Source: Ruditapes philippinarum (taxonomy: Eukaryota). Taken from it: a stretch of 22,163 nucleotides of DNA. The position numbers and the translations under genes were made by a program. The notes under the pieces are model-generated. The model searched no databases and was not told the DNA's origin. It was given only the letters and a program-made list of their open reading frames with translations. The DNA lies in contig NW_026851538.1 in the NCBI RefSeq assembly GCF_026571515.1, positions 1 to 22,163 on the forward strand, read 5' to 3'. How positions within the stretch are numbered: the first letter of the stretch is position 1; each line of letters starts with the position of its first letter. Shown in pieces: positions 1 to 22,163 of this stretch.

Positions 1-340
1 TAAGTTTTGGGGAAAAACAAAAAAAGTTCAAAAGTTTTATAATTTTCAAAAGGGAACTAAAATAATAATAAAATACAAAAAAATTTTTTAATAAATAAAA
101 TTGATCACAAACCTCTGCCCCTTTTTTTCGAAATCCCTTTAAAAAAGGTATTTGCACGGCCATGCATATAAATTTTTTACGTTTACGTCCCTTTTTAAAT
201 TATATGAACAAAAGGATAAGACCCCAAACCAAAAGTTTTTTGGGTTATTTATAGGCGTGTAAATGAAAAAATTGGGGGCCTTTTTTAAACTACAAAACAG
301 TTTTTTATTTTTGTTTTTTGAAAAAATAGAATAATTTTAA
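1..340. other. Homopolymer-stuttered low-complexity block (nearly every base occurs in runs of 2-7). Contains a degraded-looking copy of the motif at 556-592 (cgtaaattctcaattgcatggccttgcatatagtttgacgtgacgtc vs ttgcacggccatgcatataaattttttacgtttacgtcc).
   Basis: Direct reading. Runs such as ggggaaaaacaaaaaaagttcaaaagtttt and gggggccttttttaaa. Partial similarity of 139-199 to 556-592. Confidence 0.4.
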
Positions 341-454
341 AATTTGTGTTTGTTCATTACAAGAAATTTAAAATTTAACTCGTTGAATAAAAATAATAAT
401 ATTGAGCCTCTTTAATAATTAATGCCAGCGGCCCGCAAAATATTATTTTATTCA

Positions 455-850
455 ACAAAGTTCAATAAATTCAGTATTAAAACTTCCACTCATTCAATAT
501 CCTCTATTTATCACATACCCGTGCCTCTTTCACGACTCCGTAAATTCTCAATTGCATGGCCTTGCATATAGTTTGACGTGACGTCATTTGCAATACTTGC
601 AAACATAGCGTTAAGATGCTCTAAATGTTACCGTTACAGTACACTACATAGGCAAGTGAGTAAAAAAGGGATTCTTTTCACCATAAAAAACAGTTATTAT
701 GTTGGTTATGTGATATATAGAATATTATATATATGTAAATTCATTACTTAATTTATTGAACTCGTTGAACAAAATGATATTATACAACTTATTCAATAAA
801 TTCAGTATTGAATCAACACTCATTTAATATCCTCTATTTCTGTCTGCTTT
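455..850. repeat. Two copies of a short dispersed repeat (about 455-530 and 785-850: ttcaataaattcagtatt..actcatt.aatatcctctattt). Each is preceded by a small inverted repeat (cgttgaataaaa / ttttattcaac).
   Basis: Direct comparison of 360-530 with 760-850. Confidence 0.5.
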
Positions 851-1230
851 TAATGCTTCATAATATTTATTATATAAGTTCATGTCACCAAGTTTCTAGC
901 TTTTAAATGACAGAGAAATGTCAGCAGGTGCAATTAGATACAGCCACATATGTATGTCTCAATTTATTAAGTTCATATTCTTTGAATAATGTTCACAAAA
1001 AAAACTTGGGCATGGCTTCGACCGAATAACATTCTATAGGCAATAAAAAGAAAGAAAAAAAACAGTTACATGTATATATATTATTGAGAAAATATGGAAA
1101 GACTATAAAATGAATGTATAAGATATATATCTTATTAATAATAGGTTTGTGAAAAATATTTGCATCTACAAAATACCTTTCAAAAACACTGGATCCAAAG
1201 AAGGATACAAGAACGTGGAAAAAAACAATA

Positions 1231-1378
1231 AATTTGGAGAAAATAAACGTTCATACAGTGCTAAAGTATAAATACCCAAGTACTTTCGGCGTATTATGCC
1301 TTCATGAAGGCATAATACGCCGAAAGTACTTGGGTATTTATACTTTAGCACTGTATGAACGTTTATTTTCTCCAAATT
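1231..1378. repeat. Perfect 148-bp palindrome. Two 74-nt arms, symmetry centre between 1304 and 1305 (ccttcatg|aaggcat).
   Basis: Reverse complement of 1305-1378 equals 1231-1304 with no mismatch that I can see. The 69-aa ORF on the minus strand (1166-1375) is the mirror artefact of this palindrome. Confidence 0.85.
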
Positions 1379-3289
1379 TATCTTATTAATAATATATATA
1401 CATGTAAAACAAAAACTAAAATAAAAAAATAAATGTCAATGTATCTTTAACATTTTGTGTTTGTCAATTTCATAATAAAATGTCATTGAGTACCAGTACA
1501 GGAATAATATCTTCACTCTATGAATAAAATGAATTTGGGTCCACATATGGTTTATTGCTTACAAAATTACACTTTTCTGTCACAAAAACAAATCAATAAA
1601 GTTAATAAGACTTGTCAAAAAAATGACCTTCTTGTAATGTATATCTGGGTAAGATATTTTGATAAGATAAAAAATAATCCTAAAAATTATCAAATGTGCA
1701 TTGAAAGAAAAAAAAGGAGTGTTTTGTAAAATTTATTAAACAATAGCATGCAACGGTGCTAGTCACACTGGTTTGACCTAATATTTGTTTAATATTGTTA
1801 TTTAAAGATCCTGTATGTTGTAATCAGGATGTAACAACACTTAAGTAAAATTTTATATATGTATATAAATTATGCTTCTAAAAGATTCAAAACAGTAAAG
1901 AATATGTTAAATATGTAATGCAAATGTTTATAAGCAATATAACTAATCATTAAAATATATGCATTCAGTTCTGATTGAAAGATTTGGCTTAGACTTTACC
2001 GAAATAAATTTCTAATTACCTCCCTTTATTACTTCGGCAATATATTTACAAATAATGCCTTTTGGAACTTACAATATTGATAAATCTCCATTTGAGTATC
2101 ATATTTATGATATAAAAGCATAAAAAAAATTTAAGTTACAGGATCTTTAATATGTAATACCATGATCTTTAATATCATATACACATATTAAGAAAATTTA
2201 AAATCTGATTTACTTATTTTTGTCTGTACCAAGATACATTGTAGCAAAAACTTTTTTCTTCTTCTTCTATTAGTATAAGTTAATATAATACTCATCTAAT
2301 TTCATGTAAGCACTAAAGCCTGTGGTGTAATTGTATCTAATGAAAACATAAATCTTATCTTCTCTATTTTGGTAAGGTTTTAGCATGGCAATGAATACAG
2401 TAATAGGCCATATGGCGAATATTTCACTTTTTTCTGGTGGAGGAAGGGAAGAAAGGCCTCAGGTGCCCCTCCATGTATCAAATTTCAGGGCATGAACGGG
2501 CCACCCAAGTAAACCACTGTAGAACCATCAACGTTTTTGATATGCTTAGCTGGATAGCTTTTTTCACTAAAAAGATTTTCCAAAGTTGTCTTGCAGGGTT
2601 TGAACCTAGAGTGGTAAAGGTCATGTGCTTTGAAGTCAACAACCTTAACTGCATGGCAACAGCGTGTTCTATATTCAATTTCAGAATATGGGAACACAGC
2701 TTTAAAATTTAGCTTCAACTACATATGTATGTCTTGGCTTTGGACTTACATCTATCAGTGAAACAATGGGATGGGTTTAAAACTATGCTAGCTGGCATCA
2801 GCATTTTTCGTACTGCATACATATGTCTCTAGCTGGTGATTAAAATCATTTATTTTCCAGAAATATACTGATTAATATCAGTTATTATTACTCATATAAA
2901 AGTTACTCAGTCCAAGTATGTATGGTATTTTTGAAATTGTTTGATAAGAAATAAAGATATGCATGTATTAAATAATCATCAATGCTTTTATTCACATCTG
3001 TTGAGAAATAGAGGATTTTCATACAGAAAATACTGTTTTACACTCAGCCGCCCACACTCCACATTCACCTAGAAACTAGTTTCCCTGTGGAAAAAACCTG
3101 GCAATAAATTAACAGGTTAAAGTGAAACAAGAGCCATGTCAACATGGCCATCCCCTGCCGAATGTGTTTGCTCGTTGGAAGAATGTATATGTAGTAGAGC
3201 AGAATAACTCCATTTTAAGAGGTCTTTTGGTAATGAAAACTGATGGCTATAGTGATTACAGATTTGAAACCTATGTGAATACTAATGGC

Positions 3290-4067
3290 TGAAAATAACA
3301 AAGGGCAATAACTGAAAAATAATGCAGAGTAGGTTATCATTCTTGTGTGCTGCATTCCTCCTCAGTAAAATCTATCCACCTATGAAGTTTCAAGTTGATA
3401 CCTCAAATACTTTTTGAGAAAAAAATTGAATTGAAAAATTAAGTATGAAAAATAACAAAGGGCAATAACTCAAAAATAATACAGGGTAGAGTTATCATTC
3501 TTAAGCACTGCACTCCTCCTCAATGGGATCCATCCACCTTTGAAGTTTCAAGTTGATACCTCAAATACTTTTTGAGATAAGCTCTGGACAAAATAGCATG
3601 AAAAAAAACAAAGGGCAATAACTCAAAAATTGTATAGGAAAGAGTTATCATTCTTGCGCACAACATACCTCCTCAATAAGATCTATCCACCTATGACATT
3701 TCATGTTGATATCTCAAACACTTTTTGAGTTATGCTCCACTCAGGTGAAAAATTAGGTATGAAAAATAACAAAGGGCAATAACTCAAAAATTATGAAAGG
3801 TAGAGTTATCATTCTTGTGCACTGCACACCTCCTTAGTGAGATCTATGCACCTATGAAGTTTCATGTTAATATCTCATAGGCTTTTGGAGTTATGCTCTG
3901 GACAAAAATCAATTTTGAAAAATAACAAAGGGCAATAACTCAAAAATCATGCAAGATAGAGTTATCATTCTTGTGCACTGCACTCCTCCTCAATGAGGTC
4001 TATCCACCTATGAAGTTTCAAGTTGATAACTCAAATACTTTTAGAGATATGCTCCGGACAAAAATGT
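3290..4067 (+). repeat. Tandem array of about 5 copies of a ~145-166-bp unit. Unit: ..aaaataacaaagggcaataactcaaaaat..agagttatcattcttgtgcactgcactcctcctcaatg..tatccacctatgaagtttcaagttgatacctcaaatactttttgag... BIV160/Cg170-type bivalve satellite family, subfamily 1.
   Basis: The motif acaaagggcaataact recurs at about 3298, 3464, 3608, 3769 and 3925. The similarity to the bivalve satellite is from memory only, not from a search. Confidence 0.85.
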
Positions 4068-4112
4068 CGGATGGAAGGACGGACGGACGGAAGGTCGGAC
4101 GGACGGACGCAG
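4068..4112 (+). repeat. (GGAC)n tetranucleotide microsatellite (ggatggaaggacggacggacggaaggtcggacggacggacgc), immediately 3' of the array.
   Basis: Direct reading. Confidence 0.8.
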
Positions 4113-4128
4113 ACTATTTCTATATCTT

Positions 4129-4148
4129 CCGCCGAAAATTTTCGGCGG
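4129..4148. other. 20-bp perfect palindrome ccgccgaaaattttcggcgg (GC-rich hairpin), 17 bp after the microsatellite. Candidate Helitron/Helentron-type 3' terminal hairpin.
   Basis: Direct reading. The array, then microsatellite, then hairpin layout matches what is described for pearl/Helentron non-autonomous elements of bivalves. Confidence 0.75.
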
Positions 4149-5014
4149 GGGATAATAAAATCTTGAAATACCGTATGATGATAATTTACTAAAAAGAAAT
4201 CTCCAGATCAAGGAAGAGGTATAGGTAAACTGAACATTTTTTACCAGTAAAATAAATTTCTAAGGTCACAAATTCCTTTTTACAAACAAAATTTTTCTGT
4301 CTTTCTTTCTTTCCAAAGATCATGCCCTCGCAAAAGTAGGGTAAATTGTTTTCTCTTTAGAGAAATGTGTAATGCTTTTTTTCATAAGACCCAACAAAAT
4401 GATAAACACATTTAAACTTTCATCTTTGTTTTTTTCTCGTTTTACGATTTTGTGGTGACGTCTCCGAGGAGGCCCCGACCACAACTTGACTGCCTTGTAT
4501 TTCCTCTTGTGACACGCCCTCGGCATTTTTAAGTTTTCCTTGTGCTTCAACATAAAACATGACATCACGTAGCTGCTCCCTCAATTCCTGAATCTCCTAT
4601 AAATAAACATGAAATTTCTGGTTTTATTATAATTGGATTGACAAGAGTTTTTCAATTGGTATCTCTCTGTGACATTGACCTTTGACCTAATAGCCTACTA
4701 ATTAAGTCCAATCCATGGGCCTTGGGCAATGTCCCTACCAAGTTTCAAATACTTATAACAGTATGCCTCCAGATTCAAACTTCTATTAGTGAAATTTTAA
4801 ACAAGAACTGTCGGAGGACAGTACCGCTCGACTATTTGAACAGTTGTCACAAGGTTGTTTCATTGAGTATAACTAGAACTATCACTAAATGTGATTAATA
4901 CCCCACAAGACTTGCTTCGGAAATGAGGATGTTACTAGTAACAGAATACCTTGTAAAATAATTAAAATATAGAGTTTATGGTTGTGGGCAATTAAAGATA
5001 GTTGTGGTTCTTAT

Positions 5015-6957
5015 ATGTTGCATTTCCTTTCAATGTGGGTTGGCCATTGATGAAGTTTAATTGAATTACTCTGTAATAAGTCCAGAAAGACAAAGAAAAG
5101 GAACAAAGGGCAATAACTCTATAAGTCTGTATTTTGTCAAATGGAGTTATTGTTCTTGTGCACTGCACTTCCTCTTAATATCCTTGACAACTGTATGAAG
5201 TTGTATTGAATTCCAAACAGTAGTTTTCAAGTTATGCTCTGGACAAAGAAAAGTAACAAAGGGCAATAACTCTGTAATTAGTCAAGATAGAGTTATGGTT
5301 CTTGTGCACTGCACTTTCTCTTCAATGTGCTTGACCATTGTTTGAAGTTATATTATTTCCAACCATTAGTCTTCAAGTATGGTCCAGACAAAAAAAGGCA
5401 ATGGAAAAGTAACAAAGGGCAATAACTCTGTAATTACTTTTAGATAGAGTTATGGTATTTTGTGCACTGCACTTCCCCTTATTGTGTTTGACAATTGTAT
5501 GAAGTTGTTTTGAATTCCAACTAGTTGTTTTCAAGTTTATGCCTCGGACAAGGAAAAGTAACAAAGGGCAATAACTCTGTATTAGTCAAGATAGAGTTAT
5601 TGGTTCTTATGCACTTGCACTTCCTCTCAATGTGCTTGACCATTGTTATGTAGTTATATTGACATTCCAACCATTAGTCTTCAAGTTATGGTCCGGACAA
5701 AAAAGGAATAGGGAAAGTAACAAAGGGCAATAACTCTGTAATTACTTTAGATAGAAATTATGGTTCTTGTGCACTGCACTTCCCCTTTTGTTGTTTGACA
5801 ATTGTGCGAAGTTTGTTTTGAAAATTCCTAACAGTAGTTTTCAAGTTATGCACCGGACGGAAAAAGTAACAAAGGGGGCAATTACTCTGTAATTAGTCAA
5901 GATAGAGTTATGGTTCTTGTGCACTGCACTTCCTCTCAATGTGCTTGACCATTGTATGTAGTTATATTGAATTCAAACCATTAGTCTTCAAGTTATGGTC
6001 CGGACAAAAAAGGCAATGGAAAGTCAAAAACTCTGTTTAATAACTTTAGATAAAGAGTTATGGTTCTTATGCACCTGCACTTCCCCTTATTGTGTTTGAC
6101 CAATTGTAATGAAGTTGTTTTTTGAATTCCAACCAGTTAGTTTTCAAGTTTATGACCCGGACAAGGAAAAAGTAACAAAAGGCAATAACTCTTGTAATTA
6201 GTCAAGATAGAGTTATGGTTCTTGTGCACTGCAACTTCCTATCTATGTGCTTGACCATTGTATGTAGTTATATTGAATTCAAACTATTAGTCTTCAAGTT
6301 ATGGTCCGGACAAAAAAAAGCAATTGGAAAAGCAACAAAAGAGCAATAACTCTGTAAATTTACTTTAGATAGAGTTATGGTATTTGTGCACTGCACTTCC
6401 CCTTATTGTGTTTGGGCAATTGTATGAAGTTGTTTTGTATTCCAACCAGTAGTTTTCAAAGTTATGCCCCGGACAAAGGTGGAAAAGTTAACAAAGGGCA
6501 ATAACTCTGTAATTAGTCAAGATAGAGTTTTATGGTTCTTGTGCACTGCACTTTCCTCTCAATGTGCTTGACCATTGTATGTAGTTATATTGAATTCCAA
6601 CCATTAGTCTTTCAAGTTATGGTCCGGACAAAACAAAAGCAATGGAAAAGCAACAAAAGGGCAATAACTTGTAATTACTTTAGATAGAGATATTTGGTTC
6701 TTGTGCACTCCACTTCCCTTATTGTGTTTGACAATTTGTATGAAACGTTTTGAATTCCAACCAGTTGTTTTCAAGTTATGCCCCGGACAAGGAAAAGTAA
6801 CAAAAGGGCAATAACTCTGTAATTAGTCAAGATAGAGTTATGGTTCTTATGCACTGCACTTCCTCTCAATGTGCTTGACCATTGGTATGTAGTTATATTT
6901 GAATTCCAACCATTAGTCTTCAAAGTTATGCTTCCCGGACAAGGAAAATGCAAACGG
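5015..6957 (+). repeat. Tandem array of about 12 monomers of ~155 bp, organised as a higher-order repeat of two alternating variants. Type A: ..attagtcaagatagagttatggttcttgtgcactgcacttcctctcaatgtgcttgaccattgtatgtagttatattgaattccaaccattagtcttcaagttatggtccggac. Type B: ..attactttagatagagttatggt.tttgtgcactgcacttccccttattgtgtttgacaattgtatgaagttgttttgaattccaaccagtagttttcaagttatgccccggac. Same satellite family as 3290-4067, but a distinct subfamily.
   Basis: acaaagggcaataact-like anchors at about 5102, 5257, 5411, 5563, 5717, 5868, 6030, 6175, 6335, 6495, 6650 and 6805. A/B alternation read by eye. Confidence 0.85.
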
Positions 6958-6963
6958 ACGTCT

Positions 6964-7003
6964 GGACCCGACCCCGACCGACCAAACCGACCGACCGACC
7001 ACC
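6964..7003 (+). repeat. (CCGA)n / (GACC)n-type tetranucleotide microsatellite ending the second array.
   Basis: gacccgaccccgaccgaccaaaccgaccgaccgaccaccg. Confidence 0.75.
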
Positions 7004-7015
7004 GGGTGACTCCTA

Positions 7016-7048
7016 TATACCCCCCCAAACTTCGTTTTTGGGGGTATA
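7016..7048. other. Imperfect GC-rich hairpin tataccccccaaac..ttcg..gtttttgggggtata, just 3' of the microsatellite. Second candidate Helentron-type terminal hairpin.
   Basis: Direct reading. The arms differ by one C/G and one A. Confidence 0.65.
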
Positions 7049-7149
7049 ATAATGCTTACCTATATGAATACAATAAAAATTATTTTTAAAGGTTCAAAGG
7101 CTTGTTATTAAGATGCTTTATCGAGTAGATCACTGCTTTATTATTATGA

Positions 7150-7905
7150 ATGCATAAAAAATTGTCCCAAAAAAGGCACAAAATTTTCAGTAGTTTATGG
7201 AAAATACCAGCTTACAAGCAAAAACCTTTACCAAGAATTTCTAAGCCGCAAAAAAGAGGCATAATTATGAAAAAAAATAAGGGTTATGGGACTTGTGCCA
7301 ATCATGTTAAATAATCACTGAGAAACAAGTGTGTAAAATTCCAATCCATTCCCTTTCAGTATTTATGGAGATACCAGCTTACTCGCATAAACTTAACCAA
7401 GAAATTTTCTAAGTCGAAAAAGGGGCATACTTATGCAAAAAAGCAAATCAGAGTTATGAAACTTGTGTCAATCATGTTAGATAATCACAGAGAACAAGTG
7501 TGTGAAGTTTCAATCCATTCCCTTCAGCTAGTTATGGAGATACAACCTTACACGCAAAAAACTTAACCAAGAATTTCTAAGTCGAAAAAAGGGGCATAAT
7601 TATGCAAAAAAAAGCAATTCAAAGTTATGGGACTTGCGCATATCATGTTAGATAATCACAGAGAACAAGTTTGGTGAAGATTCAATCTATTTCCTTCAGT
7701 AGTTATGGAAATACCACCATACACCGCATAAACTTAACAAAGAATTTCTAAGTCGAAAAAGGGGCATAATTATGCAAAATAGCAAAATCAGAGTTATGGG
7801 GACTTGTGCCAATCATGTTAGATAATCACAGAAAACAAGTGTGTGAAGTTTCAAATCCATTCCCTTCAGTAGGTAAAAAGAATACCAGCTTACACGCTTA
7901 CATTT
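7150..7905 (+). repeat. Tandem repeat, about 4.3 copies of a ~160-180-bp unit (..cagtagttatggaaataccagcttacacgcataaacttaaccaagaatttctaagtcgaaaaaggggcataattatgcaaaa..agttatgggacttgtgccaatcatgttagataatcacagagaacaagtgtgtgaagtttcaatccattcccttcag).
   Basis: Unit starts at about 7188, 7366, 7525, 7698 and 7868. Confidence 0.75.
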
Positions 7906-7953
7906 TTTTTCTCAAGTTTTTGCTTTTCTTGAAATATTTTGGCTCATCTGGAG

Positions 7954-7967
7954 GCTGCATATGCAGC
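7954..7967. other. 14-bp perfect palindrome gctgcatatgcagc, about 50 bp after the end of the 7150-7905 array.
   Basis: Direct reading. Confidence 0.6.
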
Positions 7968-8179
7968 TTTAAGTTTTCCTTCTTCAAGTAATTGAGCAAA
8001 CATGAATTTTACACTAAGTTTCGCTGTGACCTTTACCTAATGATCATTAAATCAATAGAGGTCATCTCACTGGATAGACCAATCTCCCAGAGTGTAAACC
8101 TAGATGTTATAAAGTTATTCAGCAGAAATCAATGGGTTGCTGACAGATCAACAGATGTTATTTATATTATGTACTGATA

Positions 8180-9180
8180 GACAGATAAGAACAAAAAACC
8201 ATTCAAGAGCCAATTTGCTTGACTAGAATTTATGGAAAGAGAAGGGGGGGCTAATTCCTTAAAAACTGCTTGCAGAAATTACCTGCCCTTGATAAATAAA
8301 CAACTTAACCCCTTTCCCTCATGAGTTATATTGGTCGAAACAAGAGGGCCATGAAATGCCCTGAGGTCGCTCAACCTGTTTATAGGCCCAAGACGAAGAC
8401 GGTTGAATCCACTAGGTCACCCTTGAGAATATTTCAGGGGAGGCTTATAAAAATGGCCTTTTTCATTGAAAAGCCCCCTGGGTTACAAGTTAAAACTGAT
8501 TAATGAAAACTATTGAAAAAATTTGCCCTTAAATACTAATCAAAACTTGGGCACACCATGTTGAACTGGACCATTGCCTTTGTAAACGACTGCTTCAGTT
8601 TAAATTTCCGTTTACCAAAGCAACGAGGGGACGTCCTCAAAATACCTAAATTCCCATATTTTGCCTTCGGATTTTTTTCCATCAAGTGCTGAACTTCTAA
8701 GGGGTTTGAGATAGAGTCAAAGGCTTTTCAGCCCTTGGTTACACATTACCCTTTTTGATCGATCTGGGATCATTTTCAACCTCTCACAAGTACAAAATTT
8801 CTTTTTGGGCGATGGGAAAGGGGATTGCCCCCCCCCTTCAAACCCCCCAAACAGAAGGGGCACCACATCCCCCCTTCCTGGCAACCCCCTGATGTATCTT
8901 TTTTGGATGGGGGAACCGCTCCGGAAAAAATTGCTTCACTTTTCTTAAGCAACATATTCTCCAACGAAAACATATAATTTGGGGCCCCCCAAATAGGACA
9001 TTTTCTCACTATTTGAGGCCTAAAAGGGGGGGGGGTCGAAAGTGTGTTTGTTTTCGCGTATATTATAGGTAAAGGGTTAAGTGAAATAGTGATCTTGATT
9101 TTGTTTGTTTTTATTGTTTTTTTTTTGTTTTTGTTTTTTTCAATAAAATTAGAAAAAAATAACAAGACCTGTCAAAAGGA
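8180..9180. other. Homopolymer-stuttered, G/C-run-rich block (gggggggg, ccccccccc, gggggggggg). Part of it is a noisy copy of clean sequence nearby: 8224-8290 vs 9241-9300, and both relate to the ggggcataattatgcaaaa motif of the 7150-7905 repeat.
   Basis: Direct reading. gaaggggggggctaattccttaaaaactgcttgcagaaattacctgccc vs aaaaggggaccataattttgcaaaactgcttggcagacccttacctagcc. Confidence 0.4.
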
Positions 9181-10020
9181 CAACAGGTTCCTCGTTTTTT
9201 TTTCAGTGCTGGGATAGTGTAATTTAAAATTCACAATATAAAAAGGGGACCATAATTTTGCAAAACTGCTTGGCAGACCCTTACCTAGCCTTAATAGTGA
9301 ACTTGTTTTCAAGTTTTGAACATTAATTGTTCTTTTTATATAGATAAAGGCAAAACACTCTAAATAAAAAAACCGGAGATGGTTAACAAAATATTGCTTT
9401 CCAGGATTATCTTCCCTTTAGAAATGGCCATTTCAAAATTTTACCAGGTGAAAAAGAAGTAGAAGGCAAGAAATGAATGAAGAAGACTGTTTTTTATTTT
9501 TGCGACTTACTTATCTTTTTTGGAAGTTGTAAAATCTTTTGGAATTCTGGACTCCCAATGGTAGTAACTCGTTTCTGCCAACACTTTTTGATTGTCAAGT
9601 AACACTTATTCATCTCTTTCCTCTTTCTTGCAGATCGTGTAGTGCTTTTTTCAAGACGTGTCTGTAGCTAAAAAATTTAAATAAAGTTAATAGAAACATG
9701 ATTTTCCCTGTTAGTTTCAGTCCCATTTATATATTTAGGAAAATACGTTGGGAGGACTGAAACAAGGTCGGATAAGACAAGGGAGTCGTTGAAAATCAGG
9801 GGGTGGCTAAGGCAGTCTTGACTGTAACTTGTAAATTTTTTCTTAATCAGCTAATAATTCACCCTTAACAGATAAACGAATAATTAGCTTTGCTTGATAG
9901 TAACACCAAGATCCTTGATAACAAAGAACTTTAAACAAATGGGTCATGATGGCCCTGAAATCACTCACATGAATTTTAAAAACTCTTCCATGACAAGGAA
10001 CAAGTAAAATTGTAAACTAT

Positions 10021-11000
10021 AAAACAAAAGCAGATATAAAATCTAAATCTTAAACTGATATCACAAAGTTCATATTTGGTATCACAGAAATAGTGCATGT
10101 GTAAAAACAATACTGGTTGCTATTGCAAAGGGAAAACAACAGTTGCCACAGATGTGTACAATAGGGAAAAATCAATGACCCCATGGGGCAAATTTTCACC
10201 AAAGAGCTTTTATTTAAACAACTTGGTAAACTCTTATGAGACAATGTATCATGCTTAATATCTAAGCTCTATCTATTTGGTTTCTTTAAAAGAAGATTAT
10301 TTAAAGTTTTTACTATATACATATAAGGAAATCAATGACAGCCCAGGACAGGGCCAATATTGACCCAAGTCTTTTTATTTGAACAATTTACTTGGTAAAT
10401 ATTCACTAGAAAATGTTTCATTTTTAATATCAAAGCTCTAGCTATTTGGGTTTTCTCAAAACAAGATTTTATTTTTTTTTTCTATGTGCATATAACGAAA
10501 ATCAACTACCCACTTAGGCAGGGCCAATTTTGACCCCAGAAAATTTATTTGAACAAACTTGGTAAACACTCACTAGAAAATGTTATATCCTTAATATCTA
10601 AGCTCTAGCTCTTTTTTAAAAGATTTTTTTTTTACTATATGATGATATACAAATTAGGAGAATAAATTACCCCCCCCCCCCCCCCTCCCCGGGGCAGTGC
10701 CAATTTTTTACCCTAGAGCTTTTATTAAATAAACTTGGTACAATAAATTTAGTAAATGTCTCAATTAGTGATTGCTCTAGCACCTAGCTCCTTTGGTTTA
10801 AAAAAATAAAATAAATAAATTTTACTATATACATATAAGGAAAATCAATGACTCCCAGGGCAGGGCCAATTTTGACCCAAGGCCTTTTATTTGAACAAAC
10901 TTGGTAGACACTCACTTGAAAAAGTTTCATGCCTAATATCTAAGCTCTAGCTATTTGTGTATTTTTTCTGAAGAAGATTTTTTTTAGTTTTTCTTATATA
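10021..11000 (+). repeat. A ~130-bp header (aagcagatataaaatctaaatcttaaactgat..gtgcatgtgtaaaaaca.tactgg..cagatgtgtacaat) followed by about 5 tandem copies of a ~170-185-bp unit (tatatacatataaggaaaatcaatgac..cagggccaattttgacccaag..ttatttgaacaaacttggtagacactcac.agaaaa.gtttcatgcttaatatctaagctctagctatttg). One copy carries a poly-C run (10668-10690).
   Basis: Copies at about 10160, 10330, 10500, 10650 and 10840. Confidence 0.7.
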
Positions 11001-11043
11001 ACATAAAATAACATTAAGTATATTCAGTACTTTTGCATCATCA

Positions 11044-11072
11044 CGAAATCCAGTCGGATGGATGGACAGAAG
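11044..11072 (+). repeat. Short (GGAT/GGAC)n-like microsatellite relic: cagtcggatggatggacagaaggtaaacc.
   Basis: Direct reading. Resembles the microsatellite that ends the 3290-4067 array. Confidence 0.45.
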
Positions 11073-11899
11073 GTAAACCTAAAGTCCCCCTGGTTAATCT
11101 AGTAGGGGACCAATAAAAGCTAGTTGGGAGCATAATAAAAGGAAATAATTGCCTCAAGCTAATCATTAAGTGTAGTACTATACAATTGTTTTTCTGTTAA
11201 GGATAATATCATCTTGTGTAACATGATACTTCCTGGTTTAAAAATTAAATAAATCTATCGCTACAAGTTTACACAGGTTAAATACATAGCAGTGGATAGA
11301 CGGGAAGTGACTTGTCAGATAAGAAACTAAAGACGGCAATATCTTTAATATTCTAGACAGCAGTATAAATACCTGGTGAGTCAATTTACTCAATATCTAT
11401 GTTTAAAAATTAAATAAAACTTATCAAGTATTTATATTACTTTAAATTGATTTAAGTTTGCCCTACAGTTTAAATAACCTTGAGAGAATTTTTTTATACC
11501 CCACCCACACTTCAAACTAACTTTAAATGGTTAATATTTTATTTTGATTGGTTAATGTGACAACATGATCTGCATATTCTTAAAAAAGGAATAACCTGAA
11601 CACGTCAGTCACTAAACTATTACAAAAAGGTCATCGTAATCCTGTATTTCTCACCTGAGATATATTGCTAGGAAAGGTCACATTTTTTATTTTCCAAGAA
11701 TGACTTCCTATTTCATCTGCCTTTAATATTATTTACCCAAGCTGCATTATTCTTCAGATATTTGTAGATGTCTGCTATTAAATGCTTAATGACAAATATC
11801 TAAGCTATTGGCATTGTAGTTTTACAAAACAAGAGGGCCCTGTATCACTCACCTGAGAAACAGGTCAAAGTGGAGCCCGTTTTCACCGCAGAAGCACAA

Positions 11900-12440
11900 T
11901 TTGAAAACAAGGGACAGCTTAACCTTAACAATTTTGACCCTAAAGCAATTATTTAAACAAAGATGGCAGACATCCACTAGAAGATGTTTCATGCCAAATA
12001 TCTAATCTATAGTGCTTTTGGATTGTCATAAGAAGATTTCTTAAGTTTTTACTATATACATATAAGGAAAATCAGTGACCCCCTGGGGTGGACCAATTTT
12101 GACCCTAGGAATTTTATTTCAACAAACATGGTAGACATACACTAGAACATGTTTCATGACATTGTCCTCATGTGAGCTTAAAAAAAAGCAGATATTAAAT
12201 CTAAATCTTAAACTGATCACAAAGTTCAAATTTGTATGTGAAATAGTGCATGTGTAAAAACATTACTGGGAGAACAACAGTTCCAACAGATGTGTACAAT
12301 GACAACTTGGGGCGAGGCCAATTTTCACCCCAGGGCTTTTATTTGAACAAACATGGTAGACACCCATTAGAAGATGTTTCATGCTTAACATCTAAGCTCT
12401 AGCTATTTAAGTTTTTTAAAAGAATTTTTTTAAGTGTTTA
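11900..12440 (+). repeat. Second block of the 10021-11000 family. Units at about 11900-12170, then a duplicate of the header (12181-12290 ~ 10021-10150, roughly 80-85% identity by eye), then another unit (12290-12440).
   Basis: Direct alignment by eye of 10021-10330 against 12181-12440. Confidence 0.65.
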
Positions 12441-12461
12441 CTATTTTAAGTTTTTTCTTTT

Positions 12462-12477
12462 GGTTGCCATGGCAACC
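12462..12477. other. 16-bp perfect palindrome ggttgccatggcaacc, partly reiterated (catggcaaccatggcaacc), at the end of the 11900-12440 block.
   Basis: Direct reading. Confidence 0.6.
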
Positions 12478-12499
12478 ATGGCAACCAGAGTTCTGCAAG

Positions 12500-12800
12500 G
12501 AATTTAATTCTTTGAACAACTTTGGTAGATTTTGACCCCATGGGCATGATTTACTTCACTTTGTGTAATTCTACATACCAAATATCTAAGCTCTGGGCAT
12601 TGTAATTTCAGGGAAGAAGATTTTTTAAGACATTTTGACTGTACAAATCTATGTAAACTAAGTTAACCTTATTGCTTGGCCATTTTTTACTCCAGGGGTA
12701 TGACTTATACAACTAGTGTAGAGATCCATTGAGCCATTGCTTCCTGCCAAATATCTGAGCTCCTGGTAATCATATTGAAGACTCACAAAAAAGACATAAA
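12500..12800 (+). repeat. Two copies of a ~150-bp unit (..ttttgaccccatgggcatgatttacttcactttgtgtaattctacataccaaatatctaagctctgggcattgtaatttcag..). Related to the flanking families through the ttttgacccca / aatatctaagctct cores.
   Basis: Copies at about 12520-12660 and 12670-12790. Confidence 0.5.
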
Positions 12801-12869
12801 TGTATTTTCCTTTACAAGTCTACATAAAGTAAGTGACTCCAGGGAAGGAGGCAAGTTTGATCACAAATG

Positions 12870-14262
12870 AGTCAAAATGTGATCACCAGAGTGTTCACAA
12901 GGTTTTTCCATATTTGGGCGGCGTGACCTAGTTTTTGACCCCAGGTGACCCATATTTGTCCTTCACCTAGAAATTATCAAAACAAACTTTCAGAGCAATT
13001 TCAAGTACTTTTTATTAAAACAGTAGTCACTAGAGTGTTAACAAGATTTTATATTTTTAGCTCCTGTGACCTAGTTTTTTCATCCAAGATTACCCATGTT
13101 CGAACTCATTCGAGCAATAAAGCTAGACAAGCGTCCTAAAAATCCTGAAAAAGTTTAATGATGATTGAGGCAAAAATGTGACGTTAGAGTGTTAACGAAC
13201 AAATGTGGACGGACGACAGTCGACGGACGACTGACATTTAACAATCCTAAAACCTCACCCTGAGCAAACTGTAAAATCTAAGCTTTGAGCATTATAGGTT
13301 GAAACAAGATGAAATAAATGTGTTTTCCTAGGATATAAGTCTACATAAACAAAAGGGCCCTGATTATGAAGGCTCAATCCCATATTATTTGGGCTGACCT
13401 GTGTGACCTAGTTTTTGACCCCAGATGATCCATATATACAATGTACTTGACCTCAAAATTTCATTTAAACAACCTTTCTGAACAATTTTCCTGGATATTT
13501 GGATCAAAAAACAAAAGCTTCTATAGTGTGTTTACAAGGTTTTTCCATAATATTGCTGTGTTGCCTTGGTTTTTAACACTAGTTGACCAATATTTGAGAT
13601 TGACCTAGAAATCACCAATACAACCTGTCTGACTGATTCCTAGATATTTGAATCATAACAGTAGTATCTAGAGTGTAAACAAGGTTTTTCCAGATATTGG
13701 TCTGTGTGACCTACTTTCTGACAAAAAGTGACCCATATTTAAACTTGACCTAGAAATTATCATAACAACCTTTCTGACCAATTTCTAGGATATCTGGACT
13801 GGAACAGTAGCCCCTAGAGTGTTTACAAGGTTTTCCAATACTTATGCTGTGTGACCTAGTTTTTTGACCCAAGGTTGAACCCATGTTCTTACTTTGCCTA
13901 GAAATCACCATAACAACTTTATTGACCAATTTCCAGGATATTTGGTTCAAAACAATAGCCTCTAGACTAGCAAGGTTTTTTCATATCTGGGCAGTGTGAC
14001 CTAGTTTTTGACTATCGATGACCTATATTCCAATTGAGATGGAAATGATATAAACAACCTTTCTGACCAATTTCAAGGATATTTGGATCAACATTGTAGC
14101 CTCTAGAGTGTAAACAAGGTTTTTCCATATTTGGACAGTGTAACCTAGTTTTTGACCCAAGGTAACCCATATTCAAACTTGACCTTGAAATTATCATACC
14201 ATCCTTCCTGACCATTTTCCATGACATTCTATGATAGCCCCTAGACAAGTGTGTACAAAGTT
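12870..14262 (+). repeat. Tandem array of about 9 copies of a ~148-bp unit (..agagtgtttacaaggtttttccatatttgg.c.gtgtgacctagtttttgaccccaggtgacccatatttg..cttgacctagaaattatcataacaacctttctgaccaatttc.aggatatttggatcaaaacagtagcc.ctagagtg..). Interrupted at 13140-13380.
   Basis: gtgacctagttttt anchors at about 12924, 13067, 13401, 13560, 13706, 13852, 14000 and 14143. The small minus-strand ORFs 13750-13950 and 14012-14248 are periodic repeat artefacts. Confidence 0.8.
13205..13245 (+). repeat. Degenerate (GGAC)-type microsatellite relic inside the array: gaacaaatgtggacggacgacagtcgacggacgactgac. Resembles 4050-4110.
   Basis: Direct comparison with ggacaaaaatgtcggatggaaggacggacgg at 4055-4085. Confidence 0.45.
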
Positions 14263-14346
14263 TTATGTTGATATCTCTTATTGTTTCAGAGTAATGTCCC
14301 GGACAAAGTTCAAAGTGTAAAAAGGGAACCTTTGTTGCAATATACC

Positions 14347-14548
14347 TGTTAAGTTAAATCCAACACCTTATTAATGCTAACGCCAACACTAAATAAATAT
14401 ATTTCACTTTAATGTATGGTCATAATCAACAAAGTAACTTCATTATTCCAATCCTAACGTTGCTAAGCCAGTTGATGACGTCGTGACGTTATGACGTCAT
14501 AATGACGTTATATAAAGTTTACTAAACAAAAATAAGATGAAATTAACA
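14347..14548 (-). repeat. 3' LTR of the copia element (202 bp). Contains a TGACGT(C/T)(A/G) cluster (tgatgacgtcgtgacgttatgacgtcataatgacgtta; four CRE-like half or full sites, one exact TGACGTCA) and a palindromic TATA element (tatataaag).
   Basis: Direct reading. Confidence 0.75.
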
Positions 14549-14556
14549 TTAATTAT

Positions 14557-14580
14557 ACTTTCTTTCTTTTCTTCTTTTCT
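14557..14580 (-). promoter_or_regulatory. Polypurine tract (minus strand reads agaaaagaagaaaagaaagaaagt), 8 nt upstream of the 3' LTR.
   Basis: Plus strand 14557-14580 is actttctttcttttcttcttttct. Confidence 0.6.
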
Positions 14581-14664
14581 GTGATGTTTTGAGTCATTAA
14601 AAAAACTGATGTTTTGAGTCATTAAAAAAAATGTAAGATATAAAAATGTTAAAATTCTACAAGT

Positions 14665-14973
14665 CTATATAAAATCTTTTGAAATTGTTCCTTCTTGTAT
14701 TACACACAGCAGATCATATCCGGATGCCCCACGCTTAGTCATACAGTCAGCCAAATGATGTTTCCCTGGGCACCATCGAATTTCTTTGACTTCATTTCTG
14801 GACAAGGATTCGCTGATTGCAGCTATATCTACACGAAGACGCTTGTCATCTACTAGCTTGGTTGAATTCACAGCTTCTATTACACTTCTATTGTCCACAT
14901 AAGCAATTATTGGTATTGTGTGATTGGGTATCCTTAGAGCGTTTTCGATCATTTTGTCTGTAATAATATCCAC
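14665..14973 (-). CDS. Copia RNase H C-terminal segment (102 aa; YVDNRSVIEAV .. VDIAAISE .. HHLADCMTK). Overlaps the RT ORF in a different frame, which is the second frameshift.
   Basis: ORF track, plus the copia-typical C-terminal AD..TK motif. Confidence 0.6.
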   Translation of the reverse strand: MDIITDKMIENALRIPNHTIPIIAYVDNRSVIEAVNSTKLVDDKRLRVDIAAISESLSRNEVKEIRWCPGKHHLADCMTKRGASGYDLLCVIQEGTISKDFI

Positions 14974-15964
14974 ATTCTAATCCTTCTTGTAAACTGAGAG
15001 CTTCAGCAGCAATTGTTGATCGTACTACCCTTTTTATTTTGTTGGTATGCCAGAAAAGTGGACAACATTTTCCAGAAGTGTCCATTAACCATACTATATA
15101 AGCCGCAGTGCTCCCTGTTCCAGAATTTATGTTGCACAAAGATGCATCTGTGAAGACTGCAATCTTCCAATCACCTACAAAGTTGCTCAATTGTGGGAAT
15201 CTTATAAAAGACTTGAAGTTTTTCAATCTGTTCACTGCTTTGATCGCCTGAGATAGATCACTCATTGTAGCTTCCTTGAGTTTAGTGCTCAAGTCTATCA
15301 ACTCAAATGCCATATCGGGCCTTGTTCCTTGCACTACCCAGTTAATCTGACCAATGATTTTCCTGAAAAGAGTCTGTTCTTCAGATGTTAATACTTCCTG
15401 TTTATTCTGGACTCTCTTTGTGTCAATCTGTCTGCTCTCTATGTTTTCCACATATCTAGATTGGTCCAGAATAATTGCATTGCTCTCCTGAGAAATCCTG
15501 AAACCAATATAATCAAACTGTCCTTTTTCAATTTTTCCTGCAACAAATCGTTTTCGTAATTTAGTCAGGACCTTCTCCAAACATTCATCACCAGCATGAA
15601 GAAAATCATCAACATGACAACAAATAATGCCGTTAAGCTTGTCTCCAGTGTGCAGAAAGAACATTGCTGGATCCATCTCTGATATATGACACCCTAATCT
15701 AATTAACTCGTCTTTCACACTTAGATAGAATTGTCTTGCTCCGTCTTTGAGGCCATAAAGTCCATGTTTAAGTTTCCAAATTATTCCAGCGATAGTGTCA
15801 CTTTCCTTTGGAGGTTTAATGTAGACTTCCCTCCGAATTTCTTTTCCCTGTAGAAACGCCGACTTTATATCTGTGGTTTTTACAATCCAATTATTTACAG
15901 CTGCAAGTGCAAGAAATGTTCTAAGTGTTCCTTTTCCCACTGTTGGACTGTCACTTTGCATCAC
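14888..15964 (-). CDS. Copia reverse transcriptase and the N-terminal part of RNase H (358 aa). Motifs: DIKSAFLQG, YGLKDGARQFY, CCHVDDFLHAGDE (YXDD box), QGTRPDMAF, IAVFTDAS. Different frame from both neighbouring pol ORFs.
   Basis: Motifs in the ORF track. 15964 and 18272 are in different frames. Confidence 0.8.
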   Translation of the reverse strand: MMQSDSPTVGKGTLRTFLALAAVNNWIVKTTDIKSAFLQGKEIRREVYIKPPKESDTIAGIIWKLKHGLYGLKDGARQFYLSVKDELIRLGCHISEMDPAMFFLHTGDKLNGIICCHVDDFLHAGDECLEKVLTKLRKRFVAGKIEKGQFDYIGFRISQESNAIILDQSRYVENIESRQIDTKRVQNKQEVLTSEEQTLFRKIIGQINWVVQGTRPDMAFELIDLSTKLKEATMSDLSQAIKAVNRLKNFKSFIRFPQLSNFVGDWKIAVFTDASLCNINSGTGSTAAYIVWLMDTSGKCCPLFWHTNKIKRVVRSTIAAEALSLQEGLECGYYYRQNDRKRSKDTQSHNTNNCLCGQ

Positions 15965-15974
15965 ATATTCTTCC

Positions 15975-18272
15975 TCAAATCCGCGTACAACAAGTCGAGC
16001 CTTTGTTTGACCATTTTTTGTGAGTTATCACCCATCTTGTTGATAAAGTTACCTGACCATAATCTTGAACTTCTTCATATGTGCCAAAGTGTTGCAGCTT
16101 CTGAAGTTCACAAATTTTAGCAGATGTGACTTCATCATCAGCACAAGTCTGTTTCATTACCAAATTAACCTCATTTGTTAACATTTTCCATTGAACTGCC
16201 TCCAGATTAATACTCTTCTTCTCTTTGCTGATATCTTCCTCTATATTATACCAAAACTTGTTTCTGCCTGTTGCTTTTCCAGCCCTTCCTAGTATTTTTG
16301 CTTGTATCCACTGATCTGTATCCTGTGCTCTATATTGTATGTTGTCATTTGCCTTCAATGTCCTTTCTTCAGGTGGAATATTTTGAATGTTGTTTTCCAA
16401 ACTAGCTGATGATCTATCTGACATGTTTGACTGCAAGTTCTTAAATGGATCTGAGGATGGTATGTCCTCGTTTATGGTCTGCATACTTGTCTGATCTGAG
16501 GTTTGCTGGTCAGCTAATGTGCCCTCATTAGCATTGCTTCTTTCTTCTTCCAGACTTTCATAACTGTTTGCCTCACGATTATCAGAACTCATATAATCAT
16601 TTACCCTCTGCAGCCTATTAGGCGATACTCGCACAAACACTGCTCCATGTCTAACAAACACCACTTTTCCATCTTGAAATACCACCTTTCCAGGTCCAAG
16701 CCAACGCTCTTTTCCCTCTCGCTTGTAGAAAACATTATCACCATGTTCAAAAACTTGTTCAGAAGCCCTTACTTTATTACGTAGAGCTCTCCTTATTCTT
16801 TCGTCAGCTTCCGACTGAATGAATGCTCTCCGAGCAGCATGCAAAACATTCAAATGCCTTGCAAATTCCTCACTGCTGGTGGTCCCTTGTAATGCAGGCA
16901 AGTTTTCACTCATAATATTGGGAATATTGGGGTTCTGCCCAAAAACAAGCTGATGACTGCTAAAACCATTCCACATCTGTAAAGAATTTCTTGCCATATT
17001 CGCCCATGATAGTAACGTCTGCAAGTCTACTTTCCCACAATCTGCCTGTAACTTAATCAGCATCATATCTGTTATAGCATGCACTCTCTCACATAAACCA
17101 TTCTGAAATGGACTTTGACCAGATGTTGTGCATAATTTAATGTTCAGTATTGACGTGATCTCTCTTACTTCATCTGAATTGAATTCACCACCGTTGTCAG
17201 TCATTAATGAGCCCATCATGCCAAACTTACCTACCCATTCCCTCATCAGTGCATCTATAATCTTTTCTGGCTTCTTTCTGTTGATAAACGTTGACACCGT
17301 ATATCTGGACCACATGTCTATAATGTGTAAAATCCAGCAGCCGTTCCATTGCTTAAGATCCATCGCAACTTTTTCATTGAACTTGGAAGCCATAGGCATA
17401 CCTACGACAGGCCTTGATGGAGTTTTTGCATACATCTTGCAAAGTTCACAATTGTTAGTAATGAGATCAAGAGTTTCCTCAAATTCTTCTCTCCAGATAA
17501 CTGCATCTTTCATAAGTGCTGACAGCCGTTTCTTAGGTGGGTGTGCAAATTGCCTGTGCAATTTCACAAATGTTTTGTATCTCTCATTTTTGCTTAAATC
17601 ATCAAAGTTTACAGCACAAACACTTTCTACAGGTACCTCTACCGTCTTATCTATCGGAATACAGTAATGACCTGATGTTGTCAAATTTAAAGCCACCTCT
17701 TTTCCCATAATGCTAGCTGTGTCGTTTTCTAGATCCATTTTTATAGCAGCCCTCTTCATTGCTGTCCGAGACAATAACAGGGGAATGTCCGACTCCACAA
17801 CATCTGTTTTGATGAAAACATCTTTGCCAGCAATCACTGCAGGTATACAGTATTCTCCTTTTGATGTTAGGCATGTCCCACCACCAAACTTGAAAACTCT
17901 CTGACTATCTAACTGTGTTACTCTCTGTTTATCTCCTACATCTAATGACTGTATATAGTTATTTATCCAGTTTTTACCACACACTGTACTGCTGCAAGCA
18001 CTATCAAGAACAGCACAATTTCGAGCATCTACACCCAAACGCTGAATCTCATCCTTATTGTAACCTGTAAACAATACTGCATGTTCCTCTTCAACAGCAT
18101 TCACTTTCTTCATGTTTTCCCAGCTATGGGGGCATGCCTGTAGCAGATGCCTATATGAACCACAAGACTTGCAGGTAAGCGTTCTTCCATCTGGACCAAT
18201 AGGATTGATGTTCTTTGCAAGACCTTTTCTGTGACTGTCTTGAGCAATGTCTGAACGCTGAAACTCTTTCAT
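15975..18272 (-). CDS. Copia gag(C-term)-protease-integrase ORF (765 aa). CCHC zinc knuckle CKSCGSYRHLLQAC. Aspartic protease VLDSACSST. Integrase HHCC (HRQFAH..CELC) and DDE core (HIIDMWSRY .. TDNGGEF .. CERVH). An acidic/Ser-rich linker, then the start of RT (TLSTRWVITHKK). Frameshifted relative to the downstream RT ORF.
   Basis: Motifs read from the supplied translation. Domain order PR before IN before RT is diagnostic of Ty1/copia. Confidence 0.8.
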   Translation of the reverse strand: MKEFQRSDIAQDSHRKGLAKNINPIGPDGRTLTCKSCGSYRHLLQACPHSWENMKKVNAVEEEHAVLFTGYNKDEIQRLGVDARNCAVLDSACSSTVCGKNWINNYIQSLDVGDKQRVTQLDSQRVFKFGGGTCLTSKGEYCIPAVIAGKDVFIKTDVVESDIPLLLSRTAMKRAAIKMDLENDTASIMGKEVALNLTTSGHYCIPIDKTVEVPVESVCAVNFDDLSKNERYKTFVKLHRQFAHPPKKRLSALMKDAVIWREEFEETLDLITNNCELCKMYAKTPSRPVVGMPMASKFNEKVAMDLKQWNGCWILHIIDMWSRYTVSTFINRKKPEKIIDALMREWVGKFGMMGSLMTDNGGEFNSDEVREITSILNIKLCTTSGQSPFQNGLCERVHAITDMMLIKLQADCGKVDLQTLLSWANMARNSLQMWNGFSSHQLVFGQNPNIPNIMSENLPALQGTTSSEEFARHLNVLHAARRAFIQSEADERIRRALRNKVRASEQVFEHGDNVFYKREGKERWLGPGKVVFQDGKVVFVRHGAVFVRVSPNRLQRVNDYMSSDNREANSYESLEEERSNANEGTLADQQTSDQTSMQTINEDIPSSDPFKNLQSNMSDRSSASLENNIQNIPPEERTLKANDNIQYRAQDTDQWIQAKILGRAGKATGRNKFWYNIEEDISKEKKSINLEAVQWKMLTNEVNLVMKQTCADDEVTSAKICELQKLQHFGTYEEVQDYGQVTLSTRWVITHKKWSNKGSTCCTRI

Positions 18273-18283
18273 GCCTGATTTTC

Positions 18284-18523
18284 CTAATTTCCCCTTTTCC
18301 AGTTTCCTCTGCTGCCTCCATTATAATTCCCTTGTTGAATTCTTAATTTGGAGTAACCTGCAGCAAGTAGCGCCTCTTCATTTGCTGCAAGAAAAGCAGG
18401 TTCTAGTTTGATACTTGAGCTGCCACTTGACATATTCATGTCATTACCCTTAAACTTTTTCAGTGACTTCTTAGCCTGTTCGTACAATGTAGCTTTTTCA
18501 TCATAATTCACCACCAGTCCCAA
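18284..18523 (-). CDS. Short gag-like ORF fragment (79 aa) upstream of the main gag-pol ORF. The N-terminal part of gag is presumably lost in the stuttered block 18530-19105.
   Basis: ORF track; its position relative to the zinc-knuckle ORF. No recognisable motif of its own. Confidence 0.35.
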   Translation of the reverse strand: MGLVVNYDEKATLYEQAKKSLKKFKGNDMNMSSGSSSIKLEPAFLAANEEALLAAGYSKLRIQQGNYNGGSRGNWKRGN

Positions 18524-18529
18524 AGACTA

Positions 18530-19105
18530 GCACCGCCCTCCCCTTGGAAATGTTCCGCCCTCAGAAAGTAGTTTTAAAAGCCAAAAAATTCAGCAGGCAA
18601 ATGTCCCTACTTTTCCCTTTTAATTTCCCTATCTTTTAATCAAAACGTACCATATTTATTTAAAAATTTGGGTTGGAGAAACTTAATAAAATCCTTTCCA
18701 AAAAAACCTAATTTTTTTAAATGTCCCGTTAAAAACCAAACCCCTTTTTGGAAAATGTGGTCCCCGAAATAAAGAAAGTCCCAAACCAAACATCATTTTT
18801 AAATCCCCGTTTGTATTGGTTTTAAAAAATTTCAGTATTTTAGATTCATCATCCCCTTGGGGAATGATAAAGCCCAAAATTAAAACCCCCTTTGTCTTTT
18901 TTAAAATTCTGGAATTTTCCCCCCATGCCAAAAAATTTCCCGTTTTTAAAAACCTTAAAACTTCCCTTCCCCTTTTTTTAGTTTTGGAGGATTTATCCCC
19001 GGTGCCCCTATTAAACCCCTTTAAATGTTAAAAAATACCCAAAATGTTAGAAAATAACAAATGTCTAACTTTTGTAAAAAAACCTGGAATAGTTTCCCCT
19101 CCCCT
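18530..19105. other. Homopolymer-stuttered block inside the copia element, between the 5' LTR and the recognisable gag (e.g. tccccgaaataaagaaagtcccaaaccaaac, ccccttttttt, ttttttt). It should contain the PBS and the gag N-terminus but is unreadable as such.
   Basis: Direct reading. Same doubled-base texture as 1-340 and 8180-9180. Confidence 0.4.
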
Positions 19106-19289
19106 TGTTAATTTAAATAACATATTAATCTAGAACACCTAAAAAATATTTTTCATTAATGAGGTATAATAAAAGTAACTTCATTATTCCAATCCTAACG
19201 TTGCTAAGCCAGTTGATGACGTCGTGACGTTATGACGTCATAATGACGTTATATAAAGTTTACTAAATAAAAATAAGATGAAATTAACA
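19106..19289 (-). repeat. 5' LTR of the copia element (184 bp). The right 118 bp is near-identical to the 3' LTR. The left part is diverged or stuttered (ccttgttaatttaaataacatattaatctagaacacctaaaaaatatttttcattaatgaggtataat vs cctgttaagttaaatccaacaccttattaatgctaacgccaacactaaataaatatatttcactttaatgtatggtcataat).
   Basis: Direct alignment by eye. Confidence 0.7.
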
Positions 19290-19750
19290 ATACCCCCATC
19301 ACAGAAGTTTTTGACAGAGATGTGGGCATTATAAATAAGCATATAGGAAATATGCATTGGGCATCTGGAAAATATCTGGATATTTTATCATCTCTAGTGA
19401 TTTTTTATCTGATTTTTCACCCCTATGTGTGACCTTGACCTTAGCCGCAGGGACCTAAATTTTGTGCGCGACACTCCGCTTTACAATGGTGAACATTTGT
19501 GCCCGGTTATATTGAAATCCCTCTATGCATGTAAATTTTTGCTCCGGACAAGCCGTTTTAACAATGATCCTAAAAAACACTTGAAAACTTCAAAGCATGC
19601 TTCAAACAACGACTAAAATCTAAAAGATAATTTGGTTTTCCTAATTGAATTAAGGGTGTCATAAAATAAAGGAAAGAGGCACTGATGGCAATTACGTATT
19701 AGCATTAAAATCTTAATGAGTAAAATACATAATAACCAGTATTGAACATT

Positions 19751-19773
19751 TATAAATAACTTTCTATTCTAGG
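19751..19773 (+). promoter_or_regulatory. tataaata (19751-19758) and, overlapping, a splice-acceptor-like tract tttctattctag|g (19761-19773) 8 bp before the ATG. It is either a very close TATA box or, more plausibly, the 3' splice site of an upstream non-coding 5' exon.
   Basis: Direct reading. TATA to ATG is only 23 bp, which argues against a simple TATA-driven leader. Confidence 0.3.
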
Positions 19774-19780
19774 TTACATT

Positions 19781-21550
19781 ATGGCTGTGCCTGGTAAAAA
19801 GTCATCTCAGAAACTGTCATCTACACTATCTCAAGGTGGTGCTGAAGATTTTGACATTTTCTGTGAAATATGCAACCAAGATGACATCAGACTACCTGCC
19901 TTTGGTTACTGTGTCGATTGTGAGGAACATTTATGTCAAACTTGCTTTTACACTCACAGACGACCAAAACCACTACGTCATCACCAACTTCTAGATAAAG
20001 ATCACATGCCACATAAACAAAACCTCCATAAGTCATTAAAATCTACTTCTGGTGGAAAGACAGCTGATTTGACAAAGTCTTGTCCTAAACATACAAATGA
20101 AATTATCAAGTTTTTTTGTCATGACCATAACGCACTTATATGCAGTGTTTGTGTGACCCTTCAACATACACCAACATCCTGTCAAGTGGACTACATACCT
20201 GATATATCAGGACAGATTTTAGACAGCATGGAGTTCAAAGAAACTCTAAAAGATATTGACAAATTAACAGACAAATGCTGCCAGATTACAAAAGATCTGA
20301 AACATAGAGTTGCTAAATCAACAACTTCTCTGAAAGATGCTATAGTAGAAATAGAAAACTTTAGAAAAGAGATAAACAAAAGATTAGATGAACTAGAAAA
20401 GGAAGTTAAAGATACTGCAACAAAAATCCAACATGACAACAACAACAAGTTGAAAACAACAGAAACAACATGTGATGACATCAACAAATCACTCCAAGCA
20501 TCAGCTGATACTCTAAAACATCTCAACACCAACAAGAAAACTGACCAACTGTTTACTGAATTGAAAATAGCTCAGCAACTGATATTACACAATGAAAATA
20601 TAATTACACAACTACCAACAACCAATGATGTTGATGAATACACTTTTGAACCAAATCAAGCAATCAAAAAACTCCTTCAGAATGAGAAATCATTAGGAAC
20701 ATTGAGAACAAAGGAACCAAAGAAACTACCTCCACCAATGGATAAGGCTGCATTACCAATGAAAATGTCTACCCCTAGAAATATCAATGTTAAAACTTCC
20801 TCAGATATTGATGAATGCTGGATTACTGGAATAACTGTCTCTCCTCGGAACAAATTATTTGCAGCAGATTACCAAAATGAATCAATTAAAATGATAGACA
20901 TAAAAAGTGGAGCAATCAAACAATTACTGCTTGAATCAAACCCCTGGGATATCACCATGGTGACCAGAGATACACTTGCTGTTACATTACCAGTCATTAA
21001 AACAATACAGTTCATTTCCTTCTCCTCAAACTCTCTCTCATTGAAAAACAAACAGAAAGTAGATGGATCTTGCTACGGAATAAGCCATCATCAGGGGAAA
21101 CTTGCAGTTACCTTTATATATCCTGGTGAACTCAAAATCATGGACTTGAGAGGTAATATTAAAACTACAGTTGAGAAATATTCCAATGGCGACAGTATTT
21201 TCAGTGGCCCTTCGCATGTCATCACAAACAGCAATTCAATCTATATAACTGATAGAGGCCAAAAGGAAGTTACATGGTTTAACTGGCAGGGAGAGATGAT
21301 AGGAAGGAATGTAGACATTAAAAGTCCAAGGGGTATTTCACTGTTAGATGACGGGTCCCTCTTTGTGAGTGATGGCGGGAATAATTGTATATATAGAGTA
21401 AGTGGTGACTTTAAAGATAAGACAACTATACTGGAGGGTGTAGAGGATCCTCGAGTTGTATGTTGGTGTGCTGAGACCAGTACACTTTATTTTAGTACAC
21501 ACAGCAACACAGAGAGTGACAATATTATCAAAATATATAAAATGATGTAG
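19781..21550 (+). CDS. Uninterrupted 589-aa ORF for a RING-less tripartite-motif-like protein. B-box1 (aa 28-67: C-x2-C-x11-C-x2-C-x4-C-x2-C-x3-H-x7-H). B-box2 (aa 100-133: C-x2-H-x8-C-x2-H-x4-C-x2-C-x4-H-x4-C). K/E/L-rich coiled-coil region (about aa 150-300). C-terminal NHL-repeat beta-propeller-like region (about aa 340-589, repeated ..I.V...G.I.V.D.GN..I..F.. blocks). TRIM2/3/71-like B-box/CC/NHL family.
   Basis: Cys/His spacing read directly from the translation. Long ORF with coding-like composition. The family assignment is by domain pattern, not by a search. Confidence 0.72.
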   Translation: MAVPGKKSSQKLSSTLSQGGAEDFDIFCEICNQDDIRLPAFGYCVDCEEHLCQTCFYTHRRPKPLRHHQLLDKDHMPHKQNLHKSLKSTSGGKTADLTKSCPKHTNEIIKFFCHDHNALICSVCVTLQHTPTSCQVDYIPDISGQILDSMEFKETLKDIDKLTDKCCQITKDLKHRVAKSTTSLKDAIVEIENFRKEINKRLDELEKEVKDTATKIQHDNNNKLKTTETTCDDINKSLQASADTLKHLNTNKKTDQLFTELKIAQQLILHNENIITQLPTTNDVDEYTFEPNQAIKKLLQNEKSLGTLRTKEPKKLPPPMDKAALPMKMSTPRNINVKTSSDIDECWITGITVSPRNKLFAADYQNESIKMIDIKSGAIKQLLLESNPWDITMVTRDTLAVTLPVIKTIQFISFSSNSLSLKNKQKVDGSCYGISHHQGKLAVTFIYPGELKIMDLRGNIKTTVEKYSNGDSIFSGPSHVITNSNSIYITDRGQKEVTWFNWQGEMIGRNVDIKSPRGISLLDDGSLFVSDGGNNCIYRVSGDFKDKTTILEGVEDPRVVCWCAETSTLYFSTHSNTESDNIIKIYKMM

Positions 21551-22163
21551 AACCAAGCAATGGATATCAATGCAGACATAACAAAACATATACAATTGTA
21601 AAATGCTAAAAGCTTTAATACAGCAAATTTAAATACCATACTAATGCACATAGAAATATCTATTATTTAATGCACATTGAAATATCTATTATATAATGCA
21701 GTGTTAAAATTGTTTATTCTTGCTGCTACTTTGACCTTTCACTTAAGTAAAATGTTTGAGTTTCACACAAATGAACAAGATTTCATAATATTAATAATAA
21801 CAAAGTTCATGTACTATGTTTATATAAAGCACTATAGTCTAGAATATCACTATAGTTATCACTGTGGTGAATCATCTAAGAGTCACATGTCATCATTTAT
21901 AGAATCATTGTACATTTTCATTCACATTCATCATTTATAGAATGATGGGTATTATCTTGTTTATGTTGTTAGTTGTTATTGTTCAGTGAACTGTCATATG
22001 TTGTGTCCAGTGTTGTCAAGTGTTGTCTTGTATGTGTGTGGCAAGAGCATACATTTGGACAGGAAGATAATTATCATTGATTGACATTGAAGTTTATCAT
22101 TTCTTACCTAACGAAGTCAGAGTTAGAACTTAGTTTGAGTTGAAATCTGCAGTCTATATAGTG

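Follow-up and report, generated by a model that had tools for sequence, protein, structure and literature searches.

Three blocks of inflated homopolymer runs in a clam contig, very probably assembly artefacts, one of which blurs the 5′ end of a copia element

Analysis of the window, a 22,163-nt stretch of DNA from the venerid clam Ruditapes philippinarum, identified three blocks of inflated homopolymer runs that are very probably technical artefacts, in which badly resolved base calls entered the consensus of the assembly. Judged from the sequence, the blocks are almost certainly not a real genomic feature, and they would matter for data hygiene, not for biology. Their limits were as follows.

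1 to ~400, no strand: block 1, run-inflated low-fidelity sequence; the left edge is truncated at position 1, and the noise tapers off at ~340-460
~8200 to ~9550, no strand: block 2, where run inflation is weaker, has indistinct limits, and is most marked at 8700-9150
18512 to 19173, minus strand: block 3, the corrupted copia 5′ end (inner 5′ LTR, primer-binding site/leader, and gag codons ~1-156), delimited by the run profile and alignments

Both A/T and G/C runs were inflated at 1-400, ~8200-9550 (weaker), and 18512-19173 and in no other region, which bears out the run inflation that the first-pass annotation had described for three blocks. Compared to the window median run length of 1.45 (sd 0.17 across 200-nt windows), the mean run length was 1.8-2.3 in 1-400 and 18500-19100 and 1.57-1.94 in 8200-9550. 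Runs of at least 3 were enriched in each block. The numbers of G/C runs of this length were 8, 36 (p=6e-8), and 27 (p=1e-13) for blocks 1, 2, and 3, respectively, compared to 2.5, 13.1, and 4.6 expected, and the numbers of A/T runs were 47, 93, and 68 (p=5e-13 for block 3), compared to 17.1, 60.1, and 27.6 expected. The G/C-run enrichment was absent from all other 300-nt windows of the stretch. At 4201-4500, A/T runs alone were enriched, which is consistent with ordinary A/T-rich low complexity. The description of nearly every base as doubled was overstated, since 69-80% of the bases in the blocks were in runs of at least 2, compared to ~50% in the background. The fine run profile of block 1 fell from 2.6 at position 260 to 1.4 at 460, and that of block 3 started at 1.5 at 18500, reached 3.16 at ~18920, and was back at 1.4 at 19160. 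The error texture did not depend on context: satellite-flanked DNA, intergenic DNA, and the LTR and coding region of a retrotransposon were all affected. On the plus strand of block 3, C runs were inflated (mean 2.32) and G runs were not (1.32), a bias that was kept throughout the block with no flip; blocks 1 and 2 were roughly symmetric in this base-specific run inflation.

Block 3 falls within a Ty1/copia-like element, the parts of which are given below together with a neighboring ORF.

19074-19289, minus strand: 5′ LTR, from the blastn LTR pair and alignments; the outer part (19175-19289) is clean and the inner part (19074-19174) progressively corrupted
19002-19073, minus strand: expected position of the leader and primer-binding site, given an LTR whose inner end is at 19074 and a gag start at ~19010-19016; unreadable
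18512-19001, minus strand: garbled gag N-terminus, corresponding to residues 4-156 of related polyproteins, joining the clean ORF at 18511
14668-18511, minus strand: clean gag (C-terminal part) and pol, with Pfam rve and RVT_2, integrase before reverse transcriptase, and three frameshifts
14549-14590, minus strand: polypurine tract region directly upstream of the 3′ LTR, reading AGAAAAGAAGAAAAGAAAGAAAG TATAATTAA and then the TG of the LTR
14316-14548, minus strand: 3′ LTR, clean; on the element strand it starts with TGTTAATTTC and ends with CTTTTTACA
19781-21550, plus strand: intact B-box/NHL (TRIM-like) ORF of 589 aa with Pfam zf-B_box and NHL, ~600 nt from block 3

The element resembles Ty1/copia in its direct LTR pair with TG...CA termini (14316-14548 and 19074-19289, 86% identical overall by blastn), in the polypurine tract AGAAAAGAAGAAAAGAAAGAAAG located 9 nt upstream of the 3′ LTR, and in the order gag, integrase, RVT_2, with rve in the ORF at 15975-18272 and RVT_2 in the downstream ORF at 14888-15964 (both minus strand; Pfam). 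In addition, its best protein matches were bivalve copia polyproteins, at 57-79% identity. It differs in that the primer-binding site is unreadable, the gag N-terminus is garbled, no target-site duplication was recognized, and pol carries three frameshifts. No tRNA-complementary sequence was readable in 19002-19073, a stretch within the noise, and with the LTR ends as called, which may be a few bases off, the flanks read GGTAT and CTTTG with no target-site duplication. The pol frameshifts, located by tblastn at ~18293 (frame -2 to -1), ~16018 (-1 to -2), and ~14955 (-2 to -3), each adjoin an A-run and could be real mutations or further errors. The neighboring sequence is of normal quality, with a pol ORF of 765 aa and the intact 589-aa TRIM-like ORF; the latter matched R. 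philippinarum paralogues at 100% coverage and up to 86% identity. Block 3 had been noted to lie where the copia primer-binding site and gag N-terminus should be, and it was found to occupy exactly the inner 5′ LTR, the primer-binding site/leader, and the gag N-terminus.

The clean 3′ LTR (14316-14548) provided a standard within the element for what the 5′ LTR should read. The outer 5′ LTR (19175-19289) differed from it by 1 mismatch in 115 nt, the adjoining segment (19115-19174) showed 58 matches, 1 mismatch, 1 extra base, and 19 missing bases, and the innermost segment (19075-19114) was scrambled. Of the inner 122 nt of the 3′ LTR, ~30 bases had no equivalent in the 5′ LTR and further ones did not match, the corrupted margin measuring 99 nt compared to 122 nt in its clean twin (19% shorter). 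This supports an artefact because sister LTRs start out identical, yet 1 mismatch in 115 nt gives way to scrambling within ~100 nt. With the sister LTRs as a clock, the divergence of the block is incompatible with the age of the element.

The same comparison bears on whether the blocks could be real DNA, either low complexity made by slippage or the product of a hypermutation process that expands and merges runs, which we consider very improbable. Clam intergenic sequence is A/T rich and full of satellites, region 4201-4500 carries naturally long A/T runs, and the blocks share with cryptically simple, slippage-prone DNA homopolymer runs in excess of the composition-based expectation. However, a young element whose LTRs are 99% identical where clean cannot naturally gain >30% differences over a contiguous 660 nt, and the damage begins inside one LTR and ends inside gag, with the remaining 3.8 kb keeping long ORFs. 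Run inflation is as strong for G/C as for A/T, whereas the natural case at 4201-4500 involves A/T only and no overwriting of coding sequence and of one LTR of a young element. The same texture also recurs in three unrelated sequence contexts. Hypermutation of the APOBEC, RIP, or ADAR kind was considered and rejected, as the changes are not of one substitution class: set against the LTR twin and a relative (L001), block 3 showed base loss and neighbor copying, with no single transition class. That localized error-prone or slippage-prone repair synthesis, acting over patches of 0.4-1.3 kb, struck the LTR and gag start of a young copia element is highly improbable; if true, it would mean a repair-patch process that merges and expands homopolymer runs with little change in length.

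Further analysis recovered the gag N-terminus from the noise. By tblastn, the homology to copia polyproteins P0001, P0002, and P0019 ended exactly at 18511, at residue ~156. A run-aware, frameshift-tolerant DP alignment, with nulls from shuffled proteins, gave block 3 scores of 311, 279, 288, and 314 for P0001, P0002, P0019, and P0009, respectively, compared to 181±12, 178±8, 168±8, and 162±11 for the nulls (z=13.8 for P0009). This recovered gag residues 4-156 with z about 11-14 across the noisy stretch, and the reading joined the clean ORF at 18511 in register; scores on the plus strand were at null level. The identity in these alignments was ~40-50%, the gag N-terminus being the least conserved part of the polyprotein. 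Restoring the frame took ~58 deletions in 490 nt (~12% of bases), and the noisy segment had 490 nt and 234 runs compared to 459 nt expected (+7%) and 306 runs. In the DNA alignment, block 3 was collinear all through with the 74%-identical relative L001. The mean run in the gag part of block 3 was 2.09 compared to 1.50 in the homologous clean segment of L001; for the clean stretch of that gene next to it, the two means were 1.34 vs 1.41. Homopolymer collapse, which the first-pass annotation had proposed as a way to restore the gag ORF, failed when applied literally. Collapsing or capping the runs of block 3 at 1, 2, or 3 restored no ORF and gave weak tblastn fragments at best, and full collapse left 285 nt where at least 459 are needed; only an alignment with variable shrinkage of each run recovered gag. 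These comparisons show block 3 to be collinear with the 5′ LTR, leader, and gag N-terminus of the copia element and to degrade gradually from both edges, very probably through corruption in place.

We give almost no credence to the idea that block 3 derives from another copia copy, divergent or old, whose 5′ part recombination or gene conversion brought into this element, so that the poor similarity would reflect evolutionary divergence. Retroelement recombinants are common, and an identity of about 40-50% is in keeping with the least conserved part of the polyprotein, but a divergent functional copy should have stayed open in frame with runs of ordinary length, and not need ~58 deletions in 490 nt to restore the frame or have a mean run of 2.09 compared to 1.50. 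Moreover, the LTR decays gradually, with no switch at a breakpoint, and such a copy would leave blocks 1 and 2 unexplained. Among the database searches, the exact-protein look-up returned no record for the TRIM-like ORF or for its two closest Ruditapes paralogues, and an LTR 28-mer had no match in three DNA collections (viral, metagenome, and prokaryotic genomes). Neither the locus nor its copia family turned up in an independent copy in these searches, the nearest usable relative being L001 at 74% nucleotide identity.

Block 1 gave a second case in which the underlying sequence could be read, and its clean counterpart lies beside it.

436-782, no strand: clean counterpart of block 1, from its alignment with 29-398

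Positions 29-398 aligned with 436-782 at 62.9% identity over 385 columns, with a score of 195 compared to 94±11 for a run-shuffled null (z about 9.5). In tile-wise Smith-Waterman searches against the same kind of null, the tile 202-398 matched 593-782 with z=9.5, and standard blastn of the block against the window gave a single match (251-392 versus 648-774). The likeness first noted between 139-199 and 556-592 was confirmed and extends into this longer alignment, which shows block 1 to be a blurred counterpart of a stretch that reads cleanly 400 nt away. The block 1 copy was 7% longer than the clean copy and had fewer runs (370 nt and 182 runs compared to 347 nt and 249 runs). The two may be adjacent tandem copies or the same sequence assembled twice, and in the latter case the assembly may contain a false tandem duplication.

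Block 2 yielded no such counterpart. By standard blastn against the window, blocks 2 and 3 had zero matches, and for block 2 no significant in-window counterpart was found by blastn (E≤0.1) or by tile-wise Smith-Waterman under two scoring schemes. With the homopolymers of the three blocks compressed, a leniently scored self-BLAST yielded noise-level matches only, and the tile-wise searches, with run-shuffled nulls and both scoring schemes, were significant for block 1 alone. The pairing of 8224-8290 with 9241-9300 suggested at first did not hold up, as it gave no blastn match at E≤0.1 and none in the tile searches and was not above chance. A local satellite family has as one of its motifs the core common to these two segments (GGGGCATAATT.TGCAAAA), which occurs too in the 170-bp unit at 7186-7897. 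Block 2 as a noisy copy of the following ~1 kb was also considered and rejected; only the first ~90 nt aligned, and the rest reached z about 2.4. Thus, the underlying sequence was recoverable, collinear, and at the expected position for blocks 3 and 1, and no counterpart was found for block 2. The view of the blocks as noisy copies of adjacent clean sequence applies to block 1 only, block 3 being corrupted in place and block 2 having no clean twin found. Block 2 is taken to share the cause of blocks 1 and 3, texture being the one feature that places it with them. A 129-aa ORF at 8776-9165, within block 2, would be spurious.

In practical terms, a copia element that is young and essentially intact would, because of the blocks, appear 5′ truncated and gag-less. 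The blocks also lower the apparent LTR identity to 86% (blastn), compared to 1 mismatch in 115 nt where clean, which would distort an age estimate, and they would yield false low-complexity and repeat calls, false frameshifts, and spurious ORFs. Run-length profiles split into G/C and A/T can separate such artefacts from natural A/T-rich simplicity, and sister LTRs combined with run-aware protein-to-DNA alignment offer an internal test for corruption that needs no reads.

As to the nature of the error, about 25% of the runs (24-27%) were merged or lost, while net length changed by +7%, +7%, and -19%. The damage is one of run merging and base loss, not insertion, because about one-quarter of the runs are gone and length is nearly conserved. 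The probable origin is individual reads, or ends of reads, of low quality, or else consensus building or polishing that failed. Beneath the noise, the true sequence would persist in blurred form, with short runs swallowed by their neighbors (for example, ATATAT becoming AAAAAA or TTTT). Some bases would be dropped and others repeated, so that run lengths go up with little change in total length. The first-pass reading of the blocks as technical noise, a source of false frameshifts and low-complexity calls rather than a mutational signature, stands in this respect, with support for block 3 about as strong as sequence by itself can give, whereas the mechanism it proposed, run-inflating insertion in long reads, does not agree with the loss of about one-quarter of the runs or with these lengths.

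Insertion-rich raw long reads (PacBio CLR or similar), used without polishing to fill a gap or low-coverage repeat and consisting of the true sequence plus same-base insertions, are an unlikely source, though one with several points in its favor. The blocks sit amid otherwise clean sequence with all bases run-expanded, the clean pol has frameshifts at A-runs, long-read clam assemblies exist, and the ~12% of bases to be deleted for the gag frame is close to raw CLR insertion rates. However, net growth was only ~7% in blocks 1 and 3, the LTR margin was 19% shorter than the truth, and a loss of ~25% of runs is impossible by insertion. Run capping or collapse gave no ORF (285 nt compared to at least 459 needed), and the error onset was gradual, over at least 100 nt at both edges, whereas raw-read noise is expected to be uniform. 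Insertion-only stutter would give a longer sequence with all runs kept and restorable by contraction, which is not what was found.

Among platforms, read ends at which peaks or flows are no longer resolved (Sanger or flow-based chemistry) would fit better than insertion-dominated raw PacBio noise, because length is nearly conserved, the onset is gradual, and runs are merged. Low-quality read ends arise from late-trace resolution loss in Sanger reads and from phasing in flow-based 454/Ion Torrent reads. As in such untrimmed ends, the blocks decay over at least 100 nt from clean sequence, with runs merged, weak bases lost, and length approximately kept, and block 1 is at the very end of the fragment. 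Unlike them, block 2 (~1.35 kb) is long for two converging tails, and there are zero N calls. An unpolished or mispolished long-read consensus, or gaps filled with raw reads (PacBio CLR/ONT), in which indel errors cluster in homopolymers, would likewise produce local indel-rich blocks in repeats and false frameshifts. A long-read setting is plausible because clam assemblies from ~25x PacBio RSII with wtdbg2 and hybrid polishing exist (PMC9803972). Systematic long-read errors dominated by indels have been described (PMC8574707), as have indel errors in long-read assemblies that give false frameshifts (PMC8574707, PMC12007338). However, the errors on record are chiefly insertions for PacBio and homopolymer contractions for ONT, whereas here runs lengthen, one-quarter of them vanish, and net length changes by -19% to +7%. 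No single long-read platform now in use is usually described as giving this error pattern, with length nearly kept and runs merged. Finally, the strand-specific C>G run bias of block 3 fits an error at the level of reads, and its persistence without a flip is contrary to what two converging opposite-strand reads with a base-specific (dye-specific) bias would produce.

A sliding run-length profile over the window, with run counts split by base (G/C versus A/T), gave a median of 1.45 bases per run, a run being a stretch of one repeated base. The mean run exceeded 1.75 only at 1-400, 8700-9400, and 18500-19100, with a shoulder of 1.57 to 1.67 at 8200-8700. When runs of at least 3 were counted against expectations taken from the remainder of the window, both base classes were in excess: 8 GC runs versus 2.5 expected and 47 AT runs versus 17.1 in block 1 (1-400); 36 versus 13.1 (P = 6e-8) and 93 versus 60.1 in block 2; and 27 versus 4.6 (P = 1e-13) and 68 versus 27.6 in block 3. 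The sole other flagged region, 4201-4500, showed an excess in A/T runs alone, as would be expected of ordinary low-complexity, A/T-rich DNA. Given the G/C and A/T excess, the run-inflated texture described in the first-pass annotation is genuine, far above chance, and limited to the three places named there, although the exact bounds had to be redrawn: block 3 extends from 18512 to ~19173, and the weaker block 2 reaches ~9550. We consider it very likely that the blocks are low-quality base calls, which would have been taken up into the assembly consensus.

Block 3 falls within a Ty1/copia element (14316-19289, minus strand) with the following parts:

14316-14548, minus strand: 3′ LTR, TG...CA ends, polypurine tract adjoining
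14888-15964, minus strand: ORF with RVT_2 (Pfam)
15975-18272, minus strand: ORF with rve (integrase; Pfam)
19001-18512, minus strand: garbled gag residues 4-156 (traceback), contiguous with the clean ORF
19074-19289, minus strand: 5′ LTR, TG...CA ends

Homology identifies block 3 as the 5′ end of this element, garbled in place. In tblastn searches with three full-length related copia polyproteins (P0001, P0002, and P0019), the gag-pol match ran from 14668 to exactly 18511 (residue ~156) and then ended. In a custom protein-to-DNA alignment in which any base could be dropped, at low cost where it extended a run, their N-terminal 160 residues scored 311, 279, and 288, respectively, against the noisy segment alone, compared to shuffled-protein nulls of 181 ± 12, 178 ± 8, and 168 ± 8, and the opposite strand scored at null level. 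The nearest relative, P0009, scored 314 versus 162 ± 11 (z = 13.8). Traceback deletions per 60 nt numbered 0 across the clean 18320-18499 and ~4 to 12 within block 3; the few extra ones in the clean part were grouped at the frameshift near 18293. Direct DNA alignment with L001, a related sequence of 74% nucleotide identity, was collinear across the block. The earlier placement of this block at the copia gag N terminus was borne out by the residues recovered inside the noise.

The LTR pair provided an internal reference. Both LTRs of a single element are identical when inserted. Here, the two differed at 1 of 115 positions over 19175-19289; over 19115-19174, 58 bases matched, 1 was mismatched, 1 was extra, and 19 were missing; and 19075-19114 was scrambled. 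The difference thus rises from 1% to more than 30% within 100 nt, persists through the leader and across 490 nt of gag, and ends there, while 3.8 kb of gag-pol retain long ORFs. Mutation does not produce a change of this kind. That a genuine mutational process produced the blocks is highly improbable, and that block 3 is a recombinant, divergent 5′ end is more improbable still; both are contradicted by this LTR clock, by the broken frame, by the inflation of G/C runs, and by the recurrence across unrelated contexts. The blocks are not a biological feature. The run-length profile of block 3 climbs inward from either edge and peaks at 3.16 near 18920, which means that quality was lost gradually from each side. 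On the plus strand, C runs were inflated (mean, 2.32) and G runs were not (1.32), a single-strand bias that agrees with a read-level origin.

In block 1, 29-398 aligned with 436-782 at 62.9% over 385 columns (score of 195 versus 94 ± 11 for run-shuffled queries), and 202-398 aligned with 593-782 at a z of 9.5 under a second scoring scheme. The previously reported match of 139-199 to 556-592 falls inside this alignment. The noise passes smoothly into clean sequence at ~340-460, and the pair is either two real tandem copies or one sequence assembled twice.

The damage is not simple stutter. First, total length was roughly conserved, with bases dropped in places and repeated elsewhere: the noisy gag segment measures 490 nt where 153 codons would take 459 nt (+7%), block 1 has 370 nt compared to 347 nt in its clean twin, and the LTR margin has 99 nt compared to 122 nt. 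Second, runs were fewer (234 in the noisy gag segment versus 306 in the 458-nt homologous stretch of L001; 182 versus 249 in block 1), about one-quarter having been merged away (e.g., ATATAT to AAAAAA or AAATAAA to AAAAAA). Because runs were merged and bases lost or repeated at near-constant length, the proposed homopolymer collapse of block 3 regained no ORF with runs capped at 1, 2, or 3 (full collapse leaves 285 nt). The first-pass annotation was right about an artifact and wrong about its mechanism, uncorrected insertion-rich long reads, which fits poorly with the length data, the run counts, and the gradual onset of noise. Modest-coverage long-read assemblies of clams are on record (PMC9803972), and systematic errors of the indel type are documented (PMC8574707). 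We regard insertion-rich raw sequence as unlikely. Judged by platform error profiles as commonly understood, the pattern would agree better with read ends that lost resolution or with a consensus that failed.

Block 2 showed the same base-independent run inflation, only weaker, and by analogy may share the cause of the other blocks. No clean counterpart was found within the window. The likeness of 8224-8290 to 9241-9300, read earlier as a noisy duplicate, was below significance and was rejected as such; its core, GGGGCATAATT.TGCAAAA, a local satellite-family motif that recurs in the 170-bp unit at 7186-7897, is a shared repeat motif. A 129-amino-acid ORF at 8776-9165 (minus strand) lies wholly within the noise, has no Pfam match, and is probably spurious. 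All three stretches (1-400, ~8200-9550, and 18512-19173) need masking or resequencing.

A by-product is a corrected annotation for the copia element, which is young and probably near-intact. Its pol frame is broken three times, each beside an A-run (~18293, 16018, and 14955); these could be real indels or more homopolymer-length errors in "clean" sequence. No target-site duplication was recognized. The nearest relatives of its protein are bivalve polyproteins (72% for Mercenaria mercenaria, up to 79% for ENA proteins). Both LTRs carry a CRE-like ACGTCA/TGACGT repeat cluster (19205-19250 and 14475-14512; GATGACGTCGTGACGTTATGACGTCATAATGACGT). Within the clean twin of block 1, a similar motif, GACGTGACGTCA, lies at 575-590 and had drawn attention to 139-199/556-592.

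The window is A/T-rich animal DNA, dense in satellite-like arrays whose tandem units measure 145, 155/156, and 170 bp; its exact locus was not found among the collections searched. The copia and TRIM-like protein matches place its origin in a venerid clam or close relative. Its other features are as follows:

3292-4065: tandem array, 156-bp unit
5121-6948: tandem array, 155-bp unit (higher-order 308)
7186-7897: tandem array, 170-bp unit
10209-10614: tandem array, 169-bp unit
13467-14214: tandem array, 145-bp unit
19781-21550, plus strand: intronless B-box/coiled-coil/NHL (TRIM-like) ORF of 589 amino acids (B-box and NHL by Pfam)

Several of the five arrays have the motifs AAAGGGCAATAACTC, GTGCACTGCACTTCC, and ATGCTCCGGACAA in common, many 1-nt indels separate their copies, and the insertion site of the copia element lies at the edge of the 145-bp array. 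A perfect 154-nt palindrome at 1228-1381 (77-nt arms, 100% complementary, no spacer, center CCTTCA|TGAAGG), whose symmetry appears to be extended a few nucleotides by flanking bases, could be a foldback/MITE-like element or an assembly artifact, e.g., an inverted chimeric read. The TRIM-like protein matched a large R. philippinarum paralogue family (dozens) at up to 86% identity with full coverage, with no exact counterpart recorded. The gene may belong to this expanded bivalve family as an unannotated or presence-absence-variable member, or it may come from a sister species. Among the similarity matches, clam copia and TRIM-like proteins bore prokaryotic labels in public databases, for example, "transposase [Candidatus Thiodiazotropha endolucinida]" and a JGI "tetrahydromethanopterin S-methyltransferase subunit G," which indicates host-DNA contamination or misannotation in metagenome-derived records.

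Follow-up and report, generated by a model that had tools for sequence, protein, structure and literature searches.

A perfect palindrome of 154 bp, flanked by a short direct repeat, lies close to one end of the 22,163-nt stretch of clam DNA analysed here (hereafter the window; Ruditapes philippinarum), and it raises the question of whether such a structure was formed in the animal or during assembly and, if in the animal, by what process. The feature is best described as a recent insertion of approximately 235 bp (1144-1378/1381) in AT-rich intergenic DNA, the inverted half of which is a snap-back copy.

Genomic setting of the locus

The window contains an intact open reading frame of 589 amino acids at 19781-21550, encoding a B-box/NHL (TRIM-like) protein with up to 86% identity to proteins of Ruditapes philippinarum and 54-59% identity to the best Mercenaria proteins, which places the source among the venerid clams. 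The minus strand carries a Ty1/copia element (14665-18272) in which rve and RVT_2 domains were recognised, and several tandem arrays of 145-340 bp fill the interval from 3.3 to 14.2 kb. At the start of the window, the stretch 1-400 is a noisy copy of 437-799. The palindrome itself is set in intergenic DNA of 23-30% GC, approximately 18 kb from the nearest intact gene; because of this AT-rich, gene-distant position, it has no evident bearing on gene function.

Extent and uniqueness of the palindrome

The palindrome spans 1228-1381 and is composed of two 77-nt arms (1228-1304 and 1305-1381) which are 100% complementary, without a single mismatch and with no spacer at the centre (gccttca|tgaaggc), where a BspHI site, TCATGA, is located; immediately beyond the arms, complementarity falls to the background level. 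A preliminary description of this DNA had placed an exact, spacerless palindrome with 74-nt arms at 1231-1378; its perfection and lack of a spacer hold, but its extent was set too narrowly. Nothing comparable was present elsewhere in the window, the next-longest spacerless palindromes having arms of 10, 9 and 9 nt. When a 30-mer from the arm was searched with 3 mismatches tolerated, only two sites were recovered, one in each arm, against an expectation of 0 from shuffled sequence. Folded as single-stranded DNA, the region 1050-1420 gave a free energy of -106.7 kcal/mol (z = -24 relative to shuffles).

A duplicated target site brackets the insert

An exact direct repeat of 16 nt, TATCTTATTAATAATA, is found at 1128-1143 and again at 1379-1394 in the same orientation (plus strand; offset 251), and nowhere else in the window; with one mismatch allowed, the repeat lengthens to 19 nt (1125-1143 and 1376-1394). 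The right copy abuts the palindrome, and the two share 3 nt at its end (TAT, 1379-1381). With the tandem-repeat arrays set aside, only about a handful of exact 15-mers recur within 400 nt of themselves in the window, and this rarity argues that a repeat abutting the end of the palindrome is not there by chance. The repeat had been reported previously as 15 bp or 16 nt long, at 1128-1143 and 1380-1395; it does exist, although the right copy was placed about 1 nt away from its actual position. The accompanying suggestion that it resembles a target-site duplication (TSD) was borne out, in that the repeat brackets a discrete segment of approximately 235 bp whose removal gives back a continuous AT-rich site: excision of 1144-1394 restores such a site, and as reconstructed the empty site would read GATATATATCTTATTAATAATATATATACATG.

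The right flank provided an additional means of distinguishing target from insert. An imperfect inverted repeat of 29 nt with 90% complementarity pairs 1066-1094 with 1379-1407, including 20 perfectly paired nucleotides (1066-1085 with 1388-1407); this inverted repeat is older than the insertion and belongs to the target site. As its right arm runs unbroken across the junction between the right repeat copy and the right flank, these two must be natively contiguous, from which it follows that the direct repeat stems from duplication of the target and does not belong to the insert.

On either side, the duplication is bounded at ATA^TAT within a short AT run, (AT)4 at 1123-1130 on the left and (AT)4A at 1392-1400 on the right. 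Within the first 3 kb, the hexamer ATATAT occupies 0.4% of positions, and over the window as a whole 0.09%. Because ATATAT is its own reverse complement, it would present an identical sequence context to a nick on each strand, the two positions being 13-16 nt apart.

Anatomy and age of the insert

On the plus strand, the locus reads in the order left flank, left TSD copy (1128-1143), 84 nt which occur once only (1144-1227), left arm (1228-1304), reverse-complement arm (1305-1381), right TSD copy (1379-1394) and right flank. The 84-nt portion is single in the window, has no inverted counterpart beside the right arm, and at 32% GC exceeds the 23-26% of the flanks. Since it is contiguous with the left arm alone, the unit is interpreted as a primary copy of 161 nt (1144-1304), of which the 84 nt are the proximal and the left arm the distal portion, followed by an inverted copy of the distal 77 nt; the turn-around lies at 1304, and the right arm represents the snap-back (reverse-complement) copy of 1228-1304. 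The trinucleotide TAT is common to the right arm and the TSD, and the duplication can accordingly be counted either as 16 nt exact or as 13 nt plus a 3-nt junction microhomology. At the opposite end, the junction 1143|1144 reads ...AATAATA|GGTTTGTG, so that a sense strand on the minus strand of the window would have the 3' end ...CACAAACC. No poly(A), A-run or simple-repeat tail is present at this presumed 3' junction.

The preliminary description had considered that a palindrome with no mismatches might be very young, and the present data agree with this: there are zero differences over the 77-nt arms and the 16-nt repeat. The lack of any difference in approximately 90 compared positions (arms plus repeat) argues for a young event, and from these sites we estimate that pairwise divergence is probably below roughly 3%. 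Long perfect palindromes are prone to central deletions, which is a further argument for youth.

Searches for a donor, coding content and RNA families

Sensitive blastn of the arm and of the 161-nt unit against the rest of the window, run to find further copies, gave a best alignment of only E = 0.06. Exact 26-28-mers from the insert had 0 matches in collections of metagenomes, viral genomes and prokaryotic genomes. A 22-mer from the flank matched one metagenome contig (L001), which proved to be an unrelated bacterial sequence with no blastn similarity to the window, and the match was dismissed as chance. Exact-protein look-ups with the 69-aa open reading frame that spans the palindrome, the TRIM open reading frame, and two Ruditapes proteins (P0001 and P0002) placed no independent copy of the locus on record; a look-up with a further protein, P0010, returned only a 2.2-kb JGI contig carrying a paralogue.

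The insert likewise showed no sign of coding content. Its longest open frame, 50 codons, was equalled or exceeded in 348 of 2000 shuffles (17%), and a coding role was rejected on this basis. No Pfam family matched any of its frames, and a word-index protein search returned no homologue. When the insert was compared by phmmer with 1.84 billion representative proteins, a single marginal match was obtained (P0121, E = 5.8e-4); the contig encoding it, L002, has only 33 of 45 nt in common with the insert, within a TRIM-like B-box coding region, and the match was rejected as chance. Motifs for reverse transcriptase (RT), endonuclease, pLTR or hammerhead ribozyme were absent from the insert in the Pfam and Rfam searches. 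Across the whole window, Rfam at gathering thresholds together with a tRNA search yielded nothing, and a permissive E-value scan of 1000-1500 with Rfam gave no hammerhead or SECIS match. Permissive scanning recovered generic hairpin matches only, the best of which (MIR2606, 75 bits against a gathering score of 139.7) was identical on both strands.

A model of snap-back synthesis at a nicked target

These features can be accommodated in a model in which staggered nicks, 13-16 nt apart and each within a short (TA)n run, would leave 3' overhangs. The plus-strand 3' end, ...AATAATA-3' of the left TSD copy, would then prime the copying of a template located elsewhere, giving 1144 to 1304; at the latter position the growing strand would leave that template, fold back and prime on itself. 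The seed for this fold-back probably lay in a short natural palindrome, around ccttca/tgaagg, within the turn-around region, CCTTCATGAAGG, and since such a palindrome in the template would supply both the loop and the first base pairs, a spacerless centre is to be expected. Self-copying of 74-77 nt, back to 1228, would yield 1305-1381, after which the new 3' end, ...TTTAT, could anneal to the other overhang through TAT, with gap fill-in duplicating the target.

The likeliest enzyme for these steps would be the reverse transcriptase/endonuclease of a retroelement, acting by target-primed reverse transcription (TPRT). Under TPRT, the insert would represent a copy severely truncated at its 5' end. 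The sense strand of this copy would be the minus strand of the window, with the 3' end, ...CACAAACC, at 1144, and a partial inverted copy would adjoin it head to head. Given that the insert has no tail, no homologue and no RT motif, we infer reverse transcription rather than observe it, and an identical scar would result if a DNA polymerase had worked on an ectopic DNA template. A real insertion made by snap-back synthesis is, overall, probable. Within this, snap-back insertion by a retroelement RT/endonuclease through TPRT appears to be the best explanation, at about even confidence, and a DNA-templated origin takes a clearly minor share. In either case, the feature belongs to a class of outcome already known from target-primed (or break-primed) synthesis, met with here in a clam, and does not define a new type of element.

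Comparison with known systems

Several retroelements leave comparable structures. When R2 protein carries out TPRT in human cells, one class of 5' junction is of a "snap-back" type, in which the 3' end of the cDNA primes cDNA-complementary synthesis before joining (PMC11371274, PMC11331408), and self-annealed hairpins and inverted duplications have been described at breaks associated with L1 (PMC11702581). As in these junctions, the primary copy in the clam would be joined by its 3' end to one TSD copy, and the cDNA end would have received a reverse-complement extension (here 1305-1381) before a 5' junction formed with little microhomology (here TAT). The TSD also falls within the range of roughly 7-20 bp that accompanies TPRT of LINEs and SINEs. 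The R2 and L1 cases, however, come from experiments or from somatic events in human cells, and their templates are known, whereas the present insert belongs to a germline-fixed or assembled clam allele, and, unlike LINE and SINE insertions, it has no poly(A) or known LINE/SINE tail.

Penelope-like elements (PLEs) typically show strong 5' truncation, often with an inverted 5'-truncated copy immediately adjacent (PMC8557442, PMC3846280), and the palindromes at their inverted junctions have been interpreted as the result of self-priming (PMC3846280). Among them, members of the Naiad clade are devoid of hammerheads and insert preferentially into (TA)n, and in bivalve genomes they number in the tens of thousands of copies (PMC8557442, PMC3846280). 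The insert shares with these elements a palindromic junction between head-to-head copies, here the 161-nt unit and the exact reverse complement of its distal 77 nt, an orientation that we infer from the geometry of primer and TSD. It also shares with PLEs a short TSD and what would be strong 5' truncation, and with Naiads a target in or next to (TA)n (both boundaries at ATA^TAT in (AT)4 runs), the lack of a hammerhead, and a host group, the bivalves, in which Naiads are the dominant transposable elements. Against this, the RT, GIY-YIG, pLTR and 30-40-bp "tail" of a PLE are unrecognisable in 161 nt, and the TSD of 13-16 nt exceeds the 8-10 bp known from rotifer PLEs (PMC3846280). The resemblance to PLEs is architectural only; on these grounds a PLE of the Naiad type is most likely the best-fitting candidate, with a LINE second.

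L1 twin priming also produces a retrotransposon insertion with an inverted 5' portion and a TSD. According to what Ostertag and Kazazian reportedly described in 2001, however, the segment inverted by twin priming comes from another part of the RNA and is not duplicated, whereas the inverted part of the present insert repeats the adjacent 77 nt exactly; a twin-priming reading was rejected for this reason.

Alternative explanations

We considered whether the palindrome could have been generated without a retroelement, or outside the animal altogether. The inverted duplication might stem from a molecule that was chimeric or had folded back, or from a mistake during polishing or gap filling, or the palindrome might be real and its perfection a product of the consensus; its perfect identity and lack of a spacer are in keeping with this. 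Abnormal homopolymer stutter is present in the contig at 1-400, approximately 8400-9300 and approximately 18500-19100 (run lengths in the first 400 nt average 2.0-2.1, where 1.46-1.48 would be expected), which suggests locally thin or uncorrected long-read support and raises the prior for artefacts, and fold-back artefact reads are a known phenomenon in long-read data (PMC12870357). Such reads, however, are palindromic over their whole length around the midpoint (PMC12870357), whereas here palindromy ends at 77 nt on each side, amid non-palindromic flanks of 1.2 kb and 20 kb, and no adapter-like spacer separates the arms; a whole-read fold-back or missed-adapter artefact was rejected on this geometry. 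Nor would an artefact predict the 16-nt target duplication, the 3-nt microhomology joint or the symmetric ATA^TAT boundaries. Run-length statistics are normal over 1000-1600, the region of the palindrome, and a decayed palindrome with 73% complementarity at 712-840, 450 nt upstream, attests to the native origin of inverted duplications in this region. An artefact therefore fits poorly and is considered unlikely. Of similarly low probability, yet to be taken seriously as a rival, is an origin in DNA repair, by MMBIR/FoSTeS or polymerase-theta-type end joining, in which a 3' end at a break or stalled fork would have copied 161 nt of ectopic DNA, snapped back for 77 nt, and re-annealed 13-16 nt behind its point of departure via the TAT microhomology, thereby making the short duplication. 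Intrastrand fold-back priming in MMBIR or polymerase-theta repair does yield spacerless palindromes with microhomology at the exit junction; that microhomology is present here, the insert has neither a poly(A) tail nor homology to transposable elements, and the target, within an older inverted repeat with (TA)n runs, is the kind of sequence at which forks stall. Snap-back and templated insertions are known for both alternative end joining and MMBIR (for example PMC4912351, PMC8421209). On the other hand, the clean 13-16-nt duplication, with both ends at ATA^TAT, resembles the product of two endonuclease nicks more than that of a random break, and active retroelements, which are known to leave this very structure, are abundant in the host genome. 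Templated insertions by polymerase theta are usually tens of nucleotides long, a range which the 235-nt insert exceeds; products of double-strand break repair are in general either of that size or very large (chromosomal fold-backs), and a 161-nt ectopic segment within a clean duplication of 13-16 nt, as is found here, would be atypical of them.

Two further readings, each far less probable, treat the hairpin as an element or gene in its own right. Had a transposase inserted a DNA transposon of the fold-back or MITE type, or some other hairpin element, and generated a long TSD in doing so, this would account for a discrete segment that contains a long hairpin and lies between direct repeats; a fold-back-type element had been proposed in the preliminary description. 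This proposal was not upheld: the insert does not begin and end in inverted repeats (when its first 40 nt were aligned with the reverse complement of its last 40 nt, the local score was 8, compared with 7.1 +/- 1.4 for shuffles), and the palindrome is internal and asymmetric, with 84 unique nucleotides on one side and none on the other. The lack of terminal inverted repeats rules out a fold-back/MITE architecture; moreover, the window holds no second copy, and a TSD of 13-16 bp is atypical of DNA transposons, the known eukaryotic superfamilies of which, to our knowledge, make TSDs of 2-10 bp. We regard an origin of this kind as highly improbable. A functional hairpin-RNA or miRNA-like gene, for which we see the least chance of all, would if transcribed have a perfect 77-bp stem, and generic miRNA-precursor models do score at the palindrome. 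All of the Rfam matches, however, lie far under their gathering scores and are mirrored on both strands, as would be the case for any long hairpin, and a perfect long stem is unlike the precursors of conserved animal miRNAs. Helitrons make no TSD, and the P-nucleotide footprints of hAT excision are only a few nucleotides long; both were thus rejected as sources of the insert, the former on account of its TSD and the latter on account of its size.

Implications

If the locus is real, it would represent a clean natural snap-back (self-primed) insertion caught before decay, in which the target duplication, the microhomology joint and the turn-around can all be read at single-base resolution. Such outcomes have so far come mostly from engineered human-cell systems, or, in Penelope-like elements, have been recorded as "complex inverted structures" lacking an explanation. 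The sequence context of the nicks, ATA^TAT, would offer a testable hint at the responsible endonuclease, and, given the fragility of perfect palindromes this large and the difficulty of sequencing them, the locus also serves as a useful checkpoint of assembly quality. A more far-reaching view, which we consider very unlikely, is that the 235-bp unit may be a fresh copy of an undescribed family of short, non-autonomous clam retroelements, moved by a (TA)n-specific Penelope-like endonuclease/RT and regularly integrating as self-primed hairpins. Were such a family to exist, it would seed perfect palindromes throughout the clam genome, each of them a potential hairpin-RNA or siRNA locus and a potential fragile site.

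Sequence context of the palindrome

The site into which the ~235-bp insertion carrying the perfect palindrome (1228-1381) entered is itself an imperfect inverted repeat (1066-1094 / 1379-1407), in which 29 nt pair at 90% and 20 nt pair perfectly. In the reconstructed empty site, from which the insert was removed in silico, the arms enclose a loop of ~51 nt; the inverted repeat is rich in (TA)n, and the target is therefore a hairpin-prone site.

A decayed, older palindrome lies upstream at 712-840 (centre 776); its 64-nt arms are 73% complementary and are separated by 1 nt. The palindrome is made from a ~75-nt unit, which is also found on the minus strand at 437-520, and the process that gave rise to the perfect palindrome may have produced this one at an earlier time.

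Short homopolymer runs (for example, ttttggggaaaaac and ccccttttttggaaaatg) were in strong excess at 1-400, about 8400-9300 and about 18500-19100. Within 1-400, mean run length was 2.0-2.1, against an expected 1.46-1.48, and 55-61% of bases fell within runs of at least 3, against an expected 25-27%; positions 31-418 are a stuttered copy of 437-799, at 62% identity. These stretches look like uncorrected long-read sequence, located at the contig end and in internal patches.

The metagenome contig behind a marginal match to the insert, rejected as chance, is Ga0454322_060858 (JGI metagenome 3300042712; 1.1 kb), in which a TRIM-like B-box is encoded. At about 300-846 of this contig lies a long inverted repeat, whose arms are at about 300-343 and 796-846, with further repeats inside; the contig is either clam host DNA with an inverted duplication of its own or a short-read assembly chimera.

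Repeats and coding sequence in the remainder of the window

Five tandem arrays were present (3292-4065, 5121-6948, 7186-7897, 10209-10614 and 13467-14228), with a unit length of 145-170 bp and a double-unit period of 289-341 bp; they are either satellite-like or internal repeats of bivalve MITE-like elements. At about 2392-2650, a minus-strand segment similar to a tRNA-derived SINE carries a B-box-like ggttcaaaccc; ARAGORN called no tRNA within it. The segment is bracketed by a 9-nt direct repeat, GCATGGCAA (2383-2391 / 2651-2659), and together these may constitute a SINE insertion with its TSD. The body of a Ty1/copia-type retrotransposon occupies 14665-18272 on the minus strand, where a frame break separates a 765-aa ORF with rve, the integrase core, from a 358-aa ORF with RVT_2.

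An intact, single-exon ORF of 589 aa on the plus strand (19781-21550) encodes a B-box/NHL (TRIM71-like) protein. An exact-protein look-up returned no identical protein on record; the top identity was 86%, to Ruditapes philippinarum. With 151 homologues at E <= 0.001, chiefly from Ruditapes and Mercenaria, the gene family to which the ORF belongs is very large in venerid clams.

Follow-up and report, generated by a model that had tools for sequence, protein, structure and literature searches.

Two segments of the window, the 22,163-nt stretch of Ruditapes philippinarum DNA analysed here, are very probably non-autonomous Helentron-type transposons (HINEs) with the pearl/DTC84 layout that inserted separately and long ago. 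The first (E1) spans 3126-4160 and the second (E2) spans 4871-7052. They are new members of a known element type and are ordinary in a clam genome, yet they provide a clean example. Sequence comparison suggests that each module is a complete element with its own short satellite array, because the trio of array, microsatellite and hairpin recurs elsewhere with sharp boundaries and the missing opposite end is revealed by the copies. By the convention used for Helentrons and HINEs, the 5´ end is the one with the microsatellite and the hairpin (PMC7492417, PMC4067079), which places both E1 and E2 on the minus strand. Their features, together with a solo module located between them, are as follows (subTIR, subterminal inverted repeat).

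3126-4160, minus strand: E1, putatively complete HINE-type element of ~1.03 kb; both termini set by comparison with other copies, 5´ end at 4157-4160
3126-3134, minus strand: E1 3´-terminal motif AACAAGAGC (GCTCTTGTT on the element strand); similarity begins exactly there in 17-20 copies with unrelated upstream flanks
3133-3148, minus strand: E1 3´ palindrome GCCATGTCAACATGGC; each subfamily has a different palindrome at this position
3150-3162, minus strand: E1 3´ subTIR ATCCCCTGCCGAA; 12/13 match to the reverse complement of 4141-4153
3292-4067, minus strand: E1 central array, 4.9 x 156 bp (5 copies), from TRF
4068-4109, minus strand: E1 microsatellite, (CGGA/GGAC)n on the plus strand and (GTCC)n on the element strand; at least 15 other copies show the same junction with the last monomer
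4123-4154, minus strand: E1 5´ hairpin, 5´ subTIR (4141-4153) paired with an internal inverted repeat (4129-4136)
4800-4836, minus strand: solo 3´-end-like module, AACAAGAAC followed by palindrome ACTGTCGGAGGACAGT (6-bp stem)
4871-7052, minus strand: E2, putatively complete HINE-type element of 2.18 kb, delimited by comparison with other copies
4871-4879, minus strand: E2 3´-terminal motif AACTAGAAC; same variant motif in copies L109 and L075, with unrelated upstream flanks
4881-4895, minus strand: E2 3´ palindrome ATCACTAAATGTGAT; L109 has ATCGCTGTAAGCGAT and L075 has ATCA..TGAT in its place
4897-4911, minus strand: E2 3´ subTIR AATACCCCACAAGAC, degenerate; 11/15 to the 5´ subTIR TATACCCCCAAAAAC by inspection, at the homologous position in L089, L075 and L109
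4950-5102, minus strand: E2 degenerate first monomer
5103-6952, minus strand: E2 central array, 12 monomers of ~155 bp forming six a/b dimers (308-bp higher-order unit), from TRF
6964-7004 (about), minus strand: E2 microsatellite, (CCGA)n on the plus strand and (GGTC/TCGG)n on the element strand
7016-7048, minus strand: E2 5´ hairpin, 5´ subTIR (7034-7048) and its internal complement (7016-7030); kept in six other copies despite changed sequence
7046-7052, minus strand: E2 5´ terminus ...ATAATAA; similarity to other copies ends at 7049-7053

In the published HINE layout, the 5´ subTIR, an internal repeat and a GTCY, GTCC or GTCK microsatellite form the left part, the middle consists of tandem repeats, and the right part holds the 3´ subTIR and a palindrome (PMC7492417, PMC4067079). 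All of these parts are present in E1 and E2 when they are read on the minus strand. From 5´ to 3´, both elements contain a short T run, a 5´ subTIR paired with a nearby internal complement, a GTCY-type microsatellite and an array of ~155-bp repeats. The array is followed by a spacer, a copy of the subTIR, a small palindrome and the terminal motif, which is GCTCTTGTT in E1 and GTTCTAGTT in E2. The preliminary description had recognised two arrays, each leading into a tetranucleotide microsatellite and then a GC hairpin, and had likened them to pearl elements and Helentrons; both observations hold, the arrays being recovered by TRF, the hairpins folding better than shuffled sequences and the architecture corresponding to the pearl/DTC84/HINE layout. 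Its coordinates were right to within a few bases, but the elements reach further, to 3126 on the left and to 7052 on the right. The hairpin is not a 3´ Helitron hairpin but consists of the 5´ subTIR and its internal complement in elements on the minus strand. Likewise, the sequences upstream of the arrays (~3290 and ~5015), where 5´ termini had been expected, are 3´ ends, located at 3126 and 4871.

The two arrays are built from related but distinct monomers. TRF delimits array 1 at 3292-4065 (period 156, 4.9 copies, 81% matches) and array 2 at 5121-6948 (period 155, 11.9 copies), with a second solution of period 308 (5.8 copies, 86%) for array 2. The monomers of array 1 are ~80% identical to each other, and those of array 2 are 82-88% identical within each alternating type and 76% identical between the types. 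Monomers of array 1 and array 2 share only 64% identity, and the assignment of the arrays to different satellite subfamilies in the preliminary description is therefore sustained. The exact 16-mer ACAAAGGGCAATAACT occurs 11 times in the window, always on the plus strand and always within arrays 1 and 2, compared with a chance expectation of ~1e-5. In both elements, the microsatellite adjoins the last monomer of its own array.

The 5´ hairpins are well supported by folding. The core of the E1 hairpin (4129-4148) is a perfect 20-bp palindrome with a stem that reaches 4123-4154, and its DNA fold is better than that of 200/200 shuffles (z -4.0 to -5.1). The 15-nt arms of the E2 hairpin are 87% complementary, and this hairpin also folds better than 200/200 shuffles (z -3.6 to -4.1). 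Among seven variants of the 5´ hairpin, five fold well (z -2.5 to -4.1), a sixth gives z -2.0 and the seventh (z -0.9) is not above shuffles. Taken alone, the 3´ palindromes are only weakly better than shuffles (z -1.5 to -2.3), and their support comes from their position and their conservation across copies. Their sequence changes while the pairing is kept (GTCAC..GTGAC, AATTCG..CGAATT, GCCATG..CATGGC, ATCAC..GTGAT and ATCGCT..AGCGAT). The 3´ subTIR of E2 was recognised by homology with other copies; an 11-mer search allowing up to one mismatch returned only a chance-level match outside the element.

Copies of both element types recur with sharp boundaries in many unrelated flanks. The comparison set consists of metagenome contigs of animal host DNA with unrelated flanks, distinct from the source genome, and the copies are 70-85% identical to the window. 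For a ZFHX-like exon of one of these loci (L083), the match among named proteins was a gastropod one of only 60%, and a clam TRIM homologue belonged to another metagenome. A scan of these contigs with the monomer box yielded 120 loci, 90 of which carry array-1-like repeats. The main type of 5´ end, ...(GGAC)n-GAGTCGATTACTATATGCCACCCTTCGGGGGCATAAAAA with unrelated sequence beyond it, was found at 24 loci, the E1-type hairpin ATCCCTCCGCCTTCGGCGGGGGATAA at three and the E2-type 5´ end at six, where similarity stops at window position 7049-7053. The preliminary description had asked whether hairpin and flank occur at other array ends, and they do: microsatellite, hairpin and terminus are found together in 24 and 6 further copies of two terminus types. 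The opposite end was found through the copies: AAC(A/T)AGAGC is followed by a small palindrome, after which the hairpin arm recurs in inverted form. At 17-20 loci, similarity starts abruptly at AACAAGAGC with its palindrome and subTIR. Thirteen full-length copies of 339-902 bp were delimited.

The 5´ and 3´ subTIRs co-vary between subfamilies. Both ends carry ATGCCCCCGAAGG in the main family, ATCCCC(C/T)GCCGAA in the E1 type, CCCCGACA in L089 and CCCCATG in L075. A GTCY-type microsatellite lies beside the 5´ flank in all aligned copies. Within each type, the aligned copies pass from the last monomer into the microsatellite at a constant junction, and three L100-type copies end the monomer differently. 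No target-site duplication was seen in the 13 full-length copies, E1 and E2. The element ends sit in A/T runs, the terminal run varies in length from 2 to 6, and in 9/17 copies the 3´ end is flanked by an A (a T on the element strand). The TRIM-like protein was looked up by exact sequence to reach the orthologous locus in another assembly, with no match.

The window contains at least six Helentron-type 3´ ends of three or more families (3126, 4800, 4871, 8337, 9929 and 11826), all pointing in the same direction within 9 kb. In the comparison loci, neighbouring arrays have the same orientation in 16 cases and opposite orientations in 7, which is not significant.

The preliminary description left open whether the two modules represent independent insertions or a local duplication followed by divergence. 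Independent insertion is the better of the two options because the subfamilies differ. The subTIR, the palindrome and the microsatellite motif also differ, and each element has closer relatives on other contigs than its neighbour; the different termini, microsatellites and repeats (64% identity) thus point to two insertion events. A segmental duplication of one array-microsatellite-hairpin module that diverged in place would explain why the modules are adjacent, co-oriented and built alike, but it is very improbable: monomers that are 80-88% alike within arrays are only 64% alike between them, the subTIR, 3´ palindrome, terminal motif (AACAAGAGC versus AACTAGAAC) and microsatellite motif all differ, and each variant has closer relatives on other contigs. 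Self-BLAST reveals no flank duplication linking 4160-4870 to the sequence around the other module. Even less probable is a single composite element in which one array follows another, as in oyster Cg_HINE_10_13 or Cg_HINE_11_12. Two-array HINEs do exist, with arrays up to 1.2 kb apart in a minority of copies (PMC7492417), and the arrays in the window are related and co-oriented. However, each array possesses its own complete 5´ end (hairpin, microsatellite and a terminus at 4157-4160 or 7052) and its own 3´ end (3126 or 4871), and elsewhere the two types of end are found apart from each other.

Pearl and DTC84 were first interpreted as MITEs, with AA described as the putative target-site duplication (PMC3879986). 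E1 and E2 could by analogy be cut-and-paste elements, mobilised by a transposase that duplicates an 'AA' target, instead of rolling-circle elements, and they do have inverted repeats near both ends and start and finish in A runs on the plus strand. This interpretation is improbable. The ends are strongly asymmetric, with a hairpin and microsatellite at one end and a palindrome and GCTCTTGTT at the other, and the repeats are subterminal. Copies differ in the length of the terminal A/T run (2-6), as described for Helentrons, no other target-site duplication is seen, and the same structures are common to autonomous Helentrons of other animals (PMC4067079).

The explanation as two HINE insertions is compatible with E2 being nested in an older element, of which the solo module at 4800-4836 would be the 3´ end and the 170-bp array at 7186-7897 the body. 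This nesting would account for the extra 3´ end, and we consider it possible although doubtful. The solo module lies 35 bp outside the 3´ terminus of E2, a further co-oriented array begins 134 bp past its 5´ terminus, and the summed spacer of ~200 bp is within the range observed between the 3´ end and the first monomer in other copies. Conversely, the sequence to the right of 7897 showed neither a matching 5´ end nor a microsatellite or inverted partner, and a search for a partner 5´ end of the solo module yielded none. The 170-bp units are marginally similar to array 1 (z 3.2) and have no relatives among the comparison loci. A homology between 4160-4800 and 7900-8300 that was suspected by eye received no support from self-BLAST.

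As HINEs, E1 and E2 are probably mobilised in the manner established for Helentrons, a link to a rolling-circle enzyme that draws on structure and literature. A Helentron Rep/helicase acting in trans would recognise the hairpin and the palindrome at the ends as its signals. The dispersed copies suggest that elements of this type are, or were, mobile, and copying would proceed by rolling-circle (peel-and-paste) transposition into T-rich sites without target duplication. The length of the internal array may then change by unequal exchange or slippage. The growth of the E2 array in 308-bp dimer steps could represent a way in which such elements seed satellite arrays. The Rep motif E.Q.RG.[PL]H.H, used as a regular expression to search for an autonomous Helentron, had no match in six-frame translations of the window and the 120 loci (550 kb of related contigs), and the transposon ORFs of the window are of the copia type only. 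It is conceivable, although unlikely, that the locus reflects oriented HINE insertion beside HINE termini already in place, or read-through beyond a 3´ end, rather than chance neighbours. Such loci would then be nurseries in which element-borne repeats expand into true satellite arrays, and E2 would already have reached 12 repeats by dimer-wise amplification.

In bivalve genomes, short satellite-like arrays are carried chiefly by HINE/pearl-type elements, which, in the literature examined, have been dissected in detail mainly in the Pacific oyster and Donax. Both ends of several subfamilies are now defined in a venerid clam, with AAC(A/T)AGAGC and a palindrome, co-varying subterminal repeats and a conserved 5´ hairpin. 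These definitions help in annotating repeats and in studies of the growth of transposon-borne repeats into satellites, and they leave the current understanding unchanged.

Compared with known satellites, the repeat units are not Cg170-like. Local alignment of arrays 1 and 2 against Cg170 (CgiSat01a/b) is indistinguishable from shuffles (z -0.5 to 1.7). A Cg170-like array is present elsewhere in the window, at 10022-11008 and also at 11929-12444, with z 9.8 to CgiSat01b (10209-10614). Instead, array 1 aligns over ~225 bp with CgiSat21, a Helitron-associated satellite of Crassostrea gigas (z 10.7), and array 2 matches CgiSat10 (z 9.8, GGGGCAATAACTCTGTAATTA included; both PMC8268682, Data S1). 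This likeness is distant and centred on conserved boxes, and the oyster units are composites of 433-441 bp. The ACAAAGGGCAATAACT repeat box belongs, by these alignments, to a lineage common to CgiSat21 and CgiSat10 and not to that of Cg170. The Cg170/HindIII (CgiSat01) and BIV160 family has a similar unit length and is likewise carried by HINEs; the reported similarity between BIV160 and Cg170 is 64.6%, so that membership of arrays 1 and 2 in BIV160 is unlikely. In literature text, the monomer box matched only unrelated primers, and it is absent from the Cg_HINE and BIV160 supplements. Oyster CgiSat05 also shows a terminal AACTAGAGC and palindrome motif.

At the level of whole elements, the HINEs/DINE-1 of Drosophila, mites and mosquitoes (Thomas et al., 2014, PMC4067079) resemble E1 and E2 in their 12-15-bp subTIRs, the internal repeat near the 5´ subTIR and the 3´ stem-loop. 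Variable-length terminal T strings and an optional microsatellite and central repeats are also shared, and TT insertion is a further trait that the clam elements may have in common with them. They have no sequence relationship to the clam elements, and autonomous Helentron partners have been identified in those species. DTC84 of Donax trunculus and the CvG type of pearl in Crassostrea virginica (PMC3879986) share the layout of a left flank, ~160-bp core repeats, an (ACGG)n-type microsatellite and a right flank with short inverted repeats. Their core repeats, like those of E1 and E2, terminate with a conserved ..TCCGGACAA.. palindrome box, after which come AAA(A)GG and the microsatellite, and repeat variants alternate in a fixed order. 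Judged by the motifs quoted in PMC3879986, TTGTCCGGACAA at the repeat end and the ACGG microsatellite are common to both. E2 has 12 repeats, compared with up to five in DTC84 and usually no more than ~6 in pearl/DTC84 elements. The Cg_HINE elements of C. gigas (Vojvoda Zeljko et al., 2020, PMC7492417), which were compared by layout and not by flank alignment, differ in their terminus and repeat sequences from the elements of the venerid host. They have the same order of parts as E1 and E2, with central repeats of ~140-180 bp in a fixed orientation, and, like the clam elements, they comprise many subfamilies that mix flanks and repeats. They occupy T-rich insertion sites without target-site duplication, as the clam elements may also do.

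Each of the two satellite arrays with ~155-bp monomers ends on the plus strand in a tetranucleotide microsatellite, with a GC hairpin 10–20 nt further on. This trio, the core of the preliminary description, is confirmed as written by tandem-repeat detection (TRF), a 16-mer count and folding against shuffled sequences. The 16-mer ACAAAGGGCAATAACT has 11 exact occurrences in the window, all on the plus strand (11/11) and all within arrays 1 and 2 (11/11), and as single-stranded DNA both hairpins beat 200/200 shuffles (z -3.6 to -5.1). Monomers are about 80% identical within array 1 and 64% identical between the arrays. Array 2 is a dimeric higher-order repeat, because its monomers show 82% identity in odd/odd and 88% in even/even comparisons, compared with 76% in odd/even comparisons. 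Across the array 2 dimers (5256-6800), 41 of the 47 indel columns are length changes in homopolymer runs, and long C and G runs are present near this array (10670-10690; 8830-9040). The length changes may be uncorrected long-read errors in the assembly, in which case the apparent monomer identity would be lowered.

Features of E1 and E2, two non-autonomous Helentron-associated interspersed elements (HINEs), and of an adjacent module (plus-strand coordinates; E1 and E2 read on the minus strand; subTIR, subterminal inverted repeat)
3126-3134, E1 terminal motif, AACAAGAGC
3133-3148, E1 palindrome, GCCATGTCAACATGGC
3150-3162, E1 3´ subTIR, ATCCCCTGCCGAA, matching the reverse complement of 4141-4153 at 12/13 positions
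3292-4065, array 1, period 156, 4.9 copies (TRF)
4068-4109, microsatellite (CGGA/GGAC)n, directly abutting array 1
4129-4148, E1 hairpin, a perfect 20-bp palindrome; the stem extends to 4123-4154
4800-4836, third 3´-end-like module, AACAAGAAC + ACTGTCGGAGGACAGT
4871-4879, E2 terminal motif, AACTAGAAC
4881-4895, E2 palindrome, ATCACTAAATGTGAT
4897-4911, E2 3´ subTIR, AATACCCCACAAGAC
5121-6948, array 2, period 155, 11.9 copies; a 308-bp unit, 5.8 copies, scores higher (TRF)
~6964-7004, microsatellite (CCGA)n at the end of array 2
7016-7048, E2 hairpin, 15-nt arms, 87% complementary

The left (5´) flank of oyster Cg_HINE and Helentron-associated elements comprises a subTIR, a short complementary internal repeat and a GTCY/GTCC/GTCK-type microsatellite; tandem repeats follow, and the right (3´) flank carries another subTIR, with a palindrome behind it (PMC7492417; PMC4067079). 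On the plus strand of the window, both the microsatellite and the hairpin lie past the arrays, and the minus-strand reading of the microsatellites is (GTCC)n and (GGTC)n; E1 and E2 are therefore located on the minus strand. Read in this direction against the published layout, the GC hairpin is the 5´ subTIR with its internal complement rather than a 3´ hairpin like that of Helitrons. Older pearl/DTC84 descriptions use a reversed drawing, L + core repeats + (ACGG)n + R (PMC3879986), which corresponds to the plus strand of the window.

Metagenome contigs scanned with the monomer box provided 120 loci for comparison, most of them from JGI samples Ga0224511 and Ga0224510; a ZFHX-like exon in one contig (L083) indicates that the loci are animal host DNA. 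In 90/120 loci the repeats share 70-77% identity with array 1. The last monomer (..TTATGCTCCGGACAAAAAAG) leads into (GGAC)n and then GAGTCGATTACTATATGCCACCCTTCGGGGGCATAAAAA in 24 loci, and the sequence beyond is different in each of them. The E1-type hairpin ATCCCTCCGCCTTCGGCGGGGGATAA was observed in 3 loci and the E2-type end, (ACCG)n followed by ACCAGCTGACTCCAGTATACCCCCTAAAACTTCGTTTGTTGGGGGTATAATAA, in 6, where the likeness to the window ends at 7049-7053. The trio and its ends thus recur at other arrays, as the check proposed in the preliminary description required, in contigs of another animal and not of the source genome.

At the opposite end, copies in 17-20 loci have a sharp start at AACAAGAGC-TTT-GTCACAGAACGTGAC-CAATGCCCCCGAAGG, preceded by unrelated sequence. 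This 3´ module comprises the terminal motif, a palindrome with a 5-bp stem and the 5´ subTIR in inverted form; both ends share ATGCCCCCGAAGG. Among the loci, 13 full-length copies were delimited; they measure 339-902 bp and contain one to about four monomers. Since a 3´ module lies upstream of each array, E1 spans 3126-4160 and E2 spans 4871-7052. Comparison with the loci therefore sets the 3´ ends at 3126 and 4871, in place of the other termini as first positioned and typed. The E2 3´ end is a variant with twins in two loci, L109 (AACTAGAACTATCGCTGTAAGCGATTCATACCCCC) and L075 (AACTAGAGCTATCAGGGAAGGTGATGAATACCCC), each with an unrelated upstream flank, and it is homologous to the 3´ end of a complete E2-type copy in a third locus, L089.

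Several observations provide evidence that the element ends may act as functional signals. The subTIRs of both ends co-vary by subfamily in the four subfamilies compared.

SubTIR common to both ends, by subfamily
Main family (commonest terminus type among the loci), ATGCCCCCGAAGG
E1 type, ATCCCC(C/T)GCCGAA
Locus L089, CCCCGACA
Locus L075, CCCCATG

The 3´ palindrome retains its position and pairing across copies with an altered sequence. Five of seven 5´ hairpin variants fold well (z -2.5 to -4.1), a sixth is less clear (z -2.0), and the fold of the seventh is not above shuffles (z -0.9). No target duplication was visible at the element ends. The termini lie within A/T runs of 2-6 residues that differ in length between copies, in agreement with the 'string of Ts' described for Helentrons. 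Because the terminal AACTAGAGC and palindrome motif is also readable across the junction between units in oyster CgiSat05, the 3´ signal seems to be common to oysters and clams.

A single element with two arrays is excluded, as each array has both ends of its own. Local duplication followed by divergence, one of two origins initially considered, is disfavoured: every module differs between E1 and E2, each is closer to copies on other contigs than to the other, and self-BLAST found no duplicated flank. These observations support the other origin, namely two independent insertions. Both copies are old, because array 1 monomers are ~80% alike, the E1 subTIRs match at 12/13 positions and the E2 3´ end is degenerate. 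The 3´-end-like module at 4800-4836 lies 35 bp outside E2, and no 5´ end partner for it was found. It may be the 3´ end of an older element that E2 interrupted, whose body would be the 170-bp array at 7186-7897. That array (4.2 copies) starts 134 bp past E2 and is without a microsatellite. Its similarity to array 1 is marginal (z 3.2), and it has no relatives among the 120 loci. Past it, at 7953-7966, is a perfect 14-bp palindrome, GCTGCATATGCAGC.

Further modules of this kind are present in the window. Within 10022-11127, about six 169-bp units form a Cg170-like array (z 9.8 to CgiSat01b of the oyster) that runs into a degenerate (GGAT/GGAC)n at 11054-11075, past which are a hairpin, GTCCCCCTGG..TAGGGGAC, and AATAAAA; the same end occurs in locus L095. 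This region resembles a third HINE, oriented like E1 and E2, and it is the true carrier of Cg170-type repeats. A second type of 3´-end module, AAACAAGAGGGCC..GGCCCTG..TCGCTCACCTGAG..AAAGGTCAAAG, common to at least 15 fetched loci, is located at 8337-8375, 9929-9965 and 11826-11875 on the strand of E1 and E2. The six Helentron-type 3´ ends of the window (3126, 4800, 4871, 8337, 9929, 11826) all have the same direction; co-orientation of neighbouring arrays among the fetched loci (16 vs 7) was not significant. As in the window, contigs including L002, L006 and L075 hold members of two different HINE subfamilies in one orientation, separated by 150-270 bp. A 145-bp repeat family (12888-13106, 13208-13235, 13399-14277) comprises an array of about 6 units and a detached stretch of 1.5 units; a (GGAC/CGAC)n microsatellite leads into CCTCACCCTGAGC, a flank also found in L105, L011 and L063.

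Elsewhere, a perfect 154-bp palindrome lies at 1228-1381, with two 77-nt arms, no spacer and 100% self-complementarity; it is a foldback element or else an artefact of assembly. A Ty1/copia LTR retrotransposon occupies 14347-19292 on the minus strand, with RVT_2 and rve domains in ORFs split by a stop; its LTRs (14347-14551 and 19106-19292), which contain ATGACGTC repeats, share 86% identity. An intronless ORF at 19781-21550 encodes a 589-aa B-box/NHL (TRIM71-like) protein, for which look-up found no exact record. Its best relatives belong to a very large Ruditapes philippinarum paralogous family (best match 86% identity), then to Mercenaria. The window is eukaryotic, and it comes from a venerid clam.

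By analogy with known Helentrons and HINEs, elements with this anatomy, with dispersed, sharp-ended copies and co-varying subTIRs, would be moved in trans, through rolling-circle transposition, by the Rep/helicase of a Helentron. The 5´ hairpin would provide the start signal, the 3´ subTIR and palindrome the stop signal, and T-rich sites would be the targets of insertion. Neither the window nor 550 kb of related contigs yielded an autonomous partner. Copies have arrays of 1 to 12 monomers, and array 2 grew in 308-bp steps, consistent with unequal exchange once the dimer was established.

The affinities of the repeats were assessed by local alignment against shuffled controls, with the Cg170/HindIII consensus (CgiSat01a/b) taken from the oyster satellitome paper (PMC8268682). 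Arrays 1 and 2 show no similarity to Cg170 (z -0.5 to 1.7). Clear similarity was observed between CgiSat21 and array 1 (z 10.7, about 225 bp aligned) and between CgiSat10 and array 2 (z 9.8). The Cg170-like repeat of the window is another one, found at 10022-11008 and at 11929-12444, with z 9.8 to CgiSat01b. Monomers of arrays 1 and 2 end in ..TCCGGACAAAA.., with an AAAAGG link to the ACGG-type microsatellite; DTC84 core repeats are described in text as ending in TTGTCCGGACAA, then AAAGGT, then (ACGG)n (PMC3879986). The monomer end and microsatellite junction are closely alike, a likeness drawn from quoted motifs only. Given these scores and this junction, the 'Cg170/BIV160-bearing' label is wrong for both arrays as regards Cg170 and probably so as regards BIV160, and 'Pearl/DTC84-type' is, on motifs only, the better name. 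The preliminary description named the right kind of element and erred on three points: which strand the hairpin belongs to and what it does, where the other termini lie and what they are, and which family the repeats belong to. E1 and E2 are new members, with well-defined structures, of an already known kind of element.

Follow-up and report, generated by a model that had tools for sequence, protein, structure and literature searches.

Within the Ty1/copia retrotransposons, the GalEa clade reportedly goes back to Terrat et al. 2008. Its metazoan members combine short LTRs (5'-TGT...CA-3'), a 5-bp TSD and a length of ~4.5-5 kb, and the motifs quoted as shared are CX2CX4HX4C, HHCC, DD35E, KARLVA, YVDD, TRPDI and ADxxTK; a protease motif DTG(C/A) is quoted as shared too, but not as clade-defining. 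CX2CX4HX4C, TRPD and ADxxTK are given as GalEa motifs in PMC5445492, and the PBS TGGTAGCAGAGC is described as strictly conserved right behind the 5' LTR (PMC5445492, PMC3587641). Named members are GalEa1, Zeco1 and CoRex1 (PMC3587641, PMC5445492, PMC6238403), the last of which measures 4949 bp and has 217-bp LTRs starting with TGTTA (PMC3587641). Among the copia elements of 18 bivalve species, only GalEa was found (PMC6238403).

Architecture of the element

The locus described here lies in a window of 22,163 nt, by which we mean the whole stretch of DNA that was analysed. On its minus strand, at 14347-19289, there is a full-length LTR retrotransposon of 4943 bp with the gene order gag(CCHC)-PR-INT-RT-RNaseH. 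Judging from the sequence, we consider this to be one copy of a GalEa-like Ty1/copia element, full-length, with about 645 corrupted nucleotides at its 5' end and three single-nucleotide shifts, and we assign this reading a probability of roughly 0.85. The reference used throughout is a related element on ENA contig ERZ26693861 ctg109343 (L001), which encodes the protein P0001 in an uninterrupted ORF of 1435 codons. The features are as follows, with the basis of each in brackets.

14342-14346, unstranded: first TSD copy, ATACC (read directly, script check)
14347-14548, minus: 3' LTR in element sense, 202 bp, clean, TGTTAA...TTAACA (LTR pair alignment)
14549-14580, minus: 9-nt spacer TATAATTAA (14549-14557) and PPT AGAAAAGAAGAAAAGAAAGAAAG (14558-14580) (equal layout in L001)
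14582-14630, minus: 25-bp unit, present twice in tandem within the 3' untranslated region (TRF, repeat search)
14665-14952, minus: third pol frame, C-terminal part of RNase H, with AYVDN 14887-14904, ADxxTK 14734-14754 and stop codon 14665-14667 (motifs)
14952-14955, minus: third frameshift (comparison with L001)
14953-16015, minus: second pol frame, RT with KARLVV 15986-16015, HVDD 15599-15622 and TRPDM 15311-15328, then the N-terminal part of RNase H with D 15137-15154 and E 14993-15010 (Pfam RVT_2, motifs)
16014-16022, minus: second frameshift (one extra base)
16017-18290, minus: first pol frame, C-terminal gag linker, CCHC knuckle CKSCGSYRHLLQAC 18132-18173, protease LDSAC 17994-18008, and integrase with HH 17541-17558, CC 17439-17450, D 17307-17324, D 17181-17204 and E 17079-17096 (ORF list, Pfam rve, motifs)
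18288-18294, minus: first frameshift, in gag upstream of the zinc knuckle (comparison with L001)
18290-18526, minus: clean central part of gag (LVVNYDEKATLYEQAKKSLKKFKG...) (alignment to P0001 residues ~165-240)
18527-19171, minus: stuttered block, comprising the N-terminus of gag (~18527-19008), leader plus PBS (~19009-19105) and, in the 5' LTR, the U5 side (19106-19171) (run statistics, protein-to-DNA alignment, run-compressed comparison, LTR alignment)
19106-19289, minus: 5' LTR in element sense, 184 bp, outer 118 nt clean and inner 65 nt corrupted (LTR alignment)
19290-19294, unstranded: second TSD copy, ATACC (read directly, script check)

An earlier note on this DNA had proposed a complete copia element at 14342-19294. 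Its existence and its bounds at the TSD hold, but the inner part of the 5' LTR, the PBS and the start of gag are corrupted. The 5-bp ATACC duplication that the note had claimed was found again at both flanks, where a match of this length has a chance expectation of ~0.0015, and the claimed TG..CA ends were recovered as TGTTAA...TTAACA on both LTRs. The 118-bp LTR segment with one mismatch was confirmed as well: 14431-14548 and 19172-19289 are identical at 117 of 118 positions, the sole difference being 14527 C / 19268 T. By contrast, the termini cannot be called intact, as the note had it, since the inner 84 nt of the LTR correspond to just 65 nt in the 5' copy, nor does the PPT abut the 3' LTR, being a 23-nt purine run set 9 nt away from it. 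The 3' LTR also contains four ACGTCA sites, among them the CRE palindrome TGACGTCA at 14492-14499 (palindrome count 3, against 0.06 expected). The perfect TSD, the 117/118 identity of the clean LTR part and the 1283 repaired codons without a stop support a fairly recent insertion, in agreement with the young age that had been proposed.

The coding content places the element in Ty1/copia, the assignment originally made: RVT_2 is matched at 79.6 bits by the fragment and at 99.2 bits by the repaired protein (residues 824-1026; cut-off 31.6 bits), the integrase precedes the RT, and the TSD is 5 bp long. On the ORF fragment, rve reaches 31.7 bits, just under its cut-off of 32.6 bits; in the repaired protein it lies at residues 382-470, upstream of RVT_2. 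The pieces of gag matched no Pfam family. The CCHC knuckle, the integrase HHCC and DD35E, HVDD and the RNase H D-E-D were all found, and the ORFs bear out the division of pol into three reading frames. Once repaired, the product is 1283 aa long and stop-free, and it matches P0001 (1435 aa) at 72% identity across 100% of its length.

As for the host, the bivalve-like character claimed for the genome agrees both with the relatives of the polyprotein, the named ones being from Mercenaria, Mytilus and Crassostrea, and with a flanking B-box/NHL gene, which matches a Ruditapes philippinarum protein at 86% identity. We take the host to be a venerid clam. The B-box/NHL ORF spans 1.77 kb (589 codons) and has no frameshift. 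The element is located upstream of a TRIM71-like gene, at a distance of 491 bp. Neither Rfam nor a tRNA scan had any hit in the window.

Probable GalEa affinity and the closest relatives

The size, the LTR ends and the motifs fit GalEa, an assignment that rests on architecture, on motifs and on the reported absence of other copia clades from bivalves. The element is 4943 bp long, as against 4949 bp in CoRex1, with LTRs of 202 rather than 217 bp that likewise begin with TGTTA; the clade's short TGT...CA repeats, 5-bp duplication and overall length thus have their counterparts here (202 bp TGTTAA...CA, 5 bp and 4943 bp). The motif set is represented by CKSCGSYRHLLQAC, H..H/C..C, D-D-E, KARLVV, HVDD, TRPDM and ADCMTK. 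It departs from the quoted consensus in having HVDD for YVDD and in KARLVV and TRPDM, each one residue off, and the protease reads LDSAC rather than DTG(C/A), both here (17994-18008) and in all close relatives. The single gag-pol frame of GalEa is interrupted in the assembled copy by three frameshifts and a corrupted N-terminus, whereas the relatives have single ORFs of 1410-1440 codons; after repair, 1283 codons read through without a stop. The PBS TGGTAGCAGAGC is unreadable in this copy, but it is carried by L001, 2 nt behind the LTR, and by L003, upstream of gag.

With Drosophila copia and yeast Ty1 the element shares the PR-INT-RT-RNaseH order, an RVT_2-type RT, the 5-bp TSD and, to judge from its relatives, priming by initiator tRNA-Met. 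It is distant from both in sequence, and compared with these two, GalEa-like elements are of smaller size, with LTRs that are much shorter. Moreover, gag and pol of Ty1 are separated by a programmed +1 frameshift, and Drosophila copia primes from an internal tRNA fragment.

The L001 element is ~4942 bp long with 202-bp LTRs, the termini TGTTAATTTCA...TTAACA, a 5-bp TSD (CTGAC), a 9-nt spacer behind its PPT, and a conserved cluster of ACGTCA/TGACGTCA sites in the LTR; unlike the copy described here, it has a readable PBS, an undamaged 5' LTR and an unbroken ORF. At ~75-79% nucleotide identity in the coding sequence, L001 is a member of a different family. A search of 5.8 billion proteins gave 72-73% identity for the best match, and a protein-guided scan for a copy of the same family returned only L002 (79% identity) and L003 (68%). 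BLAST of the element against the 22-kb window for other copies or solo LTRs matched only its own two LTRs, an exact LTR 26-mer had zero matches in JGI metagenome contigs, and the reconstructed empty site had no convincing paralogue in the window. For the Ruditapes paralogues P0121 and P0122, as for the B-box/NHL protein of the window itself, no encoding contig is on record. Since no copy of the same family was found, no clean version of the 5' region can be recovered.

The stuttered 5' block and the three frameshifts

The earlier note had observed that the gag N-terminus and the PBS fall in a stuttered block, and this region could be mapped to 18527-19171. The block is ~645 nt long and covers ~165 gag codons; it holds no readable start codon, and near 19090-19105, a region inside it, TGGTAGCAGAGC had no match within 3 mismatches. 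The fraction of bases identical to the preceding one is 0.53 in 18559-19125 as against a window median of 0.32. Despite this, the gag N-terminus is still encoded in the right order: a frameshift-tolerant alignment of the block to P0001 residues 5-170 scores 173, compared with 41.6 +/- 6.2 for shuffles (z = 21). Decoding it, however, takes 18 single-base shifts and 13 codon-level gaps over 166 codons, whereas elsewhere 3 shifts suffice for 1283 codons. With homopolymers compressed, 234 runs remain in the block and 309 in the homologous stretch of L001 (raw lengths 488 and 459 nt), while clean control regions give 345-365 against 337-345. About a quarter of the base transitions in the block have been lost and the remaining runs are stretched. 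Pure homopolymer-length noise was considered and dismissed, since whole runs are gone (82 compressed positions absent, 7 extra). The agreement between the LTRs, 117/118 in the outer part, breaks off abruptly at 19171/19172 (Fisher p = 3.7e-9). Inward of this boundary, where the 3' copy has 84 nt and the 5' copy 65 nt, the 5' LTR shows 3 mismatches, with 19 bases deleted and 1 inserted. This amounts to 23 differences in 84 nt (~27%), 20 of which are indel bases. Similar stuttered blocks occur in unrelated sequence outside the element, at 17-370 and 8802-9254. One of these outside blocks is a noisy copy of the directly adjoining sequence.

Because the boundary inside the LTR is sharp, the differences are dominated by indels, base transitions have been lost and similar blocks occur elsewhere, the block at 18527-19171 is very probably a sequencing or assembly artefact, for example an uncorrected read segment. 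Sequence error, which the earlier note had suspected behind the frameshifts, is strongly supported as the cause of the block (boundary at Fisher p = 4e-9, indels, lost transitions, similar blocks). The length of the block is near expectation, with 583 nt from the LTR end to clean gag compared with 598 nt in L001, and this is unlike a simple raw long-read error profile. Roughly kept length and gene order would also suit the idea that the block is real DNA, either a very old and decayed 5' segment, taken over from a diverged element through recombination or gene conversion, or the outcome of local mutation of the slippage type. Yet an old diverged segment would show mainly substitutions, not a set of LTR differences made up almost entirely of indel bases. 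In addition, ~25% of the base transitions are missing and the leftover runs are lengthened, the block begins abruptly within an LTR, and its texture recurs in two unrelated places in 22 kb. We regard a real origin as very improbable. Very improbable, too, is the proposition that all the stuttered blocks are real and arose by a local mutational process which removes bases and lengthens adjacent runs across several hundred bp, and which here would have silenced the promoter-proximal part of a young element; a milder variant would have the true element wholly intact and mobile at present.

Whether the artefact extends to the rest of gag-pol is a separate question. Only two frameshifts had been claimed, at ~15964-15975 and ~14888-14973; these coordinates are ORF ends, the true sites being 16014-16022 and 14952-14955, and a third shift, in gag at 18288-18294, had been overlooked. 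Each of the three shifts outside the block is mended by one base at a short homopolymer. In gag, a base is missing from an A3/G4 run (A4 in L001), and its addition joins ...GNWKRG to KLGKSG.... At the second site, removal of a surplus base from an A6 run or of the preceding C joins ...RWVIT(H/T)K to NGQTKARLVV.... At the third, the minus strand has A4 where L001 has A3, and taking out one A joins ...ECGYYYRQ to MIENAL.... All three repaired junctions align gap-free to eight relatives. The gag shift might be taken for a Ty1-like programmed ribosomal frameshift dividing gag from pol, as separate gag and pol ORFs exist in some GalEa elements, such as CoRex1 (PMC3587641). However, it lies upstream of the CCHC knuckle and hence within gag itself, a single ORF runs uninterrupted through the homologous site in the closest intact relatives (P0001, P0002, P0005 and P0008), and L001 has A4 in place of the A3 found here. 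We therefore dismissed programmed frameshifting, which is extremely improbable at this site.

The shifts may be errors akin to those of the block, or they may be genuine early decay. On one hand, the block may be artefactual and the three homopolymer frameshifts genuine, making this a recent copy already inactivated by small indels. One LTR mismatch in 118 nt corresponds to ~0.4% change per copy, which by our estimate predicts that the 3.85 kb of internal sequence would have ~16 substitutions and a few indels, and three 1-nt indels without a stop codon match this expectation. Since the nearby B-box/NHL ORF has no frameshift, the assembly outside the blocks is not obviously error-prone and the frameshifts could be real; database relatives are also frameshifted or truncated, for example P0004, whose C-terminus is out of frame. 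All three, however, are +/-1 shifts at or beside short homopolymers, the typical type of consensus error, poorly sequenced stretches are demonstrably present in the window, and two of the three are insertions, although deletions are usually commoner than insertions among genuine small indels. We see genuine decay as not far short of an even bet. On the other hand, every defect may be technical, the true element being intact and potentially active, with identical LTRs and a normal PBS. Three 1-nt repairs suffice for a stop-free stretch of 1283 codons with complete catalytic motifs, the perfect TSD and the 117/118 identity of the clean LTR part point the same way, and the low-quality blocks show the assembly to be locally unreliable. 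Nevertheless, three real indels are equally expected given the LTR divergence, and neither the window nor the searched collections yielded a second copy, a transcript or an intact paralogue. An intact element is a sizeable possibility, at somewhat less than even odds.

Expected activity and significance

In elements of this family, the steps of expression, priming and integration are well established. A GalEa-like copia such as the one described here would have its genomic RNA, encoding a single gag-PR-INT-RT-RNaseH polyprotein, driven by the 5' LTR. Initiator tRNA-Met would anneal to the PBS just 3' of the 5' LTR and prime minus-strand DNA, the plus strand would be primed from the polypurine tract, and insertion of the DNA copy by the integrase would produce the 5-bp duplication. 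The earlier note's description of the element as potentially active goes too far for the copy as assembled, which lacks both a start codon and a recognisable PBS and carries at least 21 frameshifts.

What is new is one further GalEa-like copia family in bivalves, where the dominance of GalEa was already known; no new mechanism is implied. The corrupted stretches, several hundred bases long, are of a kind that annotators would take for a decaying TE, a PBS that has been lost or a gag cut short, and calls on age or activity that involve 17-370, 8802-9254 and 18527-19171 are provisional until read-level checks. Should the copy prove intact, a clam lineage of commercial importance would have a candidate active copia close to an immune-type TRIM/NHL gene, which would be of modest interest.

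A recent Ty1/copia insertion

Two direct repeats, delimited by aligning the repeat pair, enclose long ORFs on the minus strand, and the element therefore reads from right to left over a total of 4943 bp. Both repeats (LTRs) start with TGTTAA and end with TTAACA. On re-inspection, the ATACC duplication reported in the earlier note is present on both sides (14342-14346 and 19290-19294); given the base composition, a 5-bp agreement of the flanks would arise by chance with a probability of about 0.0015. The coding features were read from a three-frame translation of the minus strand.

Features of the element (LTRs from the repeat pair alignment, the rest from translation)
14347-14548, minus: left direct repeat, 3′ LTR, 202 bp
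19106-19289, minus: right direct repeat, 5′ LTR, 184 bp
from 18526 downward, minus: gag segment
18132-18173, minus: CCHC knuckle, CKSCGSYRHLLQAC
17994-18008, minus: protease motif LDSAC
17558-17079, minus: integrase with H..H, C..C, D, D and E residues
15986-16015, minus: RT motif KARLVV
15599-15622, minus: RT motif HVDD
15328-14734, minus: RNase H (TRPDM, D, E, D, ADCMTK)
14665-14667, minus: stop codon

The position of the integrase upstream of a copia-type RT, the TG..CA ends of the LTRs and the 5-bp TSD jointly assign the element to Ty1/copia, so that its earlier description as a real element of copia identity holds. Pfam RVT_2 scores 79.6 bits for the fragment and 99.2 bits for the repaired protein; rve scores 31.7 bits, slightly below the 32.6-bit cut-off and about equal to the score of P0001, an intact single-ORF relative. 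The outer 118 nt of the LTR pair contain, as counted before, a single difference (14527 C, 19268 T), and the copy is a recent, GalEa-like insertion.

A polypurine tract usually abuts the 3′ LTR, and this one had been described as doing so; instead, a 9-nt AT-rich spacer, TATAATTAA, intervenes (run and spacer together at 14549-14580). The locus encoding P0001, L001, likewise has a polypurine run and a 9-nt AT-rich spacer, TACAATGAA, before its 3′ LTR (L001 7238-7265), the arrangement being kept across both families. Between the polypurine run and the pol stop codon, the 3′ untranslated region holds a perfect 25-bp tandem duplication (two copies of TGATGTTTTGAGTCATTAAAAAAAC, 14582-14630). Within the LTR, four ACGTCA sites are clustered, including the CRE palindrome TGACGTCA (14459-14512 and 19200-19253), which occurs three times in the window against 0.06 expected, the third copy lying at 579-586. 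Because this cluster and the subsequent CTTAGCAACGT are also found in the LTR of L001 (2585-2640), a 72%-identical family, the cluster is likely a promoter or enhancer module.

The corrupted 5′ end

At its 5′ end the element passes into a stuttered block (about 18527-19171). In 18601-19000, a fraction of 0.53-0.57 of the bases repeat the base before them, compared with 0.20-0.33 in the clean part of the element and a window median of 0.32; runs have a mean length of 2.04 in the block and of 1.37 in the clean part. Even so, residues 1-165 of P0001 could be aligned with 19105-18527 by a protein-to-DNA method that tolerates frameshifts; the alignment scored 173, against 41.6 ± 6.2 for 100 shuffles (z = 21), and was colinear from INPP... 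through ...LVLTG. Its cost over 166 codons was 16 extra-base and two missing-base events, nine extra codons and four residue gaps, whereas the remaining 1283 codons needed only three events. Since the alignment is colinear and high-scoring, the block is not random sequence; judged by homology, it is a heavily corrupted gag N-terminus, leader and U5 side of the 5′ LTR, which supports the earlier placement of the gag N-terminus and PBS region here. The block has no ATG at the expected gag start, and the PBS TGGTAGCAGAGC has no match within three mismatches in its expected region, which lies inside the block. Just downstream of the expected PBS, minus-strand 19080-19098 reads CTATTCCAGG, and its reverse complement, CCTGGAATAG, occurs at the U5 end of the L001 LTR (L001 2708-2720); in corrupted sequence, this could reflect either U5-leader pairing or coincidence.

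The LTRs of a single insertion age together. Here, their identity breaks at 19171/19172, with 117 of 118 positions matching on the outer side and 23 differences over the inner 84 nt (Fisher p = 3.7e-9); 20 of the 23 are indel bases, only three being mismatches. After homopolymer compression, the block retains 234 runs versus 309 in the homologous L001 stretch (82 missing, seven extra), the raw lengths being 488 and 459 nt, while in three clean control stretches the run counts are 345-365 and 337-345, respectively. By this comparison, about a quarter of the block's bases are dropped and their neighbours stretched. A like texture recurs outside the element, at 17-370 and 8802-9254 (same-base fractions 0.52 and 0.47, median 0.32). 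The first of these blocks, in its aligned part (28-420), is a noisy copy of the adjoining 435-800, suggesting that the end of a low-quality read was left unmerged. We know of no mutational process that would yield such a pattern with equally sharp edges; it does arise in low-quality read segments, such as unpolished or gap-filling sequence and untrimmed read tails. The abrupt LTR boundary, the dominance of indels, the lost transitions and the same texture elsewhere thus argue that the block is a sequence artefact rather than decay, with a probability of roughly 0.9.

Three frameshifts in the polyprotein

A search of the repaired polyprotein against 5.8 billion proteins returned single-ORF relatives by the hundred, 1410-1440 residues long; P0001 ranked first (72% identity, 100% of the query covered). 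We mapped the shift sites by aligning the window to eight protein relatives and to L001 DNA.

Frameshift sites and junctions after repair (hyphen marks the junction)
18288-18294: shift 1, in gag upstream of the zinc knuckle; A3/G4 run one base short (A4 in L001); GNWKRG-KLGKSG
16014-16022: shift 2; one base too many, in the A6 run or the preceding C; RWVIT(H/T)K-NGQTKARLVV
14952-14955: shift 3; A4 (A3 in L001); ECGYYYRQ-MIENAL

The earlier claim of a frameshifted pol stands insofar as the shifts are present in the assembly, but there are three rather than two, the additional one in gag, and the positions then proposed (15964-15975 and 14888-14973) are ORF ends. Three 1-nt repairs give 1283 stop-free codons, with junctions gapless against all aligned relatives. 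A programmed gag-pol frameshift was considered for shift 1 and rejected, as the site lies inside gag and relatives read through it.

The three frameshifts may be sequence errors: each is a ±1 change at or beside a short homopolymer, two of the three are insertions, and parts of the assembly are demonstrably unreliable. They may equally be genuine, as one LTR mismatch per 118 nt leads to a rough forecast, for 3.85 kb, of about 16 substitutions, about 0.7 stop codons and a few indels, with which the three indels and absence of stops are consistent; moreover, the neighbouring 589-codon host ORF carries no frameshift. As for other copies, there was no second one across the window, no protein above 73% identity among the 5.8 billion and no match to an LTR 26-mer in JGI metagenomes, and a protein-guided scan for family copies returned nothing but relatives, 79% and 68% identical.

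Genomic surroundings and lineage

The 5′ LTR lies 491 bp upstream of, and divergent from, an intact, intronless 589-aa B-box/NHL (TRIM71-like) ORF (19781-21550, plus strand), a member of a very large venerid gene family. Its best matches belong to a large Ruditapes philippinarum family (up to 86% identity), with Mercenaria mercenaria next, and named relatives of the element polyprotein come from Mercenaria, Mytilus and Crassostrea. The host is accordingly a venerid clam or a near relation of one, and the sequence had rightly been called bivalve-like. On the other side, a 145-bp tandem array (13466-14228) ends 114 bp before the element. This and the arrays at 3292-4065, 5121-6948, 7186-7897 and 10209-10614 have units of about 145-170 bp, with doubles of 290-340 bp; several share a CCCGGACAAAG...AAAGGG motif, also found immediately left of the insertion site (14299-14325).

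Metazoan GalEa elements measure up to 4949 bp and have short LTRs bordered by TGT...CA (TGTTA in CoRex1 and CoRex2), one large ORF, a 5-bp TSD, the motifs CX2CX4HX4C, HHCC/DD35E, KARLVA, YVDD, TRPDI and ADxxTK, and a strictly conserved PBS, TGGTAGCAGAGC, directly after the 5′ LTR (PMC3587641, PMC5445492). In a survey of 18 bivalve species, GalEa was found and Hydra-clade copia was not (PMC6238403). Our element agrees with them in its size, its LTRs and TSD and the majority of the motifs, although KARLVV, HVDD and TRPDM are each one residue off and the protease has DSAC instead of DTG(C/A). The exact PBS is present in L001 and L003, the two relatives that still have a leader. L001 is intact, about 4942 bp long and of the same architecture, with 202-bp LTRs at 98% identity and the TSD CTGAC. 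Taken together, architecture, motifs, the PBS of relatives and the bivalve survey make GalEa membership probable.

The element is thus a further member of a well-known kind of retrotransposon, and its chief value is as a caution on local assembly quality.

Follow-up and report, generated by a model that had tools for sequence, protein, structure and literature searches.

Among proteins described outside its own clam family, those most like the one considered here are members of the TRIM-NHL group. Brat of Drosophila and NCL-1 of C. elegans are "incomplete TRIM" proteins, RING-less, with two B-boxes, a coiled coil and a six-bladed NHL propeller. Brat contacts its ligand through the top face of the propeller (b-c and d-a loops), and in Brat and other RNA-binding TRIM-NHL proteins this RNA-binding surface is electropositive (PMC4015489). 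The class VII TRIM-NHL E3 ligases, TRIM71/LIN-41, TRIM2/TRIM3, TRIM32/Thin and Mei-P26, have the B-box, coiled coil and NHL domain in common with them and are low-copy and conserved, but they begin with an N-terminal RING, as canonical TRIM/RBCC proteins do, and TRIM2/3/71 also contain filamin. In TRIM5alpha and finTRIM the surface loops of the recognition domain are hypervariable, with dN/dS>1 among tandemly expanded paralogues. These two and bloodthirsty use a B-box and coiled-coil scaffold to present a C-terminal recognition domain.

The window, a stretch of 22,163 nucleotides from the Manila clam Ruditapes philippinarum, holds a protein with the layout of Brat and NCL-1. B-boxes are followed by a coiled coil as in canonical TRIM proteins, but there is neither an N-terminal RING nor, unlike in part of class VII, a filamin domain. 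Brat, a developmental repressor that binds RNA, is conserved, exists in essentially one copy and has an electropositive top face, whereas the clam protein has hundreds of fast-evolving paralogues and acidic top loops. To TRIM5alpha, finTRIM and bloodthirsty the likeness is one of working principle only, the B-box and coiled-coil scaffold presenting a C-terminal recognition domain in the clam family too. Their recognition domain is B30.2/SPRY and not NHL, they keep the RING, and their antiviral role is demonstrated, whereas for the clam family such a role is hypothetical.

Domain layout and the venerid paralogue family

The sole long ORF at 19781..21550 (+) is a complete single-exon CDS of 589 aa plus stop, and its start codon lies in a good Kozak context (A at -3, G at +4). 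The encoded protein lacks a RING; B-box1 and B-box2 are followed by a long coiled coil and then a six-bladed NHL propeller. The preliminary description had read the same layout from the sequence, and Pfam, PDB profile searches, the AF2 model and Foldseek agree on it. B-box1 (aa 27-69; 19859..19987, +; C-x2-C-x12-C-x2-C-x4-C-x2-C-x3-H-x8-H) is Pfam PF22586, the ANCHR-like B-box, at E 8e-7, and the PDB profile search matched it to B-box1 of MID1 and TRIM28. B-box2 (aa 100-134; 20078..20182, +; C-x2-H-x8-C-x2-H-x4-C-x2-C-x4-H-x4-C) is PF00643, zf-B_box, over aa 100-129 at E 2e-8. All 8+8 zinc ligands are present; C28, C31, C44, C47, C52, C55, H59 and H68 of B-box1 and C101, H104, C113, H116, C121, C124, H129 and C134 of B-box2 are invariant or nearly so in 46 homologues. 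The coiled-coil region (aa 150-301; 20228..20683, +) gives coiled-coil-type Pfam matches at noise level only and was delimited from the AF2 secondary structure and a match of TRIM28 B-box/coiled coil (RBCC) to positions 19-235 (PDB profile search, E 2e-8). In the AF2 model its helices span aa 150-250, 254-277 and 293-301 and form a hairpin of ~130 residues like the TRIM antiparallel-dimer hairpin; a low-confidence linker follows at aa 302-330.

The six-bladed NHL beta-propeller (aa 331-589; 20771..21547, +) rests on four methods. Pfam reports NHL repeat PF01436 at aa 515-537 (E 2.5e-8), and the PDB profile search aligns the NHL propellers of Thin, TRIM71, Brat and TRIM2/3 to positions 342-557 (E 1e-17 to 1e-10), class VII proteins being among the best PDB matches. 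The AF2 model has 24 strands in 6 blades at pLDDT>90. Foldseek returns the TRIM-NHL propellers of Thin, Brat, TRIM2, TRIM3, Mei-P26 and TRIM71 as best matches, with TM 0.70-0.78 and identities to the Brat or TRIM71 NHL domains of 13-21% (~17% for Brat).

Neither a RING-type nor a filamin/ABP280 Pfam family was found in the 589-aa protein even at E<=1, only 26 aa precede B-box1, and a search of all six frames of the 22-kb window gave no C3HC4-like pattern. A RING family match was likewise found in 0 of 78 diverse family representatives (23-40% identity), a sample that takes in every match with an N-terminal extension. Among the matches listed, at least 120 homologues of ~570-595 aa have B-box and NHL as their only Pfam domains. 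On these sequence comparisons, the absence of the RING is old and family-wide. What the preliminary description called a missing E3 ligase module was therefore not lost in this copy or its lineage, since none of the 78 relatives has the module. In RefSeq the names "E3 ligase" and "TIF1-alpha" reflect similarity; the family proteins that bear them have no RING, PHD or bromodomain.

The expansion of such genes in bivalves, also proposed beforehand, is borne out. Ruditapes and Mercenaria together hold >150 90%-identity clusters, and an exhaustive representative search gave at least 1,276 50%-identity clusters at E<=1e-30; named family members come from Ruditapes, Mercenaria and Mya. The closest match, at 86% identity, is a Ruditapes philippinarum protein called "TIF1-alpha-like/TRIM71-like". 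Twenty-eight Ruditapes proteins align at 100% coverage with 66-86% identity, and Mercenaria proteins reach 59%. RefSeq paralogues of Ruditapes (e.g. P0001, 590 aa) and their Mercenaria mercenaria counterparts align end to end with equal length and layout and have a single-exon CDS where the DNA was examined; the copy in the window differs from the RefSeq paralogues in its own set of top-loop residues and in an upstream region enlarged by TEs. In >100 RefSeq models the annotated protein starts with MAVPGKK, an N-terminus that hardly varies. A word-indexed protein profile search again recovered the venerid set and reached no outgroups; of two metagenome scans, one was empty and the other gave only distant relatives at 26-34% identity (L003-L009), which were left out of the later comparisons. 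The exact 589-aa protein has no record in public protein and gene collections, and exact-sequence look-ups with it and with the RefSeq paralogues P0001, P0002 and P0012 gave no genomic record. Because the family is already annotated by RefSeq in Manila clam and hard clam, the gene itself is not a discovery: the locus is one intact, ordinary paralogue of a huge venerid/heterodont-clam family. Our literature searches found no dedicated paper on bivalve expansions of RING-less B-box/NHL proteins. A general statement on a bivalve-expanded B-box orthogroup has been published (PMC8382680). On the innate immunity named in the preliminary description, the literature found goes no further than oysters, in which TRIM-like transcripts track tolerance to the parasite Perkinsus (PMC9892467).

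Variation, selection and charge on the propeller

Across five clam CDSs compared by the Nei-Gojobori method, whole-gene dN/dS is 0.3-0.6, indicating that the gene is constrained. The B-boxes are at ~0.2, and the NHL domain ranges from 0.37 to 1.38, reaching 1 or more only in the closest pairs. Relative to the closest paralogue, dN/dS is 0.27 for the B-boxes and 0.53 for the coiled coil. When propeller positions were assigned to top or bottom loops from the AF2 secondary-structure string and the Pfam NHL register, the top loops (D-A and B-C) proved hypervariable among paralogues. Their entropy over 29 close paralogues is 1.52 bits, compared with 0.57 for bottom loops and 0.67 for strands (Mann-Whitney p=1.3e-6). 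Top-loop dN/dS is 0.92-2.5 and exceeds 1 in 9 of 10 pairs, on few synonymous changes (4-13 per pair), whereas the rest of the NHL domain gives 0.36-0.85. Values near 1 in surface loops could also come from relaxed constraint.

The face that varies among the clam paralogues is the one with which Brat contacts its ligand. Its charge differs, however. By a crude count of residues in the D-A and B-C loops, which is not a surface-potential calculation, the top loops of the window protein have a net charge of -8, and the mean for the 29 paralogues is -6.2 (range -15 to +1). Set against the electropositive surface of the RNA binders, this acidic charge makes a protein or other non-nucleic-acid ligand likelier than RNA binding of the Brat type. 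The pattern of variability and dN/dS fits a diversified ligand-recognition module rather than a Brat-like RNA-binding one, and variation focused on one propeller face would be the signature expected of a diversified recognition repertoire. No paper on one-face NHL divergence in bivalve proteins was found in literature searches. Mosaicism or gene conversion was also considered, because Nei-Gojobori dS appeared lower in the NHL domain than in the B-boxes for some pairs. Counts at four-fold sites gave no significant difference (Fisher p 0.13-0.78), and the idea was dropped.

The upstream region and alternative readings of the locus

Directly before the CDS lies a putative 3' splice site (ctttctattctag/G; 19760..19772, +), 8 nt from the ATG, and an in-frame TAA stands at 19757. 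All six loci compared, namely the window, four clam contigs (L001, L010, L011, L012) and Mercenaria (L002), have a polypyrimidine-AG 6-8 nt ahead of the ATG, which indicates a non-coding 5' exon and an intron. With L001, the closest paralogue, identity begins exactly at the acceptor; beyond the CDS, similarity between the two extends no further than 20 nt on the 5' side and 41 nt on the 3' side. The single-exon CDS is common to all loci examined, including Mercenaria paralogues at 59% identity. The gene had been called intronless; this is true of the CDS, but going by the conserved acceptor the gene as a whole probably is not.

Comparison with paralogues points to a candidate non-coding exon 1 at 11286..11375 (+), with a donor G/GTGAGT at 11376. 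It has no ATG and stops in all frames. The block 11286-11509 is colinear with the upstream regions of L010 and L012 (BLAST, E 5e-6 to 6e-5), the donor is conserved as GTGAGT/GTGATT in this alignment, and a 26-nt core motif of the candidate exon occurs once per locus. The motif was not found upstream in L001 (386 nt), L011 (856 nt) or Mercenaria L002 (10 kb). The two paralogues that match the block are related by descent, and the block, instead of being an exon, could belong to a dispersed repeat or be what is left of an old promoter. If it is an exon, the putative 5'-UTR intron (11376..19772, +) measures 8.4 kb, as against ~0.39 kb in L010 and L012. Its first ~135 nt (11376-11509) align to these paralogues, and the rest consists of satellite arrays, a copia element and a relic monomer.

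The copia element is a Ty1/copia LTR retrotransposon at 14431..19292 on the - strand, antisense to the gene. Its LTRs of 118-121 nt (14431-14551 and 19172-19292) begin with TG and differ by 1-2 mismatches, and the near one ends ~490 bp upstream of the ATG, in agreement with the adjacency noted earlier. As in typical Ty1/copia elements, short near-identical LTRs flank the order gag(CCHC)-PR-INT(rve)-RT(RVT_2), integrase preceding RVT_2 (rve E 1.9e-7, RVT_2 E 3.7e-22), with a CCHC motif in the ORF 15975-18272 and a polypurine tract adjoining the 3' LTR (~14561-14585). Unlike them, it has a broken gag-pol frame (ORFs 18284-18523, 15975-18272 and 14888-15964), ~600 nt of homopolymer-inflated sequence stands in for most of gag, no target-site duplication was found (flanks tcaac vs atacc differ), and no tRNA-Met-like primer-binding site was recognised beside the 5' LTR. 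Homopolymer-inflated patches stand at 1-500, 8700-9300 and 18500-19200 of the window, and like the broken gag they may be assembly artefacts. The element had been described as young; LTR identity is the one line of support for this, its ORFs being broken and a target-site duplication not found.

Between this element and the gene, at 19415..19560 (+), lies a degenerate single monomer of a ~155-nt venerid satellite family (motifs gtgaccttgacc ... tgctccggacaag). Window positions 19415-19522 align to a ~157-nt tandem monomer upstream of a Mercenaria paralogue (L002 ~9265-9372), with a local alignment score of 44 against a shuffle maximum of 31 and BLAST E 0.002-0.008. A satellite relic at this place is thus upheld through the Mercenaria array. 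Its supposed kinship to an array within the window is not, since the region 19400-19620 has at most marginal similarity to those arrays (z<=3.7). The block at 11286-11509 with its GTGAGT donor makes it likelier that the 500 bp before the ATG, the copia element and two satellite arrays are intronic, and the antisense orientation of copia directs the LTR promoter away from the gene. The TE-derived regulatory landscape envisaged in the preliminary description is accordingly doubtful; most likely, the transposon and satellite DNA beside the gene sit in an intron and not in the promoter.

This structure bears on how the copy arose and whether it is functional. The uninterrupted CDS, and a similarity to the nearest paralogue that is almost confined to it, might suggest a processed retrogene made from an mRNA beside TE-rich DNA. 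However, the CDS is uninterrupted in every locus examined, Mercenaria included, so that this trait is ancestral in the family and silent on how this copy arose. The polypyrimidine-AG acceptor that precedes the ATG in every one of the six loci would be missing from a copy made from a processed mRNA, and downstream (21551-22163) there is neither a poly-A tract nor a flanking direct repeat. Paralogues sit on common contigs and chromosomes, which favours tandem or segmental duplication at the DNA level. Of the two origins to which the single exon had been said to hint, retroposed or tandem-duplicated, the former is thus very improbable. We find it scarcely credible that the gene is mis-delimited and that an upstream RING exon is spliced to the acceptor at 19772 to give a canonical TRIM-NHL E3 ligase. 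The 8 nt between acceptor and ATG are stop-free and read-through is formally possible, but no RING-like pattern exists in any frame of the window, the candidate exon 1 could not supply coding sequence, given its stops and want of an ATG, and both the nearly invariant annotated start and the 78 RING-free representatives speak against it. A silent or decaying duplicate, a recent and dispensable copy with its 5' region broken by TE and satellites and its ORF intact by youth, is unlikely but deserves more weight. The exact protein is absent from public collections despite a well-annotated R. philippinarum family, the sole paralogue-like 5' block lies ~8 kb of repeats and copia away from the CDS, and similarity to L001 fades just outside the CDS. 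Against it, the full-length ORF keeps every zinc ligand and fold-core residue, and the splice acceptor and Kozak context are intact too; dN/dS in the B-boxes and coiled coil shows that one lineage of the pair, or both, has been under constraint; and long introns full of TEs are common and need not prevent expression.

There remains the possibility that the protein acts as a post-transcriptional repressor like Brat and NCL-1, its top face binding RNA motifs and the expansion diversifying targets such as viral or transposon RNAs. The RING-less layout is identical to that of Brat (PMC4015489), among the Foldseek and profile matches are propellers that bind RNA, from Brat, Mei-P26 and TRIM71, and variation falls on the very face that binds RNA in Brat. 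However, top-loop charge is negative in the window protein and in nearly all 29 paralogues, where the RNA binders are electropositive (PMC4015489), and the NHL identity to Brat and TRIM71 is low. Moreover, a developmental RNA regulator is as a rule conserved and present in one copy, unlike this family with its hundreds of fast-evolving paralogues. We therefore regard this reading as quite improbable.

A proposed recognition role and its meaning for the family

We favour, by a modest degree, the view that the locus is an intact RING-less paralogue with a recognition or adaptor role and an inflated 5'-UTR intron, born by DNA-level duplication and not by retroposition. The gene would consist of a short non-coding exon 1 (near 11286-11375), the 8.4-kb 5'-UTR intron and one coding exon, the intron having been inflated by satellite arrays and the antisense copia insertion. 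In the protein, the coiled coil would form the dimer, and the B-boxes may serve higher-order assembly or partner binding. The NHL propeller would be the specificity module, holding its ligand at the top face of D-A and B-C loops, the part that diversifies between paralogues; the net acidic loops suggest a protein or another non-nucleic-acid ligand. Because it has no RING, the clam protein itself probably has no E3 activity. It might work as a subunit for recognition or as an adaptor, with intracellular defence or proteostasis as plausible settings, and its output could come through sequestration, oligomerisation or the recruitment of other factors, possibly RING-bearing ones. The data show the domain layout and fold, the family's size and want of a RING, the single-exon CDS, the identity and place of the TE, and the pattern of variability; splicing, exon 1, ligand type, immune role and expression are all inferred here.

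By analogy, the heterodont-clam expansion of B-box, coiled-coil and NHL proteins could be a germline-diversified family for intracellular recognition, an NHL-based and RING-independent repertoire of innate sensors or restriction factors, in which the top face would correspond to the variable loops of the B30.2/SPRY domain in TRIM5alpha and finTRIM. This locus would then be one allele-rich member, and rapid turnover in copy number would either have the TE-inflated 5'-UTR introns as its by-product or use them as a substrate. We offer this wider idea tentatively and hold it more doubtful than not.

The family-wide absence of the RING, the single coding exon and the splice site before the ATG correct the "E3 ubiquitin ligase TRIM71-like" labels, and with them the notion that a RING was lost recently or that the gene was retroposed. 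It also provides an example of how a UTR intron of 0.4 kb may grow to 8.4 kb through satellite arrays and an LTR element, while the coding exon stays untouched. If the proposed role is confirmed, an NHL-based family would join the expanded immune-type receptors of invertebrates.

A RING-less member of a large clam family

The sole long open reading frame in its stretch of the window (19781-21550, forward strand) encodes a protein of 589 residues, in which Pfam recognizes an ANCHR-like B-box1 at residues 27-69, a zf-B_box B-box2 at 100-129 and a single significant NHL repeat at 515-537. No RING-type family was found in it by Pfam, even at E<=1, and only 26 residues lie ahead of B-box1. The Cys/His ligands of both B-boxes are all present and are invariant or nearly invariant among 46 homologues. 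A profile made from these homologues and run against PDB sequences matched the NHL propellers of Thin/TRIM32, TRIM71, Brat, TRIM2 and TRIM3 over positions 342-557 (E 1e-17 to 1e-10) and the B-box/coiled-coil part of TRIM28 over positions 19-235 (E 2e-8). The AlphaFold2 model (mean pLDDT 77, above 90 over residues 331-589) has helices at 150-250, 254-277 and 293-301 and 24 strands forming six four-stranded blades. Foldseek matched it to the PDB NHL domains of Thin, Brat, TRIM2, TRIM3, Mei-P26 and TRIM71 (E 1e-15 to 1e-12, TM 0.70-0.78). A regular-expression search for C3HC4-like patterns came up empty in each of the six frames across the 22-kb window. Together these results bear out the RING-less B-box/coiled-coil/NHL architecture proposed in the preliminary description.

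Relatives number more than 150 at the 90%-cluster level, and those with names come nearly all from Ruditapes philippinarum (best 86% identity) or Mercenaria mercenaria (at most 59%). Exact-sequence look-up and homologue search found no identical protein on record. Most relatives are 570-595 residues long, align end to end and have B-box and NHL as their only Pfam families. An exhaustive HMMER search over 1.84 billion cluster representatives returned 20,279 matches at E<=1e-3, 1,276 of them at E<=1e-30, consistent with the expansion in bivalves that had been claimed. The best 150 are mostly ~560-640 residues long and align from their first residues; where this larger group includes named proteins, their sources are Mercenaria and Mya arenaria. 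Pfam found a RING family in none of 78 HMMER matches with 23-40% identity to the query, a sample that included all N-terminally extended ones. Absence of the RING is thus an old trait of the whole family and not a loss in the window copy. The same survey, the six-frame scan and a starting MAVPGKK that hardly varies all contradict a RING encoded in a hidden upstream exon. Drosophila Brat likewise has an "incomplete TRIM" layout without a RING (PMC4015489).

Two Ruditapes philippinarum RefSeq models, P0121 (1088 residues) and P0122 (1063 residues), are about twice the normal length and score highest against the family profile. Each is probably either a gene-prediction fusion of two neighbouring paralogues or a genuine tandem-domain protein, and both readings fit a tandem arrangement of family members. 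The IMG names carried by clam paralogues on metagenome contigs of JGI sample 3300049158 (L001 and L010-L012), "tetrahydromethanopterin S-methyltransferase subunit G", "SlyX" and "YncE", are spurious prokaryote-style labels set off by the coiled coil or propeller.

Divergence on one face of the propeller

Pairwise Nei-Gojobori dN/dS among six coding sequences is 0.3-0.6 for the whole gene, about 0.2 for the B-boxes, 0.25-0.54 for the coiled coil and 0.37-1.38 for the NHL propeller, where values of at least 1 come from the closest pairs only (window/L001, 1.14; L010/L011, 1.38). Shannon entropy, taken over 29 close paralogues that are 66% identical or more, is lowest in the B-boxes (~0.35 bits) and highest in the NHL region (0.87) and the linker preceding it. 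Along the propeller, loops alternate between hypervariable and less variable. With the blade register anchored to the Pfam NHL motif (P-x-G as strand A), the hypervariable ones are the D-A and B-C loops, which form the top surface in the Brat convention (PMC4015489). Mean entropy is 1.52 bits in top loops, 0.57 in bottom loops and 0.67 in strands (top versus bottom, Mann-Whitney p=1.3e-6). Across five clam coding sequences, dN/dS of the 67 top-loop codons is 0.92-2.5 and exceeds 1 in nine of ten pairs, against 0.36-0.85 for the other 189 NHL codons. By residue count, the top loops have a net charge of -8 in the window protein and of -6.2 on average in the 29 paralogues (range -15 to +1), whereas the top faces of RNA-binding TRIM-NHL propellers are electropositive (PMC4015489).

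We consider this family-level divergence focused on one propeller face the most interesting result, and found no paper on it for bivalve NHL proteins in the literature searched. Its weight would depend on support from site models and expression.

Gene structure and surrounding repeats

Six loci were compared: the window, the four JGI clam contigs and L002, a paralogue locus on Mercenaria chromosome CM038760.1. The coding sequence is uninterrupted in all six, and each has a polypyrimidine tract and AG 6-8 nt 5' of the ATG (slash, putative junction): ctttctattctag/gttacattATG in the window, ttaatttcag/agaaacATG in L002 and gtgtattccag/gtgaataATG in L010 and L012. Identity of the window to L001, the closest paralogue (88.8% of coding nucleotides), begins exactly at this tract; 5' of it the two are unalignable. 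We read the tract as a putative conserved 3' splice site that would join one coding exon to a non-coding exon 5' of it. The earlier term "intronless" would thus hold for the coding sequence but not for the gene.

BLAST of paralogue upstream regions against the window gave colinear matches at 11286-11326, 11359-11421 and 11473-11509 (E 5e-6 to 6e-5), corresponding to ~300-515 nt 5' of the ATG in L010 and L012, two loci not independent of each other as support. The aligned block is conserved and ends at a canonical donor (CTG/GTGAGT at 11376 in the window, ATG/GTGAGT in L010, ATG/GTGATT in L012), with similarity running on ~135 nt past it. All three loci have a single copy of the block's 26-nt core motif, and the candidate exon contains no ATG. 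We lean towards this block being exon 1, with an intron at 11376-19772 of 8.4 kb, compared with ~0.39 kb in L010 and L012. The added sequence comprises satellite arrays (~11781-12620 and 12888-14232), a copia element and the 490 bp before the coding sequence. A tandem duplication (26 nt x2.3, 93% identity) lies at 21642-21700, ~90 nt 3' of the stop codon, and the 600 nt that follow the stop show no canonical AATAAA.

The copia element (14431-19292) has minus-strand reading frames for a CCHC gag fragment, an rve integrase core (E 1.9e-7) and an RVT_2 reverse transcriptase (E 3.7e-22); integrase before RVT_2 is the Ty1/copia order. Its short LTRs, 14431-14551 and 19172-19292 on the minus strand, differ at 1-2 positions, and their true ends are probably 14548 and 19289. 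Next to the 3' LTR is a polypurine tract, itself adjoined by a perfect 25-nt x2 tandem duplication (14582-14630); neither a target-site duplication nor a tRNA primer-binding site was found at the element. The near LTR lies ~490 bp from the coding sequence, so the reported adjacency is real. The proposed TE-derived regulatory region fares less well: being antisense to the gene, the copia element has a 5' LTR promoter directed away from the coding sequence, and these 490 bp would, if our slight preference for the exon 1 reading is right, be intronic. The copia reading frame is broken. A homopolymer-inflated patch at 18521-19110 (mean run length 2.09 versus 1.36-1.39 in adjacent TE; runs of at least 3 nt, 32% versus 7-8%) stands in place of most of gag and may explain this. 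Similar patches lie at 1-500 and 8700-9300. All have the look of artefacts from unpolished long reads or gap filling, and a 129-residue reading frame within one (8776-9165) is probably spurious.

The satellite relic described upstream of the gene is real, since 19415-19522 aligns to a ~157-nt tandem monomer 5' of the Mercenaria paralogue (score 44 versus at most 31 over 100 shuffles), but its likeness to the window's own arrays is marginal. Satellite DNA makes up more than one third of the window. There are at least four further tandem arrays (3292-4065, 5121-6948, 10189-12620 and 12888-14232; periods 145-170 nt), some with higher-order periods of 290-340 nt, and the short motifs gggcaataactc, tgctccggacaa and gtgacctagtttttgacc are common to several. 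The 170-nt satellite array at 7186-7897 has a counterpart in L002, a tandem array at ~13090-13667 that lies ~1.3 kb 3' of the Mercenaria paralogue, with 66-73% similarity between the two arrays (E down to 7e-31). Both venerid genera thus have this satellite family, in each case close to a member of the one gene family. At 11084-11110 of the window and ~9860-9885 of L002, satellite-bearing stretches end in short GC-rich hairpins (gtcccc...ggggac; ccgcccacc...gtggcggg) with A/T-rich sequence after them; the L002 hairpin lies ~110 nt 5' of the ATG within the presumed intron. The hairpins are similar to Helitron/Helentron 3' termini, as would suit satellite arrays that travel in elements of this kind. 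A perfect 154-nt palindrome at 1228-1381 (two 77-nt arms, 100% complementary, no spacer) adjoins a homopolymer-inflated patch and may represent either a genuine foldback or a misassembly caused by a chimeric or foldback read.

Origin and possible role

The preliminary description offered a retroposed or tandem-duplicated origin. Retroposition is contradicted by the putative acceptor kept across paralogues, by a single coding exon that is ancestral, Mercenaria included, and by the lack of a poly-A remnant 3' of the gene. Tandem or segmental duplication is favoured because many paralogues share a contig or chromosome. That the copy is a silent duplicate is less likely, its reading frame, splice acceptor and Kozak context being intact and its B-boxes under constraint. 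A Brat-like RNA regulator agrees with the architecture, but charge, copy number and rate of change all disagree. The locus is a further member of an already annotated clam family, and neither the missing RING nor the single coding exon nor the TE-rich setting is unusual for that family and genome; the preliminary observation is confirmed and its interpretation supported in part only.

The predicted B-box/coiled-coil scaffold would be dimeric and present the NHL propeller, whose face may be a diversified binding surface for a non-RNA ligand; the protein itself would lack RING-type E3 activity. TRIM5alpha and finTRIM recognition domains, of the B30.2 type, have variable loops, and the clam family may be analogous with an NHL domain instead. 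A B-box orthogroup is expanded in bivalves (PMC8382680), and an oyster module tied to parasite tolerance holds many TRIM-like transcripts (PMC9892467). Taken together, the evolutionary pattern and this general literature make an immune role for the clam B-box/coiled-coil/NHL family plausible.
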